Part shown: positions 1 through 64,000 of the stretch, in pieces
Position numbering within the stretch: the stretch's first letter is position 1
Layout: each line of letters starts with the position of its first letter
Virus record (IMG/VR): IMGVR_UViG_2744054517_000003
Location: 32,001-96,000 of that record
Length of the DNA: 64,000 nt
From: a virus
Taxonomy: Duplodnaviria > Caudoviricetes
Reading direction: 5' to 3' (one strand)
The notes under the pieces: generated by a model
The model's database searches: none
The model's input: only the letters and a program-made list of their open reading frames with translations
Told to the model about the DNA's origin: nothing
Position numbers and translations under genes: made by a program

Positions 1-338
1 AGTAAATAATCCCCACTATTGACATGCCTTAAGGTAAAAGTAAGCGTCGCCTTGGTGTTGTTTTTTACACGCAGCTTAACATGACCATATCCAGGAGATA
101 TGGAGAACTCTGTTAATGGCGACTTGCCGTCAAGGACCACATTAAAAAGGTCTTTTGTTTTAAAAAGACCCACATCATGATTACCAGGTGTTTTCACTTC
201 ATCATGGTTCCCGTAAGTCGATGTATTTGCGGAAGTACTTACAGCATCGGAATCCGCAAAAATTGCATTGGGTACGGCAACAGCCCCGCCAATAATACCT
301 AAAGCTAAAGCTGATGCAATTAAATGTTTCTTCTTCAA
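1..338 (-). CDS. Secreted hypothetical protein (partial, runs off the left edge)
   Basis: TTG start at 338 after GAGGA RBS; MKKKHLIASALALGIIGGAVAVPNAIFA signal peptide; frame open to position 1. Confidence 0.7.
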   Translation of the reverse strand, partial: MKKKHLIASALALGIIGGAVAVPNAIFADSDAVSTSANTSTYGNHDEVKTPGNHDVGLFKTKDLFNVVLDGKSPLTEFSISPGYGHVKLRVKNNTKATLTFTLRHVNSGDYL

Positions 339-483
339 AGCTTATTCCTCCTATATTTGTATATTTAACTACCACCTCAGTCTACTAAAAGATTCCATGT
401 TTTCAATCTTTCTTACATTAAGATCATATTATTGTTTAATAAATCCATATTTATGAATCAGATAGCAAGATTATTATCAGCTT

Positions 484-711
484 TTACAATTCATCCTTCT
501 GTAACTTAATATCTAATTCAATCAGACGATCCAAGTCCTGGACCGTCTGCATTTTTATATTTCCAGCTTGCAGGTCTTTGACCCACTGAGCTATACCAGC
601 CTTAACAATCTTCCGGTACTGTGCCTTGGGTTCGAGGATACCTTCTATGATTTCAATCTCGCGTTGTAACGCTGTGTTGTATTGTTCGATTGGTAGGACT
701 CTGATTTCCAC
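484..711 (-). CDS. Hypothetical phage protein
   Basis: 75-aa ORF with AGGGG RBS. Confidence 0.6.
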   Translation of the reverse strand: MEIRVLPIEQYNTALQREIEIIEGILEPKAQYRKIVKAGIAQWVKDLQAGNIKMQTVQDLDRLIELDIKLQKDEL

Positions 712-734
712 GATTCGTACCCCCTATTCACAAT

Positions 735-763
735 AAAAAAAGCCATCTCTTATGAGATGACTT
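735..763 (-). terminator. Rho-independent terminator
   Basis: AAGTCATCTC-ATAA-GAGATGGCTT followed by a T-tract on the minus strand. Confidence 0.7.
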
Positions 764-787
764 AAAAATTTTATGAGGCTGTCCCTA

Positions 788-1008
788 GGTCTTAGCTATG
801 AAAACCCGTGCTACCATTACACCAACTCTCCGCAAGCCACCAGGGACAGCGAGATAATGATTGTACTCATCGACATCAATCCTTTCTGTTTCAAAGAAGT
901 GAACCAGTCACACAAAGCAGCTCCTATAAGCCCTGAAACCAAGCTTCCTAAGAACCAATTGGATGTGAGATGAGTTAGAAATCCAGAGAGCACAGGAATC
1001 GAACCTAT
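788..1008 (-). ncRNA. Candidate RNA with circularly permuted tRNA-like halves
   Basis: T-arm ATAGG-TTCGATT-CCTGT plus acceptor 3' strand GCTCTCT (1008-985) precede acceptor 5' strand GGAGAGT, T8-G9 and D-arm GTGT-AATGGTA-GCAC (831-808). Confidence 0.5.
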
Positions 1009-1249
1009 ACCGGTGGCACACATGTTTTTCATTAGAATAGCACAAAAAGTTTCCCTGTACTATATTTTTGAGTTGAGTTGGTTTCCTATATTCAGGTAGA
1101 CGGCTAACAGGCTGTCAGACTGCGTGTATGCCCATTCTCTGCTTTCATCTTCACTCCTTCCGGTATTCGTTAATGTAACAGAAAGAACGCTCAAAATAGC
1201 TCACATTCTGTCATATGAGGGCAAAAGAAAAAGCACTCGAAAGTGCCTA

Positions 1250-1786
1250 CTAATCAGAATTTTGAATTAGATATTTTCCTAAAAAGGCTAAAAACAAGAG
1301 AAATGAAAAGGATATCGAAATTATCATAGGGATAAAATAGTCAATCGGCTTAATTTCTAAAACAAAATAATATCCGATTAAATTTAAGTAACTCACACTT
1401 GATAAAACTAAATAAGCAGGAAGTTTATTTAACATCCAATCTTCTCTTAAAGCATTCAGAAAAGGAGCATTTCTTTGTCGCTTCCAGTAAACTGAATAAA
1501 CTATCAAACAAAACAGGTATAAGAAAAACAACACCACCACGATAGCTGCTAAAACTATCTGAAAAATTAGAAGAATTGAACTCCAATTTTCATATCCAAA
1601 TTTCTTAGAAAAAAAAGATAACGTTTTTAAAAAGTCACCATTTACATCAGGTATGTTTTTCCTGATAAATGACAAAACAATTAAAATAAATGAACTGAAG
1701 ACTAAGACCTTTGAAATACTAAGTCCCTTTAGCTCTTTTATATTCGCTATTATATCAAACATATGCTCCCCCTCCTGAAACCACAA
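1250..1786 (-). CDS. Multi-pass membrane protein (AT-rich moron)
   Basis: About 4 hydrophobic segments; likely start MFDII. Confidence 0.65.
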   Translation of the reverse strand: MWFQEGEHMFDIIANIKELKGLSISKVLVFSSFILIVLSFIRKNIPDVNGDFLKTLSFFSKKFGYENWSSILLIFQIVLAAIVVVLFFLYLFCLIVYSVYWKRQRNAPFLNALREDWMLNKLPAYLVLSSVSYLNLIGYYFVLEIKPIDYFIPMIISISFSFLLFLAFLGKYLIQNSD

Positions 1787-1794
1787 TTCGACAT

Positions 1795-1983
1795 TCAGGA
1801 AGGTTTTTCCTCTTTAACACAAGGACGCAAACAAAACTGTTTAACACCATCCCATCTACCCCATACACAACCATTGCATTTTTTCGGCTGTTTTGGTGGG
1901 CCTTTCATGTATAGCAAAATTCCTTTCTTCTGCTTCTTCTTCAAGACTAAAATCCTTTCAAGGCAATAAAAAAAGCCACCCAA
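1795..1983 (-). CDS. Small Cys-rich phage protein (true start probably downstream)
   Basis: CxxC...CxxxC motif: KCNGCVWGRWDGVKQFCLRPC. Confidence 0.4.
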   Translation of the reverse strand: MGGFFYCLERILVLKKKQKKGILLYMKGPPKQPKKCNGCVWGRWDGVKQFCLRPCVKEEKPS

Positions 1984-2534
1984 ATGAGTGACTTGTATCT
2001 GCCTATGTATTTACAGTAGCAAATGAACTGAGGCGCTTATTTAAAACCCGAAAAAAAACAACGATTGGGTCTATTCCCCCAAGCGGGATGCAAAACGCTA
2101 CGCTGTTGCATAAAAGCATTTGTACTTAGTTACTAGGGAGGAAGAACAAGACCATTTTACTGATCGCTAGAAATGGACGTCAAAGAATAAAAACCGGATA
2201 ATATCGAGAAATAGGTAATTAAACCATTATAAGCTGGCTTTTGCTCACTTTCTCAATACTACTCGTCCCAAACGATCCTATCGCCCAGTTTATCCTCATC
2301 ATGAATTCCCAGCACACATAATAAAATGAAGCGCCAAGCGTAGTGTGAAATTCTGGATTCGGATTGTTGCATATTAAACACTGTCCTTACAGGACGCTTT
2401 ATTTTTCCTGTCTCCACAGCATGAAACAAGGACGATCCCTCCTTAACTGATAATGATAGGCTGCGAGAATGACTTGAAAGATGTAACAAAAAGCACAAGC
2501 AAATATGCCTGTGCTTTTTTTGTAGCTTATCTTG

Positions 2535-3152
2535 TTACTCTTGAATTTTTTTTGCAATTTCCATCAATTCGTCAAGAGTGGAATTGAAAGAAGAAACAGT
2601 ATAGAAGTGGTCTTTCGTAATCAAATGAACAACTCTTCTTTCTTGCCCGTCAACATAAGCTACAGTATGATTGTTGATTTTAGCCAACTCAACTTTTTCC
2701 ATATTATATGTTTTTTTCACATAATCAATAGTAGCCTGTTCATCCATTTGGGATTCTGCTTGAGTAACCATAATTTCAGTGCCGTCACCGCCACGATATG
2801 ACTGCCTGATTACCAAACCATCCTCGCCTTTCAAAGCTGTTGTGTTTAATGGCTTCAAGCTGTGCTTTTCAAGCGTTGCAATTCTAAGCGAGGCTCCCTG
2901 CGCTAGATTAGGAATATGGATATCTTCTGCTGGTACATCAGATATATTTATGAGACCTTTGATATCAACTCCTGCCTCTTCTGGTGTTTCAGTCGGCGCT
3001 TGCACTGTTGAAGCATCAATCGCTTCTGCTTTCGTTTCAACCGGAATCTGTGCAGGCGTTTCTGATTCGGCAGCATATGAATTATATGCATATGCACCAC
3101 CACCTATTACTAGTGCACCACCTAATGCTACAGCAACTAATTGTTTCTTCAA
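2535..3152 (-). CDS. Exported or membrane-anchored protein (DUF4367-like C-terminus)
   Basis: Signal peptide MKKQLVAVALGGALVIGG; GGAGG RBS. Confidence 0.65.
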   Translation of the reverse strand: MKKQLVAVALGGALVIGGGAYAYNSYAAESETPAQIPVETKAEAIDASTVQAPTETPEEAGVDIKGLINISDVPAEDIHIPNLAQGASLRIATLEKHSLKPLNTTALKGEDGLVIRQSYRGGDGTEIMVTQAESQMDEQATIDYVKKTYNMEKVELAKINNHTVAYVDGQERRVVHLITKDHFYTVSSFNSTLDELMEIAKKIQE

Positions 3153-3167
3153 TTTAAACCCCTCCTA

Positions 3168-3652
3168 TTAATCGTAAAATACTGTACCTTCAGTAATGGC
3201 CTTATTATTGGATTTGTACAAAACAGAGTATCTCAGACCTCTATTATTATCGTTTCTCCCATAAAACACGTAATAAGTCGAACTATCAGAAGAAGATAAG
3301 GTGAAAGATCTTCCTGGAACTTCAATAGAAACATTATAGGTCATTTTATTCCAAGTCCCAGAACCAGCTATTCCGTCTGCCGGTAGCCCTTTATTTCTTT
3401 GGAAATTTTGGAGCCCTGTTTTCACACCGCTTCCAAAGCTCCCATCAATGCTTCCCACGTCTCCCTTTTGTCCATAGGCCCATAAATTTGCTTGCAGCGC
3501 TCTCACATATCCCCCACTGTCACCTTGGCGCAATGTAGGGAAACCATTAAAACCATCGTAAGCATAACTGGCACTTGCTATGCTTGCAAGCCCGAGACTA
3601 CCGCCACAGATGCAACAGCTAGAGACATTACAGATTTCATGTTTCTTTTCAA
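3168..3652 (-). pseudogene. Secreted peptidoglycan-binding protein, frameshifted after the signal peptide
   Basis: PG_binding_1 motif LRQGDSGGYVRALQ...IDGSFG...FQRNKGLPADGIAG; the signal-peptide frame from TTG 3652 stops at TAG unless 1 nt is added near 3590. Confidence 0.6.
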
Positions 3653-4500
3653 TGCAATTCCCTCCATTTTAGAATTCTACGATTTTTAGTCCGTCTCATT
3701 TAGCTTTTTGTTCTGAATAGATAGAAATAAATCCCTTCTTTCCGAGACAAGAGTAACTTCATTAATCAAGCTGATTATGTAAGACTACGGTTTATGTACT
3801 TGTGACTAATAAAGCATGTTCAAAAACAGCTATTATAAATTAAATAGCTGTTTTTCCCATTTTTTGTCTTCTATTACATTATAAGTTTTTTATTGTAATT
3901 TTTCAACAAAAATATGGACAATCTTACCAGCCTATTATGAGACACGCTGCGGAATTGAACCACGCAAGGGTTCTGACCAGGCTGTTTCATGTTTCCGCTG
4001 GTTAACTGGTTCCTTGCCGCCTGCGCGTGCCATGAATAATAATGTGGGCAACAAAAAAGGACCAGCGCATTCGCCAGCCCTTCACGTGTTCCCTTCATTT
4101 CCACGTTATCAATATATCATGGGGAAATCGTCATGTGGTGTTCAATTTAGGAGCAGGTTAAGTTCGCGTAGTGCTCACTTTAGAGTCAAAAAATCTGTGC
4201 TTATTCCCCTTTAACCAGAACCGCAAATCTCTTCTTCTCAAATCACTTTCTATATTGAGAGCTTGTAAATCATCCTACCAGCTCCCTTAAGGGTAGGAGG
4301 GAAAAGCCCTCAATAATTTATAGGAGATGGTTATATGAAGAGATTTATGTTTTGGTTATTTATTAAAGTAATGTTTTACAAAGAACAAATTGCAGAATTG
4401 TTTATTGACTTAGCCACATCGGGAACTATCCTGGATGTGGCTTTTTTATTGCTCAAATTTTCTTTGATTGTCTGGATAAAGAGGGGGAATAATCCGGGTC

Positions 4501-5001
4501 TTAAAATTCCGTCTCTTCTTGCTCGAAGAAGCCCATAAGCTTCAACGTATTCGCCATGCTCTCAGCTCCTTCACTCATTTTACGTCGGATAGTACTATCG
4601 CTGAGACTACGACGGAAGAAAAGTAATGTCTCTTTATAGGTATAGCTCTGAATGTAACGGTACTCCACCGCCTTACGGGCGTCATCATCCTTAATCAAAC
4701 TGTGCGCCCGGCGAAGCTGCCTCGTATAAAAATCATACCTGCTGTAGACCCAACGCTGCTTTTCGATCAGAATCGTGGCGTTGACTGTCTTGTCTGCATG
4801 CAAATCAGTCTGGTCGATGCGGTGAGCTGCTTCGCCATCAATACCTACTTGCTGAAGCTCCTGCTCAAACTGCTCAAAGTCTTTCATAAGTGCAACCATA
4901 TCTGTATATTTTTCGAGCAGGAACTTTGTCCGCTGGATCTCCTGTTTAGTTGCTTTTGCGAAGAGCTCCCCTTGCTCCCACACCATTGCCATTCCCTTCA
5001 T
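4501..5001 (-). CDS. Phage late transcriptional activator, ArpU/RinA-like
   Basis: Same architecture as 60711-61106 (VEYRYI...STIRRKMSEGAESMANTLKL). Confidence 0.65.
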   Translation of the reverse strand: MKGMAMVWEQGELFAKATKQEIQRTKFLLEKYTDMVALMKDFEQFEQELQQVGIDGEAAHRIDQTDLHADKTVNATILIEKQRWVYSRYDFYTRQLRRAHSLIKDDDARKAVEYRYIQSYTYKETLLFFRRSLSDSTIRRKMSEGAESMANTLKLMGFFEQEETEF

Positions 5002-5113
5002 TCCCCTTTGTCATATGATATAATGTCAGGAGGAATGATTTACTATTAGTGCCCCCCGCGAGCCTGGCCAAGGAATGCGGGGTTGTTTGTATTCTTGTGG
5101 AAGAAGAACAGCA

Positions 5114-5353
5114 TTACATCTCTTCCTTTGCAATTTTCATCGTTTCTTGCACCAATTGCTTCGCGTAATCCCCATTTGGTCTCGGAGCATCCAACACATC
5201 GTATATATCCTGTAAATGAAGCAACACACGCTCGTTCGTCCCTGCTTGCTGACGGTCCGATGCTTCCGGGTCAAAACCGAGCAATCGTATCGTATCATCC
5301 AGCTCCAAACGCATATCCATGAGCTGCTCTATCGATGCGTTAATGTTTGCCAA
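5114..5353 (-). CDS. Hypothetical phage protein
   Basis: 79-aa ORF with AAGGTG RBS. Confidence 0.5.
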   Translation of the reverse strand: MANINASIEQLMDMRLELDDTIRLLGFDPEASDRQQAGTNERVLLHLQDIYDVLDAPRPNGDYAKQLVQETMKIAKEEM

Positions 5354-5536
5354 GGTTCACACCTTTTTAGTAGCAAAGTCCTCTGAATTTCAAACTTTAG
5401 TCATCACTCTTCCAAGATGTTTACCGTAGTCGTAGACTTCTTAGTAGTTGTTCCATGTCACTCACCCTTTCAAAATTCTTTTTGGGAAATATGAATCTTT
5501 CTATTAAGTCTGCCTTATAACAAATGAGGTGATATT

Positions 5537-5839
5537 ATGACGTACAAAAAAATAAAACGCTGGACGAAGACCGTTTTAAAATTACTTTTTATCGTGAATG
5601 TAACAGGACTTGTTGTTTTTATAGGCTATCTAATATTTGATGTGCTTACTGACAAAAAAGCGCTAGTTAGTACTCCAGCTGTTAACTCAATTGCATTAAT
5701 ATTAGGAATGCTTTCACTGCCGGGAATAGTTGTTCAACTGGTATCTCTGCTTAACATCAATGAGAAGAAAACTTTTTCATTGACTTCCCAGTGCCCTCAT
5801 TGCAGACATTTAGTTGAAATGAAAATGAAAGAGGATTAA
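5537..5839 (+). CDS. Two-TM membrane protein with C-terminal CxxC
   Basis: GAGGTG RBS; two hydrophobic helices; CPHC. Confidence 0.6.
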   Translation: MTYKKIKRWTKTVLKLLFIVNVTGLVVFIGYLIFDVLTDKKALVSTPAVNSIALILGMLSLPGIVVQLVSLLNINEKKTFSLTSQCPHCRHLVEMKMKED

Positions 5840-6047
5840 GATCATATGTTCCGTTTATAAAATGCAGGTGGCCGCCGTAGCCCGTGAGGGTAGGGGCCAC
5901 CCTGCAAAGGATTTATTTAAACAGCAGTTGATTGAACCGTTTGCTCTTTAACGCGCTCTTTGTATTTGTTCAACTTTCCAGTGAGCTGTCCAGAAGATAG
6001 GCCGACACTACGAGCCAATCCCCAAAATGTTCCTCGATGCTGCATCT

Positions 6048-6331
6048 GAAGATCAATACTTTATGGCCTTCGAGCTCGCTGCTTCTACTGGCATGCGTCA
6101 AAGTGAGATACTTGCACTACCCCGATCAGAGGTAGATTTACAGAAAAAACAGCTTCGGTTCGACAAGCATATACCATTTCTGAAATAGGACATGGTCTTG
6201 ATGATACTAAAAATGATAGCAGCGTTCGCTCCATCGCACTGTTTGCTAATACCGCTAATTTTTTGGAAAATCACTTTAGAAAGCAAGAATATGAGCAAGC
6301 CAAAAATAAGCTATACAATCTACTAGACTAA
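6048..6331 (+). pseudogene. Tyrosine integrase remnant (truncated, frameshifted)
   Basis: EDQYFMAFELAASTGMRQSEILAL box I motif; shifted frame continues ...DTKNDSSVRSIAL; adjacent to the att repeat. Confidence 0.75.
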
Positions 6332-6420
6332 AGGGTAGAAAAATGGTAGAAGAATGCTCAGTTCAACAAAAAAACGCGACATCCAAAAAGCTTGGAAGCC
6401 GCGCTGTGCTTGAGTTTTAT

Positions 6421-6471
6421 AAGATGCTGGTGAAGGGAATTGAACCCCCGGCCTACGCATTACGAGTGCGT
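6421..6471 (-). repeat. att site, 3' half of tRNA-Thr(CGT), left copy
   Basis: Minus strand ACGCA-CTCGTAA-TGCGT anticodon arm, T-arm and acceptor strand; 47 bp identical to 22944-22990; tRNA 5' half absent. Confidence 0.9.
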
Positions 6472-6727
6472 CTAATCTCCGCTATCGTCCCGAAACCTAG
6501 ACGTAGCCTATGACGGACATTCAGACGATGACCTACGGATTGTACGAAGCCCTACGGTTTGGTATTTTAATACATAGTGATTATACCACGGGGATATTAT
6601 CGTAGCAACGCACTCATAAACGAAGAAAAGACACCTGAAATTTTCCATTCTATCATTTAAATTATACAACCTTTGCTGTATACTGTTTATTGTAATAAAA
6701 ATACATCACCAGTTTTAGGAGTAACTA

Positions 6728-7255
6728 ATGGACCCACAACCAACGCCACAACTTCAGGAGAATAGCTGCGACGCTATCCTAGATACAGCTAAAACTTTAT
6801 ATAATGATGAGATAGATCGCTTTAAACAAGTTGAAGCCAAAACCGGTATCACGTTAGGTTTTGTCGGCGTTATTTTAGGTGTTTTTATAACCTATATTGG
6901 GACCTCTAAACTTCAAATGGATATGGTCCCCTACGTTGTATATTCGTACTTTTTTAGGTTATCTATTATAGCTCTGTTAACTGCGAGTTCTATCAAACTA
7001 ATCAATGCAATAAAAGTCGGGAGTTTCCAACAAATTGACATAAATAATATAGTAGATGAAGACTTTGCAAAAGAAAGACCTGCTAAGGTTAAACTGGACA
7101 TCGCTGCTACTTATCAAGAAACTATCAATCAAAATTCAGAAAAAATTGATGAGAAGAATGATAATTATAACGTTGGACTTAATTTAATGATGTATGGATT
7201 CGTACTGTTTATTGTCTATATTATACTAGAGGAGATTATTAAAAATGCCAGATAA
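6728..7255 (+). CDS. Three-TM membrane cargo protein (Pycsar-effector-like topology)
   Basis: DRFKQVEAKTGITLGFVGV...K...YNVGL pattern; AT-rich; AGGAG RBS. Confidence 0.6.
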   Translation: MDPQPTPQLQENSCDAILDTAKTLYNDEIDRFKQVEAKTGITLGFVGVILGVFITYIGTSKLQMDMVPYVVYSYFFRLSIIALLTASSIKLINAIKVGSFQQIDINNIVDEDFAKERPAKVKLDIAATYQETINQNSEKIDEKNDNYNVGLNLMMYGFVLFIVYIILEEIIKNAR

Positions 7256-7400
7256 AGAAAATCGAAGTAAATTCTCTAACAATTCTTCTGACACACCAAG
7301 AAGTAGGGGGACAAAGCCTGTGAAACGCGATGCCTTTTCTCAGAATAATAGTAATCCCGCTAAAGGAACACCTCGTCCTAATACAACTAAAAAGAATTAA
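7245..7400 (+). CDS. 51-aa polar, low-complexity peptide
   Basis: GAGGAG RBS; overlaps the upstream stop; MPDKENRSKFSNNSSDTPRS...KKN. Confidence 0.5.
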   Translation: MPDKENRSKFSNNSSDTPRSRGTKPVKRDAFSQNNSNPAKGTPRPNTTKKN

Positions 7401-8167
7401 ACGAAGAAAAAGCGCCCGCCCACGGATCATAACCGTAGACGGGCGCTTTATAATTTCCGGAAGTTTATTTTGATACGCCGATTTCTCACGCACCTGATTT
7501 CGGGCCGCGCGAGGGGGCGCTTGGGGGTACAGCCCTCGCAATCTGCACGCAAAAAGACGCTCATTCATTCGCTTTTGATAGCGTAAATAAGCGTTATTTT
7601 CGATCGGACACACGCAGCCATACGTACCACCAGTCGCCTTTTATGCAGCGGATATTCACGGACATGTGCACAAAATCCATATTATGCGAATATGTCTGCG
7701 CCCGGAACCCGCGCCATTATGCGGTTGATACCGCGTTGCATAAACGCACCCTATGCACTGTATATACATTACCAGTGTATAATCCGTATAAATCCCGTAG
7801 CTACGCGGCTTTCCGTCCTCTCCGGCCACCTACCCGCTGGTAACATATGCAGCTAAATACACTGGTTCTCTCGTCCGTTATACACTGCATATGCAGCCGA
7901 AACGTATGACGGATTTACGCTATACCCGAAAGTTTCCGTAGCTATAAAACTGCGAGACTCCGCGCCCCAACTGGTCCTTCAGCTATTAGAATGCTTTCGT
8001 ATTCGAAAAATTCCAGAGCGGTCGCGCGTCAGGAGCGTCGTGTAGGAAAATTCGCTATAAAGTACACTTTTGGGACACCATAACTAGCCGCTAAAGCCCT
8101 ATATACCGCTGATATAACGCCATTTCACCCGATTTCGTGTACGGTATGAATCCGAACCGACTCACGC

Positions 8168-8470
8168 TTAAATAAGGCCGAGCATTCGGCATCTCTCCGT
8201 GATTTCATCCGCTGAAAGCGCGAGCCAATCTACCGCACTCCTATGTCGTCGACGTATTGCGGATATAAACCCTCGGTGTACCTTCTCGTATTCTTTATTA
8301 AAATCCTCACGTTGCCTCCAGCGGTACAGTGTCCGCCTATCAACTCCGCATAGAGATGCAATTTCATCCATCGTGTCATGTACGCCCTTGCGCGCCAGCA
8401 TTTCGATTGCAAGCCTATGACGCTCGTCCAACGGTGGCCGTGCGCGCCTTTTGCGTTTCTTATTCGCCAT
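8168..8470 (-). CDS. phBC6A51-type HTH protein, putative small terminase
   Basis: LDERHRLAIEML...EIASLCGVDRRTLYRWRQREDF. Confidence 0.65.
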   Translation of the reverse strand: MANKKRKRRARPPLDERHRLAIEMLARKGVHDTMDEIASLCGVDRRTLYRWRQREDFNKEYEKVHRGFISAIRRRHRSAVDWLALSADEITERCRMLGLI

Positions 8471-8527
8471 TGTAACGCAACTCCTTCCGTATGTAAAAAA
8501 AGAGCGAGCCGCAGCCCGCCCGTAAGT

Positions 8528-10609
8528 TTAATTCGCCCATGCTTTAACGAACGCGCGCGCGATCTTTTCGATGTCTGCGTCTTCACGTATGGTCGTACCG
8601 TACATATTGACTACGATACCTCCGTTGCTGCCCTTACCACGTTGTTGATCGCGCCATTCAGACGCCTCGTGCTTCGTTAAGACCGCCTCATCACGGTGAA
8701 GTGTAGCGGGATAACCGTTCATAGGTACCCGGTCAAGTCCGCCCGCGTGCTTATTGCCAAGCTTTTTCCGCCGCTCCGCGTTATGTGCCGCCAACTGGTC
8801 GTCTGGAACACCGCCCATCCACGTAGGCAAGTGCTTATTCGTCCAGTCAAAGAATCCATTCACAGCGTCGCTCGATCCAAGAGACTTCGCTCCCTGACCA
8901 ATGTAAACATTAGATGCACCACCGCCTGCTCCTATTGCAGCCCCTGCGAGGGCACCACCAGGACCAAACAGACCGCCGACTATTGCCCCGCCGCCACCGT
9001 TAAGCACCGCACTAGCGATAGGGTCATTAGCGATCGCTTTCTGTATCCCGTCAATTAATCCAGACCCAAGTTTTAACCCGACACTCACAAACGTTGGTAC
9101 GGCTGCTTCGAGAGACGATGCCATGAACTGAACGACCTGTGCTGTCAATTTCTCTACAGCGTCTCGCCCCCCACCATTCCACCAATTGGAGAACGCCTTT
9201 TCTATCTTTTCGAAGGCGAACGCGACTTTACTTTTAATGTCTGGAAGCTTCGTAAACTCAGGGTTATTAATAAAGTTATCCTTGAGGAACGTTTTAGCGG
9301 TTGTTACTGCGCTCTCTACCGCTGCGGTAATCTGCGGAGTGTACTTAACGACAAAGTCTGCGGCAGCTTGCGCGAGCTTCTTCAGGATCGGCATCGTCGG
9401 AAGCAATGCGGAAATTCTTAAAGTTTCCAATGCTCCTTCGAATTGTTCTACCGCACCCGCTGCGTTATCCATCTTCTTGGTTGCGACTTGTAACGCGGTG
9501 ACATTCGCCATCTCCTGTTGAAATTTCTTAACGCCAGCCGCGCCTTCTTTGAAGAGGATGTTGCCCGCACGAATTGCATCGGACCCAAATATCTGATGCA
9601 AGTAGTATTGACGTTGCTCGTTCGTAAGCTTCCCGAATCGGTTCTTCAGCAAATCCGCTACTTGCGCTAGGTCTTTAATCTCACCCTTTTCGTCGTAAAA
9701 CGCAGAGTGTACGAGATTACTCGCGGTTAAGAACTTCTTCGTTTCCTTCGTGGCCTTAGCCGTACCGACCTTGAGTCCCGTCTGCGCTGCGACGTATTTC
9801 TCGATATCCTTCGTAACCGCTTGGACGGATGTGCCCGTTGACTTAATGCCCTTTTTGGACATAAATGCGAGGGCATCCGTGGTATTTACGGTCAAGAGAT
9901 TGAAGTCCTCGAACATGCCATACGCCTTGTCCGTTGCTGGAACCAAGTTGGACAGGAATGTCTTCAGCGACGTACCCGCGTCTGCGCCCTTCAGCCCGTT
10001 ATTCGCGAACAAGCCTAGCGCTGTATTCGTGTCCTTAAACGACTGCCCTACGCCATCAGCAACGGAACCGACCGCTGCCAACGAGTAACGCAAGTCGTGC
10101 ACGTCCGTAGCTGACGCATTCGCAGTACCCGCCAAGATATCCGCAGCCTGCGCCGCAGTTAAGCCGTCTTTCTTAAACGAGTTAAGCGCGGTCGACATAA
10201 TTTCCGCAGATTCCGCTAGGCCGAGTCCACCGGCCGTCGCCAAGTTAAGCGCTGCGTTAAGACCGCCCGCTTGGACTTGCGCGGTGGACATGCCCGCTTT
10301 CAACAGTTCCTCGATCCCTTGCGCGGCTTCGAGCGCACTATATTTCGTTAATGCGCCTTGTTGGAGCGCGAGTTGTTGCATGGCTTTCGTCTGCGCGTCT
10401 GTCGCGCCCGTTAACGCCTGAATCGTAGACATCTGTGACTCGAAACTCATCGCTTTCTTTACGGAGTCAGCCGCGAACGCAATCCCCGTAGTCGCAACAC
10501 CAATCCCCGTTGCTGCCACGCCAAATTTCGTCATATTACCGAATGCCTTACGTAGCGGGCGGCTCAAGTCATCTACTAAACGTAAGTGTCCTACCAGATC
10601 GAATGAAAT
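8528..10609 (-). CDS. Tail tape-measure protein, TP901 family (satellite)
   Basis: FESQMSTIQA...TKYSALEAAQG...GLKGADAGTSLK core; C-terminal HAGGLDRVP..G..ATLHRDEAVLT; frame extends from TTG 10567 to ATT 10609. Confidence 0.9.
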   Translation of the reverse strand: MSFDLVGHLRLVDDLSRPLRKAFGNMTKFGVAATGIGVATTGIAFAADSVKKAMSFESQMSTIQALTGATDAQTKAMQQLALQQGALTKYSALEAAQGIEELLKAGMSTAQVQAGGLNAALNLATAGGLGLAESAEIMSTALNSFKKDGLTAAQAADILAGTANASATDVHDLRYSLAAVGSVADGVGQSFKDTNTALGLFANNGLKGADAGTSLKTFLSNLVPATDKAYGMFEDFNLLTVNTTDALAFMSKKGIKSTGTSVQAVTKDIEKYVAAQTGLKVGTAKATKETKKFLTASNLVHSAFYDEKGEIKDLAQVADLLKNRFGKLTNEQRQYYLHQIFGSDAIRAGNILFKEGAAGVKKFQQEMANVTALQVATKKMDNAAGAVEQFEGALETLRISALLPTMPILKKLAQAAADFVVKYTPQITAAVESAVTTAKTFLKDNFINNPEFTKLPDIKSKVAFAFEKIEKAFSNWWNGGGRDAVEKLTAQVVQFMASSLEAAVPTFVSVGLKLGSGLIDGIQKAIANDPIASAVLNGGGGAIVGGLFGPGGALAGAAIGAGGGASNVYIGQGAKSLGSSDAVNGFFDWTNKHLPTWMGGVPDDQLAAHNAERRKKLGNKHAGGLDRVPMNGYPATLHRDEAVLTKHEASEWRDQQRGKGSNGGIVVNMYGTTIREDADIEKIARAFVKAWAN

Positions 10610-10954
10610 TTAAATCGCCGTCCTTTCGATCGCACGCACCAGGAGTTCCAACACCTTGTAAACCGCCATAGCCGGTCCTACTACGCCTTTTCCAGCCCGG
10701 ACAGCTTCGTCTACGTCGTCGATCGCGGGAAGTAGCTTCCTCATGCGGAAGCCCATTGCTTGTACACGCACCATGTCTGAAGCTTCAAACTTTGCGGCCA
10801 CTTCGTTCCATATCGCTGCCTGCTCAGGAAAACTATCTGCGAAATCATACGAACCGGGACGCTTGTGCGTTAAGACCGATTCAATCAACCGAATTATGGG
10901 CGTTACGCGCTCCATATCTGCGAGAACGCTGTCCGGTAGTTTAGACTTGCTCAT
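10610..10954 (-). CDS. Hypothetical protein between TAC and TMP
   Basis: 114-aa ORF, AAGGGGG RBS, abuts the TMP. Confidence 0.7.
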   Translation of the reverse strand: MSKSKLPDSVLADMERVTPIIRLIESVLTHKRPGSYDFADSFPEQAAIWNEVAAKFEASDMVRVQAMGFRMRKLLPAIDDVDEAVRAGKGVVGPAMAVYKVLELLVRAIERTAI

Positions 10955-10967
10955 TCGTATTCCCCCT

Positions 10968-11138
10968 TTATCTTTGTTGCGCCGCCTTCGCTTCCCGTTC
11001 GAACTGGAGCATCATCGACGCGTACATAAACATCCGGTGTCTCCGGTCTTTCGCGTAAACCTCGTCGGGCGGGATGCCGTGACGCTGAAAGATTTCATGC
11101 AGCACGTACGATTCCCCGCCCGACTTAATTAGTTTTTT
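10968..11138 (-). CDS. Tail assembly chaperone -1 frameshift extension (gpGT-like)
   Basis: A AAA AAC at 11138-11132; -1 frame KLIKSGGESYVLHEIFQRHGIPPDEVY...MYASM...QQR. Confidence 0.75.
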   Translation of the reverse strand, partial: KKLIKSGGESYVLHEIFQRHGIPPDEVYAKDRRHRMFMYASMMLQFEREAKAAQQR

Positions 11139-11506
11139 GCGTCTTGGATAAGCTCCGAGTCTCCCACGAATCCGGATAGTTTAAGCAACGCCTGTACGAG
11201 GCGGGATTGTTCGCCAGGTAACAACGCCTTCTTGACGACGTCAGCCGAATCGGACGCCTCGTAATGATCTTTCAATGCCTTATCGTTAAGGTCTGGGTCA
11301 GCTACGGCTTTAACGATGAGCAAACGGTTAAATAGCGACTCGTCGACACTGCCGTCCTTACCCGTCGTAGCCTGTGCGCGAGCCTTTTCGAGTGTGTCTT
11401 CATCCAGCGCTTTGACGATAAAATCCGTACCCAAACGAGGGATGTACACGCCTTCCTGTAAATCCGTGGTTGCTCCGAGTAGTGCGTCAAGTCTGCTTGT
11501 TGTCAT
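11129..11506 (-). CDS. Tail assembly chaperone, XkdN-like (satellite)
   Basis: PDLND..L..HY......VVKKALLPGE...LSGF....AKN; similar to 46571-46993. Confidence 0.85.
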   Translation of the reverse strand: MTTSRLDALLGATTDLQEGVYIPRLGTDFIVKALDEDTLEKARAQATTGKDGSVDESLFNRLLIVKAVADPDLNDKALKDHYEASDSADVVKKALLPGEQSRLVQALLKLSGFVGDSELIQDAKN

Positions 11507-11580
11507 ATAATCAGCCTCCGTATGGTATTTTTGGAAAACAAAAAGAGGCCCCGAAGGACCTCCGTGATATCGCTATTTAC

Positions 11581-12678
11581 TTACGCGGTCAGCCCTTTGA
11601 TACGGGCGTGTGCCTTCTCTTGCTCAAACTCTAGTGTGTACTCTCCGACGATGATACCGGACTGATAATCGCCTTTGACGCCAAGATACGTATGACCAAA
11701 GGAGCGGTTGCCGAGTGGTCGAATCTTAATCCGATTCGCGTCGATAAACAGAATCTCGTCTGGCTTCAGGTTATCGTTTAACACGACTTGGAACGTACCG
11801 AAGTCATTGACGATGTGGTCGACTTTCTGGCCGCGACTATTCTCTGCTTGTGTCAAACGGATTTGCGTAAATGCCATGTCGCTAATTGCGCGCTTCTGCA
11901 CGGCAGGAACAACGAACGTATAGCCTGCGCTTCCTGTGGCAAAACCGCCCGCATTGTAGACTTGTTGCGCCACGTCATCGAGCAGCTTTTTCGTAACTGG
12001 TCCGCCCGCAGTGGTCACGTTAGTCTCGATGAAGCTACGGATGCCGCGCATTGTGCGCATATCCCCGCTATCAAATTTGCGACCGCCGATAATGGCTTTC
12101 TCAAGTTGGAGCGCAAGTTCAAGCTGCTTCTTCGCCTTCTCATATGCGTAAAGGCCGCTTGACCCTATGCCATACTGCGCAACTGCTTCCGCCGAACCGG
12201 TTACACTAACCGTGTCTTCAAAAATCTGCGTTACGTTGTCTACTTTTGTTTTGGACTTATACCGTGCGTCGCGTGCATCAGCACCTTCTCGGCTGTCTCC
12301 ATAAAGAGACTCAATCGGAGCATCTTTTGCAATTGCAGCAGCCGTTGTGCCACTATGCCCCCGGACAACCGTAATCTTATTCGCGGTAGTATCCACAGAT
12401 TGGATCAGTACTAGCTCATCGCCTACCTCCGCAATCGTGTGCGGTCGGAATGGCTCGGTGCTGGCTACTTTGATCTCCGTTGCGTCCGCAGCAGCGGCGG
12501 CAGTGACCGTCGTTCGTGTCGCAAACATCGCATCTTCTAGCCAAACGTGCGTAGTTGATGTAACTGGCTGGCTGAAGCCGAGTAAATTCAACATCGGCGT
12601 TTGTGTTGGGTTAAGTAGCAGAATTTCATCAGTTACAGATTCACGTTTACCTACCAAGTCAGTTGTATAAATTGTCAT
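11581..12678 (-). CDS. Major capsid protein (DUF5309/SU10-like) with inserted beta-rich domain
   Basis: RESVTDEI...TP...HVWLED...NVTQIF...VTGS...GIIVGEYTLE...EKAHA. Confidence 0.85.
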   Translation of the reverse strand: MTIYTTDLVGKRESVTDEILLLNPTQTPMLNLLGFSQPVTSTTHVWLEDAMFATRTTVTAAAAADATEIKVASTEPFRPHTIAEVGDELVLIQSVDTTANKITVVRGHSGTTAAAIAKDAPIESLYGDSREGADARDARYKSKTKVDNVTQIFEDTVSVTGSAEAVAQYGIGSSGLYAYEKAKKQLELALQLEKAIIGGRKFDSGDMRTMRGIRSFIETNVTTAGGPVTKKLLDDVAQQVYNAGGFATGSAGYTFVVPAVQKRAISDMAFTQIRLTQAENSRGQKVDHIVNDFGTFQVVLNDNLKPDEILFIDANRIKIRPLGNRSFGHTYLGVKGDYQSGIIVGEYTLEFEQEKAHARIKGLTA

Positions 12679-12693
12679 AATAAATTCCCCCTA

Positions 12694-13146
12694 TTAATTT
12701 TGTGATTTAAGTTTACTTTTGAGTTCCATATACTCAACCATGTCTTCCGGACGCCCGGTACGCTTAGCCTTTTCCGCTGCTGTCGCAAGTCGCTGTTCAC
12801 TCGTCTTTTCGGCTCGCTCACCATAATTGGGCGCAAACGGGCCTCCTATAGAACGCGGTTCCCTTGGTTTAGCGGCGGAGGTAAACGCGGTCAGGATTTC
12901 ATCAATCCCCTGCGCTTGCCCTGCGTCATCAAACGTTACAGCGGAAAGATTTACGATACCCGCCAGTGCGTCCGGATCGTCAATCCCTGCTGCTCTTGCC
13001 TTCCGATAGAAGGCGTTACTGACACGTTGACTGTGTAGCTCCGTTGTCAACGTTTCGAGCCGCTGTGTGAGCTCTGCGCGTTCATCCTCCCACGTTGGTT
13101 CTTGCGTTTGTTCTTCCGGAATCTCCGGATTTGTTACGTCCTCCAC
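12694..13146 (-). CDS. Capsid scaffolding protein
   Basis: Acidic N-terminus, coiled coil, C-terminal helix; directly upstream of the MCP. Confidence 0.7.
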   Translation of the reverse strand: MEDVTNPEIPEEQTQEPTWEDERAELTQRLETLTTELHSQRVSNAFYRKARAAGIDDPDALAGIVNLSAVTFDDAGQAQGIDEILTAFTSAAKPREPRSIGGPFAPNYGERAEKTSEQRLATAAEKAKRTGRPEDMVEYMELKSKLKSQN

Positions 13147-13251
13147 GTATACCGCTCCTTTACCATTTAAATTTCATGTGTCTGAACCACGTAAAACCTC
13201 GTGGCGTCATTAGCCGTTTTATTGCCGGGGTAATCATCGGACTCACCTCCC

Positions 13252-13533
13252 TCACGCTGATTCCTCTGTTACGGTAATTATTTGTAGTGCTCGATCGGCT
13301 GCACCCGGAACGTTTGAATGAAGCCGAATACTCTTACCGACAAACAATCCCTGCGCAACGACCTCGTCAAAAGCGGAAACTATCGCGCCAGCTCCAGCCT
13401 CGATTGGATCATCGCTATCTTCGGGAATCGGTTTACTACCTTGTAGAATCGGCCACCCAACGGATGAGTCAACGTAGACAAAGTCACGGCCAAAGTTCCG
13501 CTCATGCTCAATCGTCGGTAATCCCTTGCTCAT
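13252..13533 (-). CDS. Hypothetical protein
   Basis: 93-aa ORF with AAAGGGGAG RBS. Confidence 0.55.
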   Translation of the reverse strand: MSKGLPTIEHERNFGRDFVYVDSSVGWPILQGSKPIPEDSDDPIEAGAGAIVSAFDEVVAQGLFVGKSIRLHSNVPGAADRALQIITVTEESA

Positions 13534-13753
13534 TTCCGTCTCCCCTTTCGTCTACGTCTCCGTTCCTCTTCCGCAATCATAGGCGCAGCAAATCGAATCC
13601 ATGCGCGGGATACGGAGTCACCGAATGTAATATTGGTACCGTCAGCGAACGTTACGACTGTGTGATACTGGTTAACCCCGTTGTTTAACATGTTCGCGTT
13701 TTCCTTTCGTAATTTAAAGTATTAAAGTGTTGGTATAAAAATAAAGACGCCTG

Positions 13754-13984
13754 TTAAAGCGCCAGTTTAGTTGATTCCTTTGCTCGCTGAATTGCAGCTA
13801 AAACGTCGTCTCCCGTTCCGAAAACCTGCGCGATCTTGATTCGCAGGTCTCGGGAAACCGTTCGACGGCCGTTTTCAACGTCTGATATGCAAGACTGACT
13901 CACGGCTAAAGCCTCCGCGAAACTTGCCTGCGTCATGCCGACCATAACGCGAATGCCACGAACTCCCGTTCCGTCCATTATCAC
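13754..13984 (-). CDS. XRE-family HTH regulator
   Basis: MTQASFAEALAVSQSCISDVENGRR. Confidence 0.85.
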   Translation of the reverse strand: MIMDGTGVRGIRVMVGMTQASFAEALAVSQSCISDVENGRRTVSRDLRIKIAQVFGTGDDVLAAIQRAKESTKLAL

Positions 13985-14059
13985 AGACCCCCTTGTCCTA
14001 TTTGTAATAACGCCTGTCCCTTAAATAAAATTAACGGGAACGTTAGTTCCCTTCCCAAC

Positions 14060-15019
14060 TTAGGCGGAAATGTGGACAGTACGGGGCTTGCGGCATTCTA
14101 CAAACTCCTCTGTCAATGGTTGTTCGTACATGTTATACGTGACTACTGGTCCCCACCATATGGAGTGTTCATTGCCCTTGTATTTGTTCCGGTTACTCGT
14201 CCACCTATATTCCCCATCCAGGTAACCCGCGTTCTCAGTTCCCTTCTTATCTACGAGCTGCGCAGTATTCTTTCGACCGTGCCCTTCCTTCCGCTTCTTC
14301 GCATCAATCATATTCGCAATTTTCTTTGGATTTCCGAATGACCGCTCAGAGCGCTCCTGTAGGTCCTCCATCTCCTGGGGATTGTAGAAACCGTACTCCA
14401 TTTGCGTGCGATTTCGCTCACCCTCAAGTTTGACAGTTCCGTATCTGTCGTGGCGTTCCCACAGCGTCTTAGATACTCGGCGGCAACTAGGTCCGCAGTC
14501 CACTTTACTCGCGCGGCCCTCGAAAGGGTAACGGCATACACGACATAGCTTGACGCCCATTTTCTCGGCGATACCCTCTGCGTCAGCCTCACAGTAAATC
14601 CGTACATTGTGCTTCCTCATGAAGTCTCGCGCGCCCTCCCCTGGCGGAACATCAACGTCACGATCACGAGGTTTGTCGTATGGATCGCGTAAAATTGATA
14701 ACCCGTTAACGTGATCCTCAGCGAGAACATAATCCGCCAGCCGTTCCAAGCGCTGTTTATCGAGCCGCGTCCGAAACCTGCTGTCACCGCCTATGTGAGC
14801 ATCGAAATAATAAGCGTCATATAATTCGACCATTGTCTCCGCTATCTTCAGCCTCAGCTCAAGCGGATGCTTAGCGTAGGCCCGGTAGTTGGCACGTGTC
14901 CAGTTCGGGAACAATTCGCAGGAGTCTCCAGAATAATCATATCTGTCTACGTCTGGCGTAACGATGAGCTCAAGTTGTGGGCTATGTTGGTACTCAACTA
15001 ACTTTTTGGCTGCTTCCAT
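14060..15019 (-). CDS. Hypothetical protein with Zn-finger-like CxxC...CxxxC
   Basis: CRVCRYPF...CGPSCR. Confidence 0.7.
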   Translation of the reverse strand: MEAAKKLVEYQHSPQLELIVTPDVDRYDYSGDSCELFPNWTRANYRAYAKHPLELRLKIAETMVELYDAYYFDAHIGGDSRFRTRLDKQRLERLADYVLAEDHVNGLSILRDPYDKPRDRDVDVPPGEGARDFMRKHNVRIYCEADAEGIAEKMGVKLCRVCRYPFEGRASKVDCGPSCRRVSKTLWERHDRYGTVKLEGERNRTQMEYGFYNPQEMEDLQERSERSFGNPKKIANMIDAKKRKEGHGRKNTAQLVDKKGTENAGYLDGEYRWTSNRNKYKGNEHSIWWGPVVTYNMYEQPLTEEFVECRKPRTVHISA

Positions 15020-15222
15020 CTAATCCCCTCCTATATGGAAACTTAATATTTTGATATCCGCGTATCTGTTGTTCTTCCTTGGTAGAAGTTTTCACGCAAA
15101 AATCTATATGTGACTATCTCAATGCGCGTATGATACTTCGCTAGGAATGAGCGTAAGCGAATGACGACGCGTGAGGGATAGTGGTCTTCTATCCCGAAAC
15201 AGGATTGGCTCGGTATTATTTG

Positions 15223-15334
15223 TTTCTCTTTTACGTATTTCTCTTTTACACCTTTCTCTTTTTACCGTGTGATCTGATCATACTAGGCGTGATACGATCT
15301 GACCGTACTTACCGTAGTGTGATCTGATCGTACT
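15223..15334. repeat. Iteron-like repeats, candidate replication origin
   Basis: 3x TTTCTCTTTT(T)AC, then 3x GATCTGAYCRTACT at 25-bp period (15271, 15296, 15321), just downstream of a rep-like gene. Confidence 0.65.
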
Positions 15335-15860
15335 AAGCGGAGTGACGGGCGTTTCGGCGTGTTACCGAACCATAAATACTCAAGTCCGGCTCAATTACCG
15401 TTCCTTCCTCGTCAACGATGTATCCGTCATCAGTGATTCGCGGGCAGTATGACGGGAAATACCATTTGAAGCGCCGTGTACCCTCGTACCGGGTAGCTGT
15501 GCGAATAATTCCATTGGTCTCCAGAATATCCGCAAGCAATTTAATCCGCGAGCGGTCAATCCTAAGCGTAGACATCAAGGTCTCATACGATATAAAGCAC
15601 GCCCCAAATCTGTCGTTAAGCGTTCCGTCGCTACGGAGATGGTTTCCATCAATATACGATTGCAATGTAAAGTAGAATGCCACGATATCCCTAATTTCCG
15701 GTTTACGCTGCCTACCTGCGTACACGATATCGAGCGTTTCATTAATAATTCGCGGGAATACCTTACGTACGAGGTCGCGGTTGTAAACCTCAAACCCGCG
15801 AGGGTCATCAAGAAGAGATACCTTATCGTTGGGAAGCGGATTACGGTTTCTTTCGGTCAT
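15333..15860 (-). CDS. Winged-HTH replication-initiator-like protein
   Basis: GACFISYETL...LRIDRSRIK...LETNGII; adjacent iterons. Confidence 0.55.
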   Translation of the reverse strand: MTERNRNPLPNDKVSLLDDPRGFEVYNRDLVRKVFPRIINETLDIVYAGRQRKPEIRDIVAFYFTLQSYIDGNHLRSDGTLNDRFGACFISYETLMSTLRIDRSRIKLLADILETNGIIRTATRYEGTRRFKWYFPSYCPRITDDGYIVDEEGTVIEPDLSIYGSVTRRNARHSA

Positions 15861-16489
15861 TTCGACATCTCCTCTATTTCGTATTTCTCGTAAAATTCCG
15901 CATACGTCAGCGACTCAAGCGGTTCGTATATGAGCTTGTTCGGAATGCGATCGGACTTTGTGACGTTGAGCAAACCGTAACGGCAAAGCGTAGCCGTGTG
16001 CTGGCGTATTTTGTACGGAGATAGCCCCGTTTGCGCCTCTATTTCGCGTTGATTTAGCCACGTTTTACCGTATAATCGGTGGCTCGGCTTGTTTTGGCAC
16101 CAGGAACGTAAATAACCGTAAAAGCCCGCCGTTTCCACGGTAAAAACTTCGAGTTTCGGATACAGCCGGTAAAGGATGACAGGGACCTTAACGAAGCGAT
16201 TATCGGTTTCGTGCGAGATTACTAAATCTACGCTCTCCCATTGCTCCGTAATCTTCCTAATCAGAGTTCGGACAATTCTCCTATGCTCCTGGGTTTTCGG
16301 CGCGACAATAAATCCTCCTTGGAAATCCGTAATTACTTCATCATCACAAGATATTGTTAGTTTGAATACTCTACTGTTCATGATCCCATGAGTAGAAGGG
16401 CTATCGGATATTTTTGCCCCAAAATCATAGGACCCTATCTTGCCGCGGTACCAATGGAGCTCATTTGCCTTTTTAATTTCAAATTCCAT
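15857..16489 (-). CDS. Phage replication-organiser-like HTH protein
   Basis: FVKVP...YGYL...WLNQREIEAQTGLS...L..YGLL. Confidence 0.55.
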   Translation of the reverse strand: MEFEIKKANELHWYRGKIGSYDFGAKISDSPSTHGIMNSRVFKLTISCDDEVITDFQGGFIVAPKTQEHRRIVRTLIRKITEQWESVDLVISHETDNRFVKVPVILYRLYPKLEVFTVETAGFYGYLRSWCQNKPSHRLYGKTWLNQREIEAQTGLSPYKIRQHTATLCRYGLLNVTKSDRIPNKLIYEPLESLTYAEFYEKYEIEEMSK

Positions 16490-16560
16490 AATCTATCTTC
16501 CCCTTTTAGTTGGTATTTTGAGCGACAGTCCACAACGGAGCCGCCGCGTTGTAGAACCAA

Positions 16561-17007
16561 TTAATACGTAAAGTAATACTCTCCTCCAGATTTCTCGCAT
16601 AGCTCAATAGCGAGGTCTACGTTAAGATCAAGGCACCCTGTATCAATCTCCGCTACCTTTGTATACTCCTTCTTTCTAATCTCAATCTTCCCGGTGCCGC
16701 CGAGTTCTTGGTCAATTAAATAATCTGCGTTCTGAAAGGCTCTGCTTTCCTCGCACACGATCTCGTAAAGTTTAAGAGCGAAGCACATCTCGTATGCTTT
16801 TTCAATGATGTTGGAAGATCGTACCGGCCGGCCCATTTCGAAACGACGAAGCGTACTTGTACTGATTCCGAGTTTACAAGAGACTTCTTCGAGCGTGAGT
16901 CCATCCGCCTGACGCCGCTCCTTAAAACGCGCCCCCTTCTCCGCCCATTCTCCGGCTTTCTTAGCTACGTACTGCTCTCGTGTCAACAATGCATTTGTCA
17001 TAATCAA
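16561..17007 (-). CDS. XRE-family HTH protein
   Basis: RRQADGLTLEEVSCKLGISTSTLRRFEMG. Confidence 0.8.
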   Translation of the reverse strand: MIMTNALLTREQYVAKKAGEWAEKGARFKERRQADGLTLEEVSCKLGISTSTLRRFEMGRPVRSSNIIEKAYEMCFALKLYEIVCEESRAFQNADYLIDQELGGTGKIEIRKKEYTKVAEIDTGCLDLNVDLAIELCEKSGGEYYFTY

Positions 17008-17057
17008 ATCGCTCCCTTTTCGTTTGGTTTTATGAAATGCGGTTTCCCGCGGTCTAC

Positions 17058-17467
17058 CTAGTTAACCGAATGCGCGTCGTCGTTACGCACACATTTACGC
17101 AGTGTTTTCCGTCCTACAGTATCTTGCTGCCGGTCACTCGCGTTTCGCACATCGACTTACACTACTTTGTTTCCAGCGGAATGAGTTTCGCGTAGGTGAG
17201 CGTAATGTTTTTCCGCCTTATACTGTATTAACTACAACGGATGTCCCCTTCGCACATCTGCCTTTCATCTACTTCAACGGATGAGAAATCTCGTCTCGCA
17301 CACTTTTCCGAAAATTCTCGGCCGTACACATACTTCAACGCCGCCCAACAGCTCGTGACACACTTTTGAGGAAATTTATTTTCGTCCACCATAGTTAACA
17401 CGTCGGCCGATGACCGTTTCGCACATCGGATACTGTATTATCTACAACGAATTTTGATTCCGCACAG
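17058..17467 (-). promoter_or_regulatory. Array of 7 bipartite promoter-like motifs
   Basis: TGTGCG (once TGTGTC) followed 17-22 nt later by GTTAACTA, GTTGAAGTA or RATACWGTA, all on the minus strand. Confidence 0.55.
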
Positions 17468-17562
17468 TCCTGTGAGAATTTTTCCCCCCTATATATGATA
17501 AGGACACAAAATCGCCAAAATGGGGCACGCTAAAAACTTTTTTCGTTATTTCTGAAACCAAC

Positions 17563-17576
17563 GGAACTCACGTTCG
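17563..17576. promoter_or_regulatory. LexA (SOS) box inside an ECF sigmaW-like promoter
   Basis: GGAACTCACGTTCG (GAAC-N4-GTTC); TGAAAC-N16-CGTA at 17553-17578 on the plus strand. Confidence 0.5.
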
Positions 17577-17596
17577 TATTACTGGATATAACAAGC

Positions 17597-17893
17597 AGAC
17601 GATCGGTGCCTGAACCGGATTTACCGGCCGATCGTCCGAGGATGAAAAATCTATGTGAACTACGCCTGCCTAACGGATATTGCCGTATCCGGACGTAGGA
17701 ATTATCGAAGTCGGCCGGTAGTTGGGACGTTGGCGCGTCCTTTCACTACCGACCGGGATTGCCGAGCATTTGGCGCTACTCAGCATTAAAGCAGCGACCT
17801 GTTAGCGCAGGCCGAGCGTCCGCATAGCGACCTCTCCGATTGACGTCGGAAAGTACGGACATTTGATTGGACCGCTCGTTGGCGCGAGGCGGC
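17597..17893 (+). ncRNA. Candidate multi-hairpin RNA or ssDNA element with repeated TTRVCG loops
   Basis: Five perfect stems with loops TTGCCG, TTGGCG, TTAGCG, TTGACG, TTGGCG, plus one weak stem. Confidence 0.55.
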
Positions 17894-17971
17894 CGACCTG
17901 GTAGGGTGTTAAACCGTCTCCTCCCCATTGAATGCCCGAAATGATTGGCGTCATTTCGAACAAACGTAGGT

Positions 17972-18334
17972 TCATTGGAGAACCTGAAACGGAAACTCTC
18001 CGACCATATTATTGAGGACGTCTTGCGTCAGCCATTCGATGACATCACGGCCATGCAGTTTGGTAACGATCTCCGGTATGACTACAGCCGGATCTCGCGT
18101 GACGTTGGTTGCAAGTCTAACGCTAGACGTGTTTCGGTTTTCGATATAAAACCGATTAATGCCCGTCTGGTATATCCGCTCAACCTTTGATAGATAGACG
18201 GTACCCTCCAGTACAAAAAACGCATATCCCGGTTTGACGAGGAAGCCCTCGCTCATGTCGTAATCGAGGTCGTCGTCTTCCCATACGTGCAAAATAACGA
18301 TCTTTTCGAGAACAGAGATACCATCCATACTCAA
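17972..18334 (-). CDS. Hypothetical protein
   Basis: 120-aa ORF coupled to the upstream ORF. Confidence 0.6.
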   Translation of the reverse strand: MSMDGISVLEKIVILHVWEDDDLDYDMSEGFLVKPGYAFFVLEGTVYLSKVERIYQTGINRFYIENRNTSSVRLATNVTRDPAVVIPEIVTKLHGRDVIEWLTQDVLNNMVGEFPFQVLQ

Positions 18335-18531
18335 GCGCCTCCATTCGGAAATACGTTGTTAAATGCTGTATCTAGTTCTTTTAACGTCTCAATTCGTTCG
18401 GCATCGGTGAAGTGCGGACTTTCTAATACGTTGCCGACCGCGAGAACATAGAACCGAAACGCGATCATTAACGCCTCGCCCGTCGTTTCGGAACCAAGCC
18501 GATAATCCGTAAATATTTCCAAGTACGACAT
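18331..18531 (-). CDS. Hypothetical protein
   Basis: GAGGTG RBS, 66 aa. Confidence 0.65.
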   Translation of the reverse strand: MSYLEIFTDYRLGSETTGEALMIAFRFYVLAVGNVLESPHFTDAERIETLKELDTAFNNVFPNGGA

Positions 18532-18624
18532 TACGTCAACACCTCACGAGCAATTAATACGACTGCGTAGATGAATTTTAGGACTGCGACGATACGCTTG
18601 CGATTTTTACGCGATAATACGATG

Positions 18625-19113
18625 TTACGCGTAGTTTATAAATTGCTTACTGCGTTCAATCTGGACGCCTCCCTTCCCGACGATGAATCCGAGTTCCTTC
18701 ATAACGTCCATTGACAGCGTTAAGCTACCGAGCGGTGACCGCCGACTGACTCCCGCTGTCTTCCAGAATGCACGCGGCTGTATGACGAGTTCCTGATGCG
18801 TACCGACGTACCGAACTATGTAGTTCCCTGTGATCGGATCGAGTACGTAGCGAACTTGAGCCGGAGTAACTAGCGGGCGTACAACACGGAAGACTTCGCG
18901 CTTCATTTGTGCGTCTAATTCAAAGCCGAGTTCGACGAGCTGTGCCGGAGTAGCCTCAACAATGTCACCGTAGAGATACGGATTAGCTTGCGGTATAATA
19001 GTGAGGAATAATTCCGATGTAACGCGGAGTTCTTGACGTGAGCAGCCGCTTCCGACCGTGAGGATGACGTTACTTTCGCGACGATTACGGATGAAACCTA
19101 ACGTGATTGACAT
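18625..19113 (-). CDS. Hypothetical protein, first gene of the leftward operon
   Basis: GGAGG RBS; two similar halves ending ELGF. Confidence 0.7.
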   Translation of the reverse strand: MSITLGFIRNRRESNVILTVGSGCSRQELRVTSELFLTIIPQANPYLYGDIVEATPAQLVELGFELDAQMKREVFRVVRPLVTPAQVRYVLDPITGNYIVRYVGTHQELVIQPRAFWKTAGVSRRSPLGSLTLSMDVMKELGFIVGKGGVQIERSKQFINYA

Positions 19114-19212
19114 ATGATTGCGCCTCCTAGCGGAATATATAGGATGAATTGCGTTGATGCTTCGGAACAGTACGATGTTGCTCGGGGTAAAGATGAAACT
19201 TTTTGCGTTCGA

Positions 19213-19283
19213 TTACGTATTTCGTAATTTAACTATAATTACGTTTTTCGTTATTGTCAACACTTAAATTACGTTTTTCGTAT
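19213..19283. promoter_or_regulatory. Divergent switch: three operator palindromes over a sigmaA promoter
   Basis: 3x ATTACG-TWTTT-CGT; minus-strand TTGACA-N17-TATAGT (19260-19232). Confidence 0.7.
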
Positions 19284-19324
19284 TTATATTCTGCTGTGGT
19301 GTTTAAGAGAAAGAGGGGGAAATT

Positions 19325-19570
19325 TTGAGTAATAGGACTCTCGTCTGTGATTTGAAAAATCTTTTACTTGAAAAAGGTTGGGAGCAGAAGAAGCTATCGG
19401 AATTAACTGGTATTCGAGAGGCGACAATTTCGGAGTTAGTAAGAAACAAGAATAAAATGTTCCCACGTCAGGTACTAGAAAAAATTATTAACGTACTGGA
19501 AATAGACGATATAACAAAGCTAATCCGCATTGAGTACATATCCCAAGGTGCCAAAGAAAGTACTGATTAA
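19325..19570 (+). CDS. XRE/HTH_26 repressor of the satellite
   Basis: LKNLL...QKKLSELTGIREATISEL; divergent from the leftward operon. Confidence 0.8.
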   Translation: MSNRTLVCDLKNLLLEKGWEQKKLSELTGIREATISELVRNKNKMFPRQVLEKIINVLEIDDITKLIRIEYISQGAKESTD

Positions 19571-19763
19571 ATGCAAAAGAGCCGTTAACCATACGGCTCT
19601 TTTTTTTGCGTGGATTTATCGAGAGATTCGTTAAGGAATACTATGTCGAAAAATATTGTAATTCTACATGCTTGACCCAAGTAACTCATTTTTGGTATAA
19701 TTTTTTTGTCTAAAGAACAAAAAATAGATTTCCTTTAAGATTATAGATCATGGAGGTGCCATT

Positions 19764-20315
19764 TTGAATAAACCTACGCCTGATTACATTAGAGATACTG
19801 CTGTATCTATTTTGCAAGATTACGATATGGGAATAAAGCAGTCGGACCTCTGGAGAGAAGTTGAGACGTTTTTATCTGAATCTGGTTATGAAATCACTGA
19901 CCATACACTCAAGAACGCACTTTGGGACCTAGAAAAGCAACGGCCGGAGGAAGTTTTAAAGATTAAAAAATCAGCCAAAAATGTAGAACTGCACCCTTTA
20001 GACAATAATTCAGATAAACAAGACGCTTATGACGAAGCGTGGAATGAATCGCTACAGGATAGAGCAATAGGATCATTAATAAACCTTTCAGGCATGGTAT
20101 CAGAAATAACGGTTAGGATTGATTCTTCAGGTATCCATTCTAAATTAGATGAAACACAAGTGCTTTATATGAATGAATACCCCCCTGAAGTAATTGAGGC
20201 AATTACAACTCTTGGCATAGCGCTTGACCTCATGGAGAAAAGCAAAAGTGCCTTCAAAAATATAAGACACGTATGGGCTCTAGATTCCCGGAAGGCTAGT
20301 TTACAAAGGAGGTGA
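19764..20315 (+). CDS. Hypothetical cargo protein (wHTH-like N-terminus)
   Basis: GGAGG RBS; upstream TTGACC-N18-TATAAT promoter. Confidence 0.65.
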   Translation: MNKPTPDYIRDTAVSILQDYDMGIKQSDLWREVETFLSESGYEITDHTLKNALWDLEKQRPEEVLKIKKSAKNVELHPLDNNSDKQDAYDEAWNESLQDRAIGSLINLSGMVSEITVRIDSSGIHSKLDETQVLYMNEYPPEVIEAITTLGIALDLMEKSKSAFKNIRHVWALDSRKASLQRR

Positions 20316-20322
20316 TAACAAT

Positions 20323-20409
20323 ATGAATGTATATGAATCACTTGCAATCATGCTACAGTTTGGACTTGTCATAATTGGTATACTTACACTGGCACAGAAA
20401 AAGCGATAG
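20323..20409 (+). CDS. Putative holin-like type I toxin
   Basis: MNVYESLAIMLQFGLVIIGILTLAQKKR; AAAGGAGGTGA RBS. Confidence 0.7.
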   Translation: MNVYESLAIMLQFGLVIIGILTLAQKKR

Positions 20410-20840
20410 CCTCCCCACCATGAGCTGCTACCGCACAATACTTACAGTTTCAATAATAACGTTTAGTGTAATTACCTGCAAGACTAGGCGTAGCCCTCCG
20501 AGATTGCGTCTTTTACGTTTGTGCGTGGACAAGATAAGAACCGTAACCCTACGTATAGGCTGCGATTCTTTTCGTTTCCTGAAGTCTGCGCATCAAATAT
20601 AATTTCCAACGGTCCGTAAGATGGACGGCTCTGTCGCGACACAAAATTATCAGCTTCTAAAATCAAAAAAAAGCCCGCAATTCTCTACGTTGAGGACACG
20701 GGCTTTTAACGTTAAATTAGGCGTTTATGGCGCTACCCTTACGTGGGTATTCGGAACGGAGTTACGGCGCTTATTTGCGGTGAAATGCGATGATTAAGCT
20801 TAATAACTATGTATATATTTTGTACCACTGTCTTTCTTAA

Positions 20841-21110
20841 TTACCCTCTGTGTGCGCCCGCATACAATCCGCCCAACGCCCCGAGCACGCCACAAGCAAT
20901 AGCAGCGATCATAATTACAGGCCCTTGTATATCACGACCTTCGACCTTCTTCGTAAGGAATCCGAGAATGACCGCGATCGGAGACGTAACCACGGGAAAC
21001 CACAACAAAGAGAGTACAGCAAACGTCCATCCGAGGAACGCGAGCGCGCTACCCTTCCGTTGTTCTTGCCTTTCCGTTGGCTTGTCGCTCTTTACGACAC
21101 CGTTAATCAA
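20841..21110 (-). CDS. Small membrane protein (DUF4190-like)
   Basis: Hydrophobic helices; GGAGGGG RBS. Confidence 0.6.
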   Translation of the reverse strand: MINGVVKSDKPTERQEQRKGSALAFLGWTFAVLSLLWFPVVTSPIAVILGFLTKKVEGRDIQGPVIMIAAIACGVLGALGGLYAGAHRG

Positions 21111-21488
21111 ACCGAATCCCCTCCGTTAACTCACGTTTACCTAATAATACCATCGGACTAGTACGTTGTCACTAAAAGAAAAACGGACCCACCTACGCAA
21201 TCTCCCACGCAAATGAGTCCGTTAAAGTCCGCTACTTAGTTTCTTTCGTCTTTTGTTCCGCTTTAAACGTTGAGTACACGCCAGTCCCGATCAACGCGTA
21301 CGAAACGATGTCTACTCTGCACTTTCTAAGTATCTAATCGATTAGACAATTGGGATGAAATTGTGTAAACTAAAAATGTAACGCATTACAAAAAGAAAAG
21401 GCCGCTAATATCGCAAGACATAGCTCGGCCCTAATCTAATTTGATTGTATTTCACGAAAAATAGCCCACATCCCTGCAAAGATAGCGG

Positions 21489-21563
21489 CTATTTTTTGCG
21501 TTTTATAATAATGACAAGTGTGGCGAACATTATCATAAGTGACAAAGATTCATACACAGTCAT
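21489..21563 (-). CDS. Putative holin-like type I toxin (second copy)
   Basis: MTVYESLSLMIMFATLVIIIKRKK; GGAGGAGGTGA RBS. Confidence 0.7.
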   Translation of the reverse strand: MTVYESLSLMIMFATLVIIIKRKK

Positions 21564-21724
21564 GGGCGGTCACCTCCTCCCTAAAAGAGAGGACCGCTTT
21601 TTGCTATGCCTTGCTTTCTAAAAGTATACACCATCTCCACTCTCACCGCCTACTATTTTATACTGCTCTCATCTATCAAAAAAAATGCCCACCTCCGAAG
21701 AGATGAGCGTCGTTATGCGTTTTA

Positions 21725-22783
21725 TTAGCGTCTCTTTCCTGCGCGAGTCATTCCGAGTCGTGAAAGTGGCGAAAATTGTGAATGACTGTCTCGCATAGCA
21801 CCTTCGTTTACCTTGACGTACCCTTGCGTAGTCTTAATATCAGCGTGCGCTACGATCCGCTGCAAGGTGAAGAGGTCACCGCCATTAAGTAGATAGTTTG
21901 TGCAGAAGTAATCGCGGAATCGGTGCGGTGATACTGGAGTTACCTTCCGATCGATACCCACTTTGTCCGCATACTGGCTTAGTCTCTTTCGGAATTGGTC
22001 GGCTTTTAACGGATCACCGTAATTCGCCAGAAATATGAAGTCCGTATCAAAATAAGAGCGATTCTCTTCCATAAGGATAACCAACTCACGCAAAACACTC
22101 GCCGATACCGGAACAATTCGCGGCTTTCTGTTTTTGTTCATATGGCCCGGCAGCCGAATACATCGTGACGCGATATCCAGGTGAGTCGATTCCAGCCGCA
22201 ACGCCTCATTAATTCGCAATCCTGTATCTGCAAGTAACAACATAAGCGTACGGTCGCGGAAGCCCGCAAATGTATCAACGTCGGCAGCTTCGACTAAATC
22301 TCGGAGTTGTTCATCTACAATTACGCTCTTCTCTTCCGTATCCTTGCGTGGTGGCTTTAGCTTCTCCGCCGGGTCTTCTTTCATCAATCCCTCGGACATC
22401 CAAAATTTACACATTGTTTTCAACGCGCGGAGTCTTGACGCTACCGTTACGGGTGAGAGATTGCACCCTTCTACTCGCCGTTCTGCGACGCCGTCGTATT
22501 TTGTCCGTTCGTAGGACATGTAGTTCATATACTCGCGTAGAATGGCCGTATCGAGCTGGCCTACTTCATCTATCTCCGAGTGATTCTCCATAAGCCACTC
22601 CCGAAAATAACGCCAGTAACTTTGATAGTCTTCGAGTGTTCGTGTCCGTAACTTCTCCGCTCGTTTAGCGTTGAAGAATAGATCGAACCCCAAGTCAAGC
22701 CCGACGAAGCCGACCTCTTTTCCAGACCGCCCACTGCGGCGTTTAGCCGTAACAGCCTTACCCTTACGCGGATCAACTGACAT
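21725..22783 (-). CDS. int: Tyrosine recombinase/integrase of the satellite
   Basis: DTGLRINE, HRFR, AHADIKTTQGY catalytic residues intact; next to att. Confidence 0.95.
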   Translation of the reverse strand: MSVDPRKGKAVTAKRRSGRSGKEVGFVGLDLGFDLFFNAKRAEKLRTRTLEDYQSYWRYFREWLMENHSEIDEVGQLDTAILREYMNYMSYERTKYDGVAERRVEGCNLSPVTVASRLRALKTMCKFWMSEGLMKEDPAEKLKPPRKDTEEKSVIVDEQLRDLVEAADVDTFAGFRDRTLMLLLADTGLRINEALRLESTHLDIASRCIRLPGHMNKNRKPRIVPVSASVLRELVILMEENRSYFDTDFIFLANYGDPLKADQFRKRLSQYADKVGIDRKVTPVSPHRFRDYFCTNYLLNGGDLFTLQRIVAHADIKTTQGYVKVNEGAMRDSHSQFSPLSRLGMTRAGKRR

Positions 22784-22943
22784 AGCAAAAAACCTCCTAC
22801 AAAATACCGTAGGAGGCTCCGTATATATCGCATTTCAGCGCCGACGTTCGTCTATTTTATCGCTAGGAAAACGTTGACCTAGCGTCTGCCTATCCGGAAC
22901 ATTCAACGAGTGACAAACGTTGATATGACGGGAAATTCTAACG

Positions 22944-22990
22944 AAGATGCTGGTGAAGGGAATTGAACCCCCGGCCTACGCATTACGAGT
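22944..22990 (-). repeat. att site, 3' half of tRNA-Thr(CGT), right copy (satellite/prophage junction)
   Basis: 47-bp identity with 6421-6467; identity ends at the anticodon loop edge. Confidence 0.9.
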
Positions 22991-23353
22991 TTGTAGCGAC
23001 AAGGTTTAGCTAGTATTAATAAGACCCAAAACTTTTGCTACATTAGGGTTTTAGGTCTTTTAAGTATCAGTAAGTAACACTATGTTTTCCTAAGTATGTT
23101 TGCACTTTTGTTTGCATTATTAAAGACAAATGTCTGAGATCAAGTCTTCAGAAACAACTCTAACTTTGGTTGTTTCTCCGGTTCCCTTTGTTTTAATGAT
23201 CGCTTCCGCTATCAGGGAAATGTACTCGTCTTTAATATTCTTTTTTATTATAATTGTGTCGTGATCCATTCGATCAACTCCGTTGAAGTATTGTTTACTA
23301 TCAGTCATTTTTCCTGTATACTCTCTTGTGAATCATTCTCAATGAGGTGAAAC

Positions 23354-23575
23354 ATGGCGGCTCCTCAACCTGAACCAGGGAGAAGCCGTTTGCCTGAGTT
23401 GCTAAAAGCAAATAGAATGAAGCAAGTAGATCTTGCTAATTACTTGGGCGTGTCTCCAGCTCTTATCTCGCGAATAATTGCTGGGGAACGTCTTTTTTCT
23501 TATCCATTGGCTGCTAGGGCAGCTTTTAAGCTTGGATGCACAATGGAAGAATTGCATGAATGGGACTTGTGTTAG
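23354..23575 (+). CDS. XRE-family HTH regulator
   Basis: MKQVDLANYLGVSPALISRIIAGER. Confidence 0.85.
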   Translation: MAAPQPEPGRSRLPELLKANRMKQVDLANYLGVSPALISRIIAGERLFSYPLAARAAFKLGCTMEELHEWDLC

Positions 23576-23911
23576 GGCAAACGGTTGTGGGGTATCCCCT
23601 CCCGCTGCCATGGAAATTTACTTAAAGTCAATTTTTTTATCTTTTTATAAACTAAATTTTGTTTCATCTCCAAATGAATGCAAACACTCGTTCCTATTAT
23701 ACCTCATGTTACCAATCGACTCAATGGATTTAATCATCGTAATTCCCTCCCTTTTTTTAATTTTAATTTAAAACCTTTCACCTATATTAAATCCCAATAT
23801 TAGGTGGTTTGGCAACATAAATTCGTCCCGCTGAACTCCTGCCATTTAACGACTTTATTCGACATGATATAGCTTGATTATCGACAAAAAAAGACCGCTT
23901 TTACCTGCGGT

Positions 23912-24283
23912 CTAGAAAAATACGACATTTGGATTCAACACCTCAAGTCTGTTAATCGCTTCATCATATCTGTTATGAGCGATTTCACACCTTTTTGATT
24001 TCTTTGTAATTTCTTCTTCGAAATATACCTCTTTAAACAAAGTGTTGATTTTAACAACATTGTCTGCATTAAAAATATTGCTTCTATCTGCATATACAAA
24101 ATTACTACTTTTGTTTAAAGCATTCATGCAGTATTTTAATGGACCTGTCATGTAGTATTTGTTATCTTCGGTATGTACTACAAGACGATCGATGATCCGT
24201 TTGTAACTTATAAACCATATTGAGTCAACCGGCAAATCAATATACCCTGATAATCCTTCGGCATCAGATGTTACGCTTACCAC
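23912..24283 (-). CDS. Stand-alone LytTR DNA-binding domain protein (no receiver domain)
   Basis: IWFI...LVVHT...LK...LN.SSNFVYADRSNIFN..NV LytTR pattern. Confidence 0.75.
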   Translation of the reverse strand: MVSVTSDAEGLSGYIDLPVDSIWFISYKRIIDRLVVHTEDNKYYMTGPLKYCMNALNKSSNFVYADRSNIFNADNVVKINTLFKEVYFEEEITKKSKRCEIAHNRYDEAINRLEVLNPNVVFF

Positions 24284-24294
24284 AAAAACGCCCC

Positions 24295-24417
24295 CTATTC
24301 AAACAATTCTGATGGCGGTTCCGGGCTGTAAATAAAAGCGATACTTGCGACACTTACAGTTAAAACCGCGATTGAAGATAATACTGTCGCCAACTTAGAA
24401 TATATATTTTGGGTCAT
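24295..24417 (-). CDS. agrD: AgrD-like cyclic lactone autoinducer precursor
   Basis: MTQNIYSKLATVLSSIAVLTVSVASIAFIYSPEPPSELFE; PExP..L tail; directly after agrB. Confidence 0.85.
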   Translation of the reverse strand: MTQNIYSKLATVLSSIAVLTVSVASIAFIYSPEPPSELFE

Positions 24418-24425
24418 GTCCTTAA

Positions 24426-24941
24426 TCACCTCCTTAAGTTAATCAGCGTCAAAGATTGTGCCAGGATGCTTATTGCTATAAAAGGATGAGTAAACCAAAG
24501 ATTAAATCCTACAAGAATAAACGCAGCTACTTTTAGAGCAGAAAAATACTTTGGCGGTATACGGGTCTGTTTCTCTATCCCCGCTGGAGCAAAAAGTAAA
24601 ATTAGAATCATACTGATTCCTGTTGCAATCATAGTCCATTTGTGGTCCAAAGTTATGAACGATAATCCAGTAAACAGAAGCGTGGAAACAACTACGCAGC
24701 CCATACCGCTTTTAAGGTGTACCCCTCCTGTCATTTGTCTCAAGATAGCAAAGGTCATCATTATAGTGAATACTTCCCCTGCTTTACCTGTTAGCAAGGC
24801 TATTATGATCGTTGCCACAGTTATAAAGACTATATTAAGAATCACTGCTAATGCATGTTTCAAAACTGGCACAGAGGCCGGGTGATCTGGTACCACACTC
24901 TTTATATGCTGCGCCATCCGCAAGGCTAGTGGCTCAATCAT
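24426..24941 (-). CDS. agrB: AgrB-family peptide-processing membrane protein
   Basis: LRQMTGGVHLKSGMGC motif (His/Cys); LFAPA. Confidence 0.9.
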   Translation of the reverse strand: MIEPLALRMAQHIKSVVPDHPASVPVLKHALAVILNIVFITVATIIIALLTGKAGEVFTIMMTFAILRQMTGGVHLKSGMGCVVVSTLLFTGLSFITLDHKWTMIATGISMILILLFAPAGIEKQTRIPPKYFSALKVAAFILVGFNLWFTHPFIAISILAQSLTLINLRR

Positions 24942-25572
24942 CTTTAGAAGACAGCTCCTCTCTTTCTTTCACCACTGCATAATACAGAAACAATCCCGCT
25001 ACAAGCGCGAGAACTAATATTATAAACAGAAGGTTGTTGTAAAACATAACAGTTGCAGAAGCGATAAGCCCAACCATTATGAAAGCAATTACTGCTATAT
25101 GCTCCCATTTGAAACGCAACCGTTCAAACTCTGCTGTGAATCCGATTTTGAATTTTAATAATATCCATACAAAAAAGAAAGTCCACGCGCTTGTGACTAT
25201 TTGAACGACTGTCCCGGCTGACGAATACTGCATATCCTCTGTGAAACTACCGAAAAGAGACAAAATAACAAGAGCCTGAAACGCGGTGTAGATAAACATT
25301 CCTGTCATAGCCATGATCGCTGCCCACAATATAGGGACTCTGACCACTGTCGTAATAAGTAATATAAATATTATCGTACTTATTGCAGGAACCATGAAGG
25401 ATAGAGACATTTGTTCTCTCAAAAAAAAGCTAATGAGGTTCATAATCAAAAAAGAAAACAAGCCCGGCCATAAAAATTCAAGAGGTTTAAGCCTATATAT
25501 TGATAACATTAAAGAAAATGCCGCAAACGATTCCACGCTTGAAAATAATAAAAACCTCACCGCTTCCCACAT
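24934..25572 (-). CDS. 6-7 TM membrane protein, AgrC-sensor-like without a kinase domain
   Basis: Hydrophobic throughout; overlaps the agrB start; no H-box or HATPase. Confidence 0.7.
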   Translation of the reverse strand: MWEAVRFLLFSSVESFAAFSLMLSIYRLKPLEFLWPGLFSFLIMNLISFFLREQMSLSFMVPAISTIIFILLITTVVRVPILWAAIMAMTGMFIYTAFQALVILSLFGSFTEDMQYSSAGTVVQIVTSAWTFFFVWILLKFKIGFTAEFERLRFKWEHIAVIAFIMVGLIASATVMFYNNLLFIILVLALVAGLFLYYAVVKEREELSSKDD

Positions 25573-25693
25573 TACATATGCTCCTTCACAATTGGTAACA
25601 AATATGCTTTTATTCTATATTTGTTATCTGTTATGGGCAATGCAATTACCAATCTATTTGGTAATTTTTATGTATTATGTGAGGTAATTATTT

Positions 25694-26026
25694 TCAGTCT
25701 GCGGATATAATATCCTCTAGTTTAATCCAACTAAAATCATCTTCCCCACGAACCAGTTTTACCTCACGTCTAGCGGTGTTAATTGACGTAACTACACCAG
25801 TCATGTCCGTATCGTCAAACGGGCTAAATACGGTCACTGTCACGGCTGTACGTGTATTGTAAGACTCTATTAGAGCCTGCTCAATCAATTGTACTTCCTG
25901 GTCATCCAATTCTGGTTTACCGCGCCGTTGACGGTCCTTCATGAGCTTCAAATAAGCTTCTTTATGTTCTGGTATGATAATCCGGCTGCTTTCCCATAAG
26001 CCGTTACCTTCTAATTTTTTAGACAT
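25694..26026 (-). CDS. yolD: YolD-like protein
   Basis: NGLWESSRIIIPEHKE...KPELD; SOS box upstream. Confidence 0.85.
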   Translation of the reverse strand: MSKKLEGNGLWESSRIIIPEHKEAYLKLMKDRQRRGKPELDDQEVQLIEQALIESYNTRTAVTVTVFSPFDDTDMTGVVTSINTARREVKLVRGEDDFSWIKLEDIISAD

Positions 26027-26065
26027 GTATGTAGCCTCCTGATGTGTTATGTAGAAATTATATTC

Positions 26066-26079
26066 CGAACACTTGTTCC
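26066..26079. promoter_or_regulatory. LexA (SOS) box
   Basis: CGAACACTTGTTCC upstream of yolD. Confidence 0.8.
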
Positions 26080-26135
26080 TTACAAGGGATATCATTTCCA
26101 GTACGTAAAAAAATAAACCTCAGATTATCCGAGGT

Positions 26136-26408
26136 TTAATATTCCGTAAAATATCTATTCGCATCACCCGGCGACATCGGTCTACTTCGTCCGCGCTCCC
26201 AGCCCTCTATAATAACGATATGCCGCGTATCTGACTGGTCTTCCCAAGTAATATAGTTATCCTTCTCCAAGGCCAGCAGTCCTGCCTTTATATCCGTTAC
26301 ACTCCTACCTGTCTTGATCTCCAACTCATTCATAGTTGGCATTCGTCGTTTCTGTGCAAAAAAGTTGTAAAGAATACGCAGTAACTTACGCTCGATGTCT
26401 GGTAACAA
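26136..26408 (-). CDS. LexA N-terminal-like wHTH protein
   Basis: ERKLLRILYNF...RMPTMNEL...L..LEKDNYI; SOS-like CAAACATGAGTTCT at 26439-26452. Confidence 0.65.
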   Translation of the reverse strand: MLPDIERKLLRILYNFFAQKRRMPTMNELEIKTGRSVTDIKAGLLALEKDNYITWEDQSDTRHIVIIEGWERGRSRPMSPGDANRYFTEY

Positions 26409-26542
26409 AGCGATCCACTCCTTTGTTACTATTATATACAAACATGAGTTCTTATAAAATAAAGAATATTATTCCAAAAAAAACACTTCACAGCCTTGCA
26501 TAATGATATCATATGTGATATCATGTATTTAGGAGGTGAGAC

Positions 26543-26767
26543 ATGGCTAGGGTCGATAAAATCATCGAGAAAATGAAAAACCGCCCTAACGGGATTAGGT
26601 TCGCGGAGATAGCAAAAGTCCTGAATCATCTGGGTTACATAGTGGTACGAATTAAGGGTTCGCATCACATATTCCGAAATGAGTCAGGAGACACGCTCCC
26701 GATACCTTTTGAAACACCCGTCAAGGCGGCGTACGTCAAAGACGTACTGGAGATCATCGGGGAGTAG
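26543..26767 (+). CDS. hicA: HicA toxin
   Basis: RIKGSHHIF motif; upstream of hicB. Confidence 0.9.
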   Translation: MARVDKIIEKMKNRPNGIRFAEIAKVLNHLGYIVVRIKGSHHIFRNESGDTLPIPFETPVKAAYVKDVLEIIGE

Positions 26768-26814
26768 TACCTCCCCTTTGTTCTCAAAATCATTTTATCC
26801 TAGCCTACATTAAT

Positions 26815-27183
26815 ATGGCAAATGAAAAACCGATCCAAAAAGACATAGCGTATTACATGGCGCTCCCGTATACAATTCAGATTAAGCATATGAACGACGA
26901 AAGCGGAAGCTACCACTTAGCTACAGTCGCGGAGCTGGAAGGTTGCAAGAGCCATGGCGACACGCCAGAAGAAGCCCTGAAAATGGTCAGAGAAGCTATG
27001 GAGGGTTACCTTGAGGTAAAGCTTGAGTTTGGCGATGAGATACCGGAACCAGTAAATGAGGAACAATTTAGTGGCAAATGGTTGCAACGTGCTCCAAAGT
27101 CCCTGCATAAGCATTTGATGGAGCGTGCAGCAGCAGAAGGCATATCCTTCAACCAATATTGCTTATACAAACTGAGTAAGTAA
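26815..27183 (+). CDS. hicB: HicB antitoxin
   Basis: ELEGCKSHGDTPEEA...FSGK...PKSLH...EGISFNQY. Confidence 0.9.
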   Translation: MANEKPIQKDIAYYMALPYTIQIKHMNDESGSYHLATVAELEGCKSHGDTPEEALKMVREAMEGYLEVKLEFGDEIPEPVNEEQFSGKWLQRAPKSLHKHLMERAAAEGISFNQYCLYKLSK

Positions 27184-27221
27184 CGTATGTTTGAGACTCC
27201 TCTATACTAGGAGGTAAACTT

Positions 27222-27329
27222 ATGGTAAAGGTAATTTGGTTTGTGATTATTACCATGTTGGTTAGTGCTGCTGCGTTAGCAGGGTTGATAACAGTAGTGG
27301 TTAAATTGATCCGTAAAAGAGAGGAATAA
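27222..27329 (+). CDS. 35-aa single-TM peptide
   Basis: GGAGG RBS; MVKVIWFVIITMLVSAAALAGLITVVVKLIRKREE. Confidence 0.55.
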   Translation: MVKVIWFVIITMLVSAAALAGLITVVVKLIRKREE

Positions 27330-27331
27330 CT

Positions 27332-27535
27332 ATGAAATACGGCCTACGTAAGCCCAGCCTAAACAAGCGTATAGCAGCTCGTACCAGCCTCAAACGGCAG
27401 ATTGTACACCGTGCAGGACTAAAGATGCCACGAGGCTGGGGATGGCTCAGAAACCCACGTAAGGCGGCATACAATAAGGTGTACAATCGCAGCACATTTG
27501 ATATATTTAAAGCGATTGGTAAATTGTTTAAGTAG
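27332..27535 (+). CDS. Basic conserved prophage protein
   Basis: MKYGLRKPSL..RIAART...GWGW.RNP.KAAYNKVY. Confidence 0.75.
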   Translation: MKYGLRKPSLNKRIAARTSLKRQIVHRAGLKMPRGWGWLRNPRKAAYNKVYNRSTFDIFKAIGKLFK

Positions 27536-27547
27536 GAAGGTGCGGTT

Positions 27548-27748
27548 ATGGGACCTTATAATTTAGAGTTAACACCTTGGGAAATGCTCATATTGCGAGA
27601 CGATATGAAGGAACGTTTAAAATATAATCGCGGTTTCGTTCCCGAAGAACTGGCTATTTGGAGAAAAATAGAGGCATTGCATGAACAGTTAGAACGAGAT
27701 GAGGCAGATTATAAGAAAGTAGAATCAAAAGATACAAAATCAACATAA
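27548..27748 (+). CDS. Hypothetical protein
   Basis: 66-aa ORF with GAAGGTG RBS. Confidence 0.55.
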   Translation: MGPYNLELTPWEMLILRDDMKERLKYNRGFVPEELAIWRKIEALHEQLERDEADYKKVESKDTKST

Positions 27749-27750
27749 GC

Positions 27751-27794
27751 TTAAAAAGCTCTGCCGACCAATTAAGGTTAGCAGAGCTTTTTAA
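27751..27794. terminator. Bidirectional terminator, member of a repeated hairpin family
   Basis: TTAAAAAGCTCTGC...GCAGAGCTTTTTAA; related copies at 28674-28707 and 31381-31419. Confidence 0.75.
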
Positions 27795-27840
27795 TGTGTG
27801 ACCAGCTGCTGTAGCTTGGACTATTTTAAAGTCATATATT

Positions 27841-28284
27841 TCAATTAGCATAATCGTAATAAATATAACCGTTACCCTTAATATAATGAGAACCAGAACC
27901 ATTAGAAACTTCTATGTATACTTTATAGGTTCCTGGATCAATTGTTTGGCTATATTTGTTTGAATAATCCTTATCTCCTTCAGAATCGAAATTTAATTTT
28001 TTCCAAGTGAAGACTTGACCGTCTTGTTCAAGTCGAATTTTCACATCACATGGAAAGTCCACGTTCGTAGTATCATCCAAGACAACTCCAAAGTGGACAT
28101 TTTTGACGGGTTTGTTGAATGTAACTTTGAATGTCTTTCCGCTTGACGTTTCTGCATAATCACTATCCCAAACAGCATATTGAAAATTATCACTAGTCTT
28201 TGCAAAACTTGATTGAGGTAAAAACAATACCAGTGCGCATGCGAGAACAAAGAATGTTGAACATAAAACACAGAATTTCTTCAT
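27841..28284 (-). CDS. Secreted beta-sandwich protein
   Basis: Signal peptide ending SSFA; GGAGG RBS. Confidence 0.7.
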   Translation of the reverse strand: MKKFCVLCSTFFVLACALVLFLPQSSFAKTSDNFQYAVWDSDYAETSSGKTFKVTFNKPVKNVHFGVVLDDTTNVDFPCDVKIRLEQDGQVFTWKKLNFDSEGDKDYSNKYSQTIDPGTYKVYIEVSNGSGSHYIKGNGYIYYDYAN

Positions 28285-28390
28285 AGTATAAAACCTCCTA
28301 GTAATATGGATTACATTCACCTTCATATTACTTTATTAGTAATGTCGAAGTATCTCGCATGTTGTAACAAAACAAAAAAAGACTCTCTAG

Positions 28391-28627
28391 TTACCCAGTA
28401 GAGTCTTTTACATCTACTCTAAATTCAAATTGATTCCGTATGTAATAAGCTCCGGCAATCTTGACCGATTCAGGCGAAAACTTTTCTATAGTGCCACCAT
28501 AGTCTACAACCGATATAAAATCCTCGCCTAACGACTGAACAACGTACACCTTTACCTGGCTTAATGCAGCTGCAAATAGTTCTATATCTGACTTTAACAC
28601 TTTATATGTATGGTTCATGCTGATCAC
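28391..28627 (-). CDS. Hypothetical protein
   Basis: 78-aa ORF, GAGGTG RBS. Confidence 0.6.
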   Translation of the reverse strand: MISMNHTYKVLKSDIELFAAALSQVKVYVVQSLGEDFISVVDYGGTIEKFSPESVKIAGAYYIRNQFEFRVDVKDSTG

Positions 28628-28711
28628 CTCAGATAGTTATTCTGCCGTATGTGTGGTAATTCCTGCACTAAAGAAAGCCCTACCAACCATAAGGTTGGCA
28701 GAGCTTTAGCT

Positions 28712-28834
28712 TTAAAATCCTCCAATGGTAACGTTAGGCTGAATACTATGGTGGTGGTTAAAGGCTTGATCCGGCACAGTAACAATCAACAAAAAGCTAG
28801 CCGCAATGATTAAAAGCACCATTTTTTTGAACAT
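28712..28834 (-). CDS. Secreted signalling pro-peptide (AloP/AimP-like)
   Basis: MFKKMVLLIIAASFLLIVTVPDQAFNHHHSIQPNVTIGGF; overlaps the receptor's end. Confidence 0.75.
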   Translation of the reverse strand: MFKKMVLLIIAASFLLIVTVPDQAFNHHHSIQPNVTIGGF

Positions 28835-30212
28835 TGTTTTCCCACACCCTTTCAATAAGATTGAAATACTCAGCTTTAGTTTCAGGAACCGCATGGGCTT
28901 GAAAACGAACAAATAACCCCATACAGTTTATAAAGTAAGTTTCATTATTTATTATATGTGACTTTACCATTGCATTCATTAAATATTTAAAGCCATCACT
29001 GTACTTTCCTCGATGTAAATAATAAAAACCTAACTCGTAACCAAACCACGCGATATAATCCGGTATCACTTGTCGGGTATACATATCATCTGATGATGGT
29101 TGCTGTGAAAAAGTCCCGATTAGTTTTTCAAATCGTTTGAGTATATCGTCTACATTTATGCTGAACTGGTTTGCTGCGATTATAACATTCAACAGTTTTG
29201 AGAGCTTTTCATTCTCATTAGCGGCTGATGTTACAGCAATATATTCAACATATTCATTCAGTAGATTTGTTTCTCCTGACAACAATTTATATACGTAAGC
29301 ATTACCTTCTGCCCACTGACTGAACAAATTTACCCAGTGTCTTGTGTCCTCGTCGGTCTCTTTAACCCAGTCTAAATCCGCATAGGCGTATGTATATTGT
29401 AGAGCTTGCTGATAATCGCCCCGGGCTTCGCAAACACTTGCACACAATAGGTCAGCATAAGCAATGTATCCAAATAGCGGACCTCTTGTTCTCTTTTCAA
29501 TATCTCGTAACTCACGTTTTTCTTGGTGTTTTAAACTATACTGGATTTCCGCTTTAGCTCTCATTTGTCTTGCCATTTCGTCTACCTTGTCCCATTTACG
29601 CAAAGACCTGTATACATTAGCTAAGTCCTTCAATGCGTCAAGCTGGTCTATTTCATCTAGGCGTTCGACAAAGGCTTCAAAAACAGCTGCTGCCCTAACA
29701 TTTTGGCTTTGATCGTCTCCAATTTTGATTGTGAATATACGATATTGGCAGATTGCCAAACGTTCAGAATGTTGATATCTCTCCGCTTCAGCCACTCCCT
29801 CATAGAGCAGCAATGCAGCCTGATGTCGTCCCTGTGACAATAATCCTTCTGCAATTTCAAATAGCTTGGGTGAATACAGGAGATTGTCCATGATGGCTCC
29901 CACCACTCGACGGATCGCATCCAACCTGTCTAACTCCGCACAGCGAAACAAAAATGGCTCGATTCGCCTCATATTCGGGGGATGGTCGATGATGAAGTTT
30001 TCTATAAACAGATCGTAAAACTCCCCTTCTGGTAAACCCATAGCCTCAGTGATTCGGTCAAGCTGGTTAACTGACATAGACTTATTCCCTGTCACAATAG
30101 CACTTATTATCCCCCTATTCATGCCTGCAAGTTGTCCGAATTGCGCTAGGCTCAAACCTTTTTGTTGTATATATTTATCTAATTCTGCTCGAATCGTAGG
30201 TGTATGCTTCAT
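28797..30212 (-). CDS. RRNPP-family peptide receptor (HTH plus TPR, AloR-like)
   Basis: N-terminal XRE HTH, helical repeats, cognate short peptide gene downstream. Confidence 0.8.
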   Translation of the reverse strand: MKHTPTIRAELDKYIQQKGLSLAQFGQLAGMNRGIISAIVTGNKSMSVNQLDRITEAMGLPEGEFYDLFIENFIIDHPPNMRRIEPFLFRCAELDRLDAIRRVVGAIMDNLLYSPKLFEIAEGLLSQGRHQAALLLYEGVAEAERYQHSERLAICQYRIFTIKIGDDQSQNVRAAAVFEAFVERLDEIDQLDALKDLANVYRSLRKWDKVDEMARQMRAKAEIQYSLKHQEKRELRDIEKRTRGPLFGYIAYADLLCASVCEARGDYQQALQYTYAYADLDWVKETDEDTRHWVNLFSQWAEGNAYVYKLLSGETNLLNEYVEYIAVTSAANENEKLSKLLNVIIAANQFSINVDDILKRFEKLIGTFSQQPSSDDMYTRQVIPDYIAWFGYELGFYYLHRGKYSDGFKYLMNAMVKSHIINNETYFINCMGLFVRFQAHAVPETKAEYFNLIERVWENNVQKNGAFNHCG

Positions 30213-30486
30213 ATCATATCCACCCTTCATACAGAAATTCCAAAACTTATATATTATTGCATTCTATTGTTGTCCATAATTTAACAGTTGTCAATAAGTT
30301 TTGAATTTTTTGTCATTCGGATATTCAACTAAATTATTTTTTTGAATATTGTCGATTACTGTAAGACAAATAGTGCTACAATATCATTTTTCCATTTTGT
30401 TAATAGAAACACACAAATTATTCCTTTCTTTGTGTTATACTAACTCAGCAATGCAAATAAATCCCATTTTGAAAGGACGATTTTTA

Positions 30487-31095
30487 ATGAAGCTTAAAAA
30501 CACAGCAATCATTCTTACAGGTGTATTAGCTCTTACGGCAGTTGCTCCAATTGCAGCATCTGCCGAATCATCCACAGGACAAATTACACAAAATTCAAGT
30601 TCTAGTGTAACTCAAAAGAGTGCAGTTGAGGCAGTAAAACCTTATGTACAAGTTAAAGATGGAGTATTGTCCCTAAAAGAGGTTCCTGAAAGTATTTATA
30701 ACCAGTATAATTTATCAGATTTACAAAAGCATTTTGATGAATTAAATGAATTATCAAAATCAGGTAAAATTACTGTGAATAGCGATTTAAGCATAAAGGA
30801 CAATACCATCTCGCTTAATGCAGAATACGGATCTTGGACTTACCACTGGTGGGGATATGATCGGAAATTCACTGACTATCAAACTAAACAAGCGATAGAT
30901 TACTATAATACTGTGGCAGGTGGCGGCACACTCATTTCAGGGGCAACGGCTTGGTATCCTCCTGTTTCAGGTATCTCAGGATCAGTCGCAGGATACTTTG
31001 CATTGTTTGCAGCACGTATGAGCGCTAATAACAATGGTAACGGAGTTTATGTTTCTGTTTCATGGGCGGCAGTGTTTGATGTTGAACCTTTGTAA
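30487..31095 (+). CDS. Secreted bacteriocin-like protein
   Basis: Signal peptide; YHWWGY motif then a Gly/Ala-rich hydrophobic hairpin. Confidence 0.55.
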   Translation: MKLKNTAIILTGVLALTAVAPIAASAESSTGQITQNSSSSVTQKSAVEAVKPYVQVKDGVLSLKEVPESIYNQYNLSDLQKHFDELNELSKSGKITVNSDLSIKDNTISLNAEYGSWTYHWWGYDRKFTDYQTKQAIDYYNTVAGGGTLISGATAWYPPVSGISGSVAGYFALFAARMSANNNGNGVYVSVSWAAVFDVEPL

Positions 31096-31117
31096 TACGA
31101 CACAGTAAGGAGACTCT

Positions 31118-31282
31118 ATGACCAGTATTTTAGCTGTTTTAGTGATTATTTGGGGAATAAGTTATATGGCTGTCTACTACATTAAGAAGAAAAAAAATAC
31201 ACACGGGCAACCTGGTTATAAAATATTCTTTATGGTTATTCTTGTTATTTTAGCAATCGCTTTGGTTAGTTCATATTTATAA
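31118..31282 (+). CDS. Two-TM small protein, putative immunity
   Basis: AAGGAG RBS; 54 aa, two helices. Confidence 0.55.
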   Translation: MTSILAVLVIIWGISYMAVYYIKKKKNTHGQPGYKIFFMVILVILAIALVSSYL

Positions 31283-31419
31283 TCAAACAATTTTATGATT
31301 TTTTATAGCCTTCCTTTAATGGAGGGCTTTTATATTACATACCAAATCTTATGGGTACATCCTATATGAGCAATGAGAAAAAGACTCCCCGCCGACCGAT
31401 TAAGGTTAGCGGAGAGTTT

Positions 31420-31866
31420 CTATTTCACGATAAATTCAACTTTTGTCCCATCTGCGTAGTCGTCTAACTTGTGACCTACCCACGATCCAGCTCCACGATT
31501 ATCCTTTGGACTTATGTACTTAATGTCTGCACCCTCTCCACCTTCGGAGCACATCGCCATAGGCCATTCATCGCGGTCCTTGCCCTTCTTGGTGGGCACA
31601 CCCTTTAGGGACAGCTCGCGATTATGGTCGGCTCCTTCACGGTCTATTGTGCATACTGGTGATTTTCCCGCCTGAATGGCTTCCTTGATGTGCTGGGCCG
31701 TTTCTGGGTACTTGGCTGACGGAAACTCCAGTTTGACCGTATCGGCAGATACCTGCGTTACCGGAACAGCTACTGGGTCGCTCTTAGTGGTCTTTACAAC
31801 GTCTTGTTGTACGCTGCAGCCAGCTAATAGGACTGTTATCAACACGGTAAATATCCATCTAAACAT
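31420..31866 (-). CDS. NucA/NucB-family nuclease lipoprotein
   Basis: LAGC lipobox; DRDEWPMAM...EGG...DNRGAGSW. Confidence 0.9.
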
Positions 31867-31940
31867 ATGTATTCCTCCCTAAACGTAAAAACACCCCACC
31901 AGCTTAGCTAGTAGGGTGGATATCAAAAAAATATTATATG

Positions 31941-32297
31941 CTAAGCTATAAATGGTTCGATGAACGTTTTCCACTTATCATATACCGATATGAGAGCTGG
32001 GGTCTTCTCAGCAACAGAGATCACTTTTTCAATAGTTCCGAATAAGGCACCAATAATTGTTTTATTGGGCTTGTCTTCTTGAGCTTGCTCCGAAACAGCC
32101 GATACTGCCTCTGATAATTCATTTTGAGTATCTTGTGGCATATCACTATTTTGAGAAATGAGTTCGATTAATTGCTTTGTTATATCTGCCAATCCTTCAT
32201 TCCCAGCATGATTATTAACAACCGTTGCGCTACTTGAATCGCCTATAGATTGAGCACCACCATTGTTTTCTACCTTATTAATATTAAATTGAGACAT
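31941..32297 (-). CDS. Hypothetical protein (Asn/Gly-rich N-terminus plus helical bundle); also the -1 frame extension of 32414-32812
   Basis: AAGGAG RBS before MSQF; frame open upstream to the A11 run. Confidence 0.7.
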   Translation of the reverse strand: MSQFNINKVENNGGAQSIGDSSSATVVNNHAGNEGLADITKQLIELISQNSDMPQDTQNELSEAVSAVSEQAQEDKPNKTIIGALFGTIEKVISVAEKTPALISVYDKWKTFIEPFIA

Positions 32298-32413
32298 AGT
32301 ATACTCTCCTTGATTATAAATTATCGTTAAATTAGGACTAAGTTGTTTTAACAACTCCAAGTTGTCTTTATGTAGTACGTCAGACAGGGAGGACGGTGTG
32401 GACTTAGTGCTCC

Positions 32414-32812
32414 TTAATATATCAGTGCTGGTTTTAACGTAGGCTGACTTTTCCTTTTTTTTTTTGAAATCATACGTTTCTTGAATTCAGGGTTGAATTC
32501 AAAAACTGGGAAAATCATGCCGGGTGTAACTTCGAATTCCCCATGAATGTCGCATTCGAAATCAAATTTAAGGAGTTCTTTGTCGCTAACTGTTTTTACA
32601 GTTCTAGCACAATCGTATTCAGGGCATCTTATTTCATATAACAATACAAGAGCTCCTCCTTGCACAAGGTGAAGGAGCCTGGTGAATACTTGTTCTAAAG
32701 GAAGACCTGTGAAATTAGCAACAGCTGATGGATAAAACCTTCTGACAGGTAAAGAGGCTGCATTTTCTACCCAATCATCAACATCCCATATGTCTGCCAC
32801 TGCTTTCCCCAC
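32414..32812 (-). CDS. wHTH plus Zn-ribbon protein ending in an A11 slippery run
   Basis: CPEYDC...CDIHG; A11 at 32465-32455. Confidence 0.7.
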   Translation of the reverse strand: MGKAVADIWDVDDWVENAASLPVRRFYPSAVANFTGLPLEQVFTRLLHLVQGGALVLLYEIRCPEYDCARTVKTVSDKELLKFDFECDIHGEFEVTPGMIFPVFEFNPEFKKRMISKKKRKSQPTLKPALIY

Positions 32813-32827
32813 CCTTCAGTACATTTT

Positions 32828-33913
32828 TTATAGTATAACACGTTTTCTGACAAAGTCGATTGCCGCTTCTGATGCCTGAGACATAAAAAATATACTGTTT
32901 GATTGCATACCAACACGAATTGTATGCATCGTTCTTACACCTTCTTCATCAACTGGAAACTGAATAAAGCACCCCTGATGTTCAATGCTTGTCTTTAAAT
33001 AATCATATAAAGGAGTTCCTCTAAGATCCCTTTCTTTAACACCCATTCCCACTTTCTCCATACCGTTTAAAATCAAGGCGGTGAACGGTATAGCAGAAAA
33101 TTCTTCTCCTAATGACTGTCTAGCTTCCTGTAAATTATCCTGTAATTCAAGAATATCTTCATTTTCAAAATAAGAATCTAGGGCTGAAAGTATGGTTACA
33201 ACAGAATCAGCTTGAGGCTTTGTGAATTCCTCTAAAGAAAGATTGGGTTTACCCACTGTGTCGATTAATTCACCACCTAACGCATCAGCTAAACCTTCTG
33301 CATTGAATCCGAAAGGAGCCATGACTCTGACAGGGTCCATAACCACTTGTTGATTAATCAATTGCGCAAAGTTCTTAGCTATCTTTTCAGCGTGTTTGGG
33401 GTCAGTTCTAACCTCTATAAACCCTTCGTTTTCATTGACGTAAAGAGTGGTAGTACTTGTCTTGGGGCGTGTCTCAATAGTATCAAGTATTATTTCTTTT
33501 GTTACACCCACTTTATACATGTACCTCAAGTAATATTCATGCTCGTTCCAACCCTCTGCAGCTCCTATTAACTTTGGATCACTTGAAACATCTTCTCTTA
33601 GCGGCATGTTTACAGTTTCAAAAGGATTGAAAGCGGGATGGTTTTTTACAATCAAGTCTTTTATCCCTCTAATACCATCAGAGAATTTATACCATGAGAC
33701 AGAGGTTTTACCTCCGAAAATTTGTCCTCTAGAGGCATCAAATATCCTATCTCTCATCCCTTGGCTTTCTTTCACCCTTGACCAGATCTTGGAAACAAGT
33801 TCACTAACCGCTCCATCATCTGTCATATCAAGATCAATGCAAATTTCTTTAAGTTTTTCTTTTGGCAAATGCATTAGATCATTTAACAATACTAATTGAG
33901 AAATTTTAAGCAT
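32828..33913 (-). CDS. Hypothetical protein with SAP-like N-terminus
   Basis: LPKEKLKEICIDLDM...G.VSELVSKI; AT-rich moron. Confidence 0.7.
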   Translation of the reverse strand: MLKISQLVLLNDLMHLPKEKLKEICIDLDMTDDGAVSELVSKIWSRVKESQGMRDRIFDASRGQIFGGKTSVSWYKFSDGIRGIKDLIVKNHPAFNPFETVNMPLREDVSSDPKLIGAAEGWNEHEYYLRYMYKVGVTKEIILDTIETRPKTSTTTLYVNENEGFIEVRTDPKHAEKIAKNFAQLINQQVVMDPVRVMAPFGFNAEGLADALGGELIDTVGKPNLSLEEFTKPQADSVVTILSALDSYFENEDILELQDNLQEARQSLGEEFSAIPFTALILNGMEKVGMGVKERDLRGTPLYDYLKTSIEHQGCFIQFPVDEEGVRTMHTIRVGMQSNSIFFMSQASEAAIDFVRKRVIL

Positions 33914-34000
33914 TCTTTGACCGCCTTTTTATTGTGGTATAATCCACTATAAATCTATCATCAAAGGTAAGTTATGTAAATCTTATATATTCATTATACC

Positions 34001-34014
34001 AGAACACACGTTCT
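34001..34014. promoter_or_regulatory. LexA (SOS) box
   Basis: AGAACACACGTTCT upstream of the three-gene operon. Confidence 0.7.
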
Positions 34015-34160
34015 TATTCAATAAAAAGACATATCTTTACAACCAGTTCTCACCCAATGACAGTTCCTAATATATAGGAACACTAACAGCCCTTCTAACA
34101 ACCAAGAAGAACAAAAAAAGCCCCACTCAGCCGAAACCAGTAGGGCATTAATCTTTGGAT

Positions 34161-34721
34161 TTACTCCGTAACGACTGGAGTTTGTATGGAATCTACCGGT
34201 GCAGGAATAGGCTCGGGTGCAGATTGAACCTGAGCGGGAGCAATGGACGTTACCTCTGTTGTAGCCTGTGCCAAGAAATCATTAAGTTTTGCAGCCAGAC
34301 CTGATACAGCTTCCTTAGCTGCGGCCTGTGCTGCCTCCTCGTTTGGCTGTGCTTCAGTAGCCAGTACTGCTTTTGTTTTGGCCTTATACTCCAGGAATGC
34401 TTTCTCAATCGCGGATTTTAGCTCTACTTGGGATACTACAATACCTTGACTGGAAAGAGTAAGTGAAGCATACTGCAAAGCTTCCTGAAGCTTACGTTCT
34501 CCTCCTGCTTCTTTAAATGCTGTTTGAGCAAGTGCGAATGCCTCCCCTGCTACTTTATGGATTACCTCTCGCTGTGCTGCTGTTGTACGCGCTTCTAGCC
34601 ACACGTTAACCTTAGTCTTGAGTTTGTTCAGACCTCCTAAAACAAACGCTGTAAGCACACCCGCAGCGGCTGTGACAATGGTATTTACATAAGGCTGTAC
34701 AGTTTCGATAATGGTTTGCAT
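34161..34721 (-). CDS. Phage holin, LL-H-like
   Basis: Single N-terminal TM; GERKL.EA...IEKA; lysis module. Confidence 0.7.
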   Translation of the reverse strand: MQTIIETVQPYVNTIVTAAAGVLTAFVLGGLNKLKTKVNVWLEARTTAAQREVIHKVAGEAFALAQTAFKEAGGERKLQEALQYASLTLSSQGIVVSQVELKSAIEKAFLEYKAKTKAVLATEAQPNEEAAQAAAKEAVSGLAAKLNDFLAQATTEVTSIAPAQVQSAPEPIPAPVDSIQTPVVTE

Positions 34722-34723
34722 GA

Positions 34724-35674
34724 TTATTTATCCCCTTTCGTTTTCAACGATGCGATTTTATTTTTTGAATCCCAGGACACTACAGCGCCGTATGCCTCCG
34801 CAACGGGTCTGAGCTGCACGTATGCCACTCCTTCGACCAGTTGGATAAATTGCAGCTTGGCTCCATTTAAATAAGCGACCTTGAGACTGGTATCCCAATG
34901 ACACGACAGACCCAAGACATTAGCAAGCACTCGCAACGATACATACGTCCTGCCACTAAAAAGCAAAGTCTTTCCTACCTGTTTTCCATTTACGACGAAC
35001 GAACCGGACGTGACTGTCTCCGGCTGCTCAGGGCGCTTTGTGAAACGTTCACGCAGCTCGTCCGCCGTACCATCATACTCATTCATATCCACGTTCCCTT
35101 TTATCCCTGCTACCTTGCCGCTATCGCTATATTGCCAAATATCCCAACGTTTCCACGTCACTGTATCGCTTGGGACGCGAGTATCACTATACCGGGCTAT
35201 CCATAGTGGGTAACCGCCCAATGAGGCGTTAAAATTAGCTGCGAATGCATTGCCTGTATAGATAATGGGCTTGCGTCCTGTAAGTCTCTCCAGCTCAAGC
35301 AGGAAGGCCAAAGCTACAGCACTAATAAGTGTTTTAGACAGCTTGCCGGGATTGTTTTCATAGTCCATTACAGGCGGCAAGTCTAGCGTTTTCCCTCCGC
35401 CTACCTGTTCCAATACCTCGGCAAAATGCCGCGCTTCTGCTTTGGCTGCATCAACGCTGATTGCGTCTATAAAATGGTATGCGCCCAGCAATACCCCGGC
35501 TGCTCTGGCTCCTTTTGCATTCGTGGTGAATGTCGGATCAACGTAACGTTGCCCCTGGCTAGCCTTGATGAAGGCAAATGAAATGCCATCTGCCTTGACT
35601 GCCTTCCAATCAATCTTTCCTTGATATCGGGATACGTCGATCCCTCTTGCATTACGGCTGTTTCGTTGTTGCAT
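34724..35674 (-). CDS. Endolysin, GH25 muramidase
   Basis: GIDVSRYQG, GAYHF, DYE, WQYS...VDMN. Confidence 0.95.
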   Translation of the reverse strand: MQQRNSRNARGIDVSRYQGKIDWKAVKADGISFAFIKASQGQRYVDPTFTTNAKGARAAGVLLGAYHFIDAISVDAAKAEARHFAEVLEQVGGGKTLDLPPVMDYENNPGKLSKTLISAVALAFLLELERLTGRKPIIYTGNAFAANFNASLGGYPLWIARYSDTRVPSDTVTWKRWDIWQYSDSGKVAGIKGNVDMNEYDGTADELRERFTKRPEQPETVTSGSFVVNGKQVGKTLLFSGRTYVSLRVLANVLGLSCHWDTSLKVAYLNGAKLQFIQLVEGVAYVQLRPVAEAYGAVVSWDSKNKIASLKTKGDK

Positions 35675-36104
35675 CTTCTTTCTCTCCTTCCTTACCACTT
35701 TTACTTTTTAAAACTTCTACGGCCTGTCGGATTACAGGCGGGATAGGAGCGCCGAGTCTGCCGCCATTCTCCAAAATGGACAGCAGCTCATTTGCCATAT
35801 AAAAATAGGCGACCGCATCCCGGAATAGGTGCGAATCGCCTAAAACTCCATCAATCAGATGGGATACTGCTACCATTGCAAAGATAAATACCTTTCGAGC
35901 GATACCGATAAGACCAATCTTGCTTTTCAAACCGGGTCCGGTTCCCTTCTTACCTTCAGCGCCAGCCGCGAATAATCCAGTTACGTAGTCAATAATGACC
36001 AGAGCAAGTAACACCCCCAACACTCCCGACCACCCACCGTAAAAATACGTTACAGCGCTGCTTCCTAAAGCGGTGCTAAACTTAAAAATCTCCCACTTGT
36101 CCAC
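35652..36104 (-). CDS. Phage holin (Phage_holin_4)
   Basis: IDYVTG...G..RK...NELLSILEN..RLG.PIP. Confidence 0.9.
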   Translation of the reverse strand: MDKWEIFKFSTALGSSAVTYFYGGWSGVLGVLLALVIIDYVTGLFAAGAEGKKGTGPGLKSKIGLIGIARKVFIFAMVAVSHLIDGVLGDSHLFRDAVAYFYMANELLSILENGGRLGAPIPPVIRQAVEVLKSKSGKEGEKEDATTKQP

Positions 36105-36206
36105 TTGCTTCCCCCGTCTCTCTATTCAGGAAACTTTTCCTGACCTAAAATAAGCCCCCGACCACTCCAAGGGCATAAAAAAACACGCTCCATTATGGAC
36201 GTGCTG

Positions 36207-36353
36207 TTACTCTTGTTCTTTTTCTAATGGTGTGCCATCCACGTCTAATCCCCAACTTGCTAGATATGCCCTAACCGGTTCCTTTTGTATATCCGGCACC
36301 TGAGCAAACGTCTTTATGCCTTTCATGATTAGAGATCCATATATGGCTGCCAC
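36207..36353 (-). CDS. CD1375-like small phage protein
   Basis: MAAIYGSLIMKGIKTFAQVP. Confidence 0.65.
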   Translation of the reverse strand: MAAIYGSLIMKGIKTFAQVPDIQKEPVRAYLASWGLDVDGTPLEKEQE

Positions 36354-36358
36354 GTTAA

Positions 36359-36868
36359 TCACCTCCCCTCTTTAAGAGCTTTAAGTTCAGCTTGCATTGC
36401 AAGCATTTGCTCGTACATATCAGCCATTGCAATCTGTGTATTTGTAAGTTCTTCACGAAGCTTTGGCTGCGGTTCTGGCTGTTTGGTTATCTCCGCGATT
36501 TCTTCCGATGTAAGTCCCTCTGTCCATAACTTATCCGGCTGCTTAGGGGCAACATATACAGGCTGTTCCCCTTCTGCCCTGCCCTTAGCCTGCCATTCGT
36601 CAAGAGCAGCTATATACGCCTCCTGTGCCTCGTATACGGCACTCTCATAAGCCTTCCATGCAGCAAGATTAAATTTAGGCTTGAACAAACCCGGCGTTGT
36701 AATCGGCACGCCGACATTGTACCCGGCAATCTCGGGTGTTGTTGGCTCTGTATCTGCGTCCTGATCGTCCGGCTGGGCATAAAAAGGGACGACACCGGAA
36801 AAGGCATCGTCCACTAGCGTTTCCTCTAAATAGAGGCCGTCTTTATTTACTTTAGCTGCTGATTTCAT
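36359..36868 (-). CDS. Tail-fibre-associated protein
   Basis: Follows the tail fibre; WTEGLTSEEI. Confidence 0.65.
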   Translation of the reverse strand: MKSAAKVNKDGLYLEETLVDDAFSGVVPFYAQPDDQDADTEPTTPEIAGYNVGVPITTPGLFKPKFNLAAWKAYESAVYEAQEAYIAALDEWQAKGRAEGEQPVYVAPKQPDKLWTEGLTSEEIAEITKQPEPQPKLREELTNTQIAMADMYEQMLAMQAELKALKEGR

Positions 36869-36881
36869 ACATTCCCCTCCC

Positions 36882-39377
36882 TTAGTCCAATGTGAACTCT
36901 AAGTAGATATTCACTTCATTGTTACTCCCACCAGATACGATAAATTTACCGTCTGCATTTATTAGAACGGCAGCAAATACGTCTGTAGTCGTATAAGAAT
37001 GTACGGGGCGAACCTGACCTACAAGCGGCCTATATCCTTCGGGCAGAATCATAAACGGCTGGCCTATTACACCGCTTTTAATCCTGGCCTTAACTTGTAC
37101 CTTATTGTCAATTTTACGGTAACCCAGCACCCCCATACTTACCCACCCATTAAGTAACGTAGTTGGCGTAATCCATGCAGGGTTATCTTTGTCAGCCTTC
37201 TTGTTCTCCAGCACCGACACCCGCGCTGTGTTTTGCTGTACGCTGTCCACTAGGTCCGCAAGTAGCGTTTTTTCGTTGGCTGCGTAGCTGCCTGCGAATG
37301 GTACGACTGGTGATGGATCAAGCATCATGTACGTGACGCTGTAGGCGGCTGTTATATCGTGTTTTGAATCACTCTGTTGAGCTAGTGCCCCCGCAGTTGT
37401 AACCTGACTATTCGTAATATTCCACGAACTACTGTCATTTTTGTTGTTTCTGTACACCACCAGTATTCGGGAAGTTTTATACCTAAGCAAATTCGAGGCG
37501 GCGTAGTTTGCGTTATTTATGTTCCAGTATTTATTGGGTTCCTGATACGGATCAATTCGCTCGCGCAACACAATCCCCGTACCTACTTCAATCTGATTAT
37601 CGCCCTCAATAAAGGTTAGTTGCCCTTCTGAAACAATAGGATCTACTGTAGGAGTAGCGAGTTGGTATACAAGTTGGTACGGTGTGTATCCTGCATATGC
37701 TTGTGTCGGTACGGATTGGGTAAAGTTGGGGGCGCCCACGCGTTGCACCCAATACTTAGTGCCTGTACCATTCCACGTTGCCGTGGTCATGGATTGGGCG
37801 TTTGCGGGTGTGATCGTGTTAGCGTCATACGCCTTGTAGCCAAAAAAGTATGCTTTGATGTCGTCCTGCGTTGGACTATAATTATCGTCCCATCCACTGT
37901 CAGCAACACCGATACCAATATAGATGTCTCCTGCTGCGGTGACTGCGTTCGTGTCGGCTGTGTTGCCCGTGCTGCCTTGTGGCATTATTTTCCCATCAAA
38001 CTTAGTGGCAATCCCACTTGCTGCCACAGCACCAGCCGCAAGGCCTACTATTTTTACTTGTCTGACTCCAGCAGTAGCAGCGGCATCACCAAGCACCCAC
38101 GCCCTGCTGCCATCAATCGTTAATCCCTGCCACTTCTTGGACTTGAAGTATTGCCCGTCACGTTCAAAAACTGTATCAGCATTAGCTCCTGTAACTGGAT
38201 CGGCGTACAGGTCTGTTTGCAGCGCCAGCATGGAATCTTCGCGTGGTTTGAATGGCTTGGCTGTGCTACCGATGTTAAGCATAATGTCCGAAAGCGTTAT
38301 TTCTTCCGTGGATGTCCCTAACAAACGGATTACTATACCATTAGTGCCCGCAGGAACTGTGAATGTGTACGAGATACGTCCACTACCTGTTACACTACCG
38401 ATGACCGCAGTCTCATTTTGTGTATTTACATGTATTCTGCCCGTTGCCCCACTTGACTGACCGGAAACAGTGTAAATTTGCCCAGGAACTAGCGATGAGA
38501 TGGAAGCTATTATTATATTGGAAGAAGAAACGACAACGCTTTGACCGTCTTTAATAATAGGCGTTCCAACCCTATCATTCCAAGAATAAAAAGAATGAGG
38601 GGCGAGGTTTTCTCCGTATCGTATCGCATATGGATTTCGTACAGGCATTACACTGTCTACGTAAGGCCATTTAACAGCCGCTTGCGCTGGCGTTAGGGTC
38701 GCCGCTGCTGCATAGTCTGCTTCGCTTATCTCGTAAACACGAACACTGTCCATGTTAAACGTGCTGCCAGCCGCACCTGTGCCTGTAATGGTCAAGACGT
38801 GGAAAAAATCAGTAGCTGCAAACCGCACGACTGATGGAGCAAAGGCAGAAGCTGAATTCACTTCATTACCCGTTGCACCAGCAATACCATTTATAGATAT
38901 GGCCACTTTGCTGGTGTTTCCGTTTTTCACATCAGCAATGGCTACATACTTTTTACCGGGCGTGGTTAAAAAGCTTGCTGAAGCTGTAGCGGGTACAGAA
39001 CCTAGCGTAAGCTTAAAACTGCTGGTCCCGCTGGTTTTGTTGGCTGTATCTACCGCGATAGTCGTGTTAGAAGACCACAATCCTACGTTTTCGCAATTCC
39101 CCATCCGCCCGAGCAGATTTACCAACATACGACCTGTCAGCCCGGAAAGCTGGAATAAGGTTGACTTGGCAGCATTGATGATCTGTACGCCTGGCTGAAG
39201 CGTTACATCCTGACGAGATATAGTATTAAGACGTTCTTTAACCTCATCCATACCGCCAGCAAAACCGTCTATCTTCTCCCAGTTGTCATTCATCATCGTT
39301 TTCACATCGAAGAAATCGTTACCGTCTGCCACTGGGTCTTTCATGTATAAGCCTAACTTAGGTGTATTACTAGCCAA
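36882..39377 (-). CDS. Tail fibre / receptor-binding protein
   Basis: TPKLGL...NDNWEKID N-terminus; carbohydrate-binding-like modules. Confidence 0.8.
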   Translation of the reverse strand: MASNTPKLGLYMKDPVADGNDFFDVKTMMNDNWEKIDGFAGGMDEVKERLNTISRQDVTLQPGVQIINAAKSTLFQLSGLTGRMLVNLLGRMGNCENVGLWSSNTTIAVDTANKTSGTSSFKLTLGSVPATASASFLTTPGKKYVAIADVKNGNTSKVAISINGIAGATGNEVNSASAFAPSVVRFAATDFFHVLTITGTGAAGSTFNMDSVRVYEISEADYAAAATLTPAQAAVKWPYVDSVMPVRNPYAIRYGENLAPHSFYSWNDRVGTPIIKDGQSVVVSSSNIIIASISSLVPGQIYTVSGQSSGATGRIHVNTQNETAVIGSVTGSGRISYTFTVPAGTNGIVIRLLGTSTEEITLSDIMLNIGSTAKPFKPREDSMLALQTDLYADPVTGANADTVFERDGQYFKSKKWQGLTIDGSRAWVLGDAAATAGVRQVKIVGLAAGAVAASGIATKFDGKIMPQGSTGNTADTNAVTAAGDIYIGIGVADSGWDDNYSPTQDDIKAYFFGYKAYDANTITPANAQSMTTATWNGTGTKYWVQRVGAPNFTQSVPTQAYAGYTPYQLVYQLATPTVDPIVSEGQLTFIEGDNQIEVGTGIVLRERIDPYQEPNKYWNINNANYAASNLLRYKTSRILVVYRNNKNDSSSWNITNSQVTTAGALAQQSDSKHDITAAYSVTYMMLDPSPVVPFAGSYAANEKTLLADLVDSVQQNTARVSVLENKKADKDNPAWITPTTLLNGWVSMGVLGYRKIDNKVQVKARIKSGVIGQPFMILPEGYRPLVGQVRPVHSYTTTDVFAAVLINADGKFIVSGGSNNEVNIYLEFTLD

Positions 39378-39945
39378 TCGGTACACCTCCTGCAAAATTG
39401 TTTAATGGTGTTTTATTTATTTCATTTATCCGCATTACATGGTGTATTTCACGAATAACCAAATATCGAAATTTATATCGCACTTCTAAATGTGCTGGTT
39501 TTATTTCCTCGATAGCGTCTTTCAAATCCTGTAGATTTGGCGGTATACCTAGCGTCCCGATAAAGCGAATTACAAAATAGTATTCGGACGGAAACACAGT
39601 TACATCAACCTCGCCACGATCATAGCTATCTGCCACATTTTTGATCATGCTTGCAGACACTTTGCCGCTACCGCGCATCTTAGAAATAACCACGCTGCGG
39701 CGCTGCTCGATTGGTTTAGAAGGCATGGAGACTATTCTTAGATCCTTCTCCCAATACTTAATGCCCCAGGTTGCTGTTTCTGGGTGAAACTGGCGGAATG
39801 TATCAACTATTGCAGCGTTGAGATTATCGAACTCGATATCTTCCGTCTGCATTATCTCAACGAATTCTTGGATTTCCTCATAGTAATCCGGTAAGTAGGA
39901 CATAAGTTTTTTAGACATGTACATCCACCGTCCCGAGCACAGCAA
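39370..39945 (-). CDS. Baseplate protein XkdU/YmfQ-like
   Basis: YLPDYY, TATWG..WE, EIKPAHL. Confidence 0.85.
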   Translation of the reverse strand: MLCSGRWMYMSKKLMSYLPDYYEEIQEFVEIMQTEDIEFDNLNAAIVDTFRQFHPETATWGIKYWEKDLRIVSMPSKPIEQRRSVVISKMRGSGKVSASMIKNVADSYDRGEVDVTVFPSEYYFVIRFIGTLGIPPNLQDLKDAIEEIKPAHLEVRYKFRYLVIREIHHVMRINEINKTPLNNFAGGVPIG

Positions 39946-41005
39946 CCGAATCCAAAGGCACCTGAATATTGCTGGTCACTCCGTTAATGGTTAAATCGAA
40001 ATAATCGATCACGGGTGGCACATCCAATATAAAGTTGGCAATCCGCGTAATCCGTACCAGGGTATCTGTATCGTTAAAAGCTAATCCCTCCAGATACTTT
40101 GAAATGCTGACCTTCAGTTGTTCTTTTACATCGTCCGTTGTCGCATCCCTAGCCAATTGAACCCGCACAATAATGTTAATAGGCACTTCTCCAGCACCTA
40201 CAACCGTGACAATCGGGCCGATAGGAGCTACGCCTTCTCCATGTCCATCTTGGGTAGGATCAATATACGTCTGTACTGCTTGTACAACAGCAGGTGAAGG
40301 TGTTCGTTTCTCATTGTTGAGAATTACAACCTTAACTGTGCCGTTCCCATTCCAGAGCGGAAATACTTTTGCATCACCTACCCCAGATACTTCCCGAGCC
40401 CATACAACGTACTGGTTTTTATTTGCGCTAGTGATCGGCTTTGTAACTTTGTCCTGGTAACGGTCATAAAGGGCTTCGCCCGACTCTACATCTTCCCCAG
40501 ACACCAATAAGTCAACCAGTTCAGCTTTTGCTAACTTGTCTATAAAATCTATAGGCAATAGCGAACCTGAATATTTATTGCCTATAGCACCAGCAGTCTC
40601 ACACTCAACTGCAAATTGCCCAACCCCCAACTTACTTTTGACAACATAGTTCAAGTCTTCTATGGAGTAACGACTTCCGATCGGCACATCCATAAGTTCA
40701 TTTTGGTTGTTGTAAAACTTGCCCCGCCACTGAGCGTTGGTTGCTTCTTTCCGAACTATGCCGGACCAAGCTACCGATTTATCTAGTTCCTCTCCATTCT
40801 CCGGCGCAGGGAAACGGAGACTACGCTCGATTTCTAAATTTACATACATTTGGGCTAATTCGTTTGCTGCAGGTGCCAGAGCATCATAAATAACGCTCCC
40901 TTCCCGTTTATCCATGATATCTGGTATACGGGCCAGCAGACGTTCTAATATGACCTCTTCTGTTTGATCCTCATACAATGCCGCCCACCCCCGTTTCATT
41001 AACAA
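39911..41005 (-). CDS. Baseplate J-like protein (XkdT)
   Basis: DKREGSVIYDALAPAA; PLWNGNGTVKV. Confidence 0.9.
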   Translation of the reverse strand: MLMKRGWAALYEDQTEEVILERLLARIPDIMDKREGSVIYDALAPAANELAQMYVNLEIERSLRFPAPENGEELDKSVAWSGIVRKEATNAQWRGKFYNNQNELMDVPIGSRYSIEDLNYVVKSKLGVGQFAVECETAGAIGNKYSGSLLPIDFIDKLAKAELVDLLVSGEDVESGEALYDRYQDKVTKPITSANKNQYVVWAREVSGVGDAKVFPLWNGNGTVKVVILNNEKRTPSPAVVQAVQTYIDPTQDGHGEGVAPIGPIVTVVGAGEVPINIIVRVQLARDATTDDVKEQLKVSISKYLEGLAFNDTDTLVRITRIANFILDVPPVIDYFDLTINGVTSNIQVPLDSVAVLGTVDVHV

Positions 41006-41378
41006 AATTACCTTGCGTTGTTACGACTTCATACTCTGCTAAGACATCGCTACCGTTAAAAGTGAATTGAAAATCTCGCACATCCGTAATCCGGTCATCC
41101 GCCAGGAGCGCTTCACGGACCAACCGTTTTAATTCAGTCTGCACAAATAACCGGCTCTGCCCTTGCAGCCGGTCTATCTCAGCTCCATAATCGTCGGAGT
41201 ATATTAGGTTTTCATAACGTAATGTCTGAAGTATCTTATACACCACTTGCCGCATAGCCTCCAGACCGTCTACAATGCCACGTGCGCGACCATTCGTGAA
41301 GTCTAAGGCATATGTCTTGGTAGGCATTTCTTCTTCCTCAATTTCCTCGTCTACGATGCTACCGCCCTCTGGAATCAT
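40971..41378 (-). CDS. Baseplate protein XkdS/DUF2634
   Basis: K.LQT.RY..LIYS.DYG; EALL.DDRI. Confidence 0.85.
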   Translation of the reverse strand: MIPEGGSIVDEEIEEEEMPTKTYALDFTNGRARGIVDGLEAMRQVVYKILQTLRYENLIYSDDYGAEIDRLQGQSRLFVQTELKRLVREALLADDRITDVRDFQFTFNGSDVLAEYEVVTTQGNFVNETGVGGIV

Positions 41379-41734
41379 GGTTTCACCAACTTATCTATAA
41401 CGGCGAATTGCTGGCCGCCCTGCATGCGTTGTAAAAGCACAGCGTCACCGATCTTGAGTCCTTCACGGATAACCAGTACATCAGGTAACGCGGTTTGGGT
41501 GGTCTTTGTAGCTGTTTCCGTTGGTGTCTCATCTTTGTAAACGTGACTATGTGTAAGACTAACCTCGTACCGAGTTACTCGTTCCGTGACAAGCAAGAAA
41601 TCTTCATCCAGTACCAAACGTTGGTCCACTGTAATTTCAAGTGGTGCAACGCCTGTCACTTGTCCAACCATCCCTGTGGATGGCTTGGATGCCTCAACGC
41701 TGCTTAAAGCTATTTGTTGCAATTGTTTGATCAA
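41375..41734 (-). CDS. XkdR/DUF2577 baseplate spike protein
   Basis: LKIGD.VLL.RMQGGQ.F. Confidence 0.8.
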   Translation of the reverse strand: MIKQLQQIALSSVEASKPSTGMVGQVTGVAPLEITVDQRLVLDEDFLLVTERVTRYEVSLTHSHVYKDETPTETATKTTQTALPDVLVIREGLKIGDAVLLQRMQGGQQFAVIDKLVKP

Positions 41735-42733
41735 TTAAATCACCTTCAATTCGAGTGACATGGTATGTTCTAAACCCGAAAATTTATGTGTACATGAATC
41801 TACCAAGTAAACTTGGCTTACTTTCAAATCATCAATAAACACAGGCACATAACAACCTGCCCGTATACTTAAATCCCCCATAGCATCTATACTCAAGCTC
41901 TTACTTTCCCGGTTGTGTAAGGTGAGCAAGTTTTGCGCCTTTTGCTTAATCTGTGCCGCGTTCATTTTTTCGTCTACCTTGTCGTACAGCTGGAGCTTAC
42001 CCCACTTTTTGATATTGTTGCTGTCCTGGTAGACGTAAGCATCTCGTTTACCGCTCTCTTTATTATCCCGCACCAGTTTAACGTAGTTGTATGTCTCGCT
42101 GTCTATGGACCGTTTAAGCGCGTATCCGGTCATTAGACTGCCGTCACCCACTGAAACAGATACAAGCATATCAGCGGCCCGTTTAAGGGCCAGAGCGCCA
42201 AAGTCGTCATAGAATACATAGATTGATCCGGTAGACATGAGCGTTTGGTCGATAGCCTTGTAAATGATATCTAATAGCTTTTGGTTGTCTTCGACCATAG
42301 CCGGGATTTTATATCCTGTATCAGCAATCATCCCGGTCTTAAGTTTGAAGTCCTCCGCAATGCGCTTGATAACCGCCCCGGCCGTTAAGTTTTTGAACAC
42401 ATAGGTATCGTTGGCATTGAGATACCTTATTTGGTCGTACGCAGTAATCTTCATGTCGGATTTCTCCGACTGTTCCACCGAAAACACATAGCCGTAAAAT
42501 ATCTTGTACTTGCCTTTGGTAATCCGGACAATATCCCCGTTCTGCACCTTAAACTTTTTGTTTTGATAGATTCCATCCTTAACAAGCGTGATATCTACGC
42601 TCCCTGGGCTCCCAGTGCGTTCTGTTTTCCAGGTAAGCTCAGATACCAACCCCGATGCATTTTCCTTCCCGGCTAAGGCCTCGCCAGATACCTGCCAGAC
42701 ATTGCCGTCACGGTTGTCTATAAAAATGTCCAT
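41735..42733 (-). CDS. XkdQ-like baseplate hub protein
   Basis: FYGYVF...AYDQ.RYL. Confidence 0.85.
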   Translation of the reverse strand: MDIFIDNRDGNVWQVSGEALAGKENASGLVSELTWKTERTGSPGSVDITLVKDGIYQNKKFKVQNGDIVRITKGKYKIFYGYVFSVEQSEKSDMKITAYDQIRYLNANDTYVFKNLTAGAVIKRIAEDFKLKTGMIADTGYKIPAMVEDNQKLLDIIYKAIDQTLMSTGSIYVFYDDFGALALKRAADMLVSVSVGDGSLMTGYALKRSIDSETYNYVKLVRDNKESGKRDAYVYQDSNNIKKWGKLQLYDKVDEKMNAAQIKQKAQNLLTLHNRESKSLSIDAMGDLSIRAGCYVPVFIDDLKVSQVYLVDSCTHKFSGLEHTMSLELKVI

Positions 42734-42737
42734 GCCA

Positions 42738-43445
42738 TCACCCCGGCAGTCTTAGCACTTGCCCAACCTTGAGCCGTTTGGCCTGTGCGTTCGTAATCTT
42801 ATTGAGTGTTTGTATCTCTTTGTAACGGGAACCGTCACCTAGATTCTTCTTAGCGATAATCCAAAGCGTATCCCCGGCCTTGACCTTGACCGTTTTGGGC
42901 TTAACCTTCTCGTTGGGCCGCTTGGCCTTCGCCTTGGTGGTTGTCGTCTTTTTTGCGCCTGTCTTGGTTGTGGTCTGCTTTACCTTGGCCTGCACCGCAT
43001 TATAAAAAACGTATTTCTTAAATGTGATGGTGTATTCGATATCCGACGTGCCGGCAACTGGCTTCCATTCAAATTCTTCAATGGTCACCGGCATATTTAT
43101 AGCTATCTCTTGCGGACTCTTTTGTGCGCCTGGGTCAAAACTTATCGCAGAATAAATAAAGCGGATGGGCCGCTTGGTGTCCATCCACTTAGTGATTAGT
43201 GCGATATATTCAGGTATAGGAAGCAATTCGTCACCGTTAACGAAAGGATACAGTTGCCCCGGCAGGAAGCTTGAGAACGATATTTCCGTGAGCTTCCGTG
43301 ACTGAATCGCGTTGATCTCGCCCCCGTCCACAATTTTAAATGTGGAACCGTCTCCAGCCTCTTTGATACTCATTTCAGGCGGATTGACCGGAATACGAAA
43401 TGCTTCTTCCCCGTTGTTGTAGCTTAGTAGTATGGCGTGTTCCAT
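42738..43445 (-). CDS. XkdP-like LysM protein
   Basis: IPVNP N-terminus; LysM VKAGDTLWIIAK. Confidence 0.9.
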   Translation of the reverse strand: MEHAILLSYNNGEEAFRIPVNPPEMSIKEAGDGSTFKIVDGGEINAIQSRKLTEISFSSFLPGQLYPFVNGDELLPIPEYIALITKWMDTKRPIRFIYSAISFDPGAQKSPQEIAINMPVTIEEFEWKPVAGTSDIEYTITFKKYVFYNAVQAKVKQTTTKTGAKKTTTTKAKAKRPNEKVKPKTVKVKAGDTLWIIAKKNLGDGSRYKEIQTLNKITNAQAKRLKVGQVLRLPG

Positions 43446-45925
43446 TAGGTGTACACCCCCTGTGCTGTTGAGACAAACTGTTCTTCCAGATGATCACCAA
43501 TCTTTTTGATGATCGTATCTACATCAGCCCCATTGTTTATATCGCCTGTTTTAACCTGCACTGTAGGCGTAAGAGTAACAAAGTTTTGGATTGACTTCAT
43601 TTCTGCGATATCCCGCATGACCTTTAAATCCTCTGATGAGATATCCACCTTGTCCTCGATCTTTCCGACTTTATCTACCTTGCCAATGTTTTTCTTTTTG
43701 CCATCGCCAGCATTAGCTTTTTTAGCTGCGTCAGCTGCCGCGTTCCATTTAGTGAAGTCAAAAGGCTTGTCTGCCTTAGGATTAGCAGCAGCCTTTTGTT
43801 TCCTACGATCCATATCACGTTTACGGATATAGTCCATGGTGTCGTCTTGACGTTTTTTGGCTTTAGCGTCTGCCTTGGATTCCATTGCTGCAATCTTAGC
43901 TGCAGAGTCGTTTCGAAATTTATCAGCAGATATCTTGGAATCATCAGCGAACCGAGTTTGACTAACAAAATTGATATCCGTCATTCCTGTGCTGTTTAGA
44001 GCACTAATCATGTCATTCACTTTGTCTATCACACCATTGGCCATGTCTTGCATTGTTTGCATAACACTAGCTTTTGCATCCAAAAATGCTTGAGCAATAC
44101 CCACACCAACTTTTACAAAGAAGATTGGGACTTGGTCAAAAAAGTTCAATACTTCATTCCACTTTAGCAACATTGCCGCCGCTACCATATCGTTAGTTGT
44201 ATAAACTTCATACATCCACGTCACTATAGCAACCAACACTGTCAGGATGGCAATAAACACGTTTGCTTTCATTGTTGCGTTTAAAGTTGCCCATGCTGCA
44301 GAGAGCCCACGAGTAACTAACGTTTGGGCAAAGATCATAGCTGTACTACTTCCTGTAGCAAAAGCAATAATCCCTTGGGTAACTGCTACAGCCTTCATTG
44401 CGAGGTTCCAAGCGATAAACGCTGCTGCCACTCCTTTAACAATAGGAGCTATGTTCTGCCAATTGCTTGATATGAATCCATATACCTGTGATAGCGCATT
44501 AAAAACTTTAATCGCATTTTGTACTACCCAATCTAAACCCTTGCTGAGGTTAGCAAAAAAGGCGTCGAATTTTCCTTGTTGAAAGGCATTGTTTAGCATT
44601 TGGATTATGGGCAGGAGCGACTTAGTAGCAGCGCCACCAGCATCCGCAAACATGGATCTTACGTTGTTCTTCATGATCTCTAACTGTTTGGCTGGACTTG
44701 CCAGCATAGTATCAAATGCTTTTTGCCCCATCTTTTGAGATTCCAACAACTTGTCAAAACCTTTGATAAAACCGTCAATATCGCCTTTTTTAGCAAAGTC
44801 CACGATGCCAGATGCTCTAATGTCGGATTTACCCATGTTAAAACGTTCAGCCAGAGAAACAATGTCGCCGCTCAATGCTTCCTTAAGGGCGAAGGCAGCT
44901 CCTTCCATACCATTCCCGGCACTATCGAAGGCATTCAATCGCTGAGCAAGGTTATTCAGTTTATCCAGTTGATCAACGTTTTGCGTAGCTGAGAAAAACG
45001 ATAGGCTGGCTTGAAGAGATTCATTTACATCTTGCCCAGCCGCCAACGCATTTTTCTTGAATCGTTCAAACATAGCTTTACCCACGTCTTCCTGACCTGT
45101 ACGAGCAACAAACATATCCTGCATTTTCTGCTGCTCCATCGCGCCGCCCACTGTAGCGCTAAACAATTCCTTAAGCCCTTGCATTGATAAGTAGGCTGCT
45201 GCCATACCTTTTAGGTTAGCCAGCAAACCAGATGAAGCTCCTTCGCCTCTTCTCAAGCTTCCGTTTATTTGCTCTTGCAATTGGGCTATTTTTCTTTCTA
45301 AATCTGCTATCCGCTGTAAAGCGTTTTGGAGTTCAGCAGCATTGGCTCCGCTAGTAGTCCGTAATTGCCGTACTACTCTAATTAGCCTTAATACAAGCAT
45401 CTGTAAGTTTCCGAACATTGCTTGCAGGGCTATCGGTAATTCGACCTGTATACGGGCGTGTATATGGCGCAACTGGTTTTCGATTTGTTGACGAATACGT
45501 CTCGCTTGGCTGATAACATCCCCGGCATTCAGTGTTATGTCTACAACCGACCTAGTAAACATTGTCCTAATGCGGTCGCGTATAAGCGATACTTCCCTTA
45601 ATACGTCCGCTGAATTTATGATGATGCTTACAACAGACCCCGAACCCATCTGTCGGATGTGGTTCTTAACGACTTCAAGCTCTCGGATAGCATTCGCGGC
45701 GTCAATGTGGATCAATATCCTGTCATTTATAGCTTGCAGAGCACGTTGTACAGCGTTTAATTGCTGAATAGCGTTACTGCCATCTGCGCTGATCCGTATG
45801 TTGTTTCGTGCAATTGCTTGCAACCGCTCCATATGGCGTGTCGCATTATCTACTGCTTGATTTACTGAGTTCAACCGCTGTGAGAAATTATCAAATAACT
45901 GGAGACTCGCTGATACAGTTGCCAT
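43445..45925 (-). CDS. Tail tape-measure protein (prophage)
   Basis: 826 aa, helical, between TAC and LysM genes. Confidence 0.9.
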   Translation of the reverse strand: MATVSASLQLFDNFSQRLNSVNQAVDNATRHMERLQAIARNNIRISADGSNAIQQLNAVQRALQAINDRILIHIDAANAIRELEVVKNHIRQMGSGSVVSIIINSADVLREVSLIRDRIRTMFTRSVVDITLNAGDVISQARRIRQQIENQLRHIHARIQVELPIALQAMFGNLQMLVLRLIRVVRQLRTTSGANAAELQNALQRIADLERKIAQLQEQINGSLRRGEGASSGLLANLKGMAAAYLSMQGLKELFSATVGGAMEQQKMQDMFVARTGQEDVGKAMFERFKKNALAAGQDVNESLQASLSFFSATQNVDQLDKLNNLAQRLNAFDSAGNGMEGAAFALKEALSGDIVSLAERFNMGKSDIRASGIVDFAKKGDIDGFIKGFDKLLESQKMGQKAFDTMLASPAKQLEIMKNNVRSMFADAGGAATKSLLPIIQMLNNAFQQGKFDAFFANLSKGLDWVVQNAIKVFNALSQVYGFISSNWQNIAPIVKGVAAAFIAWNLAMKAVAVTQGIIAFATGSSTAMIFAQTLVTRGLSAAWATLNATMKANVFIAILTVLVAIVTWMYEVYTTNDMVAAAMLLKWNEVLNFFDQVPIFFVKVGVGIAQAFLDAKASVMQTMQDMANGVIDKVNDMISALNSTGMTDINFVSQTRFADDSKISADKFRNDSAAKIAAMESKADAKAKKRQDDTMDYIRKRDMDRRKQKAAANPKADKPFDFTKWNAAADAAKKANAGDGKKKNIGKVDKVGKIEDKVDISSEDLKVMRDIAEMKSIQNFVTLTPTVQVKTGDINNGADVDTIIKKIGDHLEEQFVSTAQGVYT

Positions 45926-45982
45926 AGATTCTCCTTTCTGGCATAAAAAAAGACGCCTTCATAGGCGCCTTTCTCAACCGAA

Positions 45983-46336
45983 TTATTTCAGTTCATCAAA
46001 GATTTTTTTTGCTTCTTTGTTATTGGTATTTAAAAGTATGTTGCCCTTTAATGAATACTTTTTGAGAAAAAATATTTCTTCTTGGGCCTTTTTAGCATCC
46101 TCAGGCGTGTCATACTCCATTATCTGTATAGGACTGTTATCAAGGTATAGTATTTTGCCGTTTGAAGCTCTCCCGTTTTCAAATTGGAGTTTCCCACGCT
46201 CAATGGCCCCTGCTTCAGTATAAGCTTTTACATAATCATCAAGAGTAGGAGTAGCCGCTTCTTCCTTAGCAGAAGAACAAGCAGAAACAATCGTTAATGA
46301 AATAACCAACAAAAATAAAGTCAGGACTTTTTTCAC
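45983..46336 (-). CDS. Lipoprotein moron
   Basis: VSAC lipobox; own terminator; AT-rich. Confidence 0.75.
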   Translation of the reverse strand: MKKVLTLFLLVISLTIVSACSSAKEEAATPTLDDYVKAYTEAGAIERGKLQFENGRASNGKILYLDNSPIQIMEYDTPEDAKKAQEEIFFLKKYSLKGNILLNTNNKEAKKIFDELK

Positions 46337-46400
46337 AAATGACCCTCCCTGAATGGGTAGATTTTACCATCATTCTACCAAGCCATTCAGGGAACGTCTA

Positions 46401-46583
46401 TTATTTTTTCTTAGCCTTCTTTTGTGCCGCTTTCTCTTGGTCTATTCTATAAGAGATCATAGCGTAAATAGCAGCACGTTCACGCTGACTCATTGCCATG
46501 AGATCGTGCGGTAGGATATGGAGTTCATGGAGAGCGTAGTATGCAAAGGTTGCATCTGGTTCGCTCTCCTTTATGAGTTTTTT
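46401..46583 (-). CDS. Tail assembly chaperone -1 frameshift extension
   Basis: A AAA AAC at 46583-46577; -1 frame LIKESEPDATFAYYALHELHILP...KKK. Confidence 0.8.
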   Translation of the reverse strand, partial: KKLIKESEPDATFAYYALHELHILPHDLMAMSQRERAAIYAMISYRIDQEKAAQKKAKKK

Positions 46584-46993
46584 ACGTTATCCATCAGATC
46601 GTTAATGTCGCGGTCAAAACCGCTCAGCGTCTGAATACGTTCGATGAGTGTAGTATATTCCCCAGCAAGTAACATTTTTCGAATAAGGGAATCCGCGCCC
46701 ATAACACCATAAGACGCTTGCAGCCCAGCATCTTTAAGGTTAGGATGAACCACTCCAGCCACAACCAATTTAGCTGAAAAGAGGTCAGAGTCAGTCTCGG
46801 TCTGGTAAACGCCTTTCACCTTTACTTTTTTAGCGGATTCCTTTCGGATTATGGATGTTTCATTCTCTGAAACGCTGCGGATCTTCCACAATAATGGTTT
46901 TCCTTCCGCATCCTTAAAACGCTCAGAAAGAGCAATCTCCTCAGTAATCTCAGATTCCACATTCTCTGCGTAAAACAAAGTCAAGTCGCTCAT
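46571..46993 (-). CDS. Tail assembly chaperone XkdN-like
   Basis: ERF..EG, PNLKD..LQ.SYGV, LL.GE, SGF...VKN. Confidence 0.9.
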   Translation of the reverse strand: MSDLTLFYAENVESEITEEIALSERFKDAEGKPLLWKIRSVSENETSIIRKESAKKVKVKGVYQTETDSDLFSAKLVVAGVVHPNLKDAGLQASYGVMGADSLIRKMLLAGEYTTLIERIQTLSGFDRDINDLMDNVKNS

Positions 46994-47018
46994 TATATTA
47001 ATCTCCTTTTAGGTTAAA

Positions 47019-47486
47019 TTAGGCTCCCAATGTAGGGGCGGTAAAGCTATCTTGAATATCCACATCATCAAAAGTAAAGTCGATATCCTCATCCAATACT
47101 TCGGAATCGGTATCGACTTTAGCCATAATGACACTATCCAGATTTACACCTTTGAGAATTACTGTTTGTTGCCCGATAGAAGACGATGGATCGTCGTTTA
47201 CCACCATGATGTCGAAGTAGGTATCAACGCCTTCTTTGATGTATTTAAGCATCAATTGACGGAAACGAGTTGTTGTATAGTAGACCGTCATACTACCGGA
47301 ACCACTCCAGCCGTTGGCCTTATGTTGGGTACCACGCTTTCCTAGGGTTTTAACATCGGTTTTTTCTTTTTCCACTGTTGCTTCCAACGACTTAATGTAG
47401 AACATTTCTTCCACATCGCCGTCAATCGTAGCGTATGCCCGGCCCTCTTGGCCGGAAATGGTATCTTTCGCTTTTAACCATGCCAT
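47019..47486 (-). CDS. Tail tube protein XkdM-like
   Basis: ISGQEG.AY...DPSS..G.Q...L. Confidence 0.9.
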   Translation of the reverse strand: MAWLKAKDTISGQEGRAYATIDGDVEEMFYIKSLEATVEKEKTDVKTLGKRGTQHKANGWSGSGSMTVYYTTTRFRQLMLKYIKEGVDTYFDIMVVNDDPSSSIGQQTVILKGVNLDSVIMAKVDTDSEVLDEDIDFTFDDVDIQDSFTAPTLGA

Positions 47487-47487
47487 A

Positions 47488-48813
47488 TTATCTCACCCGC
47501 ACTTCCAAGTAGATTTTTTCTGCTGCGTCTACTGGCTTAACTCCCGTGTTTACCAATACCGCGTCTTTATCTTCGCCGGCAGTTACTACGAAATCTGTTT
47601 GAGAGTTGAAGTCTTCAATTGCATTGATACTTTGCAATAACTCCATGTACGAAATACCTTCTTTTTTGAAGATATTCCGCCCGTCTACATTGTTATCAAC
47701 CTTGCCGATGTAGGAATTCTCGAAAACCTTCTTAAGGTCATTACCGATGCTATCAAGTACACGGATAACACGATTCTTCGATCGTTCTTTCCCTTTCTTA
47801 GGAACATAACTACGGAACGTATTAATGTCCTGCTCCACAATGGCTCTGTCATTGCTAAAACTGAATACGAATTCGCCGTTTTGCAAAGCAGCGACTGTTT
47901 CGGAATTTGTCAGTCGTACATCAACATCGACTGCATCGTCGTATGCCGTATAGGTGAGAGATTGGTTCACCAGTGCCGCCGCAGTTGCAGCAGCAACCCA
48001 TGCCACCACGTTAACTTTGTCGATCACCGTGCCGTCAGACAAAACCACGCCGTTCCTAGTGCTTATTACACCTTCGTAGTCAGCAGTAGGATAGTCAGAG
48101 AGAACAACTTGTACATAACGTCCCTCTGACTCTCTCAAGCGCTTCACAAAGGATACATAAACAGACTTGAGCGTCGGGTCAGTAGAAACAACACCGATAG
48201 TATTAAAACTTTGAGTTTCAACCGCTGTTAAGAAGTCATTGTGATCAGTGTTGGTTACAGTTCCGTTCGCTCCTCCCGTAAGCGGAGCGCCGGCCGTGGC
48301 TGCCAGTGTTTTATCTGTTGCGGCTGCTTTGAAAGATACCCAATCATTTGCAACAAGTCCGTCAATGTTCGTGACCTTCTGCGTTTCTACTTCCCGACCC
48401 TCAACTAATGTCCGAACATTGAAATTTGAAGGTGTGTCAATGTCAGCCTGAATCACAATGGAAATATCGTTGCCCCGTACGCCGCCATATTTAGCCGTGA
48501 TGACTAAATTACCGCTGGTAACCGTAGCCTTTGTTCCTTCGTTGAGTTTGTACACAAGAAGTTTAGAAGCTCGTTTCAGCGCTTCTTTAACAAGCAGCAG
48601 ACTTGGGTGAGTGATGTCATAGCCCAACACCTTGGACACATCATCGCCTGCATTAATGGTAATAATCTGCTTTGCCGCGCCCCACGGAAGCATCAGGGGC
48701 AAAGCTACCGTACCGCGCTCCCCAAGTGAGCTGAGTGATTTCGGGTCAGAAACAATATTAATGTATACGCCCGGTCTGACTTTATTTTGGGTAACCCATG
48801 TACCACCTGGCAT
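47488..48813 (-). CDS. Tail sheath protein XkdK-like
   Basis: GGTW..QNKVRPGVYIN; KNRVIRVLD. Confidence 0.95.
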   Translation of the reverse strand: MPGGTWVTQNKVRPGVYINIVSDPKSLSSLGERGTVALPLMLPWGAAKQIITINAGDDVSKVLGYDITHPSLLLVKEALKRASKLLVYKLNEGTKATVTSGNLVITAKYGGVRGNDISIVIQADIDTPSNFNVRTLVEGREVETQKVTNIDGLVANDWVSFKAAATDKTLAATAGAPLTGGANGTVTNTDHNDFLTAVETQSFNTIGVVSTDPTLKSVYVSFVKRLRESEGRYVQVVLSDYPTADYEGVISTRNGVVLSDGTVIDKVNVVAWVAAATAAALVNQSLTYTAYDDAVDVDVRLTNSETVAALQNGEFVFSFSNDRAIVEQDINTFRSYVPKKGKERSKNRVIRVLDSIGNDLKKVFENSYIGKVDNNVDGRNIFKKEGISYMELLQSINAIEDFNSQTDFVVTAGEDKDAVLVNTGVKPVDAAEKIYLEVRVR

Positions 48814-49055
48814 TATTTAGCCTCCTTTGCGTTAAAATCCGCCAGAAGGTTCTTAGCCTCACTGACTGTGTATGTTCGTTCTGACTGTAGCAAAGCGCTC
48901 AGGAAGTCCTTTTCGATGTTCGTAAATTGCTGTGAATCCTGGAATTGTTCTTTGGCAAAACGGGGTTCTACCGAAGCTGTGGACGTTGCTGCCTCTTTCT
49001 TCGTAGGCGCTGCCGCAGGCGTTGTCTCGGTTTCTGTTTCTTGGTTATCAGCCAC
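48813..49055 (-). CDS. Hypothetical phage protein
   Basis: Coupled to the sheath gene. Confidence 0.65.
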   Translation of the reverse strand: MADNQETETETTPAAAPTKKEAATSTASVEPRFAKEQFQDSQQFTNIEKDFLSALLQSERTYTVSEAKNLLADFNAKEAK

Positions 49056-49473
49056 GTATACCAGCCTCCTGTTTTAAAGTTCTCATTTTTGTTTCTGGTC
49101 CCTTTGGACGCATAAGATGAACATTGACGTCAATAAAGAAATGCAACACATCATCAACAATCTGGTGTTTCATCCCTACCGCCCTGTACATGGTGCCTTC
49201 CCACTGGATGTACTCCAGTTCCTCGTACAGTTGGTCAGCAACCGTTTCACATTCACGACGCTTCTCCGGGTTATCAGGGTCCGGAAAATAATGAATATCA
49301 TAGTTGTCCACCCTCATGTAGCGGCGACCAAATTCCCGGTCTTGCGAACCGTTTATAAGCAGCACAAAAAAGCACGGCTCGTCGAAACCCTGCTCTATAC
49401 GTTCGTCGTATGCTTTCACACCTGTTTGAAAGGATGAAAGATACTTTCGTATTCCGTTTTTTACATCTTCCAT
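49048..49473 (-). CDS. Tail terminator (XkdJ-like)
   Basis: YDE.IEQGF.EPCFF; VDDVLHF. Confidence 0.8.
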   Translation of the reverse strand: MEDVKNGIRKYLSSFQTGVKAYDERIEQGFDEPCFFVLLINGSQDREFGRRYMRVDNYDIHYFPDPDNPEKRRECETVADQLYEELEYIQWEGTMYRAVGMKHQIVDDVLHFFIDVNVHLMRPKGPETKMRTLKQEAGIRG

Positions 49474-49477
49474 TGCA

Positions 49478-49879
49478 TCACCTCAGGTGGTCTTCCATAA
49501 ATCGTTTCAGCTTGCGGTCCATGAGCGCAGGCAATTCACGCTCCAGTTCTCGTTCAGAGATGGTGAGCATGAACCTACCTTCCACCCAACCCGTGTGCAG
49601 CCGTGTACGGTGCCCATATTCCACATAAGGCGCATATTCGATAGGGTTAAATAGTTCTATGCTGTAGCCACCGCCCACGCGCTCCACAGGGCCTAACTGC
49701 CAGTTACGTCGGAGCATTCCCGTATCTACAGGAGTCCTCGCCACCGTTTTAGCCAGGAGCCTACTAGCAAGCTCTCTTATGCAGTCCTCCACAAAGCGAG
49801 GATAGTCGGCTTGCATCTTTCGCAGGCTCTTGCCCAGTTGCTCAAACTCGCTAAAATCGAACTCAGCAAAGCCGCTCAT
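49478..49879 (-). CDS. HK97 gp10-family neck protein
   Basis: TPVDTG.LR..W; YA.YVEYGHR. Confidence 0.9.
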   Translation of the reverse strand: MSGFAEFDFSEFEQLGKSLRKMQADYPRFVEDCIRELASRLLAKTVARTPVDTGMLRRNWQLGPVERVGGGYSIELFNPIEYAPYVEYGHRTRLHTGWVEGRFMLTISERELERELPALMDRKLKRFMEDHLR

Positions 49880-50247
49880 GCTTTACCGACCCGCTTCATC
49901 TTGATTTCTTGATGCGTTGGGTAAATGAAAGGCTCGCCCGATTGCTGAAATTCATAGCTCATACCGTCCTGCGTGATAAAAATACGACTTCCGGACGGAA
50001 TAACAATATCAGGCGTAATGAATAGCTTCCCATCATATGCGACATCATTGTTCGTGTCCGTTTGTGCTGCGCTTGGCAAGGATGCTTGAGATAATGCACA
50101 CGGCTGGTTGTCGAATATAACGCCCTTTGTGGGTCGTTCTACGCCTGTTACGGGGTCTTTGCGGGTTGTCTGTCCTTCTACCCGACAAACGCCCGTATAG
50201 GTTATTTCAAGCAACCTGCGTTCTGTTATTGGATTGCCCAGTTGCAT
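49876..50247 (-). CDS. Head closure protein
   Basis: PCALS...KLF..P...THQE; gene position. Confidence 0.75.
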   Translation of the reverse strand: MQLGNPITERRLLEITYTGVCRVEGQTTRKDPVTGVERPTKGVIFDNQPCALSQASLPSAAQTDTNNDVAYDGKLFITPDIVIPSGSRIFITQDGMSYEFQQSGEPFIYPTHQEIKMKRVGKA

Positions 50248-50248
50248 G

Positions 50249-50632
50249 CTACCACCTCAATCTACGGAATGCATTAAGCTGTGCGCCATATGCCTTAATA
50301 AAGGCGGTACCCTCAACGCCCAGCTTAGCATCCGCAAAGAATGTGAATTGCACGTCACCGCGCTTGATGCTCTGGACGTTCTTTTCACCTTCACCAGCTG
50401 CAGCCGGAGCTACAAACTGGTTGAGGTAATAGTCCTTTGCAATCAGCAGCATCGTATTTTCTAGTTGCTCCGGTATGTCGGATATATTGCAGTAGTTTTT
50501 GATGCCATCAATCGTAAAGTTGAGGGCAAAAGACAACTGCACATCCTTATCTGTTTCGGTGACTGGCAGGCCCAGTAGAACCTTAAGCTTAGTCAGCAAT
50601 GCTTCAAGACGCTTCGGGTCCATATTACTCAC
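50249..50632 (-). CDS. Head-tail connector protein
   Basis: IKNYCN...IP..L; SIKRGD; LN.FRR. Confidence 0.8.
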   Translation of the reverse strand: MSNMDPKRLEALLTKLKVLLGLPVTETDKDVQLSFALNFTIDGIKNYCNISDIPEQLENTMLLIAKDYYLNQFVAPAAAGEGEKNVQSIKRGDVQFTFFADAKLGVEGTAFIKAYGAQLNAFRRLRW

Positions 50633-50636
50633 CAGC

Positions 50637-50831
50637 CTATTCAGTTTTATTTGCGGTGTCCGCTTCGGCTTTATTTGTGCTGTCCGCTTTCTTTGCTGGT
50701 GTTACTTCTTCAAGCACGCCTTTTTCAACTAGTTTGGCTCCATACTTATCATCAAGATCGATTTCGCCAGAATTCACAATAACCCCGGCTTGGATCACCG
50801 GGGATAGTACCTTATACTTTTGTTTTGCCAT
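50637..50831 (-). CDS. Small head-associated protein
   Basis: 64 aa after the MCP. Confidence 0.6.
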   Translation of the reverse strand: MAKQKYKVLSPVIQAGVIVNSGEIDLDDKYGAKLVEKGVLEEVTPAKKADSTNKAEADTANKTE

Positions 50832-50848
50832 GATCTAAGTTCCTCCTA

Positions 50849-51838
50849 TTAAACCGACAAGCGGTAGATTTGGGATGGTTTTTGTACAGCTACAAAAGCA
50901 GATTCACCAACGTATACCTCTTCGGATGGCGGTGGGCCTTCTTTAACGATAGGCAGTACATAGATTCCTGGTTCAAAGTTCTTTTCAATTGTTGGTCCTT
51001 GCACCGTGATGATAGGTTGTTCACCCAGTAATGCAACTGTACGAGCTTCGAGCAACCGCGCAGGCGCCGCCCCTTCCAAAGAAACCACATCGTCATTCAC
51101 TCGAATCGTAATTGGAGCGTCAGCGATTTGTGTGATGAGGCCTTCTACTTGCTCCCGGGTAGGCAACATAGCGCTGTTAACACCGAACAACGCGCCTCTT
51201 GTCTGAGCGTTAAGAGTCAGATCAAGCATAACGTCACCCGAAATGTCGATATAGCGCGGCGCTTGGCCTGCGTTAGCGTCTTTGTACGCCTTAATAGCAA
51301 CTCGTAAATCATCCAGCGGCGTAGAAGCAGCACGATCCGACCATAGAACTGTCGGCGTTACCTTAGCCGTCAGGCCAAAGTTTACATTAATCTGCACATC
51401 ATTTTTGTTATACACGATAACCCCGTTGTAAACAGCCTGCGCTCTCAACCATTCCTCAGTATCGTTCACACCTTCGATCAAGCGATCTGTTTGGTCGTAG
51501 ATACGTTGGATTGCTCTTTGACGTTCATTTTCAACACGCGGATTAGTAAACTTGAGTTGTTCACGCTCGTCCAAGCGGAAGCCGTGTTGAATCTTAGCAA
51601 CCTCTTGGGTGAGTGTTTTTAACCCTTGTTTGTCTCGTAGCGGAGCACCTGAGTTCCATCCAGTAATGGAGGCGCTTGGTGCATAGGTTTGTGTAAATAC
51701 GTCGTAGTCAAACGTCAAATCGTAGCTCGTATCAGTAGCACTGATTGCTTTAAGAAGATACTGTTTTGGTATAAGCCGGTTCTCAACATACCCCATGAAT
51801 TCTGGCTGTTTAAATTGATCTAATGAAAGAATACCCAT
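50849..51838 (-). CDS. Major capsid protein (phage cap E-like)
   Basis: EWLRAQA..G, W.....TPL.DL; position after the decoration gene. Confidence 0.85.
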   Translation of the reverse strand: MGILSLDQFKQPEFMGYVENRLIPKQYLLKAISATDTSYDLTFDYDVFTQTYAPSASITGWNSGAPLRDKQGLKTLTQEVAKIQHGFRLDEREQLKFTNPRVENERQRAIQRIYDQTDRLIEGVNDTEEWLRAQAVYNGVIVYNKNDVQINVNFGLTAKVTPTVLWSDRAASTPLDDLRVAIKAYKDANAGQAPRYIDISGDVMLDLTLNAQTRGALFGVNSAMLPTREQVEGLITQIADAPITIRVNDDVVSLEGAAPARLLEARTVALLGEQPIITVQGPTIEKNFEPGIYVLPIVKEGPPPSEEVYVGESAFVAVQKPSQIYRLSV

Positions 51839-51867
51839 TTATATATTCCCCTTCCCTTATCCCTTTT

Positions 51868-52224
51868 TTAGTAGTAACGGTAACGTCCGCCTGCCGCTGT
51901 TTTAAATGCTGCTGTAACTCCTGTAAGTTTGCTTTCCACAACCAAGGCTTCTGCCCATGCACCAACGATAACGTTCTGCGTGGTTGCATCGCCTGTAAAT
52001 ACGTCATGGCTCGTCAGGTACACCTTGCCTGTGTCTGCGTCCGCAAATGGTTTAGCCAGCCCGTTAGCTTGAATGCTCACCGCCGTACCAGCCGGTACAA
52101 GTGTATTTACAGCAAACTTAGTGCCATCCAATGTAACCCCACCGATCTTTTCAATGGAGCCCTTCACTGTATAAAGGATTTCCTTCTGTGATCCATACTC
52201 TTTAACACGTGGATTCAAATTCAT
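51868..52224 (-). CDS. Head decoration protein
   Basis: VTLD...PAGT; between scaffold and MCP. Confidence 0.7.
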   Translation of the reverse strand: MNLNPRVKEYGSQKEILYTVKGSIEKIGGVTLDGTKFAVNTLVPAGTAVSIQANGLAKPFADADTGKVYLTSHDVFTGDATTQNVIVGAWAEALVVESKLTGVTAAFKTAAGGRYRYY

Positions 52225-52829
52225 TATTTTTCACTCCCATTTCTTTGCTCGGCAATAGACTTGCCTGCGTCATAACCCTTCAATGGTGCTGGTGGGTTGC
52301 CTGCGCCCGCACCTTCTGCTGGTTTAGCACCTTTGAAAGTCGGTTGCGTATTGCCTTCCTCTTTTTGCACAAACAAAAAGCCCTTGCTTTCGCGTAGGCC
52401 AGTGAGTTGGTCGTCTAAGCCACCTTTTACAGCGCCGTTGTCGTCCAGTTCGATTATTGTTTTGTCCAGCAGTCCAGCCACAATATCAGGATCGTGCGCC
52501 TGACCGCTTAGAGCCATCTTAAGCGCAGTGTTCATTCGCAGTTCCTTCATATCAGCTTCGTACTTGTCGGTAGCCGCTTTATTGTCCGCCTGAAGCTTTG
52601 TAATCTGATCCTGTAGCGCTGGCACATCCCCTGCCGCCTTCTGCAAATCGGTCAGTTGCTTATCACGTTCCTTCAAATCACCTTCAAGCTGCTTTTTAGC
52701 ATCATTTATTTCATCAAATCGATGCTTAGGCACATATCCGGTGTACTTTTCCTCAACCCCCTTTGTGATAGCATCAATTTTGTCCGCTGGTACGCCTTGA
52801 CCCTCCAGCAATACTCTTAACCATTCCAT
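52224..52829 (-). CDS. Capsid scaffolding protein (GP20 family)
   Basis: YVPK.RFDE.N; GLDDQL..L.ES..FLF. Confidence 0.85.
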   Translation of the reverse strand: MEWLRVLLEGQGVPADKIDAITKGVEEKYTGYVPKHRFDEINDAKKQLEGDLKERDKQLTDLQKAAGDVPALQDQITKLQADNKAATDKYEADMKELRMNTALKMALSGQAHDPDIVAGLLDKTIIELDDNGAVKGGLDDQLTGLRESKGFLFVQKEEGNTQPTFKGAKPAEGAGAGNPPAPLKGYDAGKSIAEQRNGSEK

Positions 52830-52958
52830 ATATACCGCTCCTTCATCTTCGTTTTTTAACCTGGTCTCGACCAGTGATGTCTTGTGTTTTGCGCCCACAA
52901 TACCAAACGGCGATAGGCAAAATAAAAAGCCTGCTGCATCTAAATGTGCAATCAGGCT

Positions 52959-53111
52959 TTAATCCTTACTATTTTGTTTTTCAAATGGTTCTTTGACTTG
53001 CCTTAGCATGTCAGCAGCTATTTCTTTAGGCGATTTAGTAAAATCCAGCTTCAGCGGCGTATCATCGATTAAACCGATAGTCCGCTTTGGCTGCTTGGAA
53101 GTCTTCGACAT
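52959..53111 (-). CDS. 50-aa protein overlapping the MuF end, putative immunity
   Basis: MSKTSKQPKRTIGLIDDTPLKLDF...; start inside the MuF 3' end. Confidence 0.45.
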   Translation of the reverse strand: MSKTSKQPKRTIGLIDDTPLKLDFTKSPKEIAADMLRQVKEPFEKQNSKD

Positions 53112-54759
53112 ACGTCCACCCCAGTTCTTTAATGATTAGTCGCAACCACAGATAATCCATATACTCATTCTTGGCTGTTTCTGACATTGTAGCATAGTTC
53201 TCGCTGCTTTGTAACTGCTCAAGAGCAGTCATAGCAGTGGATTCCAGCACATTGTTAAACACAAGCAGATCCGATGATTTACCATTGGATGATACTCCGC
53301 TTACTCCGCCATCATGCCCAACTGCTAGCAGGCTAGATATAGCCGGATAAATCGCCATGTTGCGTATATCTTTAACGTTTACCCTTGTCCCTCTCGGGTG
53401 GTTGTGAGTCAGGATCACGCTATTCGGTGGCGCTTTGATAAGTGATTCATGTATCTCAGGTGTGAATGTAACTTTGTTTATGATGCCATCAGCTCTGCCG
53501 ATTTTCTTGCCTGCGGTCTGATCCATAATGACCATGATTTCTTTGCCTGCCTTGTGACCTTCCCGGGCAAGACTGCGGTTAACGTCAGCCAACTTTTCCA
53601 ATACCGGTTCAGACACATTAGGTAGATCAACATGGTAAGAAGCTTTAGGATTGTACTTCCGATTAAAACTTCCCCCAGGTTCTTCAACCTCAGGATCTGG
53701 CACGTTGCTTTCTGTGGGTTCACTCGGTGCGTTCGGCTTAACATATTCCTTTTCCCATTGCTCATAGGTAATGTCACCGGGTACCGCTTGGTTCTTTCCA
53801 TCTTCATCCCGAGCTATTCGCTCCTGAACATTGTCCTCGTAATGAGGAATCGTAGTGGACCGACAATAAGCATGTAGCGGCGGGTAAGTAACTCCTACCT
53901 CAGCCTCGGACAATGCAAATACCTCTCCATCCATGTGCCGACAAATACTTGATGTGCGCTTATCCAGCGTAGCCGTAAACTTGTATTGCTCTACGCCTAA
54001 CTCTTTGTATGCATCCATACGGGATTGACCAGCAAAATAAGCTGATTCCGTTTGAATGATTCGTGCTGCAGCTGATCGTGAAACGCCCATACGGTCAGAT
54101 AAGGCATTAATCATCTTATCCGGTGTATCTCCGCGTATCATGCCCTGAGTGAGCACCGTTTGAAGCTCATGGACCAACTTGTCGCGGTCTTTCCAGATCC
54201 GTGCAGAGAAGTTTGATCCATCCGCCGCCCACGGTTTACTTAAAACTGCTTCAATCTGTCGCTTGTCCAACTTAGAGAAAGTGGCGCCCAACCCTGTACC
54301 CTTGTGTAGTTCAAATACAGAATGATAGTATCCATCCTTGTATATGTCGCCCATAAGCTTTTTAGCGCCTGCCTGACGCTTTCCGGTTAGGACTTCGACA
54401 TGTTGGCGCATCTGCATCTGTAGAGCCTCTAAGCGAGTCATACGCACTCTTATGGATGCATTCTCAAGTTCTTTCATCCACCGCTGATCAACGGCGTTTT
54501 CTCGCCCTGCCTTGATGTAATCTTCAACAGTCCACTTAAACTCTTTGAGCTCCCCAGCTTTGAGCACTTGCCGCGCTTCTGCTAGACTGATCTCGTTATT
54601 CTTAGCGAAACGTTGGTAGAACACGTCAATATCCTTTTGGATGGATGCGTTAGCCTTTGCATACTCCAGTTGCATCTTCTTAACGTAGGCATCACCCTTA
54701 CCTAGCTGCGCCTCATTGAGGGCATCCATACGACCTGACCAGTATTCCTCGGACCTCAT
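53062..54759 (-). CDS. Minor capsid protein (MuF/SPP1 gp7) with C-terminal JAB-like domain
   Basis: ATLD.RTS.IC...PPLH.YCRST; C-terminal THNHP...D. Confidence 0.85.
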   Translation of the reverse strand: MRSEEYWSGRMDALNEAQLGKGDAYVKKMQLEYAKANASIQKDIDVFYQRFAKNNEISLAEARQVLKAGELKEFKWTVEDYIKAGRENAVDQRWMKELENASIRVRMTRLEALQMQMRQHVEVLTGKRQAGAKKLMGDIYKDGYYHSVFELHKGTGLGATFSKLDKRQIEAVLSKPWAADGSNFSARIWKDRDKLVHELQTVLTQGMIRGDTPDKMINALSDRMGVSRSAAARIIQTESAYFAGQSRMDAYKELGVEQYKFTATLDKRTSSICRHMDGEVFALSEAEVGVTYPPLHAYCRSTTIPHYEDNVQERIARDEDGKNQAVPGDITYEQWEKEYVKPNAPSEPTESNVPDPEVEEPGGSFNRKYNPKASYHVDLPNVSEPVLEKLADVNRSLAREGHKAGKEIMVIMDQTAGKKIGRADGIINKVTFTPEIHESLIKAPPNSVILTHNHPRGTRVNVKDIRNMAIYPAISSLLAVGHDGGVSGVSSNGKSSDLLVFNNVLESTAMTALEQLQSSENYATMSETAKNEYMDYLWLRLIIKELGWTYVEDFQAAKADYRFNR

Positions 54760-56228
54760 GACTGTTCATCCTGTTTCGGGTCTGTTTCAGGGGGATTACC
54801 ACCTGTGCCGCCGTATGGTTGGTCTGGACTATTACCAATCGGCTCGGATTCTTCCTCTTTTTTTCTTTCCATTTCTTCCTGCGTGTTGGTGGTCCAAGGA
54901 TGATTGGCAACAATCGTTTCCATAGATTCAATCCCCACACTGTTTTTAGCATTTGTTATCGCTTCTGTTTCGTTAATAAGGACATCTCGGTTAAATATGA
55001 AATCTACTTCATATTTTGAATAGTCATTGCCTGTCGTGTTGGCAAGATGCTGGTCTACAAACCACAAAAGCTGTTCCATAGAAGCTTGAAACTCCGTCTC
55101 TATGGTGTTTGCATCCATATCAAGGTCATTATAGGCGAACTTGATGGCTTGTCCTGATTTGTCCCCTTTAAAGTCTTCCGATTGAGTATCCATACCACGG
55201 CCAAACTCATATATCGCCTTTCGCAGCATAGTTATGTGATTAACAAACGCTTCTGTATCAATGTCAAGACTGAGCGTATCTACACCGCCCGGATCCCTTA
55301 CCTTTATCACACGTAACTGAGACATATTCCGGCGCATTTCTCCCACATCTGTGCCGTCATAATTCTTAATAACGTAGATACTGTTTGGCAGGTCTTCGAG
55401 GTTATTGGCGTTCTCGCTCATGCGTTTGTCGTAATCGTCCACCAGTGTTTTTAGGATCTCAACCAGCGGCATTTCCTCATCGTTATACTTAAATGGGACG
55501 AAGGGCACGCGCTCCCAGTTCAATTTCTCCTGACCGCTCTTCGTTTGCGCCGTGAAGTGCTCTTTTAATTCCTCGTAAAGCATAAGATCGGGGCTAATTG
55601 TAGTATCCTGTACCCACTTCATCACACCGTCAGTATCCCATAGTTCTACAATATGGACAGTCTTTTTCGTCTTGGCTTCATAGACTTCCATCGGATAGAA
55701 TCGAATCATCTTGTCTAGCTCCGTATGGGCACCATCTTTCCACAGCGGTACACATTGTTCTGACGGAATCACCTTAAAGCCCAACTCACCTTTTTCGGAA
55801 TAGTAGACTTGCAGCCAGCCGATACCTTTATTAATAGCGTTTTTCCCAAGATTCTTGAGTTGTCGCAAGAATGGTTTGCCAAAGAAACTATCTAGTTGTT
55901 CTTTGTATTCGTCCGGGCCATCTGTTTGCATGCTGATAGGCTTAGATAATAAATAACCAGTCTTTTGGTCAACCAGCTTACGAACGAATCCATGGACCAA
56001 TTTGTTGTTAGCTAGATTTTTAACCTCGATCTGCGCGCCGCCCTCTCCAATGATATACCGCTTGTGTTTAAGAATCTCTGTCTGATTACGGTAGTAAGCT
56101 TCCCCGGTCAGCATCCATTCATAACGTTTGGACCGCTTGAAGTCGTTAACCTCTTGCTGCGCTATCTCCCGATTAGTCATAGGAGCATTCTTATCGAGGT
56201 TGTACATTATTTCTTCTGCTAATGTCAT
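54756..56228 (-). CDS. Portal protein, SPP1 family
   Basis: LVDQK.GYL; VPFVPFK.N; SG.AIKF. Confidence 0.95.
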   Translation of the reverse strand: MTLAEEIMYNLDKNAPMTNREIAQQEVNDFKRSKRYEWMLTGEAYYRNQTEILKHKRYIIGEGGAQIEVKNLANNKLVHGFVRKLVDQKTGYLLSKPISMQTDGPDEYKEQLDSFFGKPFLRQLKNLGKNAINKGIGWLQVYYSEKGELGFKVIPSEQCVPLWKDGAHTELDKMIRFYPMEVYEAKTKKTVHIVELWDTDGVMKWVQDTTISPDLMLYEELKEHFTAQTKSGQEKLNWERVPFVPFKYNDEEMPLVEILKTLVDDYDKRMSENANNLEDLPNSIYVIKNYDGTDVGEMRRNMSQLRVIKVRDPGGVDTLSLDIDTEAFVNHITMLRKAIYEFGRGMDTQSEDFKGDKSGQAIKFAYNDLDMDANTIETEFQASMEQLLWFVDQHLANTTGNDYSKYEVDFIFNRDVLINETEAITNAKNSVGIESMETIVANHPWTTNTQEEMERKKEEESEPIGNSPDQPYGGTGGNPPETDPKQDEQS

Positions 56229-56243
56229 AGTGTCCTCCTTCCT

Positions 56244-57479
56244 CTAAAACTCAAATGTAGGACCTTTACGCATTCCCTCTACGGCATAACGAAGAGCAGC
56301 CATTGCGTCGTCAAAAAAGTTGATCGGTTCATCTGTATAGGTGTTTGTCTTAGGATCATGTTTCCACTTCCACTGCTGCATTTCCTTAATCGTGTTCGAG
56401 CAGCTTGGATGGATGTGTATCTTATGTTTTTTGAGCCAGTCAATTTGAGCGTTTACGCTACCTGGTTCCTTAACTACGGCACTAGCCTTGTACCCCGCAT
56501 TACGCCATGTCTTGATGCGGTCAGGCTCAGCAGAATCGCAATACATTGGTATCCGCTTATCCAACTTCCCGTCAGCTAAGGCTATGATTTCGCCCGTATC
56601 TTTCTCATGTACATATATTTCGTTGCAAATAAAAATCTCACCATCTTTGAATCCGACAGTGAGAATCGCGTTCGCATGATTGAAACCAAAGTCCTGCCCG
56701 AATGTCATGCTATCGAACATGGCGAACGATGTATCAAAATCATGCACTGTATAGTTAGACAAGATTGTTCCCCCTAATTCACCCCATTCACCAAGACCAT
56801 ATATTTTATAACCGTCTGGGTCCCGTTCTTTACGGAGCATCATACGGCGGTGGTAAGCATCATCGATGAAACGGTTCATCAGGTACGTGCTATGATTCGT
56901 TATGATATCCTCATGCTCAGTGTCAAAGTATTTTCCCTTGATCCAGTGAGTGGCGGAAACCGGGTTAAATGTGAAAGTCATCTGATAATACAGATTCGGG
57001 TTATCCAATATCCCCCGAAGCCGGTCATCAAGTATATCAATGTCTGATTCTTGGAGCTCCGTGGCTTCCTCTACCCATATCCACGTCAGCTTACCATGAG
57101 CAAAGTTGATTGATTTGAGCTTTTCCCGGTCCCGCGCATCGTTCACGCCACGGAAAATAACCTCATTCCCGGTTGATTTATGCTTTATACTCAAACGCGA
57201 TTGCGGCATATCCCAATAATCATCCACTTGGTCGCCATAGATGCGATTAATTGCAGCCTGTAATTCGGCGTATGTGCTGTTTCGGTTAGTATCATTAACC
57301 TTACGGATACAAAGAAGGTTAGCGCCCTTATATCGCGAATCTGACAGTTTGATAACGAAGTCTTGAGCCACGTTTACGGACTTGCCAGAACCAGCAGAGC
57401 CTTTGAATACTCTGTAACGCTTTTGAGTGAAGTTCATTTCCTTGAAATTCGGATTGAACGATACGGTTACGGCAGTCAT
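56244..57479 (-). CDS. terL: Large terminase, PBSX family
   Basis: GSAGSGKS, WVEEA, DFG, CDSAEP, DAMAALRY. Confidence 0.95.
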   Translation of the reverse strand: MTAVTVSFNPNFKEMNFTQKRYRVFKGSAGSGKSVNVAQDFVIKLSDSRYKGANLLCIRKVNDTNRNSTYAELQAAINRIYGDQVDDYWDMPQSRLSIKHKSTGNEVIFRGVNDARDREKLKSINFAHGKLTWIWVEEATELQESDIDILDDRLRGILDNPNLYYQMTFTFNPVSATHWIKGKYFDTEHEDIITNHSTYLMNRFIDDAYHRRMMLRKERDPDGYKIYGLGEWGELGGTILSNYTVHDFDTSFAMFDSMTFGQDFGFNHANAILTVGFKDGEIFICNEIYVHEKDTGEIIALADGKLDKRIPMYCDSAEPDRIKTWRNAGYKASAVVKEPGSVNAQIDWLKKHKIHIHPSCSNTIKEMQQWKWKHDPKTNTYTDEPINFFDDAMAALRYAVEGMRKGPTFEF

Positions 57480-58228
57480 GACCCATCACCATAATCAACT
57501 GTGATGTGTATAGGTTGCTTCTTCTCTTCGCCACTGATCTTCTCAACTTCACCCTTGAGTTTCTTGATGCGTAGTTGCTGTTCTTCATCTGCATAACCAA
57601 GACGGCACATTTCCTCATATCGCTTAATGAGTCCTTGTAGCGTGGTCATAGCACGACTCTGAGCATTCATAAAAGCAGCGTGTTTGTCCCAGGCATGCTG
57701 ATATTCCCACTTCTCAGATCCACCAAAAGCATTGTCTGCAGATTCGGTCAGCACCTTGGTTACATCCTCACTGTCTTTAACAAACATTATTTGCTGCGCC
57801 CGTAGTATAGCAGCGTACTGAATCATTATTTGATCCCAAATCATGTCCAGCGGTGAACGGTCTTCTATGGCATCCATAATCTCTGCTGTATCGTCGGGCA
57901 GGAACTTGCGGAAGAATCCATGTGTGACCGCCTTGTCATTGCCGTACGGGCCTCCAGTACCACCGCTATTGCCTAACGCATTCTTGTTGCCTTTAGGGGC
58001 ACCGTGCCCCGCTGCATTCCGGTTGCCCTTAGGTGGGCCGCGCCTCTTTTGGGATGCATCTTTATCGCCATTAGACGCATCTTTAACAGATAAGGATGCA
58101 TCCTTGCTCCAGCTTTGACGCTGCTTCCGACTCTTGATGGTCGGGTATTTGATATTATGTTTATCAGCTAGGTCTGTTAAGGAGATATCCGTTGTTTCGT
58201 ACTCTTCTCTGATTGCTGACCAATCCAT
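57476..58228 (-). CDS. terS: Small terminase
   Basis: N-terminal HTH, GAPKGNKNA repeats, THG. Confidence 0.9.
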   Translation of the reverse strand: MDWSAIREEYETTDISLTDLADKHNIKYPTIKSRKQRQSWSKDASLSVKDASNGDKDASQKRRGPPKGNRNAAGHGAPKGNKNALGNSGGTGGPYGNDKAVTHGFFRKFLPDDTAEIMDAIEDRSPLDMIWDQIMIQYAAILRAQQIMFVKDSEDVTKVLTESADNAFGGSEKWEYQHAWDKHAAFMNAQSRAMTTLQGLIKRYEEMCRLGYADEEQQLRIKKLKGEVEKISGEEKKQPIHITVDYGDGS

Positions 58229-58274
58229 GACTACATTTCACCACCCCCGGCTGGTTATTTGAGTTGGTTTTGCG

Positions 58275-58493
58275 CTATTGTTGAGAATCAGGAGGTTTGC
58301 CAATGAGCCTGATTGAACTTGATTTACAGCTAGGACAGAGCATGTTATAGCCAACTATCGCTTTTCTATTCCCTATCACTCCAGCGACTTGTACTTCTGT
58401 GAAAATTGGTTCTCGATAAGGCATTACAAACAGGTTGCTGCAATCATCACATTTCATCACAGGTGTTCCCTCCCTTATCTGGTCATTCTCCAT
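58275..58493 (-). CDS. Small Zn-ribbon protein
   Basis: CDDC...CPSC. Confidence 0.55.
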   Translation of the reverse strand: MENDQIREGTPVMKCDDCSNLFVMPYREPIFTEVQVAGVIGNRKAIVGYNMLCPSCKSSSIRLIGKPPDSQQ

Positions 58494-58801
58494 AGCCTAA
58501 AACGATCTATAAGGCGTTCATACCATCTTGATTCCCACCCATATGGTTCGATGTATCCAACTACTGATACAAATACAATATTTTCGTGGTTTAACGAACA
58601 TATCTCTTTCAGATGCGGTGTATGAATCGTAAACACCTTGTCCCTGCCAGGCTTCTTGTACCAGGACAGAAACACTTCTACATTTTCTAATTCATCCGCA
58701 GGATAGTAATATTCGAATATCTCACGGTTCACTAAATGAACAGATACTGTTATCTCTTTCACTTTCTCGATTGACAGGTCGTTCATATTTCCCTCCCCCA
58801 C
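58475..58801 (-). CDS. Hypothetical protein
   Basis: ORF in the late-leader gene run. Confidence 0.55.
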   Translation of the reverse strand: MGEGNMNDLSIEKVKEITVSVHLVNREIFEYYYPADELENVEVFLSWYKKPGRDKVFTIHTPHLKEICSLNHENIVFVSVVGYIEPYGWESRWYERLIDRFRLWRMTR

Positions 58802-58868
58802 TACAAATAGCCCCGTGTATCCTGCTTAGCTGTCACCTCTCAGCTATTTTCAGATGTATATTACGGGC

Positions 58869-59069
58869 CTATTCTGCCCCATTAAACATTCGGTCATATG
58901 CCTGCTCGTACTTGGTCACGACATATTCTAGGCTTTCTATAGCCTTCTTCCTGCGCCGTTCATTCTTCCATTGCCACACAATAAGCCCGATGCCTATGAT
59001 AGCTATGACTATCAATAGTATCTGAATAATCGTTTCTGGCAGCACTACAATGACATAGTTATGACCCAA
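58869..59069 (-). CDS. Single-TM protein
   Basis: Hydrophobic N-terminal helix; GGAGG RBS. Confidence 0.55.
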   Translation of the reverse strand: MGHNYVIVVLPETIIQILLIVIAIIGIGLIVWQWKNERRRKKAIESLEYVVTKYEQAYDRMFNGAE

Positions 59070-59250
59070 GTTTATTCCTCCCTAGATCAGCTACATTTAC
59101 CTTTACATCAAACAACGGCTCATTCCCTATATAAAGCGTCCCAATCCGCACTTCCCCCGACCGCTTATTATCACCGTTCAAACCCTTATACTCCGCTATC
59201 TCCTGTGGTGTACCTTCTACGGTTCCGTCTGTATAGAGCTTCACGTTCAA
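59059..59250 (-). CDS. Hypothetical phage protein
   Basis: VEGTPQEIAEY motif; coupled ORF. Confidence 0.55.
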   Translation of the reverse strand: MNVKLYTDGTVEGTPQEIAEYKGLNGDNKRSGEVRIGTLYIGNEPLFDVKVNVADLGRNKLGS

Positions 59251-59495
59251 ACCTCCTCATAAGTATCATGGAAGATATCCGGTTTACATGGGTAATATTC
59301 ACCCTTCACACCCCTAATGACATAATCTCCGTCAGATATCAACATCCGACCTTCCAACGTTTCTATATGTGGCTCATCCCTAAATGATTTAATAGGATTA
59401 CAGCCTAATTGTTTAATCACTTGATTCGGTGTTGTTTGACCGTAAATCACTTGAATTGCATCAACTTCCATTGGTTTTTTACGATACTTTGCCAT
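59247..59495 (-). CDS. Conserved phage protein (KYRKKP...IETLEG...YPCKPDIF family)
   Basis: Recognisable motif. Confidence 0.8.
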   Translation of the reverse strand: MAKYRKKPMEVDAIQVIYGQTTPNQVIKQLGCNPIKSFRDEPHIETLEGRMLISDGDYVIRGVKGEYYPCKPDIFHDTYEEV

Positions 59496-59546
59496 TCATA
59501 TCACCCTTTCAGCAAATAAAAAAGCCGCCTATTGGCGACTGCGTTA

Positions 59547-60032
59547 TTAGTATCCATTTTCAGGCGGCTTCGGCTTCAGCCATTCACCTTCTTCATTGAT
59601 GAACGCATCTTTGTAGCGGCCTGATTCTAATTGCCTTATTATATCTTCTTCTTTAGCCACCAATATTTTAGCAAGCTGAGCAACAGTATAGTATTCACTA
59701 CTTTTGTAGTCTAACTGTATCGGAACGGCCATGTCGTACAGCACGTTCACAAATTCAGCAAACGTCAACTTGCCCATGTTACTTATCCCTGAATAATAAG
59801 AGGGCTTATAGTTAGCAAATTCTTGAAATGATTTTCCTTGAAACTCTTTTGCCAGGGCGTTACTAAGACGTACGCTCATGAGGTTATCGAAACGTGTCTT
59901 GAAGTTCATTTCTTCCAATTTAGCGTATTTTGCTTTGAATGCGATTATTTTTATAAGAGGCAAGTCTTTGCGATTACCCTCTTTCAAACGCATTCTAAAT
60001 TGTTCACGATCCATTATCATCGGCTGTACCAT
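59547..60032 (-). CDS. Hypothetical protein with C-terminal HTH-like segment
   Basis: YYTVAQLAKIL. Confidence 0.6.
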   Translation of the reverse strand: MVQPMIMDREQFRMRLKEGNRKDLPLIKIIAFKAKYAKLEEMNFKTRFDNLMSVRLSNALAKEFQGKSFQEFANYKPSYYSGISNMGKLTFAEFVNVLYDMAVPIQLDYKSSEYYTVAQLAKILVAKEEDIIRQLESGRYKDAFINEEGEWLKPKPPENGY

Positions 60033-60094
60033 CCTCTAAGGTGTGTTTAACCGAATTTTACAGCACGTTTCTTATAATCGTAAACAGCTATTAA

Positions 60095-60135
60095 GACACA
60101 CAGCGGAATCGAACCGCTATAATCCTGTATGTGTC
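60095..60135 (-). ncRNA. tRNA minihelix-like element (acceptor stem plus T-arm)
   Basis: GACACAT-N10-AGCGG-TTCGATT-CCGCT-GTGTGTC. Confidence 0.55.
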
Positions 60136-60165
60136 ATATCCCCGGACTAAGCCGGGAAAAAGGTG

Positions 60166-60438
60166 TTACTTCAGTTGGTCGGCTAGCTGCTTGATTACAG
60201 CCGGTGTACTGATACGTTGTCCATCTTTACGGTTACCCTTGATGTATGCTGCATCCTCATTGCTGTAGTAGACTACACCGTTGCCCTCTACGACAGGATA
60301 GCCGCTTTCGTCTGCTTGCAGCTCAGTAGCGGCATATTTACCGTGCTGTTTGGCATGCTCTTCATCGTGTAGATGCAGAATGCCATATTGATCGAGATAT
60401 GCGTAATTCTGTGCCACCGTTTGTTTCCTCCTGTACAT
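60166..60438 (-). CDS. Hypothetical phage protein
   Basis: ORF, likely start GTG after GGAGG. Confidence 0.6.
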   Translation of the reverse strand: MYRRKQTVAQNYAYLDQYGILHLHDEEHAKQHGKYAATELQADESGYPVVEGNGVVYYSNEDAAYIKGNRKDGQRISTPAVIKQLADQLK

Positions 60439-60689
60439 AGCAAAAAGGACACCGTTTACCGATGCCCTTATGCTTGCTTATTTGATATTGCCCGTAGTTC
60501 TACCGCGCCCGGGCGGAGCGCCTGGAAAGGACTCTAACCTATTCCCTCCCCGCTTCCACACCACCGCAACTCAGTGCTCTATCACCCTGTGTTCAAAGCG
60601 GTGCCTTTAAGCGTGGACGAGTCCTGCCGTGGTAAGGGGCAGCAGGGACACCCGGGCGTTAACCCTATGTCCCTACTTTAAAATGGTTT

Positions 60690-60732
60690 CTCCCCCAAAT
60701 TGCCCCCACGTTACCCCCAACTTACCCCCAAA
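60690..60732 (-). promoter_or_regulatory. Late-activator binding repeats
   Basis: 4x TGGGGG-core repeats at ~11-bp period over the 3' end of the ArpU/RinA-like gene. Confidence 0.6.
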
Positions 60733-61106
60733 ATTCCGCATAGCTTCAAGGTTTCTGCTATACTTTTGACTCCTTCGTCTATTCGGCGGTCAATGGTATT
60801 AACGCTCATGCCATGGTTCTGGAATTGGATCACAGTGAATTTATATTTACGCCCCTTAATGAAGCGGTGCTCAATGATCTTTTTGACCTCATCGTCCAGG
60901 ATTAAATTGATTGCCATGTCTAATTCAGTGATCAACTTGCTCCACTCCTGATACACTTGCCTTTCTTTCACCGTTAGAGACTCTTTACGGCTTAATGATT
61001 CGACGGTAAGGCGCATCTTAGGGTAATTGCCTAGCAACTCGCGAACGGCCTTCTTATCGGCTTCTGTGATGCTCGGATATAATTCCATTTGTTCTATCGC
61101 CCCCAT
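60711..61106 (-). CDS. Late transcriptional activator, ArpU/RinA-like
   Basis: IIEHRFI...MS..TIDRRIDEG...IAETL; upstream of the terminase region. Confidence 0.75.
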   Translation of the reverse strand: MGAIEQMELYPSITEADKKAVRELLGNYPKMRLTVESLSRKESLTVKERQVYQEWSKLITELDMAINLILDDEVKKIIEHRFIKGRKYKFTVIQFQNHGMSVNTIDRRIDEGVKSIAETLKLCGILGVSWG

Positions 61107-61120
61107 CTTATCGCTCCTTT

Positions 61121-61333
61121 TTATATCAATTCAAACAAATCAACTTGGCCTGGATCTACATACTCCGTAGAATCTTGTATAAGACCATCCTCTAGCCATT
61201 TACGAGGTGCTTCGTGCAGGTAATGCGGCCAGATAGCCTGACCTTCGACAGATCGTGTAGCGTTGTTACGCTCTGCTTTGGCTGTCCATACCCAATGTGT
61301 AGCGGCGGTCACTTTGTCGTTGTTACCCGACAT
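61121..61333 (-). CDS. Hypothetical phage protein
   Basis: GAAGGAAGG RBS. Confidence 0.6.
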   Translation of the reverse strand: MSGNNDKVTAATHWVWTAKAERNNATRSVEGQAIWPHYLHEAPRKWLEDGLIQDSTEYVDPGQVDLFELI

Positions 61334-61456
61334 GTTGATTCCTTCCTTCGCTTAATTTATTCGGCTCAATCGACGTGATGATCATATACCTATCTATACT
61401 GACTACACCTACATATAACAGTAATGCGCATAATATAGAGGTATAGGCTCTTATCA

Positions 61457-61642
61457 TCAGCGCTTCCCTTTTACCTTTTGGAGTTTGGTTAGGCTGTCGC
61501 TATCAACATAAATAGGTATCCCCGCCTTACTGTGATCAAAAAGCACACCGATATTCCTAGGGATTATATATTTGACTGTCCCTTTTCCCATACAACGATG
61601 ATTTACACGATCCCCTACCTGTATGTTTGGTTTATCTGTCAT
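61457..61642 (-). CDS. Small SH3-like phage protein
   Basis: VGDRVNH..MG.G.V. Confidence 0.55.
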   Translation of the reverse strand: MTDKPNIQVGDRVNHRCMGKGTVKYIIPRNIGVLFDHSKAGIPIYVDSDSLTKLQKVKGKR

Positions 61643-61890
61643 TGTTGTTCCTCCCCAGCAGCCAACCTCGACATTTCTTCCTTGAACCGATTTTTAATAT
61701 ACTGGTCATGCCGAATTGTCCTGACATTTGGATGCCGACCCGGAATGTACTCCCGACCAACATGATCAATAGAAGGCGGTGGCGAACTCCACCATGAATC
61801 TGTCCATTTACCCGTGCCATCCGTAAACCGAGACATATACCCTCCGTATTTCGGATCATCTTTCCACATTTCAAATTTCAGACGTGCCAT
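61639..61890 (-). CDS. Hypothetical phage protein
   Basis: GGGAGG RBS. Confidence 0.6.
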   Translation of the reverse strand: MARLKFEMWKDDPKYGGYMSRFTDGTGKWTDSWWSSPPPSIDHVGREYIPGRHPNVRTIRHDQYIKNRFKEEMSRLAAGEEQQ

Positions 61891-61938
61891 ATATATCCTC
61901 CCTTAGTGGGTGTAGGACACCCTGTATTGGTTTAATCC

Positions 61939-62274
61939 TCAACTAAATTTGCAAGTTACTTCGTCCTCATATTCTCCCAAATAAATCTGTTCGTCCTCGC
62001 ACCATCCGTCAACGTCATGATCAAAGCAATAACAATATATCTCCCCGTCCTGCACAAATGGCGCTGTGTAAGTGTAGTAGCAAGGACCACCACCCCAATA
62101 GGTCATTACCAATTCTTCGCCCAGCATAGGGCAACTGATCTCACCCCATTCCTTCCCGTTCGACCATTTAAGGAACTTTATTTTGCTCATATCTCTATCA
62201 TCCTTCCAACGCTCCGTCAGAGTGCAGGAGCGTATTGTATTGGTGGTTACTCCCCTAACTCGTTTGTAAGCCAC
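61939..62274 (-). CDS. Hypothetical phage protein
   Basis: Likely start MSKIK. Confidence 0.5.
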   Translation of the reverse strand: MAYKRVRGVTTNTIRSCTLTERWKDDRDMSKIKFLKWSNGKEWGEISCPMLGEELVMTYWGGGPCYYTYTAPFVQDGEIYCYCFDHDVDGWCEDEQIYLGEYEDEVTCKFS

Positions 62275-62612
62275 TCTATTTTGCGTTCCCTCTCTGCAAG
62301 CTGCTCACGGAGATGATCTACATCAGCAGCATACCGCCTGTTATATTCGTGTAATTCAACGATAGCATCGTCCTTCTCTCCAAGCTGCTGCTGGAGTGAA
62401 TCTACCAGGGCAAGCAGGTCTGATACCTCTCTAACTGGTAACAGGATATTTTTCTTCGCTTCGTTTTTAGCCTGCTGCACATCTTTACGGATTAAATCTA
62501 CTGTCTGTTCACTCACCTTTACCGCCTCCATCGAATTTTTTGTAAAACAGTACTGACAGCATCGTATATTTATCCGTATCAAACGTGCAGTATCTGTAAT
62601 GCACGTATCCAT
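62247..62612 (-). CDS. Coiled-coil phage protein
   Basis: Likely start GTG near 62517. Confidence 0.5.
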   Translation of the reverse strand: MDTCITDTARLIRINIRCCQYCFTKNSMEAVKVSEQTVDLIRKDVQQAKNEAKKNILLPVREVSDLLALVDSLQQQLGEKDDAIVELHEYNRRYAADVDHLREQLAERERKIEWLTNELGE

Positions 62613-62754
62613 CTATGTCTTCGTATAGGGCAAATACTGTATCTCCGTCCTCGTCAACGTAAAAACGCTCTATGCGGCGTTTGAGGTGTATTATCCCACT
62701 GAGTTGTTCGCTCCTTATATAGGGGTATAGGGTAAGAGGCCAGAAGGCCCCTGT

Positions 62755-63123
62755 TTATGCGTTCGGTTGATCCAGCGTGTCAATGATTACCTCAGGTCCA
62801 TCGAAAATCCAATACTTGTATTCTCCAAACATTTCATCAAGTACAGCCTGTATGCGAGCTGTGCTGTCTTCGTTAATCCGTAATCTTGCATCATCGTCCC
62901 AGTCTTCGTACATTTCGCCATACTCGCACTCGATATACTGACGCAACATGCTGTCCGCATTAGGCTTCCACGTTCTGGGCGTGCATACTTGCCAAGATTC
63001 CAAAGCATAGTCCCCATCCTCTTGTATCAGTTCACGCAACTGCTCAGGAGTATAAGTACAATCAGAAGCCTCATAGCTCAACATTGTGTCACTTGGCAGT
63101 TCAGACAATTTCACGTTTTCCAT
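62755..63123 (-). CDS. Acidic hypothetical phage protein
   Basis: AAGGAG RBS. Confidence 0.65.
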   Translation of the reverse strand: MENVKLSELPSDTMLSYEASDCTYTPEQLRELIQEDGDYALESWQVCTPRTWKPNADSMLRQYIECEYGEMYEDWDDDARLRINEDSTARIQAVLDEMFGEYKYWIFDGPEVIIDTLDQPNA

Positions 63124-63390
63124 TTCTAAATCGCTCCTTTTAATTTGATTGGGTAGGGTAAGAGGCTGTTATGCCTCTCTGACCCATCCATTATCAATCC
63201 AAAGTTGTGGGCAGTATGTTGGGTCTTGTCTGTCTATTGGCTGCCCCTCACAACGGCCGGTGTGTCCAGTCTCTCTCTTAGATCTCTCTACACCAGCAGC
63301 CGTATAGACCCAATATGTTTTAGCTTTCACATTTTTAAAGTTCATGATCGGTATATCTCTCCTTTATAGGTAGTAGGGGGTGTATCCCCC

Positions 63391-64000
63391 TTAAAATAGT
63401 GCCAGTTGCACCGAACGTCTTGGCTCGGGTGGTATCCATTGCTTGCCGTATTCCTGCATCCACTCCGCTACAGTCTTGCGCCGATTCCATTCGCTCCTGG
63501 GAATCCAGCTTGTATTGTCTCCCTGGACAGCAACGTTGTACGGGGCAAACCATTTGGGTAGCATCATACCTAGCAAATGCACACGGGCACGGACAGGGCC
63601 GTACAGTAAGCCATCAAGGTAACGAATTCGTTCTTCCTCAGACATTCGCACGGTCCCACCGATGAATACCAGTTGTTCCGTTTGCAGTAACCTCGTATCT
63701 CCCCCGGGTTGCAAAATGGGTACCGGATTGTATCCGCGCCGCCTCATATCCTGCAGGTACCAGGCTGTTGCTTCGGGATTTCCAATCTCGTCATACTGCA
63801 TGTACATGTGCTTTGACTTCGCGTGACGGTCGATATAGGCCCGATAGCCTTGATAAGATATGCAATCCTCAGTAAACGTCCCAGGGTCCCATATCACCGC
63901 TCGATTCCGCATGTATGGCTCAAGCCAACTGGGGTACTTTCGCAGTAGGGTCGCACTCAGGAGCCAGTACGGTACGCTGCTGGCCTGCTCTGCCAGGTGC
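63391..64000 (-). CDS. TGT/DpdA-like TIM-barrel protein (5' end beyond the window)
   Basis: WDPGTF, YDEIG, PVPIL, IGG, VHLLG, DNTSW motifs; frame open to the window edge. Confidence 0.55.
   Translation of the reverse strand, partial: HLAEQASSVPYWLLSATLLRKYPSWLEPYMRNRAVIWDPGTFTEDCISYQGYRAYIDRHAKSKHMYMQYDEIGNPEATAWYLQDMRRRGYNPVPILQPGGDTRLLQTEQLVFIGGTVRMSEEERIRYLDGLLYGPVRARVHLLGMMLPKWFAPYNVAVQGDNTSWIPRSEWNRRKTVAEWMQEYGKQWIPPEPRRSVQLALF

Follow-up and report, generated by a model that had tools for sequence, protein, structure and literature searches.

A tRNA-integrated element with its own capsid, scaffold, tail chaperone and tape measure genes: probable helper-dependent satellite of a conserved family in Bacilli

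Classical PICIs and SaPIs carry an integrase, a repressor, Pri-Rep and TerS, have no major capsid protein (MCP), and redirect the size of the shell formed by the helper coat protein. The cf-PICIs are described as building their own capsid shell and borrowing tails, with genes for MCP, protease, portal, head-tail connectors, TerS, TerL, and HNH (PMC10690885), and tmp genes are reported for some of them (PMC12987554, Extended Data Fig. 10). In the PLEs of Vibrio cholerae, the satellite's own tape measure protein (TMP) and tail assembly chaperone (TAC), together with a baseplate hub, are reported to replace those of the helper in chimeric contractile tails, and PLE transduction to need the PLE TMP (2026, PMC12987554). 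Two further groups combine MCP and TMP genes without portal or terminase. The E. coli putative satellites of phi92/rV5-like phages, described from sequence evidence, are att-flanked elements of about 13 kb, in most of which a tyrosine integrase gene neighbours a tRNA, and are listed as having no terminase, protease, head-tail adaptors, or most tail genes (Barth, Dunham and Seed 2023, NAR Genom Bioinform, PMC10448857). The EPIPs of Mycolicibacterium aichiense, presented in a preprint (bioRxiv, December 2025, PMC12822802), encode TerS, scaffold, MCP, and TMP and are described as being without portal, TerL, and tail genes; their particles have been isolated, with heads smaller than those of the helper. 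The locus reported here had been proposed in an earlier note as a new class of phage satellite. With such kits (PMC10448857, PMC12822802) and the chimeric PLE tails (PMC12987554) already published, that claim is not supported; the element is instead part of a conserved family in Paenibacillus and other Bacilli that has not yet been described in that bacterial group.

The element lies within a 64,000-nt stretch of viral DNA, here called the window, from a record of 107,633 bp. The identical 47-bp att repeats said by the earlier note to bound a 16.5-kb unit are indeed present: direct repeats at 6421-6467 and 22944-22990 are 100% identical and 16,523 nt apart, occur in two copies and no more across the whole record, and share a 25-nt core matched twice in the window against 0.00 expected (100 shuffles). 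The repeat is the 3' part of a tRNA-Thr(CGT), as established by matching it to the intact tRNA of a relative, L012, which uses the same site; no intact tRNA or tmRNA was found in the window or in the record. Both copies are on the minus strand, the distal one being followed by a terminator-like hairpin and a T run, and the integrase-proximal one having its tRNA 5' half supplanted by the end of an adjacent prophage. The tyrosine integrase (352 aa; 21725..22783, minus strand; PF00589, 1.4e-31) is 57% identical to those of L012 and L025. Among sequencing runs, which were covered as contigs only, none contained a sequence close enough to the element to show attP or attB junctions, the best share of its words in any run being 0.22, and a contig of a relative in run X2 was without the chaperone gene.

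The structural and packaging features all lie on the minus strand, and the scaffold, MCP, XkdN-like G/GT chaperone, 114-aa ORF, TMP, and TerS-like HTH listed in the earlier note, like the integrase, were recovered as ORFs. A short scaffolding protein of 150 aa (12694..13146; PF06810, 5e-8, below Pfam's cut-off) aligns with the C-terminal portion of phage scaffolds, which have 230-236 aa, and is followed by an SU10-type (HK97-fold) MCP of 365 aa (11581..12678; SU10_MCP, 1.3e-86). The XkdN-like chaperone G of 125 aa (11129-11506; Phage_TAC_5, PF08890, 3.3e-18) is extended by a -1 frameshift at the slippery sequence A AAA AAC (11138-11132) into a GT fusion of 179 aa (10968..11506). The frameshift site and T extension are kept in all five type-A relatives (see below) and in the four myophages checked, and by eye the T domain closely resembles that of the phages. 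Between GT and TMP lies p114 (10610..10954), a satellite-specific protein with homologues in L006-L010 only, whose predicted model is a four-helix bundle (pLDDT 86.8) without PDB match at E<=0.001. The longest TMP ORF (8528..10567; PhageMin_Tail, PF10145, 5.7e-39) has 679 aa, not the approximately 693 first estimated. Next comes a 100-aa HTH_Tnp_1_2 (phBC6A51-type) protein (8168..8470; PF13022, 2.4e-12; PHROG TerS families, 3.8e-11), HTH100 below, which is a putative TerS-like packaging specificity factor; the same family is found upstream of TerL in the myophage L040. Finally, two conserved noncoding blocks (7811-7642 and 7530-7461, within 7461..7811) have stops in all three frames, are 77-89% identical to L040 and L039, and recur in L046, L078, and L027. 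In full myophages these blocks sit between the HTH_Tnp_1_2 gene and TerL, and such a block just upstream of TerL in L040-like phages is likely to be a packaging site; the element's copy is a candidate cos/pac site.

The portal, TerL, and tail shell that the earlier note had described as lacking from the unit were not found here either: among the 20 ORFs searched against Pfam, and in the 10-ORF subsets searched against PHROGs and NCBIfam, there was no match to portal, TerL, protease, connector, sheath, tube, baseplate, or lysis families, and homologues of the phages' TerL, portal, minor capsid, and connector proteins were absent from the satellite loci. The only virion-related parts of its own being capsid protein, scaffold, TMP and chaperone, and packaging signal, the others are most likely borrowed from a helper phage.

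This content resembles that of the described systems in different ways. Like the E. coli putative satellites, the element pairs MCP with TMP and lacks terminase, protease, head-tail adaptors, and most tail genes; those satellites, however, are proteobacterial and are described with a decoration protein, a baseplate-hub gene, and a RepA_N initiator, whereas the element is from Bacillota and has no Pfam match to any of the three. Compared by description only, the element and its family add the SU10-type MCP with a short scaffold, the XkdN G/GT chaperone (in type B, a Tal-type protein after the TMP), the TerS-like HTH, and the cos/pac-like block. The EPIPs share its TerS-like, scaffold, MCP, and TMP set but are given as 11 kb long, with a serine integrase and head-tail adaptor and stopper genes, in contrast to the tyrosine integrase at a tRNA and the absence of adaptor or stopper family matches here; the frameshifted chaperone is a further listed difference. 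EPIP tails are described as longer and variable in length, and EPIPs as having been isolated as free particles that induce a prophage. Like the PLEs, the element encodes a TMP (PF10145) and a frameshifted chaperone (PF08890), and some relatives add DUF2577 (a family beside baseplate genes in phage Lietuvens) or a Tal-type protein. PLEs are described as taking their coat protein from ICP1 and using an external scaffold to remodel it, whereas both MCP and scaffold are encoded by the element here; the TMP of the PLEs is given as 95 aa shorter than that of its helper and 20% identical to it, whereas the element TMP equals its phage counterparts in length and is up to 95% identical to them N-terminally. 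An own MCP is shared with the cf-PICIs, yet of head and packaging genes the element has only MCP, scaffold, and TerS-like HTH, with no HNH match in the searched ORFs. As regards classical PICIs and SaPIs, the element has an integrase gene, regulators of the HTH type, a rep-like protein with a weak match, and the TerS-like HTH, but it comes with its own MCP.

We favour the reading that the element is an integrative, helper-dependent phage satellite of a conserved 16.5-18.5-kb family, the remainder of whose virion is supplied by a helper, and consider it likely. Induction, possibly via LexA-like boxes, would lead to excision and to replication from iterons. The satellite's MCP and short scaffold would form a shell sized for about 17 kb, assembled on the helper portal, and helper TerL would package the satellite DNA through the shared cos/pac-like site with the aid of the satellite HTH. 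As in Vibrio PLEs, the satellite chaperone would load helper tube protein round the satellite TMP to give chimeric tails. Portal, connectors, sheath, tube, baseplate, and lysis would come from a helper with an SU10-type capsid and a PBSX-like tail, and not from the adjacent prophage. Head and tail alike would take their size and identity from the element.

It is unlikely that the family consists instead of cryptic, defective remnants of prophages, which would stem from one ancient deletion derivative, persist by integration and vertical descent, and have lost packaging. In favour of this, the gene order is that of the full myophage module (Lietuvens, L040) minus blocks, satellite-type MCPs are rare (2 of 401 species-representative genomes in each of two samples), and mobility of the family is putative. 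The shared gene kit is nevertheless found in at least 12 further loci. Type A (L006-L010) has the architecture of the element, which also recurs in L064, L109, and L117; in type B (L005/L013, L012, L025, L026) a TMP of 1170-1293 aa is followed by a 438-721-aa protein, which is Prophage_tail (Tal-type) in L005, the locus checked. DUF2577 occurs only in the relative L006 and its positional counterparts, and not in the window element; L008 has no recognisable scaffold and L117 only an integrase fragment, the latter a point for decay. Against decay, at least three types of integrase are intact in the family, four different tRNA sites are in use, and the repeats there are perfect; 4 of 11 loci inspected have tRNA-linked repeats with a spacing of 16.9-18.5 kb, and the size between repeats varies little in the family as a whole, from 16.5 to 18.5 kb. 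Strong purifying selection acts on the MCP (dN/dS 0.035-0.077), as well as on TAC (0.06-0.16), scaffold (0.075-0.157), and HTH100, and the frameshift and cos/pac-like blocks are retained. In an MCP tree of 97 rows, including about 80 full phages outside it, 11 satellite rows and the short contig L011 form one satellite-only clade (SH-aLRT 100, stem length 0.45), to which the MCP of the element belongs. The element is not a one-off deletion from a full phage, and a relic with relaxed selection, pseudogenes, and deletions peculiar to itself is contradicted by the dN/dS of 0.035-0.16 on structural genes, the at least 12 loci of shared architecture, and the monophyletic MCP. The evidence supports the 16.5-kb unit between the att repeats as an intact element in its own right, kept by selection and belonging to a family that recurs.

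Recent exchange with phages also argues against a remnant, and points to the type of helper. The element TAC is 74-76% and the TMP 88-90% identical to those of L039/L040, the TMP being near-identical in its N-terminal two thirds, with 93-95% identity over residues 1-250, and, as DNA, 81-83% identical over 1439 nt, from which we infer that both were exchanged recently. The earlier note had given the TMP as about 16% shorter than the 826-aa TMP of the neighbour; since that TMP is unrelated and the closest phage TMPs have 678 and 681 aa against 679 here, the TMP is not shortened, and a shortened tail is not supported. The helper would carry an SU10-type capsid and a PBSX-like tail, and L039/L040-type myophages fit by TAC, TMP, and noncoding blocks, in line with the suggestion that the true helper is another Xkd-tailed phage. 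The satellite MCP is only 56% identical to the presumed helper-type MCP; full phages with 51-57% MCP identity have TerL, portal, and minor capsid upstream, and connectors and tube or sheath downstream. Against the favoured reading, no helper-type phage and no other SU10 MCP was found in the 107-kb record, the 30 L040-like provirus loci found include none from the five IMG genomes with type-A elements, and only one of three GTDB genomes with a satellite-type MCP (G001) shows an SU10 MCP of the phage type as well. In Paenibacillus sp. YN15, a type-B element and a full siphophage reside in one genome, with 59% identity over the full-length TMP, 61% in Tal, 55% in MCP, and 43% in scaffold.

It is distinctly unlikely that the helper is instead the contractile-tailed prophage next to the element, which extends from 22991 past the end of the window, with tandem tRNA-Thr occupancy coupling the two. 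This prophage uses the same tRNA site, its integrase being the last ORF of the record, and encodes a portal of the SPP1 type, a scaffold of family PF06810, a DUF2001 tube, a sheath, and an XkdN chaperone whose slippery site is likewise AAAAAAC. However, its MCP is of another family (Phage_cap_E, against the SU10 type, as noted earlier), its TerL is Terminase_3 and not Terminase_6C as in L040, and the two TACs align over only 72 aa, at 35% identity. The element has no DNA similarity to the prophage or to any other part of the record, the prophage has no copy of the cos/pac-like blocks, and L012 occupies the same tRNA with no neighbour of this kind in its record of 18.4 kb. The prophage is unrelated to the element and probably not its helper.

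The remaining genes concern regulation, replication, and cargo. Upstream of the scaffold on the minus strand are the conserved small protein p93 (13252..13533; dN/dS 0.07-0.09), a 76-aa XRE-type HTH, first gene of the structural operon (13754..13984), with GAAC-N4-GTTC motifs at 13960 and 14038, and p319 (14060..15019), family-conserved with a CxxC...CxxxC motif, for which the predicted model was poor and gave no PDB match. Three 23-nt iterons with a 25-nt period (15267-15339), a candidate replication origin, adjoin a three-gene replication/regulation operon (15333..17007, minus strand) encoding a 148-aa HTH protein (16561-17007), a DUF7678 protein (15857-16489), and a 175-aa rep-like protein (15333-15860; weak HTH_36/phrog_270). 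Of the earlier note's rep-like HTH genes with iterons, the iterons stand, the rep-like assignments being weak (E 0.006 and 5.7e-4). A repeat-rich control region (17008..17971) holds a LexA-box-like GAAC-N4-GTTC (17564-17575) and is followed by p120 (17972-18334, minus) and p162 (18625-19113, minus; kept in all five type-A relatives). A divergent 81-aa Cro/CI-type HTH (19325-19570, plus) and p183 (19764-20315, plus) form the putative maintenance repressor side of a switch (19325..20315); here too the HTH regulators are confirmed, while the operator-repressor switch proposed earlier follows from gene layout only.

At the distal end, a 175-aa membrane protein (6728..7255, plus strand) is accessory cargo with a weak match to the Pycsar-effector transmembrane domain (PycTM, 8.6e-7; phrog_23273, 2.6e-4) and no Pfam family match. 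This cargo, together with the satellite-specific p114 adjoining the TMP, could suggest that the main role of the element is that of an anti-phage island, in which diverged copies of capsid, scaffold, and TMP would poison the assembly of related phages as dominant-negative decoys and would build no transducing particles; satellites often interfere with helper assembly, and the PLE protein Rta is reported to target the helper TMP (PMC12987554). We consider this quite improbable, given that interference alone leaves unexplained the integrase and att sites, the TerS-like HTH with cos/pac-like blocks, and the G/GT frameshift, and that interference and transfer can coexist. An autonomous minimal virus, packaging and delivering its DNA without canonical portal, terminase, or tail, in the manner of portal-less small HK97-fold entities proposed from metagenomes (PMC13669383), is scarcely credible, as chaperone and TMP need a tube to be of use and the element has none, the packaging-site-like blocks resemble those of TerL-bearing phages, and no lysis genes were found.

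Returning to the helper-dependent satellite, a broader possibility, put forward tentatively, is that of an old monophyletic Bacilli satellite lineage that always builds its own shell, from short scaffold and MCP, on a borrowed portal and swaps its tail-core cassette by recombination with the current helper, using TAC-GT and TMP, with or without DUF2577, for contractile-tailed helpers, and TMP with a Tal-type protein for siphophage helpers. If this is true, the virions would be double chimeras, with satellite shell and TMP within helper portal, tube, sheath, and baseplate, and the lineage could cross between myo- and siphophage helpers.

The 16.5-kb element is bounded by a 47-nt direct repeat, whose two copies (6421-6467 and 22944-22990) are identical and lie 16,523 nt apart. 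The 47-mer has only these two copies across the 107,633-bp provirus record, and its 25-nt core occurs twice in the window against an expectation of 0.00 (100 shuffles). No intact tRNA or tmRNA was found in the window or the record (ARAGORN; Rfam at gathering thresholds); a tmRNA candidate at 6428-6502 was rejected, as its 13.8 bits, against a gathering score of 47, reflect a tRNA-like T arm only. In L012, a related locus, an intact tRNA-Thr(cgt) lies directly upstream of an integrase 57% identical to that of the element. Judged from the sequences, the repeat is the 3' part of tRNA-Thr(CGT), because both copies are identical to the L012 tRNA between its anticodon stem/loop and its 3' end (49 and 45 nt). 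At the element the tRNA lacks its 5' half, because the adjacent prophage inserted at the identical point. This neighbouring prophage, of about 52.6 kb (window 22991-64000 to the record end; L110 10473-11633), is inserted in the same tRNA-Thr as the element, at the very edge of the anticodon loop. The ORF for this prophage's tyrosine integrase, 52.6 kb rightward, is the last one in the record, and the intact tRNA end would therefore lie just past the record edge. To the left of the satellite, the first 37 kb belong to a second contractile-tail prophage unrelated to the satellite genes (record 1-37000; L111, window 1-5000), which encodes a 445-aa sheath-like protein, a 1174-aa TMP-sized ORF and, at window 3168-3533, a PG_binding_1 protein. 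The provirus caller thus merged at least three elements into the 107-kb "provirus" record. That such callers merge satellites of this kind with neighbouring prophages, here three elements in one record, calls for caution with viral records. No Pfam family matches the 66-aa ORF at 6098-6298, and a third, dead integrase to the left of 6421 is therefore not confirmed.

Most genes of the element lie on the minus strand. They encode a tyrosine integrase (21725-22783; PF00589, 1.4e-31), p162 (18625-19113; proteins without a family name are designated by their length in amino acids), p120 (17972-18334), a 148-aa HTH protein (16561-17007), a DUF7678 protein (15857-16489), a 175-aa rep-like protein (15333-15860), p319 (14060-15019), the 76-aa HTH76 (13754-13984; Pfam HTH_3, 4.2e-9) and p93 (13252-13533). 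These are followed by a 150-aa scaffold (12694-13146; PF06810, 5e-8, under the cut-off), an SU10-type MCP of 365 aa (11581-12678; 1.3e-86), an XkdN-type chaperone of 125 aa (11129-11506; 3.3e-18), p114 (10610-10954), a 679-aa TMP (8528-10567; PF10145, 5.7e-39) and the 100-aa HTH_Tnp_1_2 protein HTH100 (8168-8470; 2.4e-12, and 3.8e-11 to PHROG TerS families). The plus strand carries a Cro/CI-type HTH gene (19325-19570; Pfam HTH_26, 2.6e-9), the gene for p183 (19764-20315) and that for a 175-aa membrane protein (6728-7255), which is weakly like the Pycsar transmembrane effector domain (PycTM, 8.6e-7 in PADLOC), with no cyclase gene nearby. No family match was obtained for p183, p162, p120, p319, p93 or p114. 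The 148-aa HTH, DUF7678 and rep-like genes form one operon, with weak matches to HTH_36 (E 0.006) and phrog_270 (5.7e-4), and the three iterons at 15267-15339 are 23 nt long with a period of 25 nt. Three of the five GAAC-N4-GTTC motifs of the window, which are LexA/Cheo-box-like, fall inside the satellite (13960, 14038 and 17564). They lie ahead of the HTH/rep operon and near the beginning of the HTH76 structural operon; as motifs, they hint at SOS control. The chaperone gene ends with an in-frame A AAA AAC, from which the open -1 frame leads to a 179-aa GT fusion. Among the 20 ORFs searched, none matched portal, TerL, protease, connector, sheath, tube, baseplate or lysis families. Repeat, ORF and family searches thus confirmed what the earlier note had described: the repeats, the gene kit, and the missing portal, TerL and tail shell.

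The element belongs to a family of related loci. An MCP scan of IMG/VR and genome contigs yielded L005-L013, and a scan that used an MCP alignment (A1) brought 142 relatives, the best 80 of them being retained. Type A consists of five provirus loci (L006-L010, in records of 14-18 kb) with the order p162 ... scaffold, MCP, chaperone, p114, TMP, HTH, no scaffold being recognisable in L008. In some type-A satellites the TMP gene is immediately followed by a DUF2577 gene (L006 13198-13653 and, by position, L009 13943-14386 and L010 10877-11332); these satellites skip the LysM gene and the next tail genes found there in phages. In phage Lietuvens, a DUF2577-family gene adjoins the baseplate genes. 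Type B, with members L005 (Paenibacillus sp. YN15), L012, L025 and L026, keeps the short scaffold, the MCP and the terminal HTH, and has a TMP of 1170-1293 aa followed by a 438-721-aa protein, identified in L005 as Prophage_tail (Tal-type). With equal gene lengths and identities, L013 appears to be the same place as L005. The variants L064, L109 (from GTDB genome G399) and L117 (from G612) are likewise without portal and TerL. In L109, a 451-aa protein with a phage-tail-repeat match (12132-13487) comes right after the MCP, and no TMP is recognisable. A 14.3-kb contig of a relative, from public run X2, has the MCP joined straight to p114 and the TMP, the chaperone gene being deleted (window 10969-11537; 567 nt skipped, with 7 letters between). 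Perfect direct repeats at tRNA genes bound 4 of the 11 loci examined: L005 (44 bp, 18.5 kb apart, tRNA Leu), L012 (50 bp, 17.7 kb, Thr), L026 (87 bp, 16.9 kb, Ser) and L109 (103 bp, 17.7 kb, Ala). In the remaining seven (L006-L010, L025 and L064), all trimmed provirus records, no direct repeat of at least 15 nt was found.

The genes of the kit are under purifying constraint when compared with L006-L010, with dN/dS values of 0.035-0.077 for the MCP, 0.06-0.16 for the chaperone, 0.075-0.157 for the scaffold, 0.07-0.09 for p93, 0.15-0.29 for p162 and 0.05-0.07 for HTH100; TMP comparisons were mostly saturated, giving 0.11-0.19 where measurable. By their flanks, 97 MCP rows were classed as 80 phage, 12 apparent satellite and 5 short contigs; one of the 12, L014, is a phage by annotation, its TerS and TerL having escaped the queries, and was counted as phage, leaving 11 satellite rows. 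In the 97-row tree, built by a quick method, these 11 rows and the short contig L011 form one clade (SH-aLRT 100, stem 0.45) nested among phage MCPs. Loci at 51-57% MCP identity are full phages, with TerL, portal, minor capsid and a 230-236-aa scaffold upstream of the MCP, and connectors, then a siphophage tube or a sheath and tube, downstream. The satellite scaffolds, of 144-158 aa, align with the C-terminal part of these phage scaffolds.

MCP matches were found in 2 of 8 genomes of the GTDB genus of G001 (E<=1e-20), 5 of 136 of its family (E<=1e-40), 17 of 401 of the order (E<=1e-40) and 8 of 401 of the class (E<=1e-100). The satellite-type MCPs among them came from G001 alone in the genus and family, from G001 (75%) and G399 (61%) in the order, and from G001 and G612 (64%) in the class. 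A large protein collection gave 715 MCP homologues at E<=1e-60; about 43 of the best 120 clusters are at least 60% identical, and the sources named among those listed are Paenibacillus, Brevibacillus, Aneurinibacillus and Bacillus. Public sequencing runs, searched as contigs, include none with at least half of the element's sampled words, and their contigs contain relatives. In RNA libraries, contigs of relatives extend over the control region and over portions of the TMP, p114 and chaperone genes; this cover may be DNA carry-over, and stretches outside it carry no information.

p114 is confidently predicted to be a four-helix bundle of a generic kind, with no PDB structural match at E<=0.001 and no match to the neighbour's 117-aa positional analogue. 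Its homologues are found in satellites only, and the phages L039 and L040 have no gene between chaperone and TMP. The predicted model of p319 is poor (pLDDT 44); its profile found nothing among PDB sequences, and in the Atlas it matches unnamed Bacillota clusters only. p162 has no Atlas match, and an NCBIfam search gave no further family. PADLOC yielded nothing beyond the weak PycTM match of the 175-aa membrane protein.

Which phage could serve as helper? The neighbouring prophage has a contractile tail (sheath, DUF2001 tube, XkdN chaperone, 826-aa TMP) and an SPP1-type portal, Terminase_3, Mu-F, PF06810 scaffold and Phage_cap_E MCP. It was rejected as the most likely helper: its TMP is unrelated to that of the element, and the two chaperones share 35% identity over 72 aa. 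The element has no DNA similarity to the rest of the record. Far closer are the full myophages L039 and L040 (the latter in a 63-kb record), in which HTH_Tnp_1_2, TerL, SPP1-type portal, minor capsid 2, PF06810 scaffold and SU10 MCP genes are followed by sheath, DUF2001 tube, XkdN chaperone, PhageMin_Tail TMP and LysM genes. The element's chaperone is 74-76% identical to theirs. Their TMPs share 88-90% identity with that of the element over residues 1-469, rising to 93-95% in the first 250, and are nearer to it than the TMPs of other satellites (64-82%); the DNA is 81-83% identical over 1439 nt. The AAAAAAC site and T extension are kept in all five type-A relatives and in the four myophages checked, and the satellite's T extension, judged by eye, is very close to that of L040. 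The TMPs of these phages are 681 and 678 aa long against 679 aa in the element, and therefore no shorter tail is predicted. For type B, Paenibacillus sp. YN15 holds both a satellite and a full siphophage, whose proteins match the satellite copies at 59% (the 1179-aa TMP, full length), 61% (Tal), 55% (MCP) and 43% (scaffold). None of the five type-A genomes was among the 30 L040-like IMG/VR loci found, a weak negative as only predicted proviruses were covered. Taken together, the satellite family is real, conserved and probably functional, with a likely helper other than the neighbour. On these two points the earlier satellite reading is supported; the shortened tail that went with it is not.

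Downstream of HTH100, two noncoding blocks on the minus strand (7811-7642 and 7530-7461) are 77-89% identical to L040 4259-4426 and 4513-4582 and to L039, and portions also resemble L046, L078 and L027. In the phages, they lie between the HTH_Tnp_1_2 gene and TerL. Stop codons interrupt every one of the three frames in satellite and phage blocks alike. Short repeats are frequent in the blocks, and the second has a GC-rich run. This common order of HTH gene and blocks suggests that they may be a cos or pac site common to satellite and phages.

The satellite is integrated at tRNA-Thr, its intact kit is under selection, and its tail-core genes and noncoding blocks are common to a defined phage type. 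In the cycle we propose, induction, perhaps by the SOS response through the GAAC-N4-GTTC motifs, would be followed by replication starting at the iterons. The satellite MCP and short scaffold would then build a shell sized for about 17 kb on the helper portal, and helper TerL would package the DNA via the common site and HTH100. The tube would polymerise around the satellite TMP, guided by the satellite's G/GT pair, and the helper would supply the remaining parts and lysis.

Several known systems resemble this element. cf-PICIs are described as encoding portal, protease, connectors, TerS, TerL and HNH (PMC10690885); the element is without their portal, protease, connectors, TerL and HNH, and is therefore not a cf-PICI. 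PLEs, in the published description, encode TMP, chaperone and baseplate hub and build chimeric tails; unlike the element with its own MCP, they use the helper's coat protein (PMC12987554). The DUF2577 gene of some type-A satellites parallels their hub gene. EPIPs are reported as 11-kb elements with TerS, adaptor, stopper, serine integrase, scaffold, MCP and TMP, whose particles have small heads (PMC12822802). In E. coli, 224 putative satellites were identified from sequence (Barth et al. 2023, PMC10448857); they are described as encoding MCP, decoration protein, TMP and baseplate hub, as mostly adjoining tRNAs, and as being without terminase, protease and adaptors (PMC10448857). The concept of a satellite with its own MCP and TMP and without portal or terminase is therefore already published. 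The "new class" of the earlier note thus reduces to a variant of a kind known from Proteobacteria, Vibrio and Actinomycetota. A literature search of main texts found no description of such a family in Paenibacillus or other Bacillota. The family is set apart by the pairing of one MCP clade with alternative myophage- or siphophage-like tail-core cassettes, the kept G/GT frameshift and the phage-like packaging block.

For a long time, satellites were believed to steal heads and tails as whole units. That some of them replace chosen parts is shown by PLEs, by EPIPs and by the putative E. coli elements, and the family described here would extend this pattern to Bacillota, with one capsid clade paired with alternative tail-core cassettes that match siphophage or myophage relatives. 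As one genome holds a candidate helper beside a satellite in the same chromosome set, Paenibacillus would offer a tractable system, in which it could be asked how a foreign coat protein is accommodated on a helper portal, why a satellite brings its own tape measure, and how helper range may change through cassette exchange.
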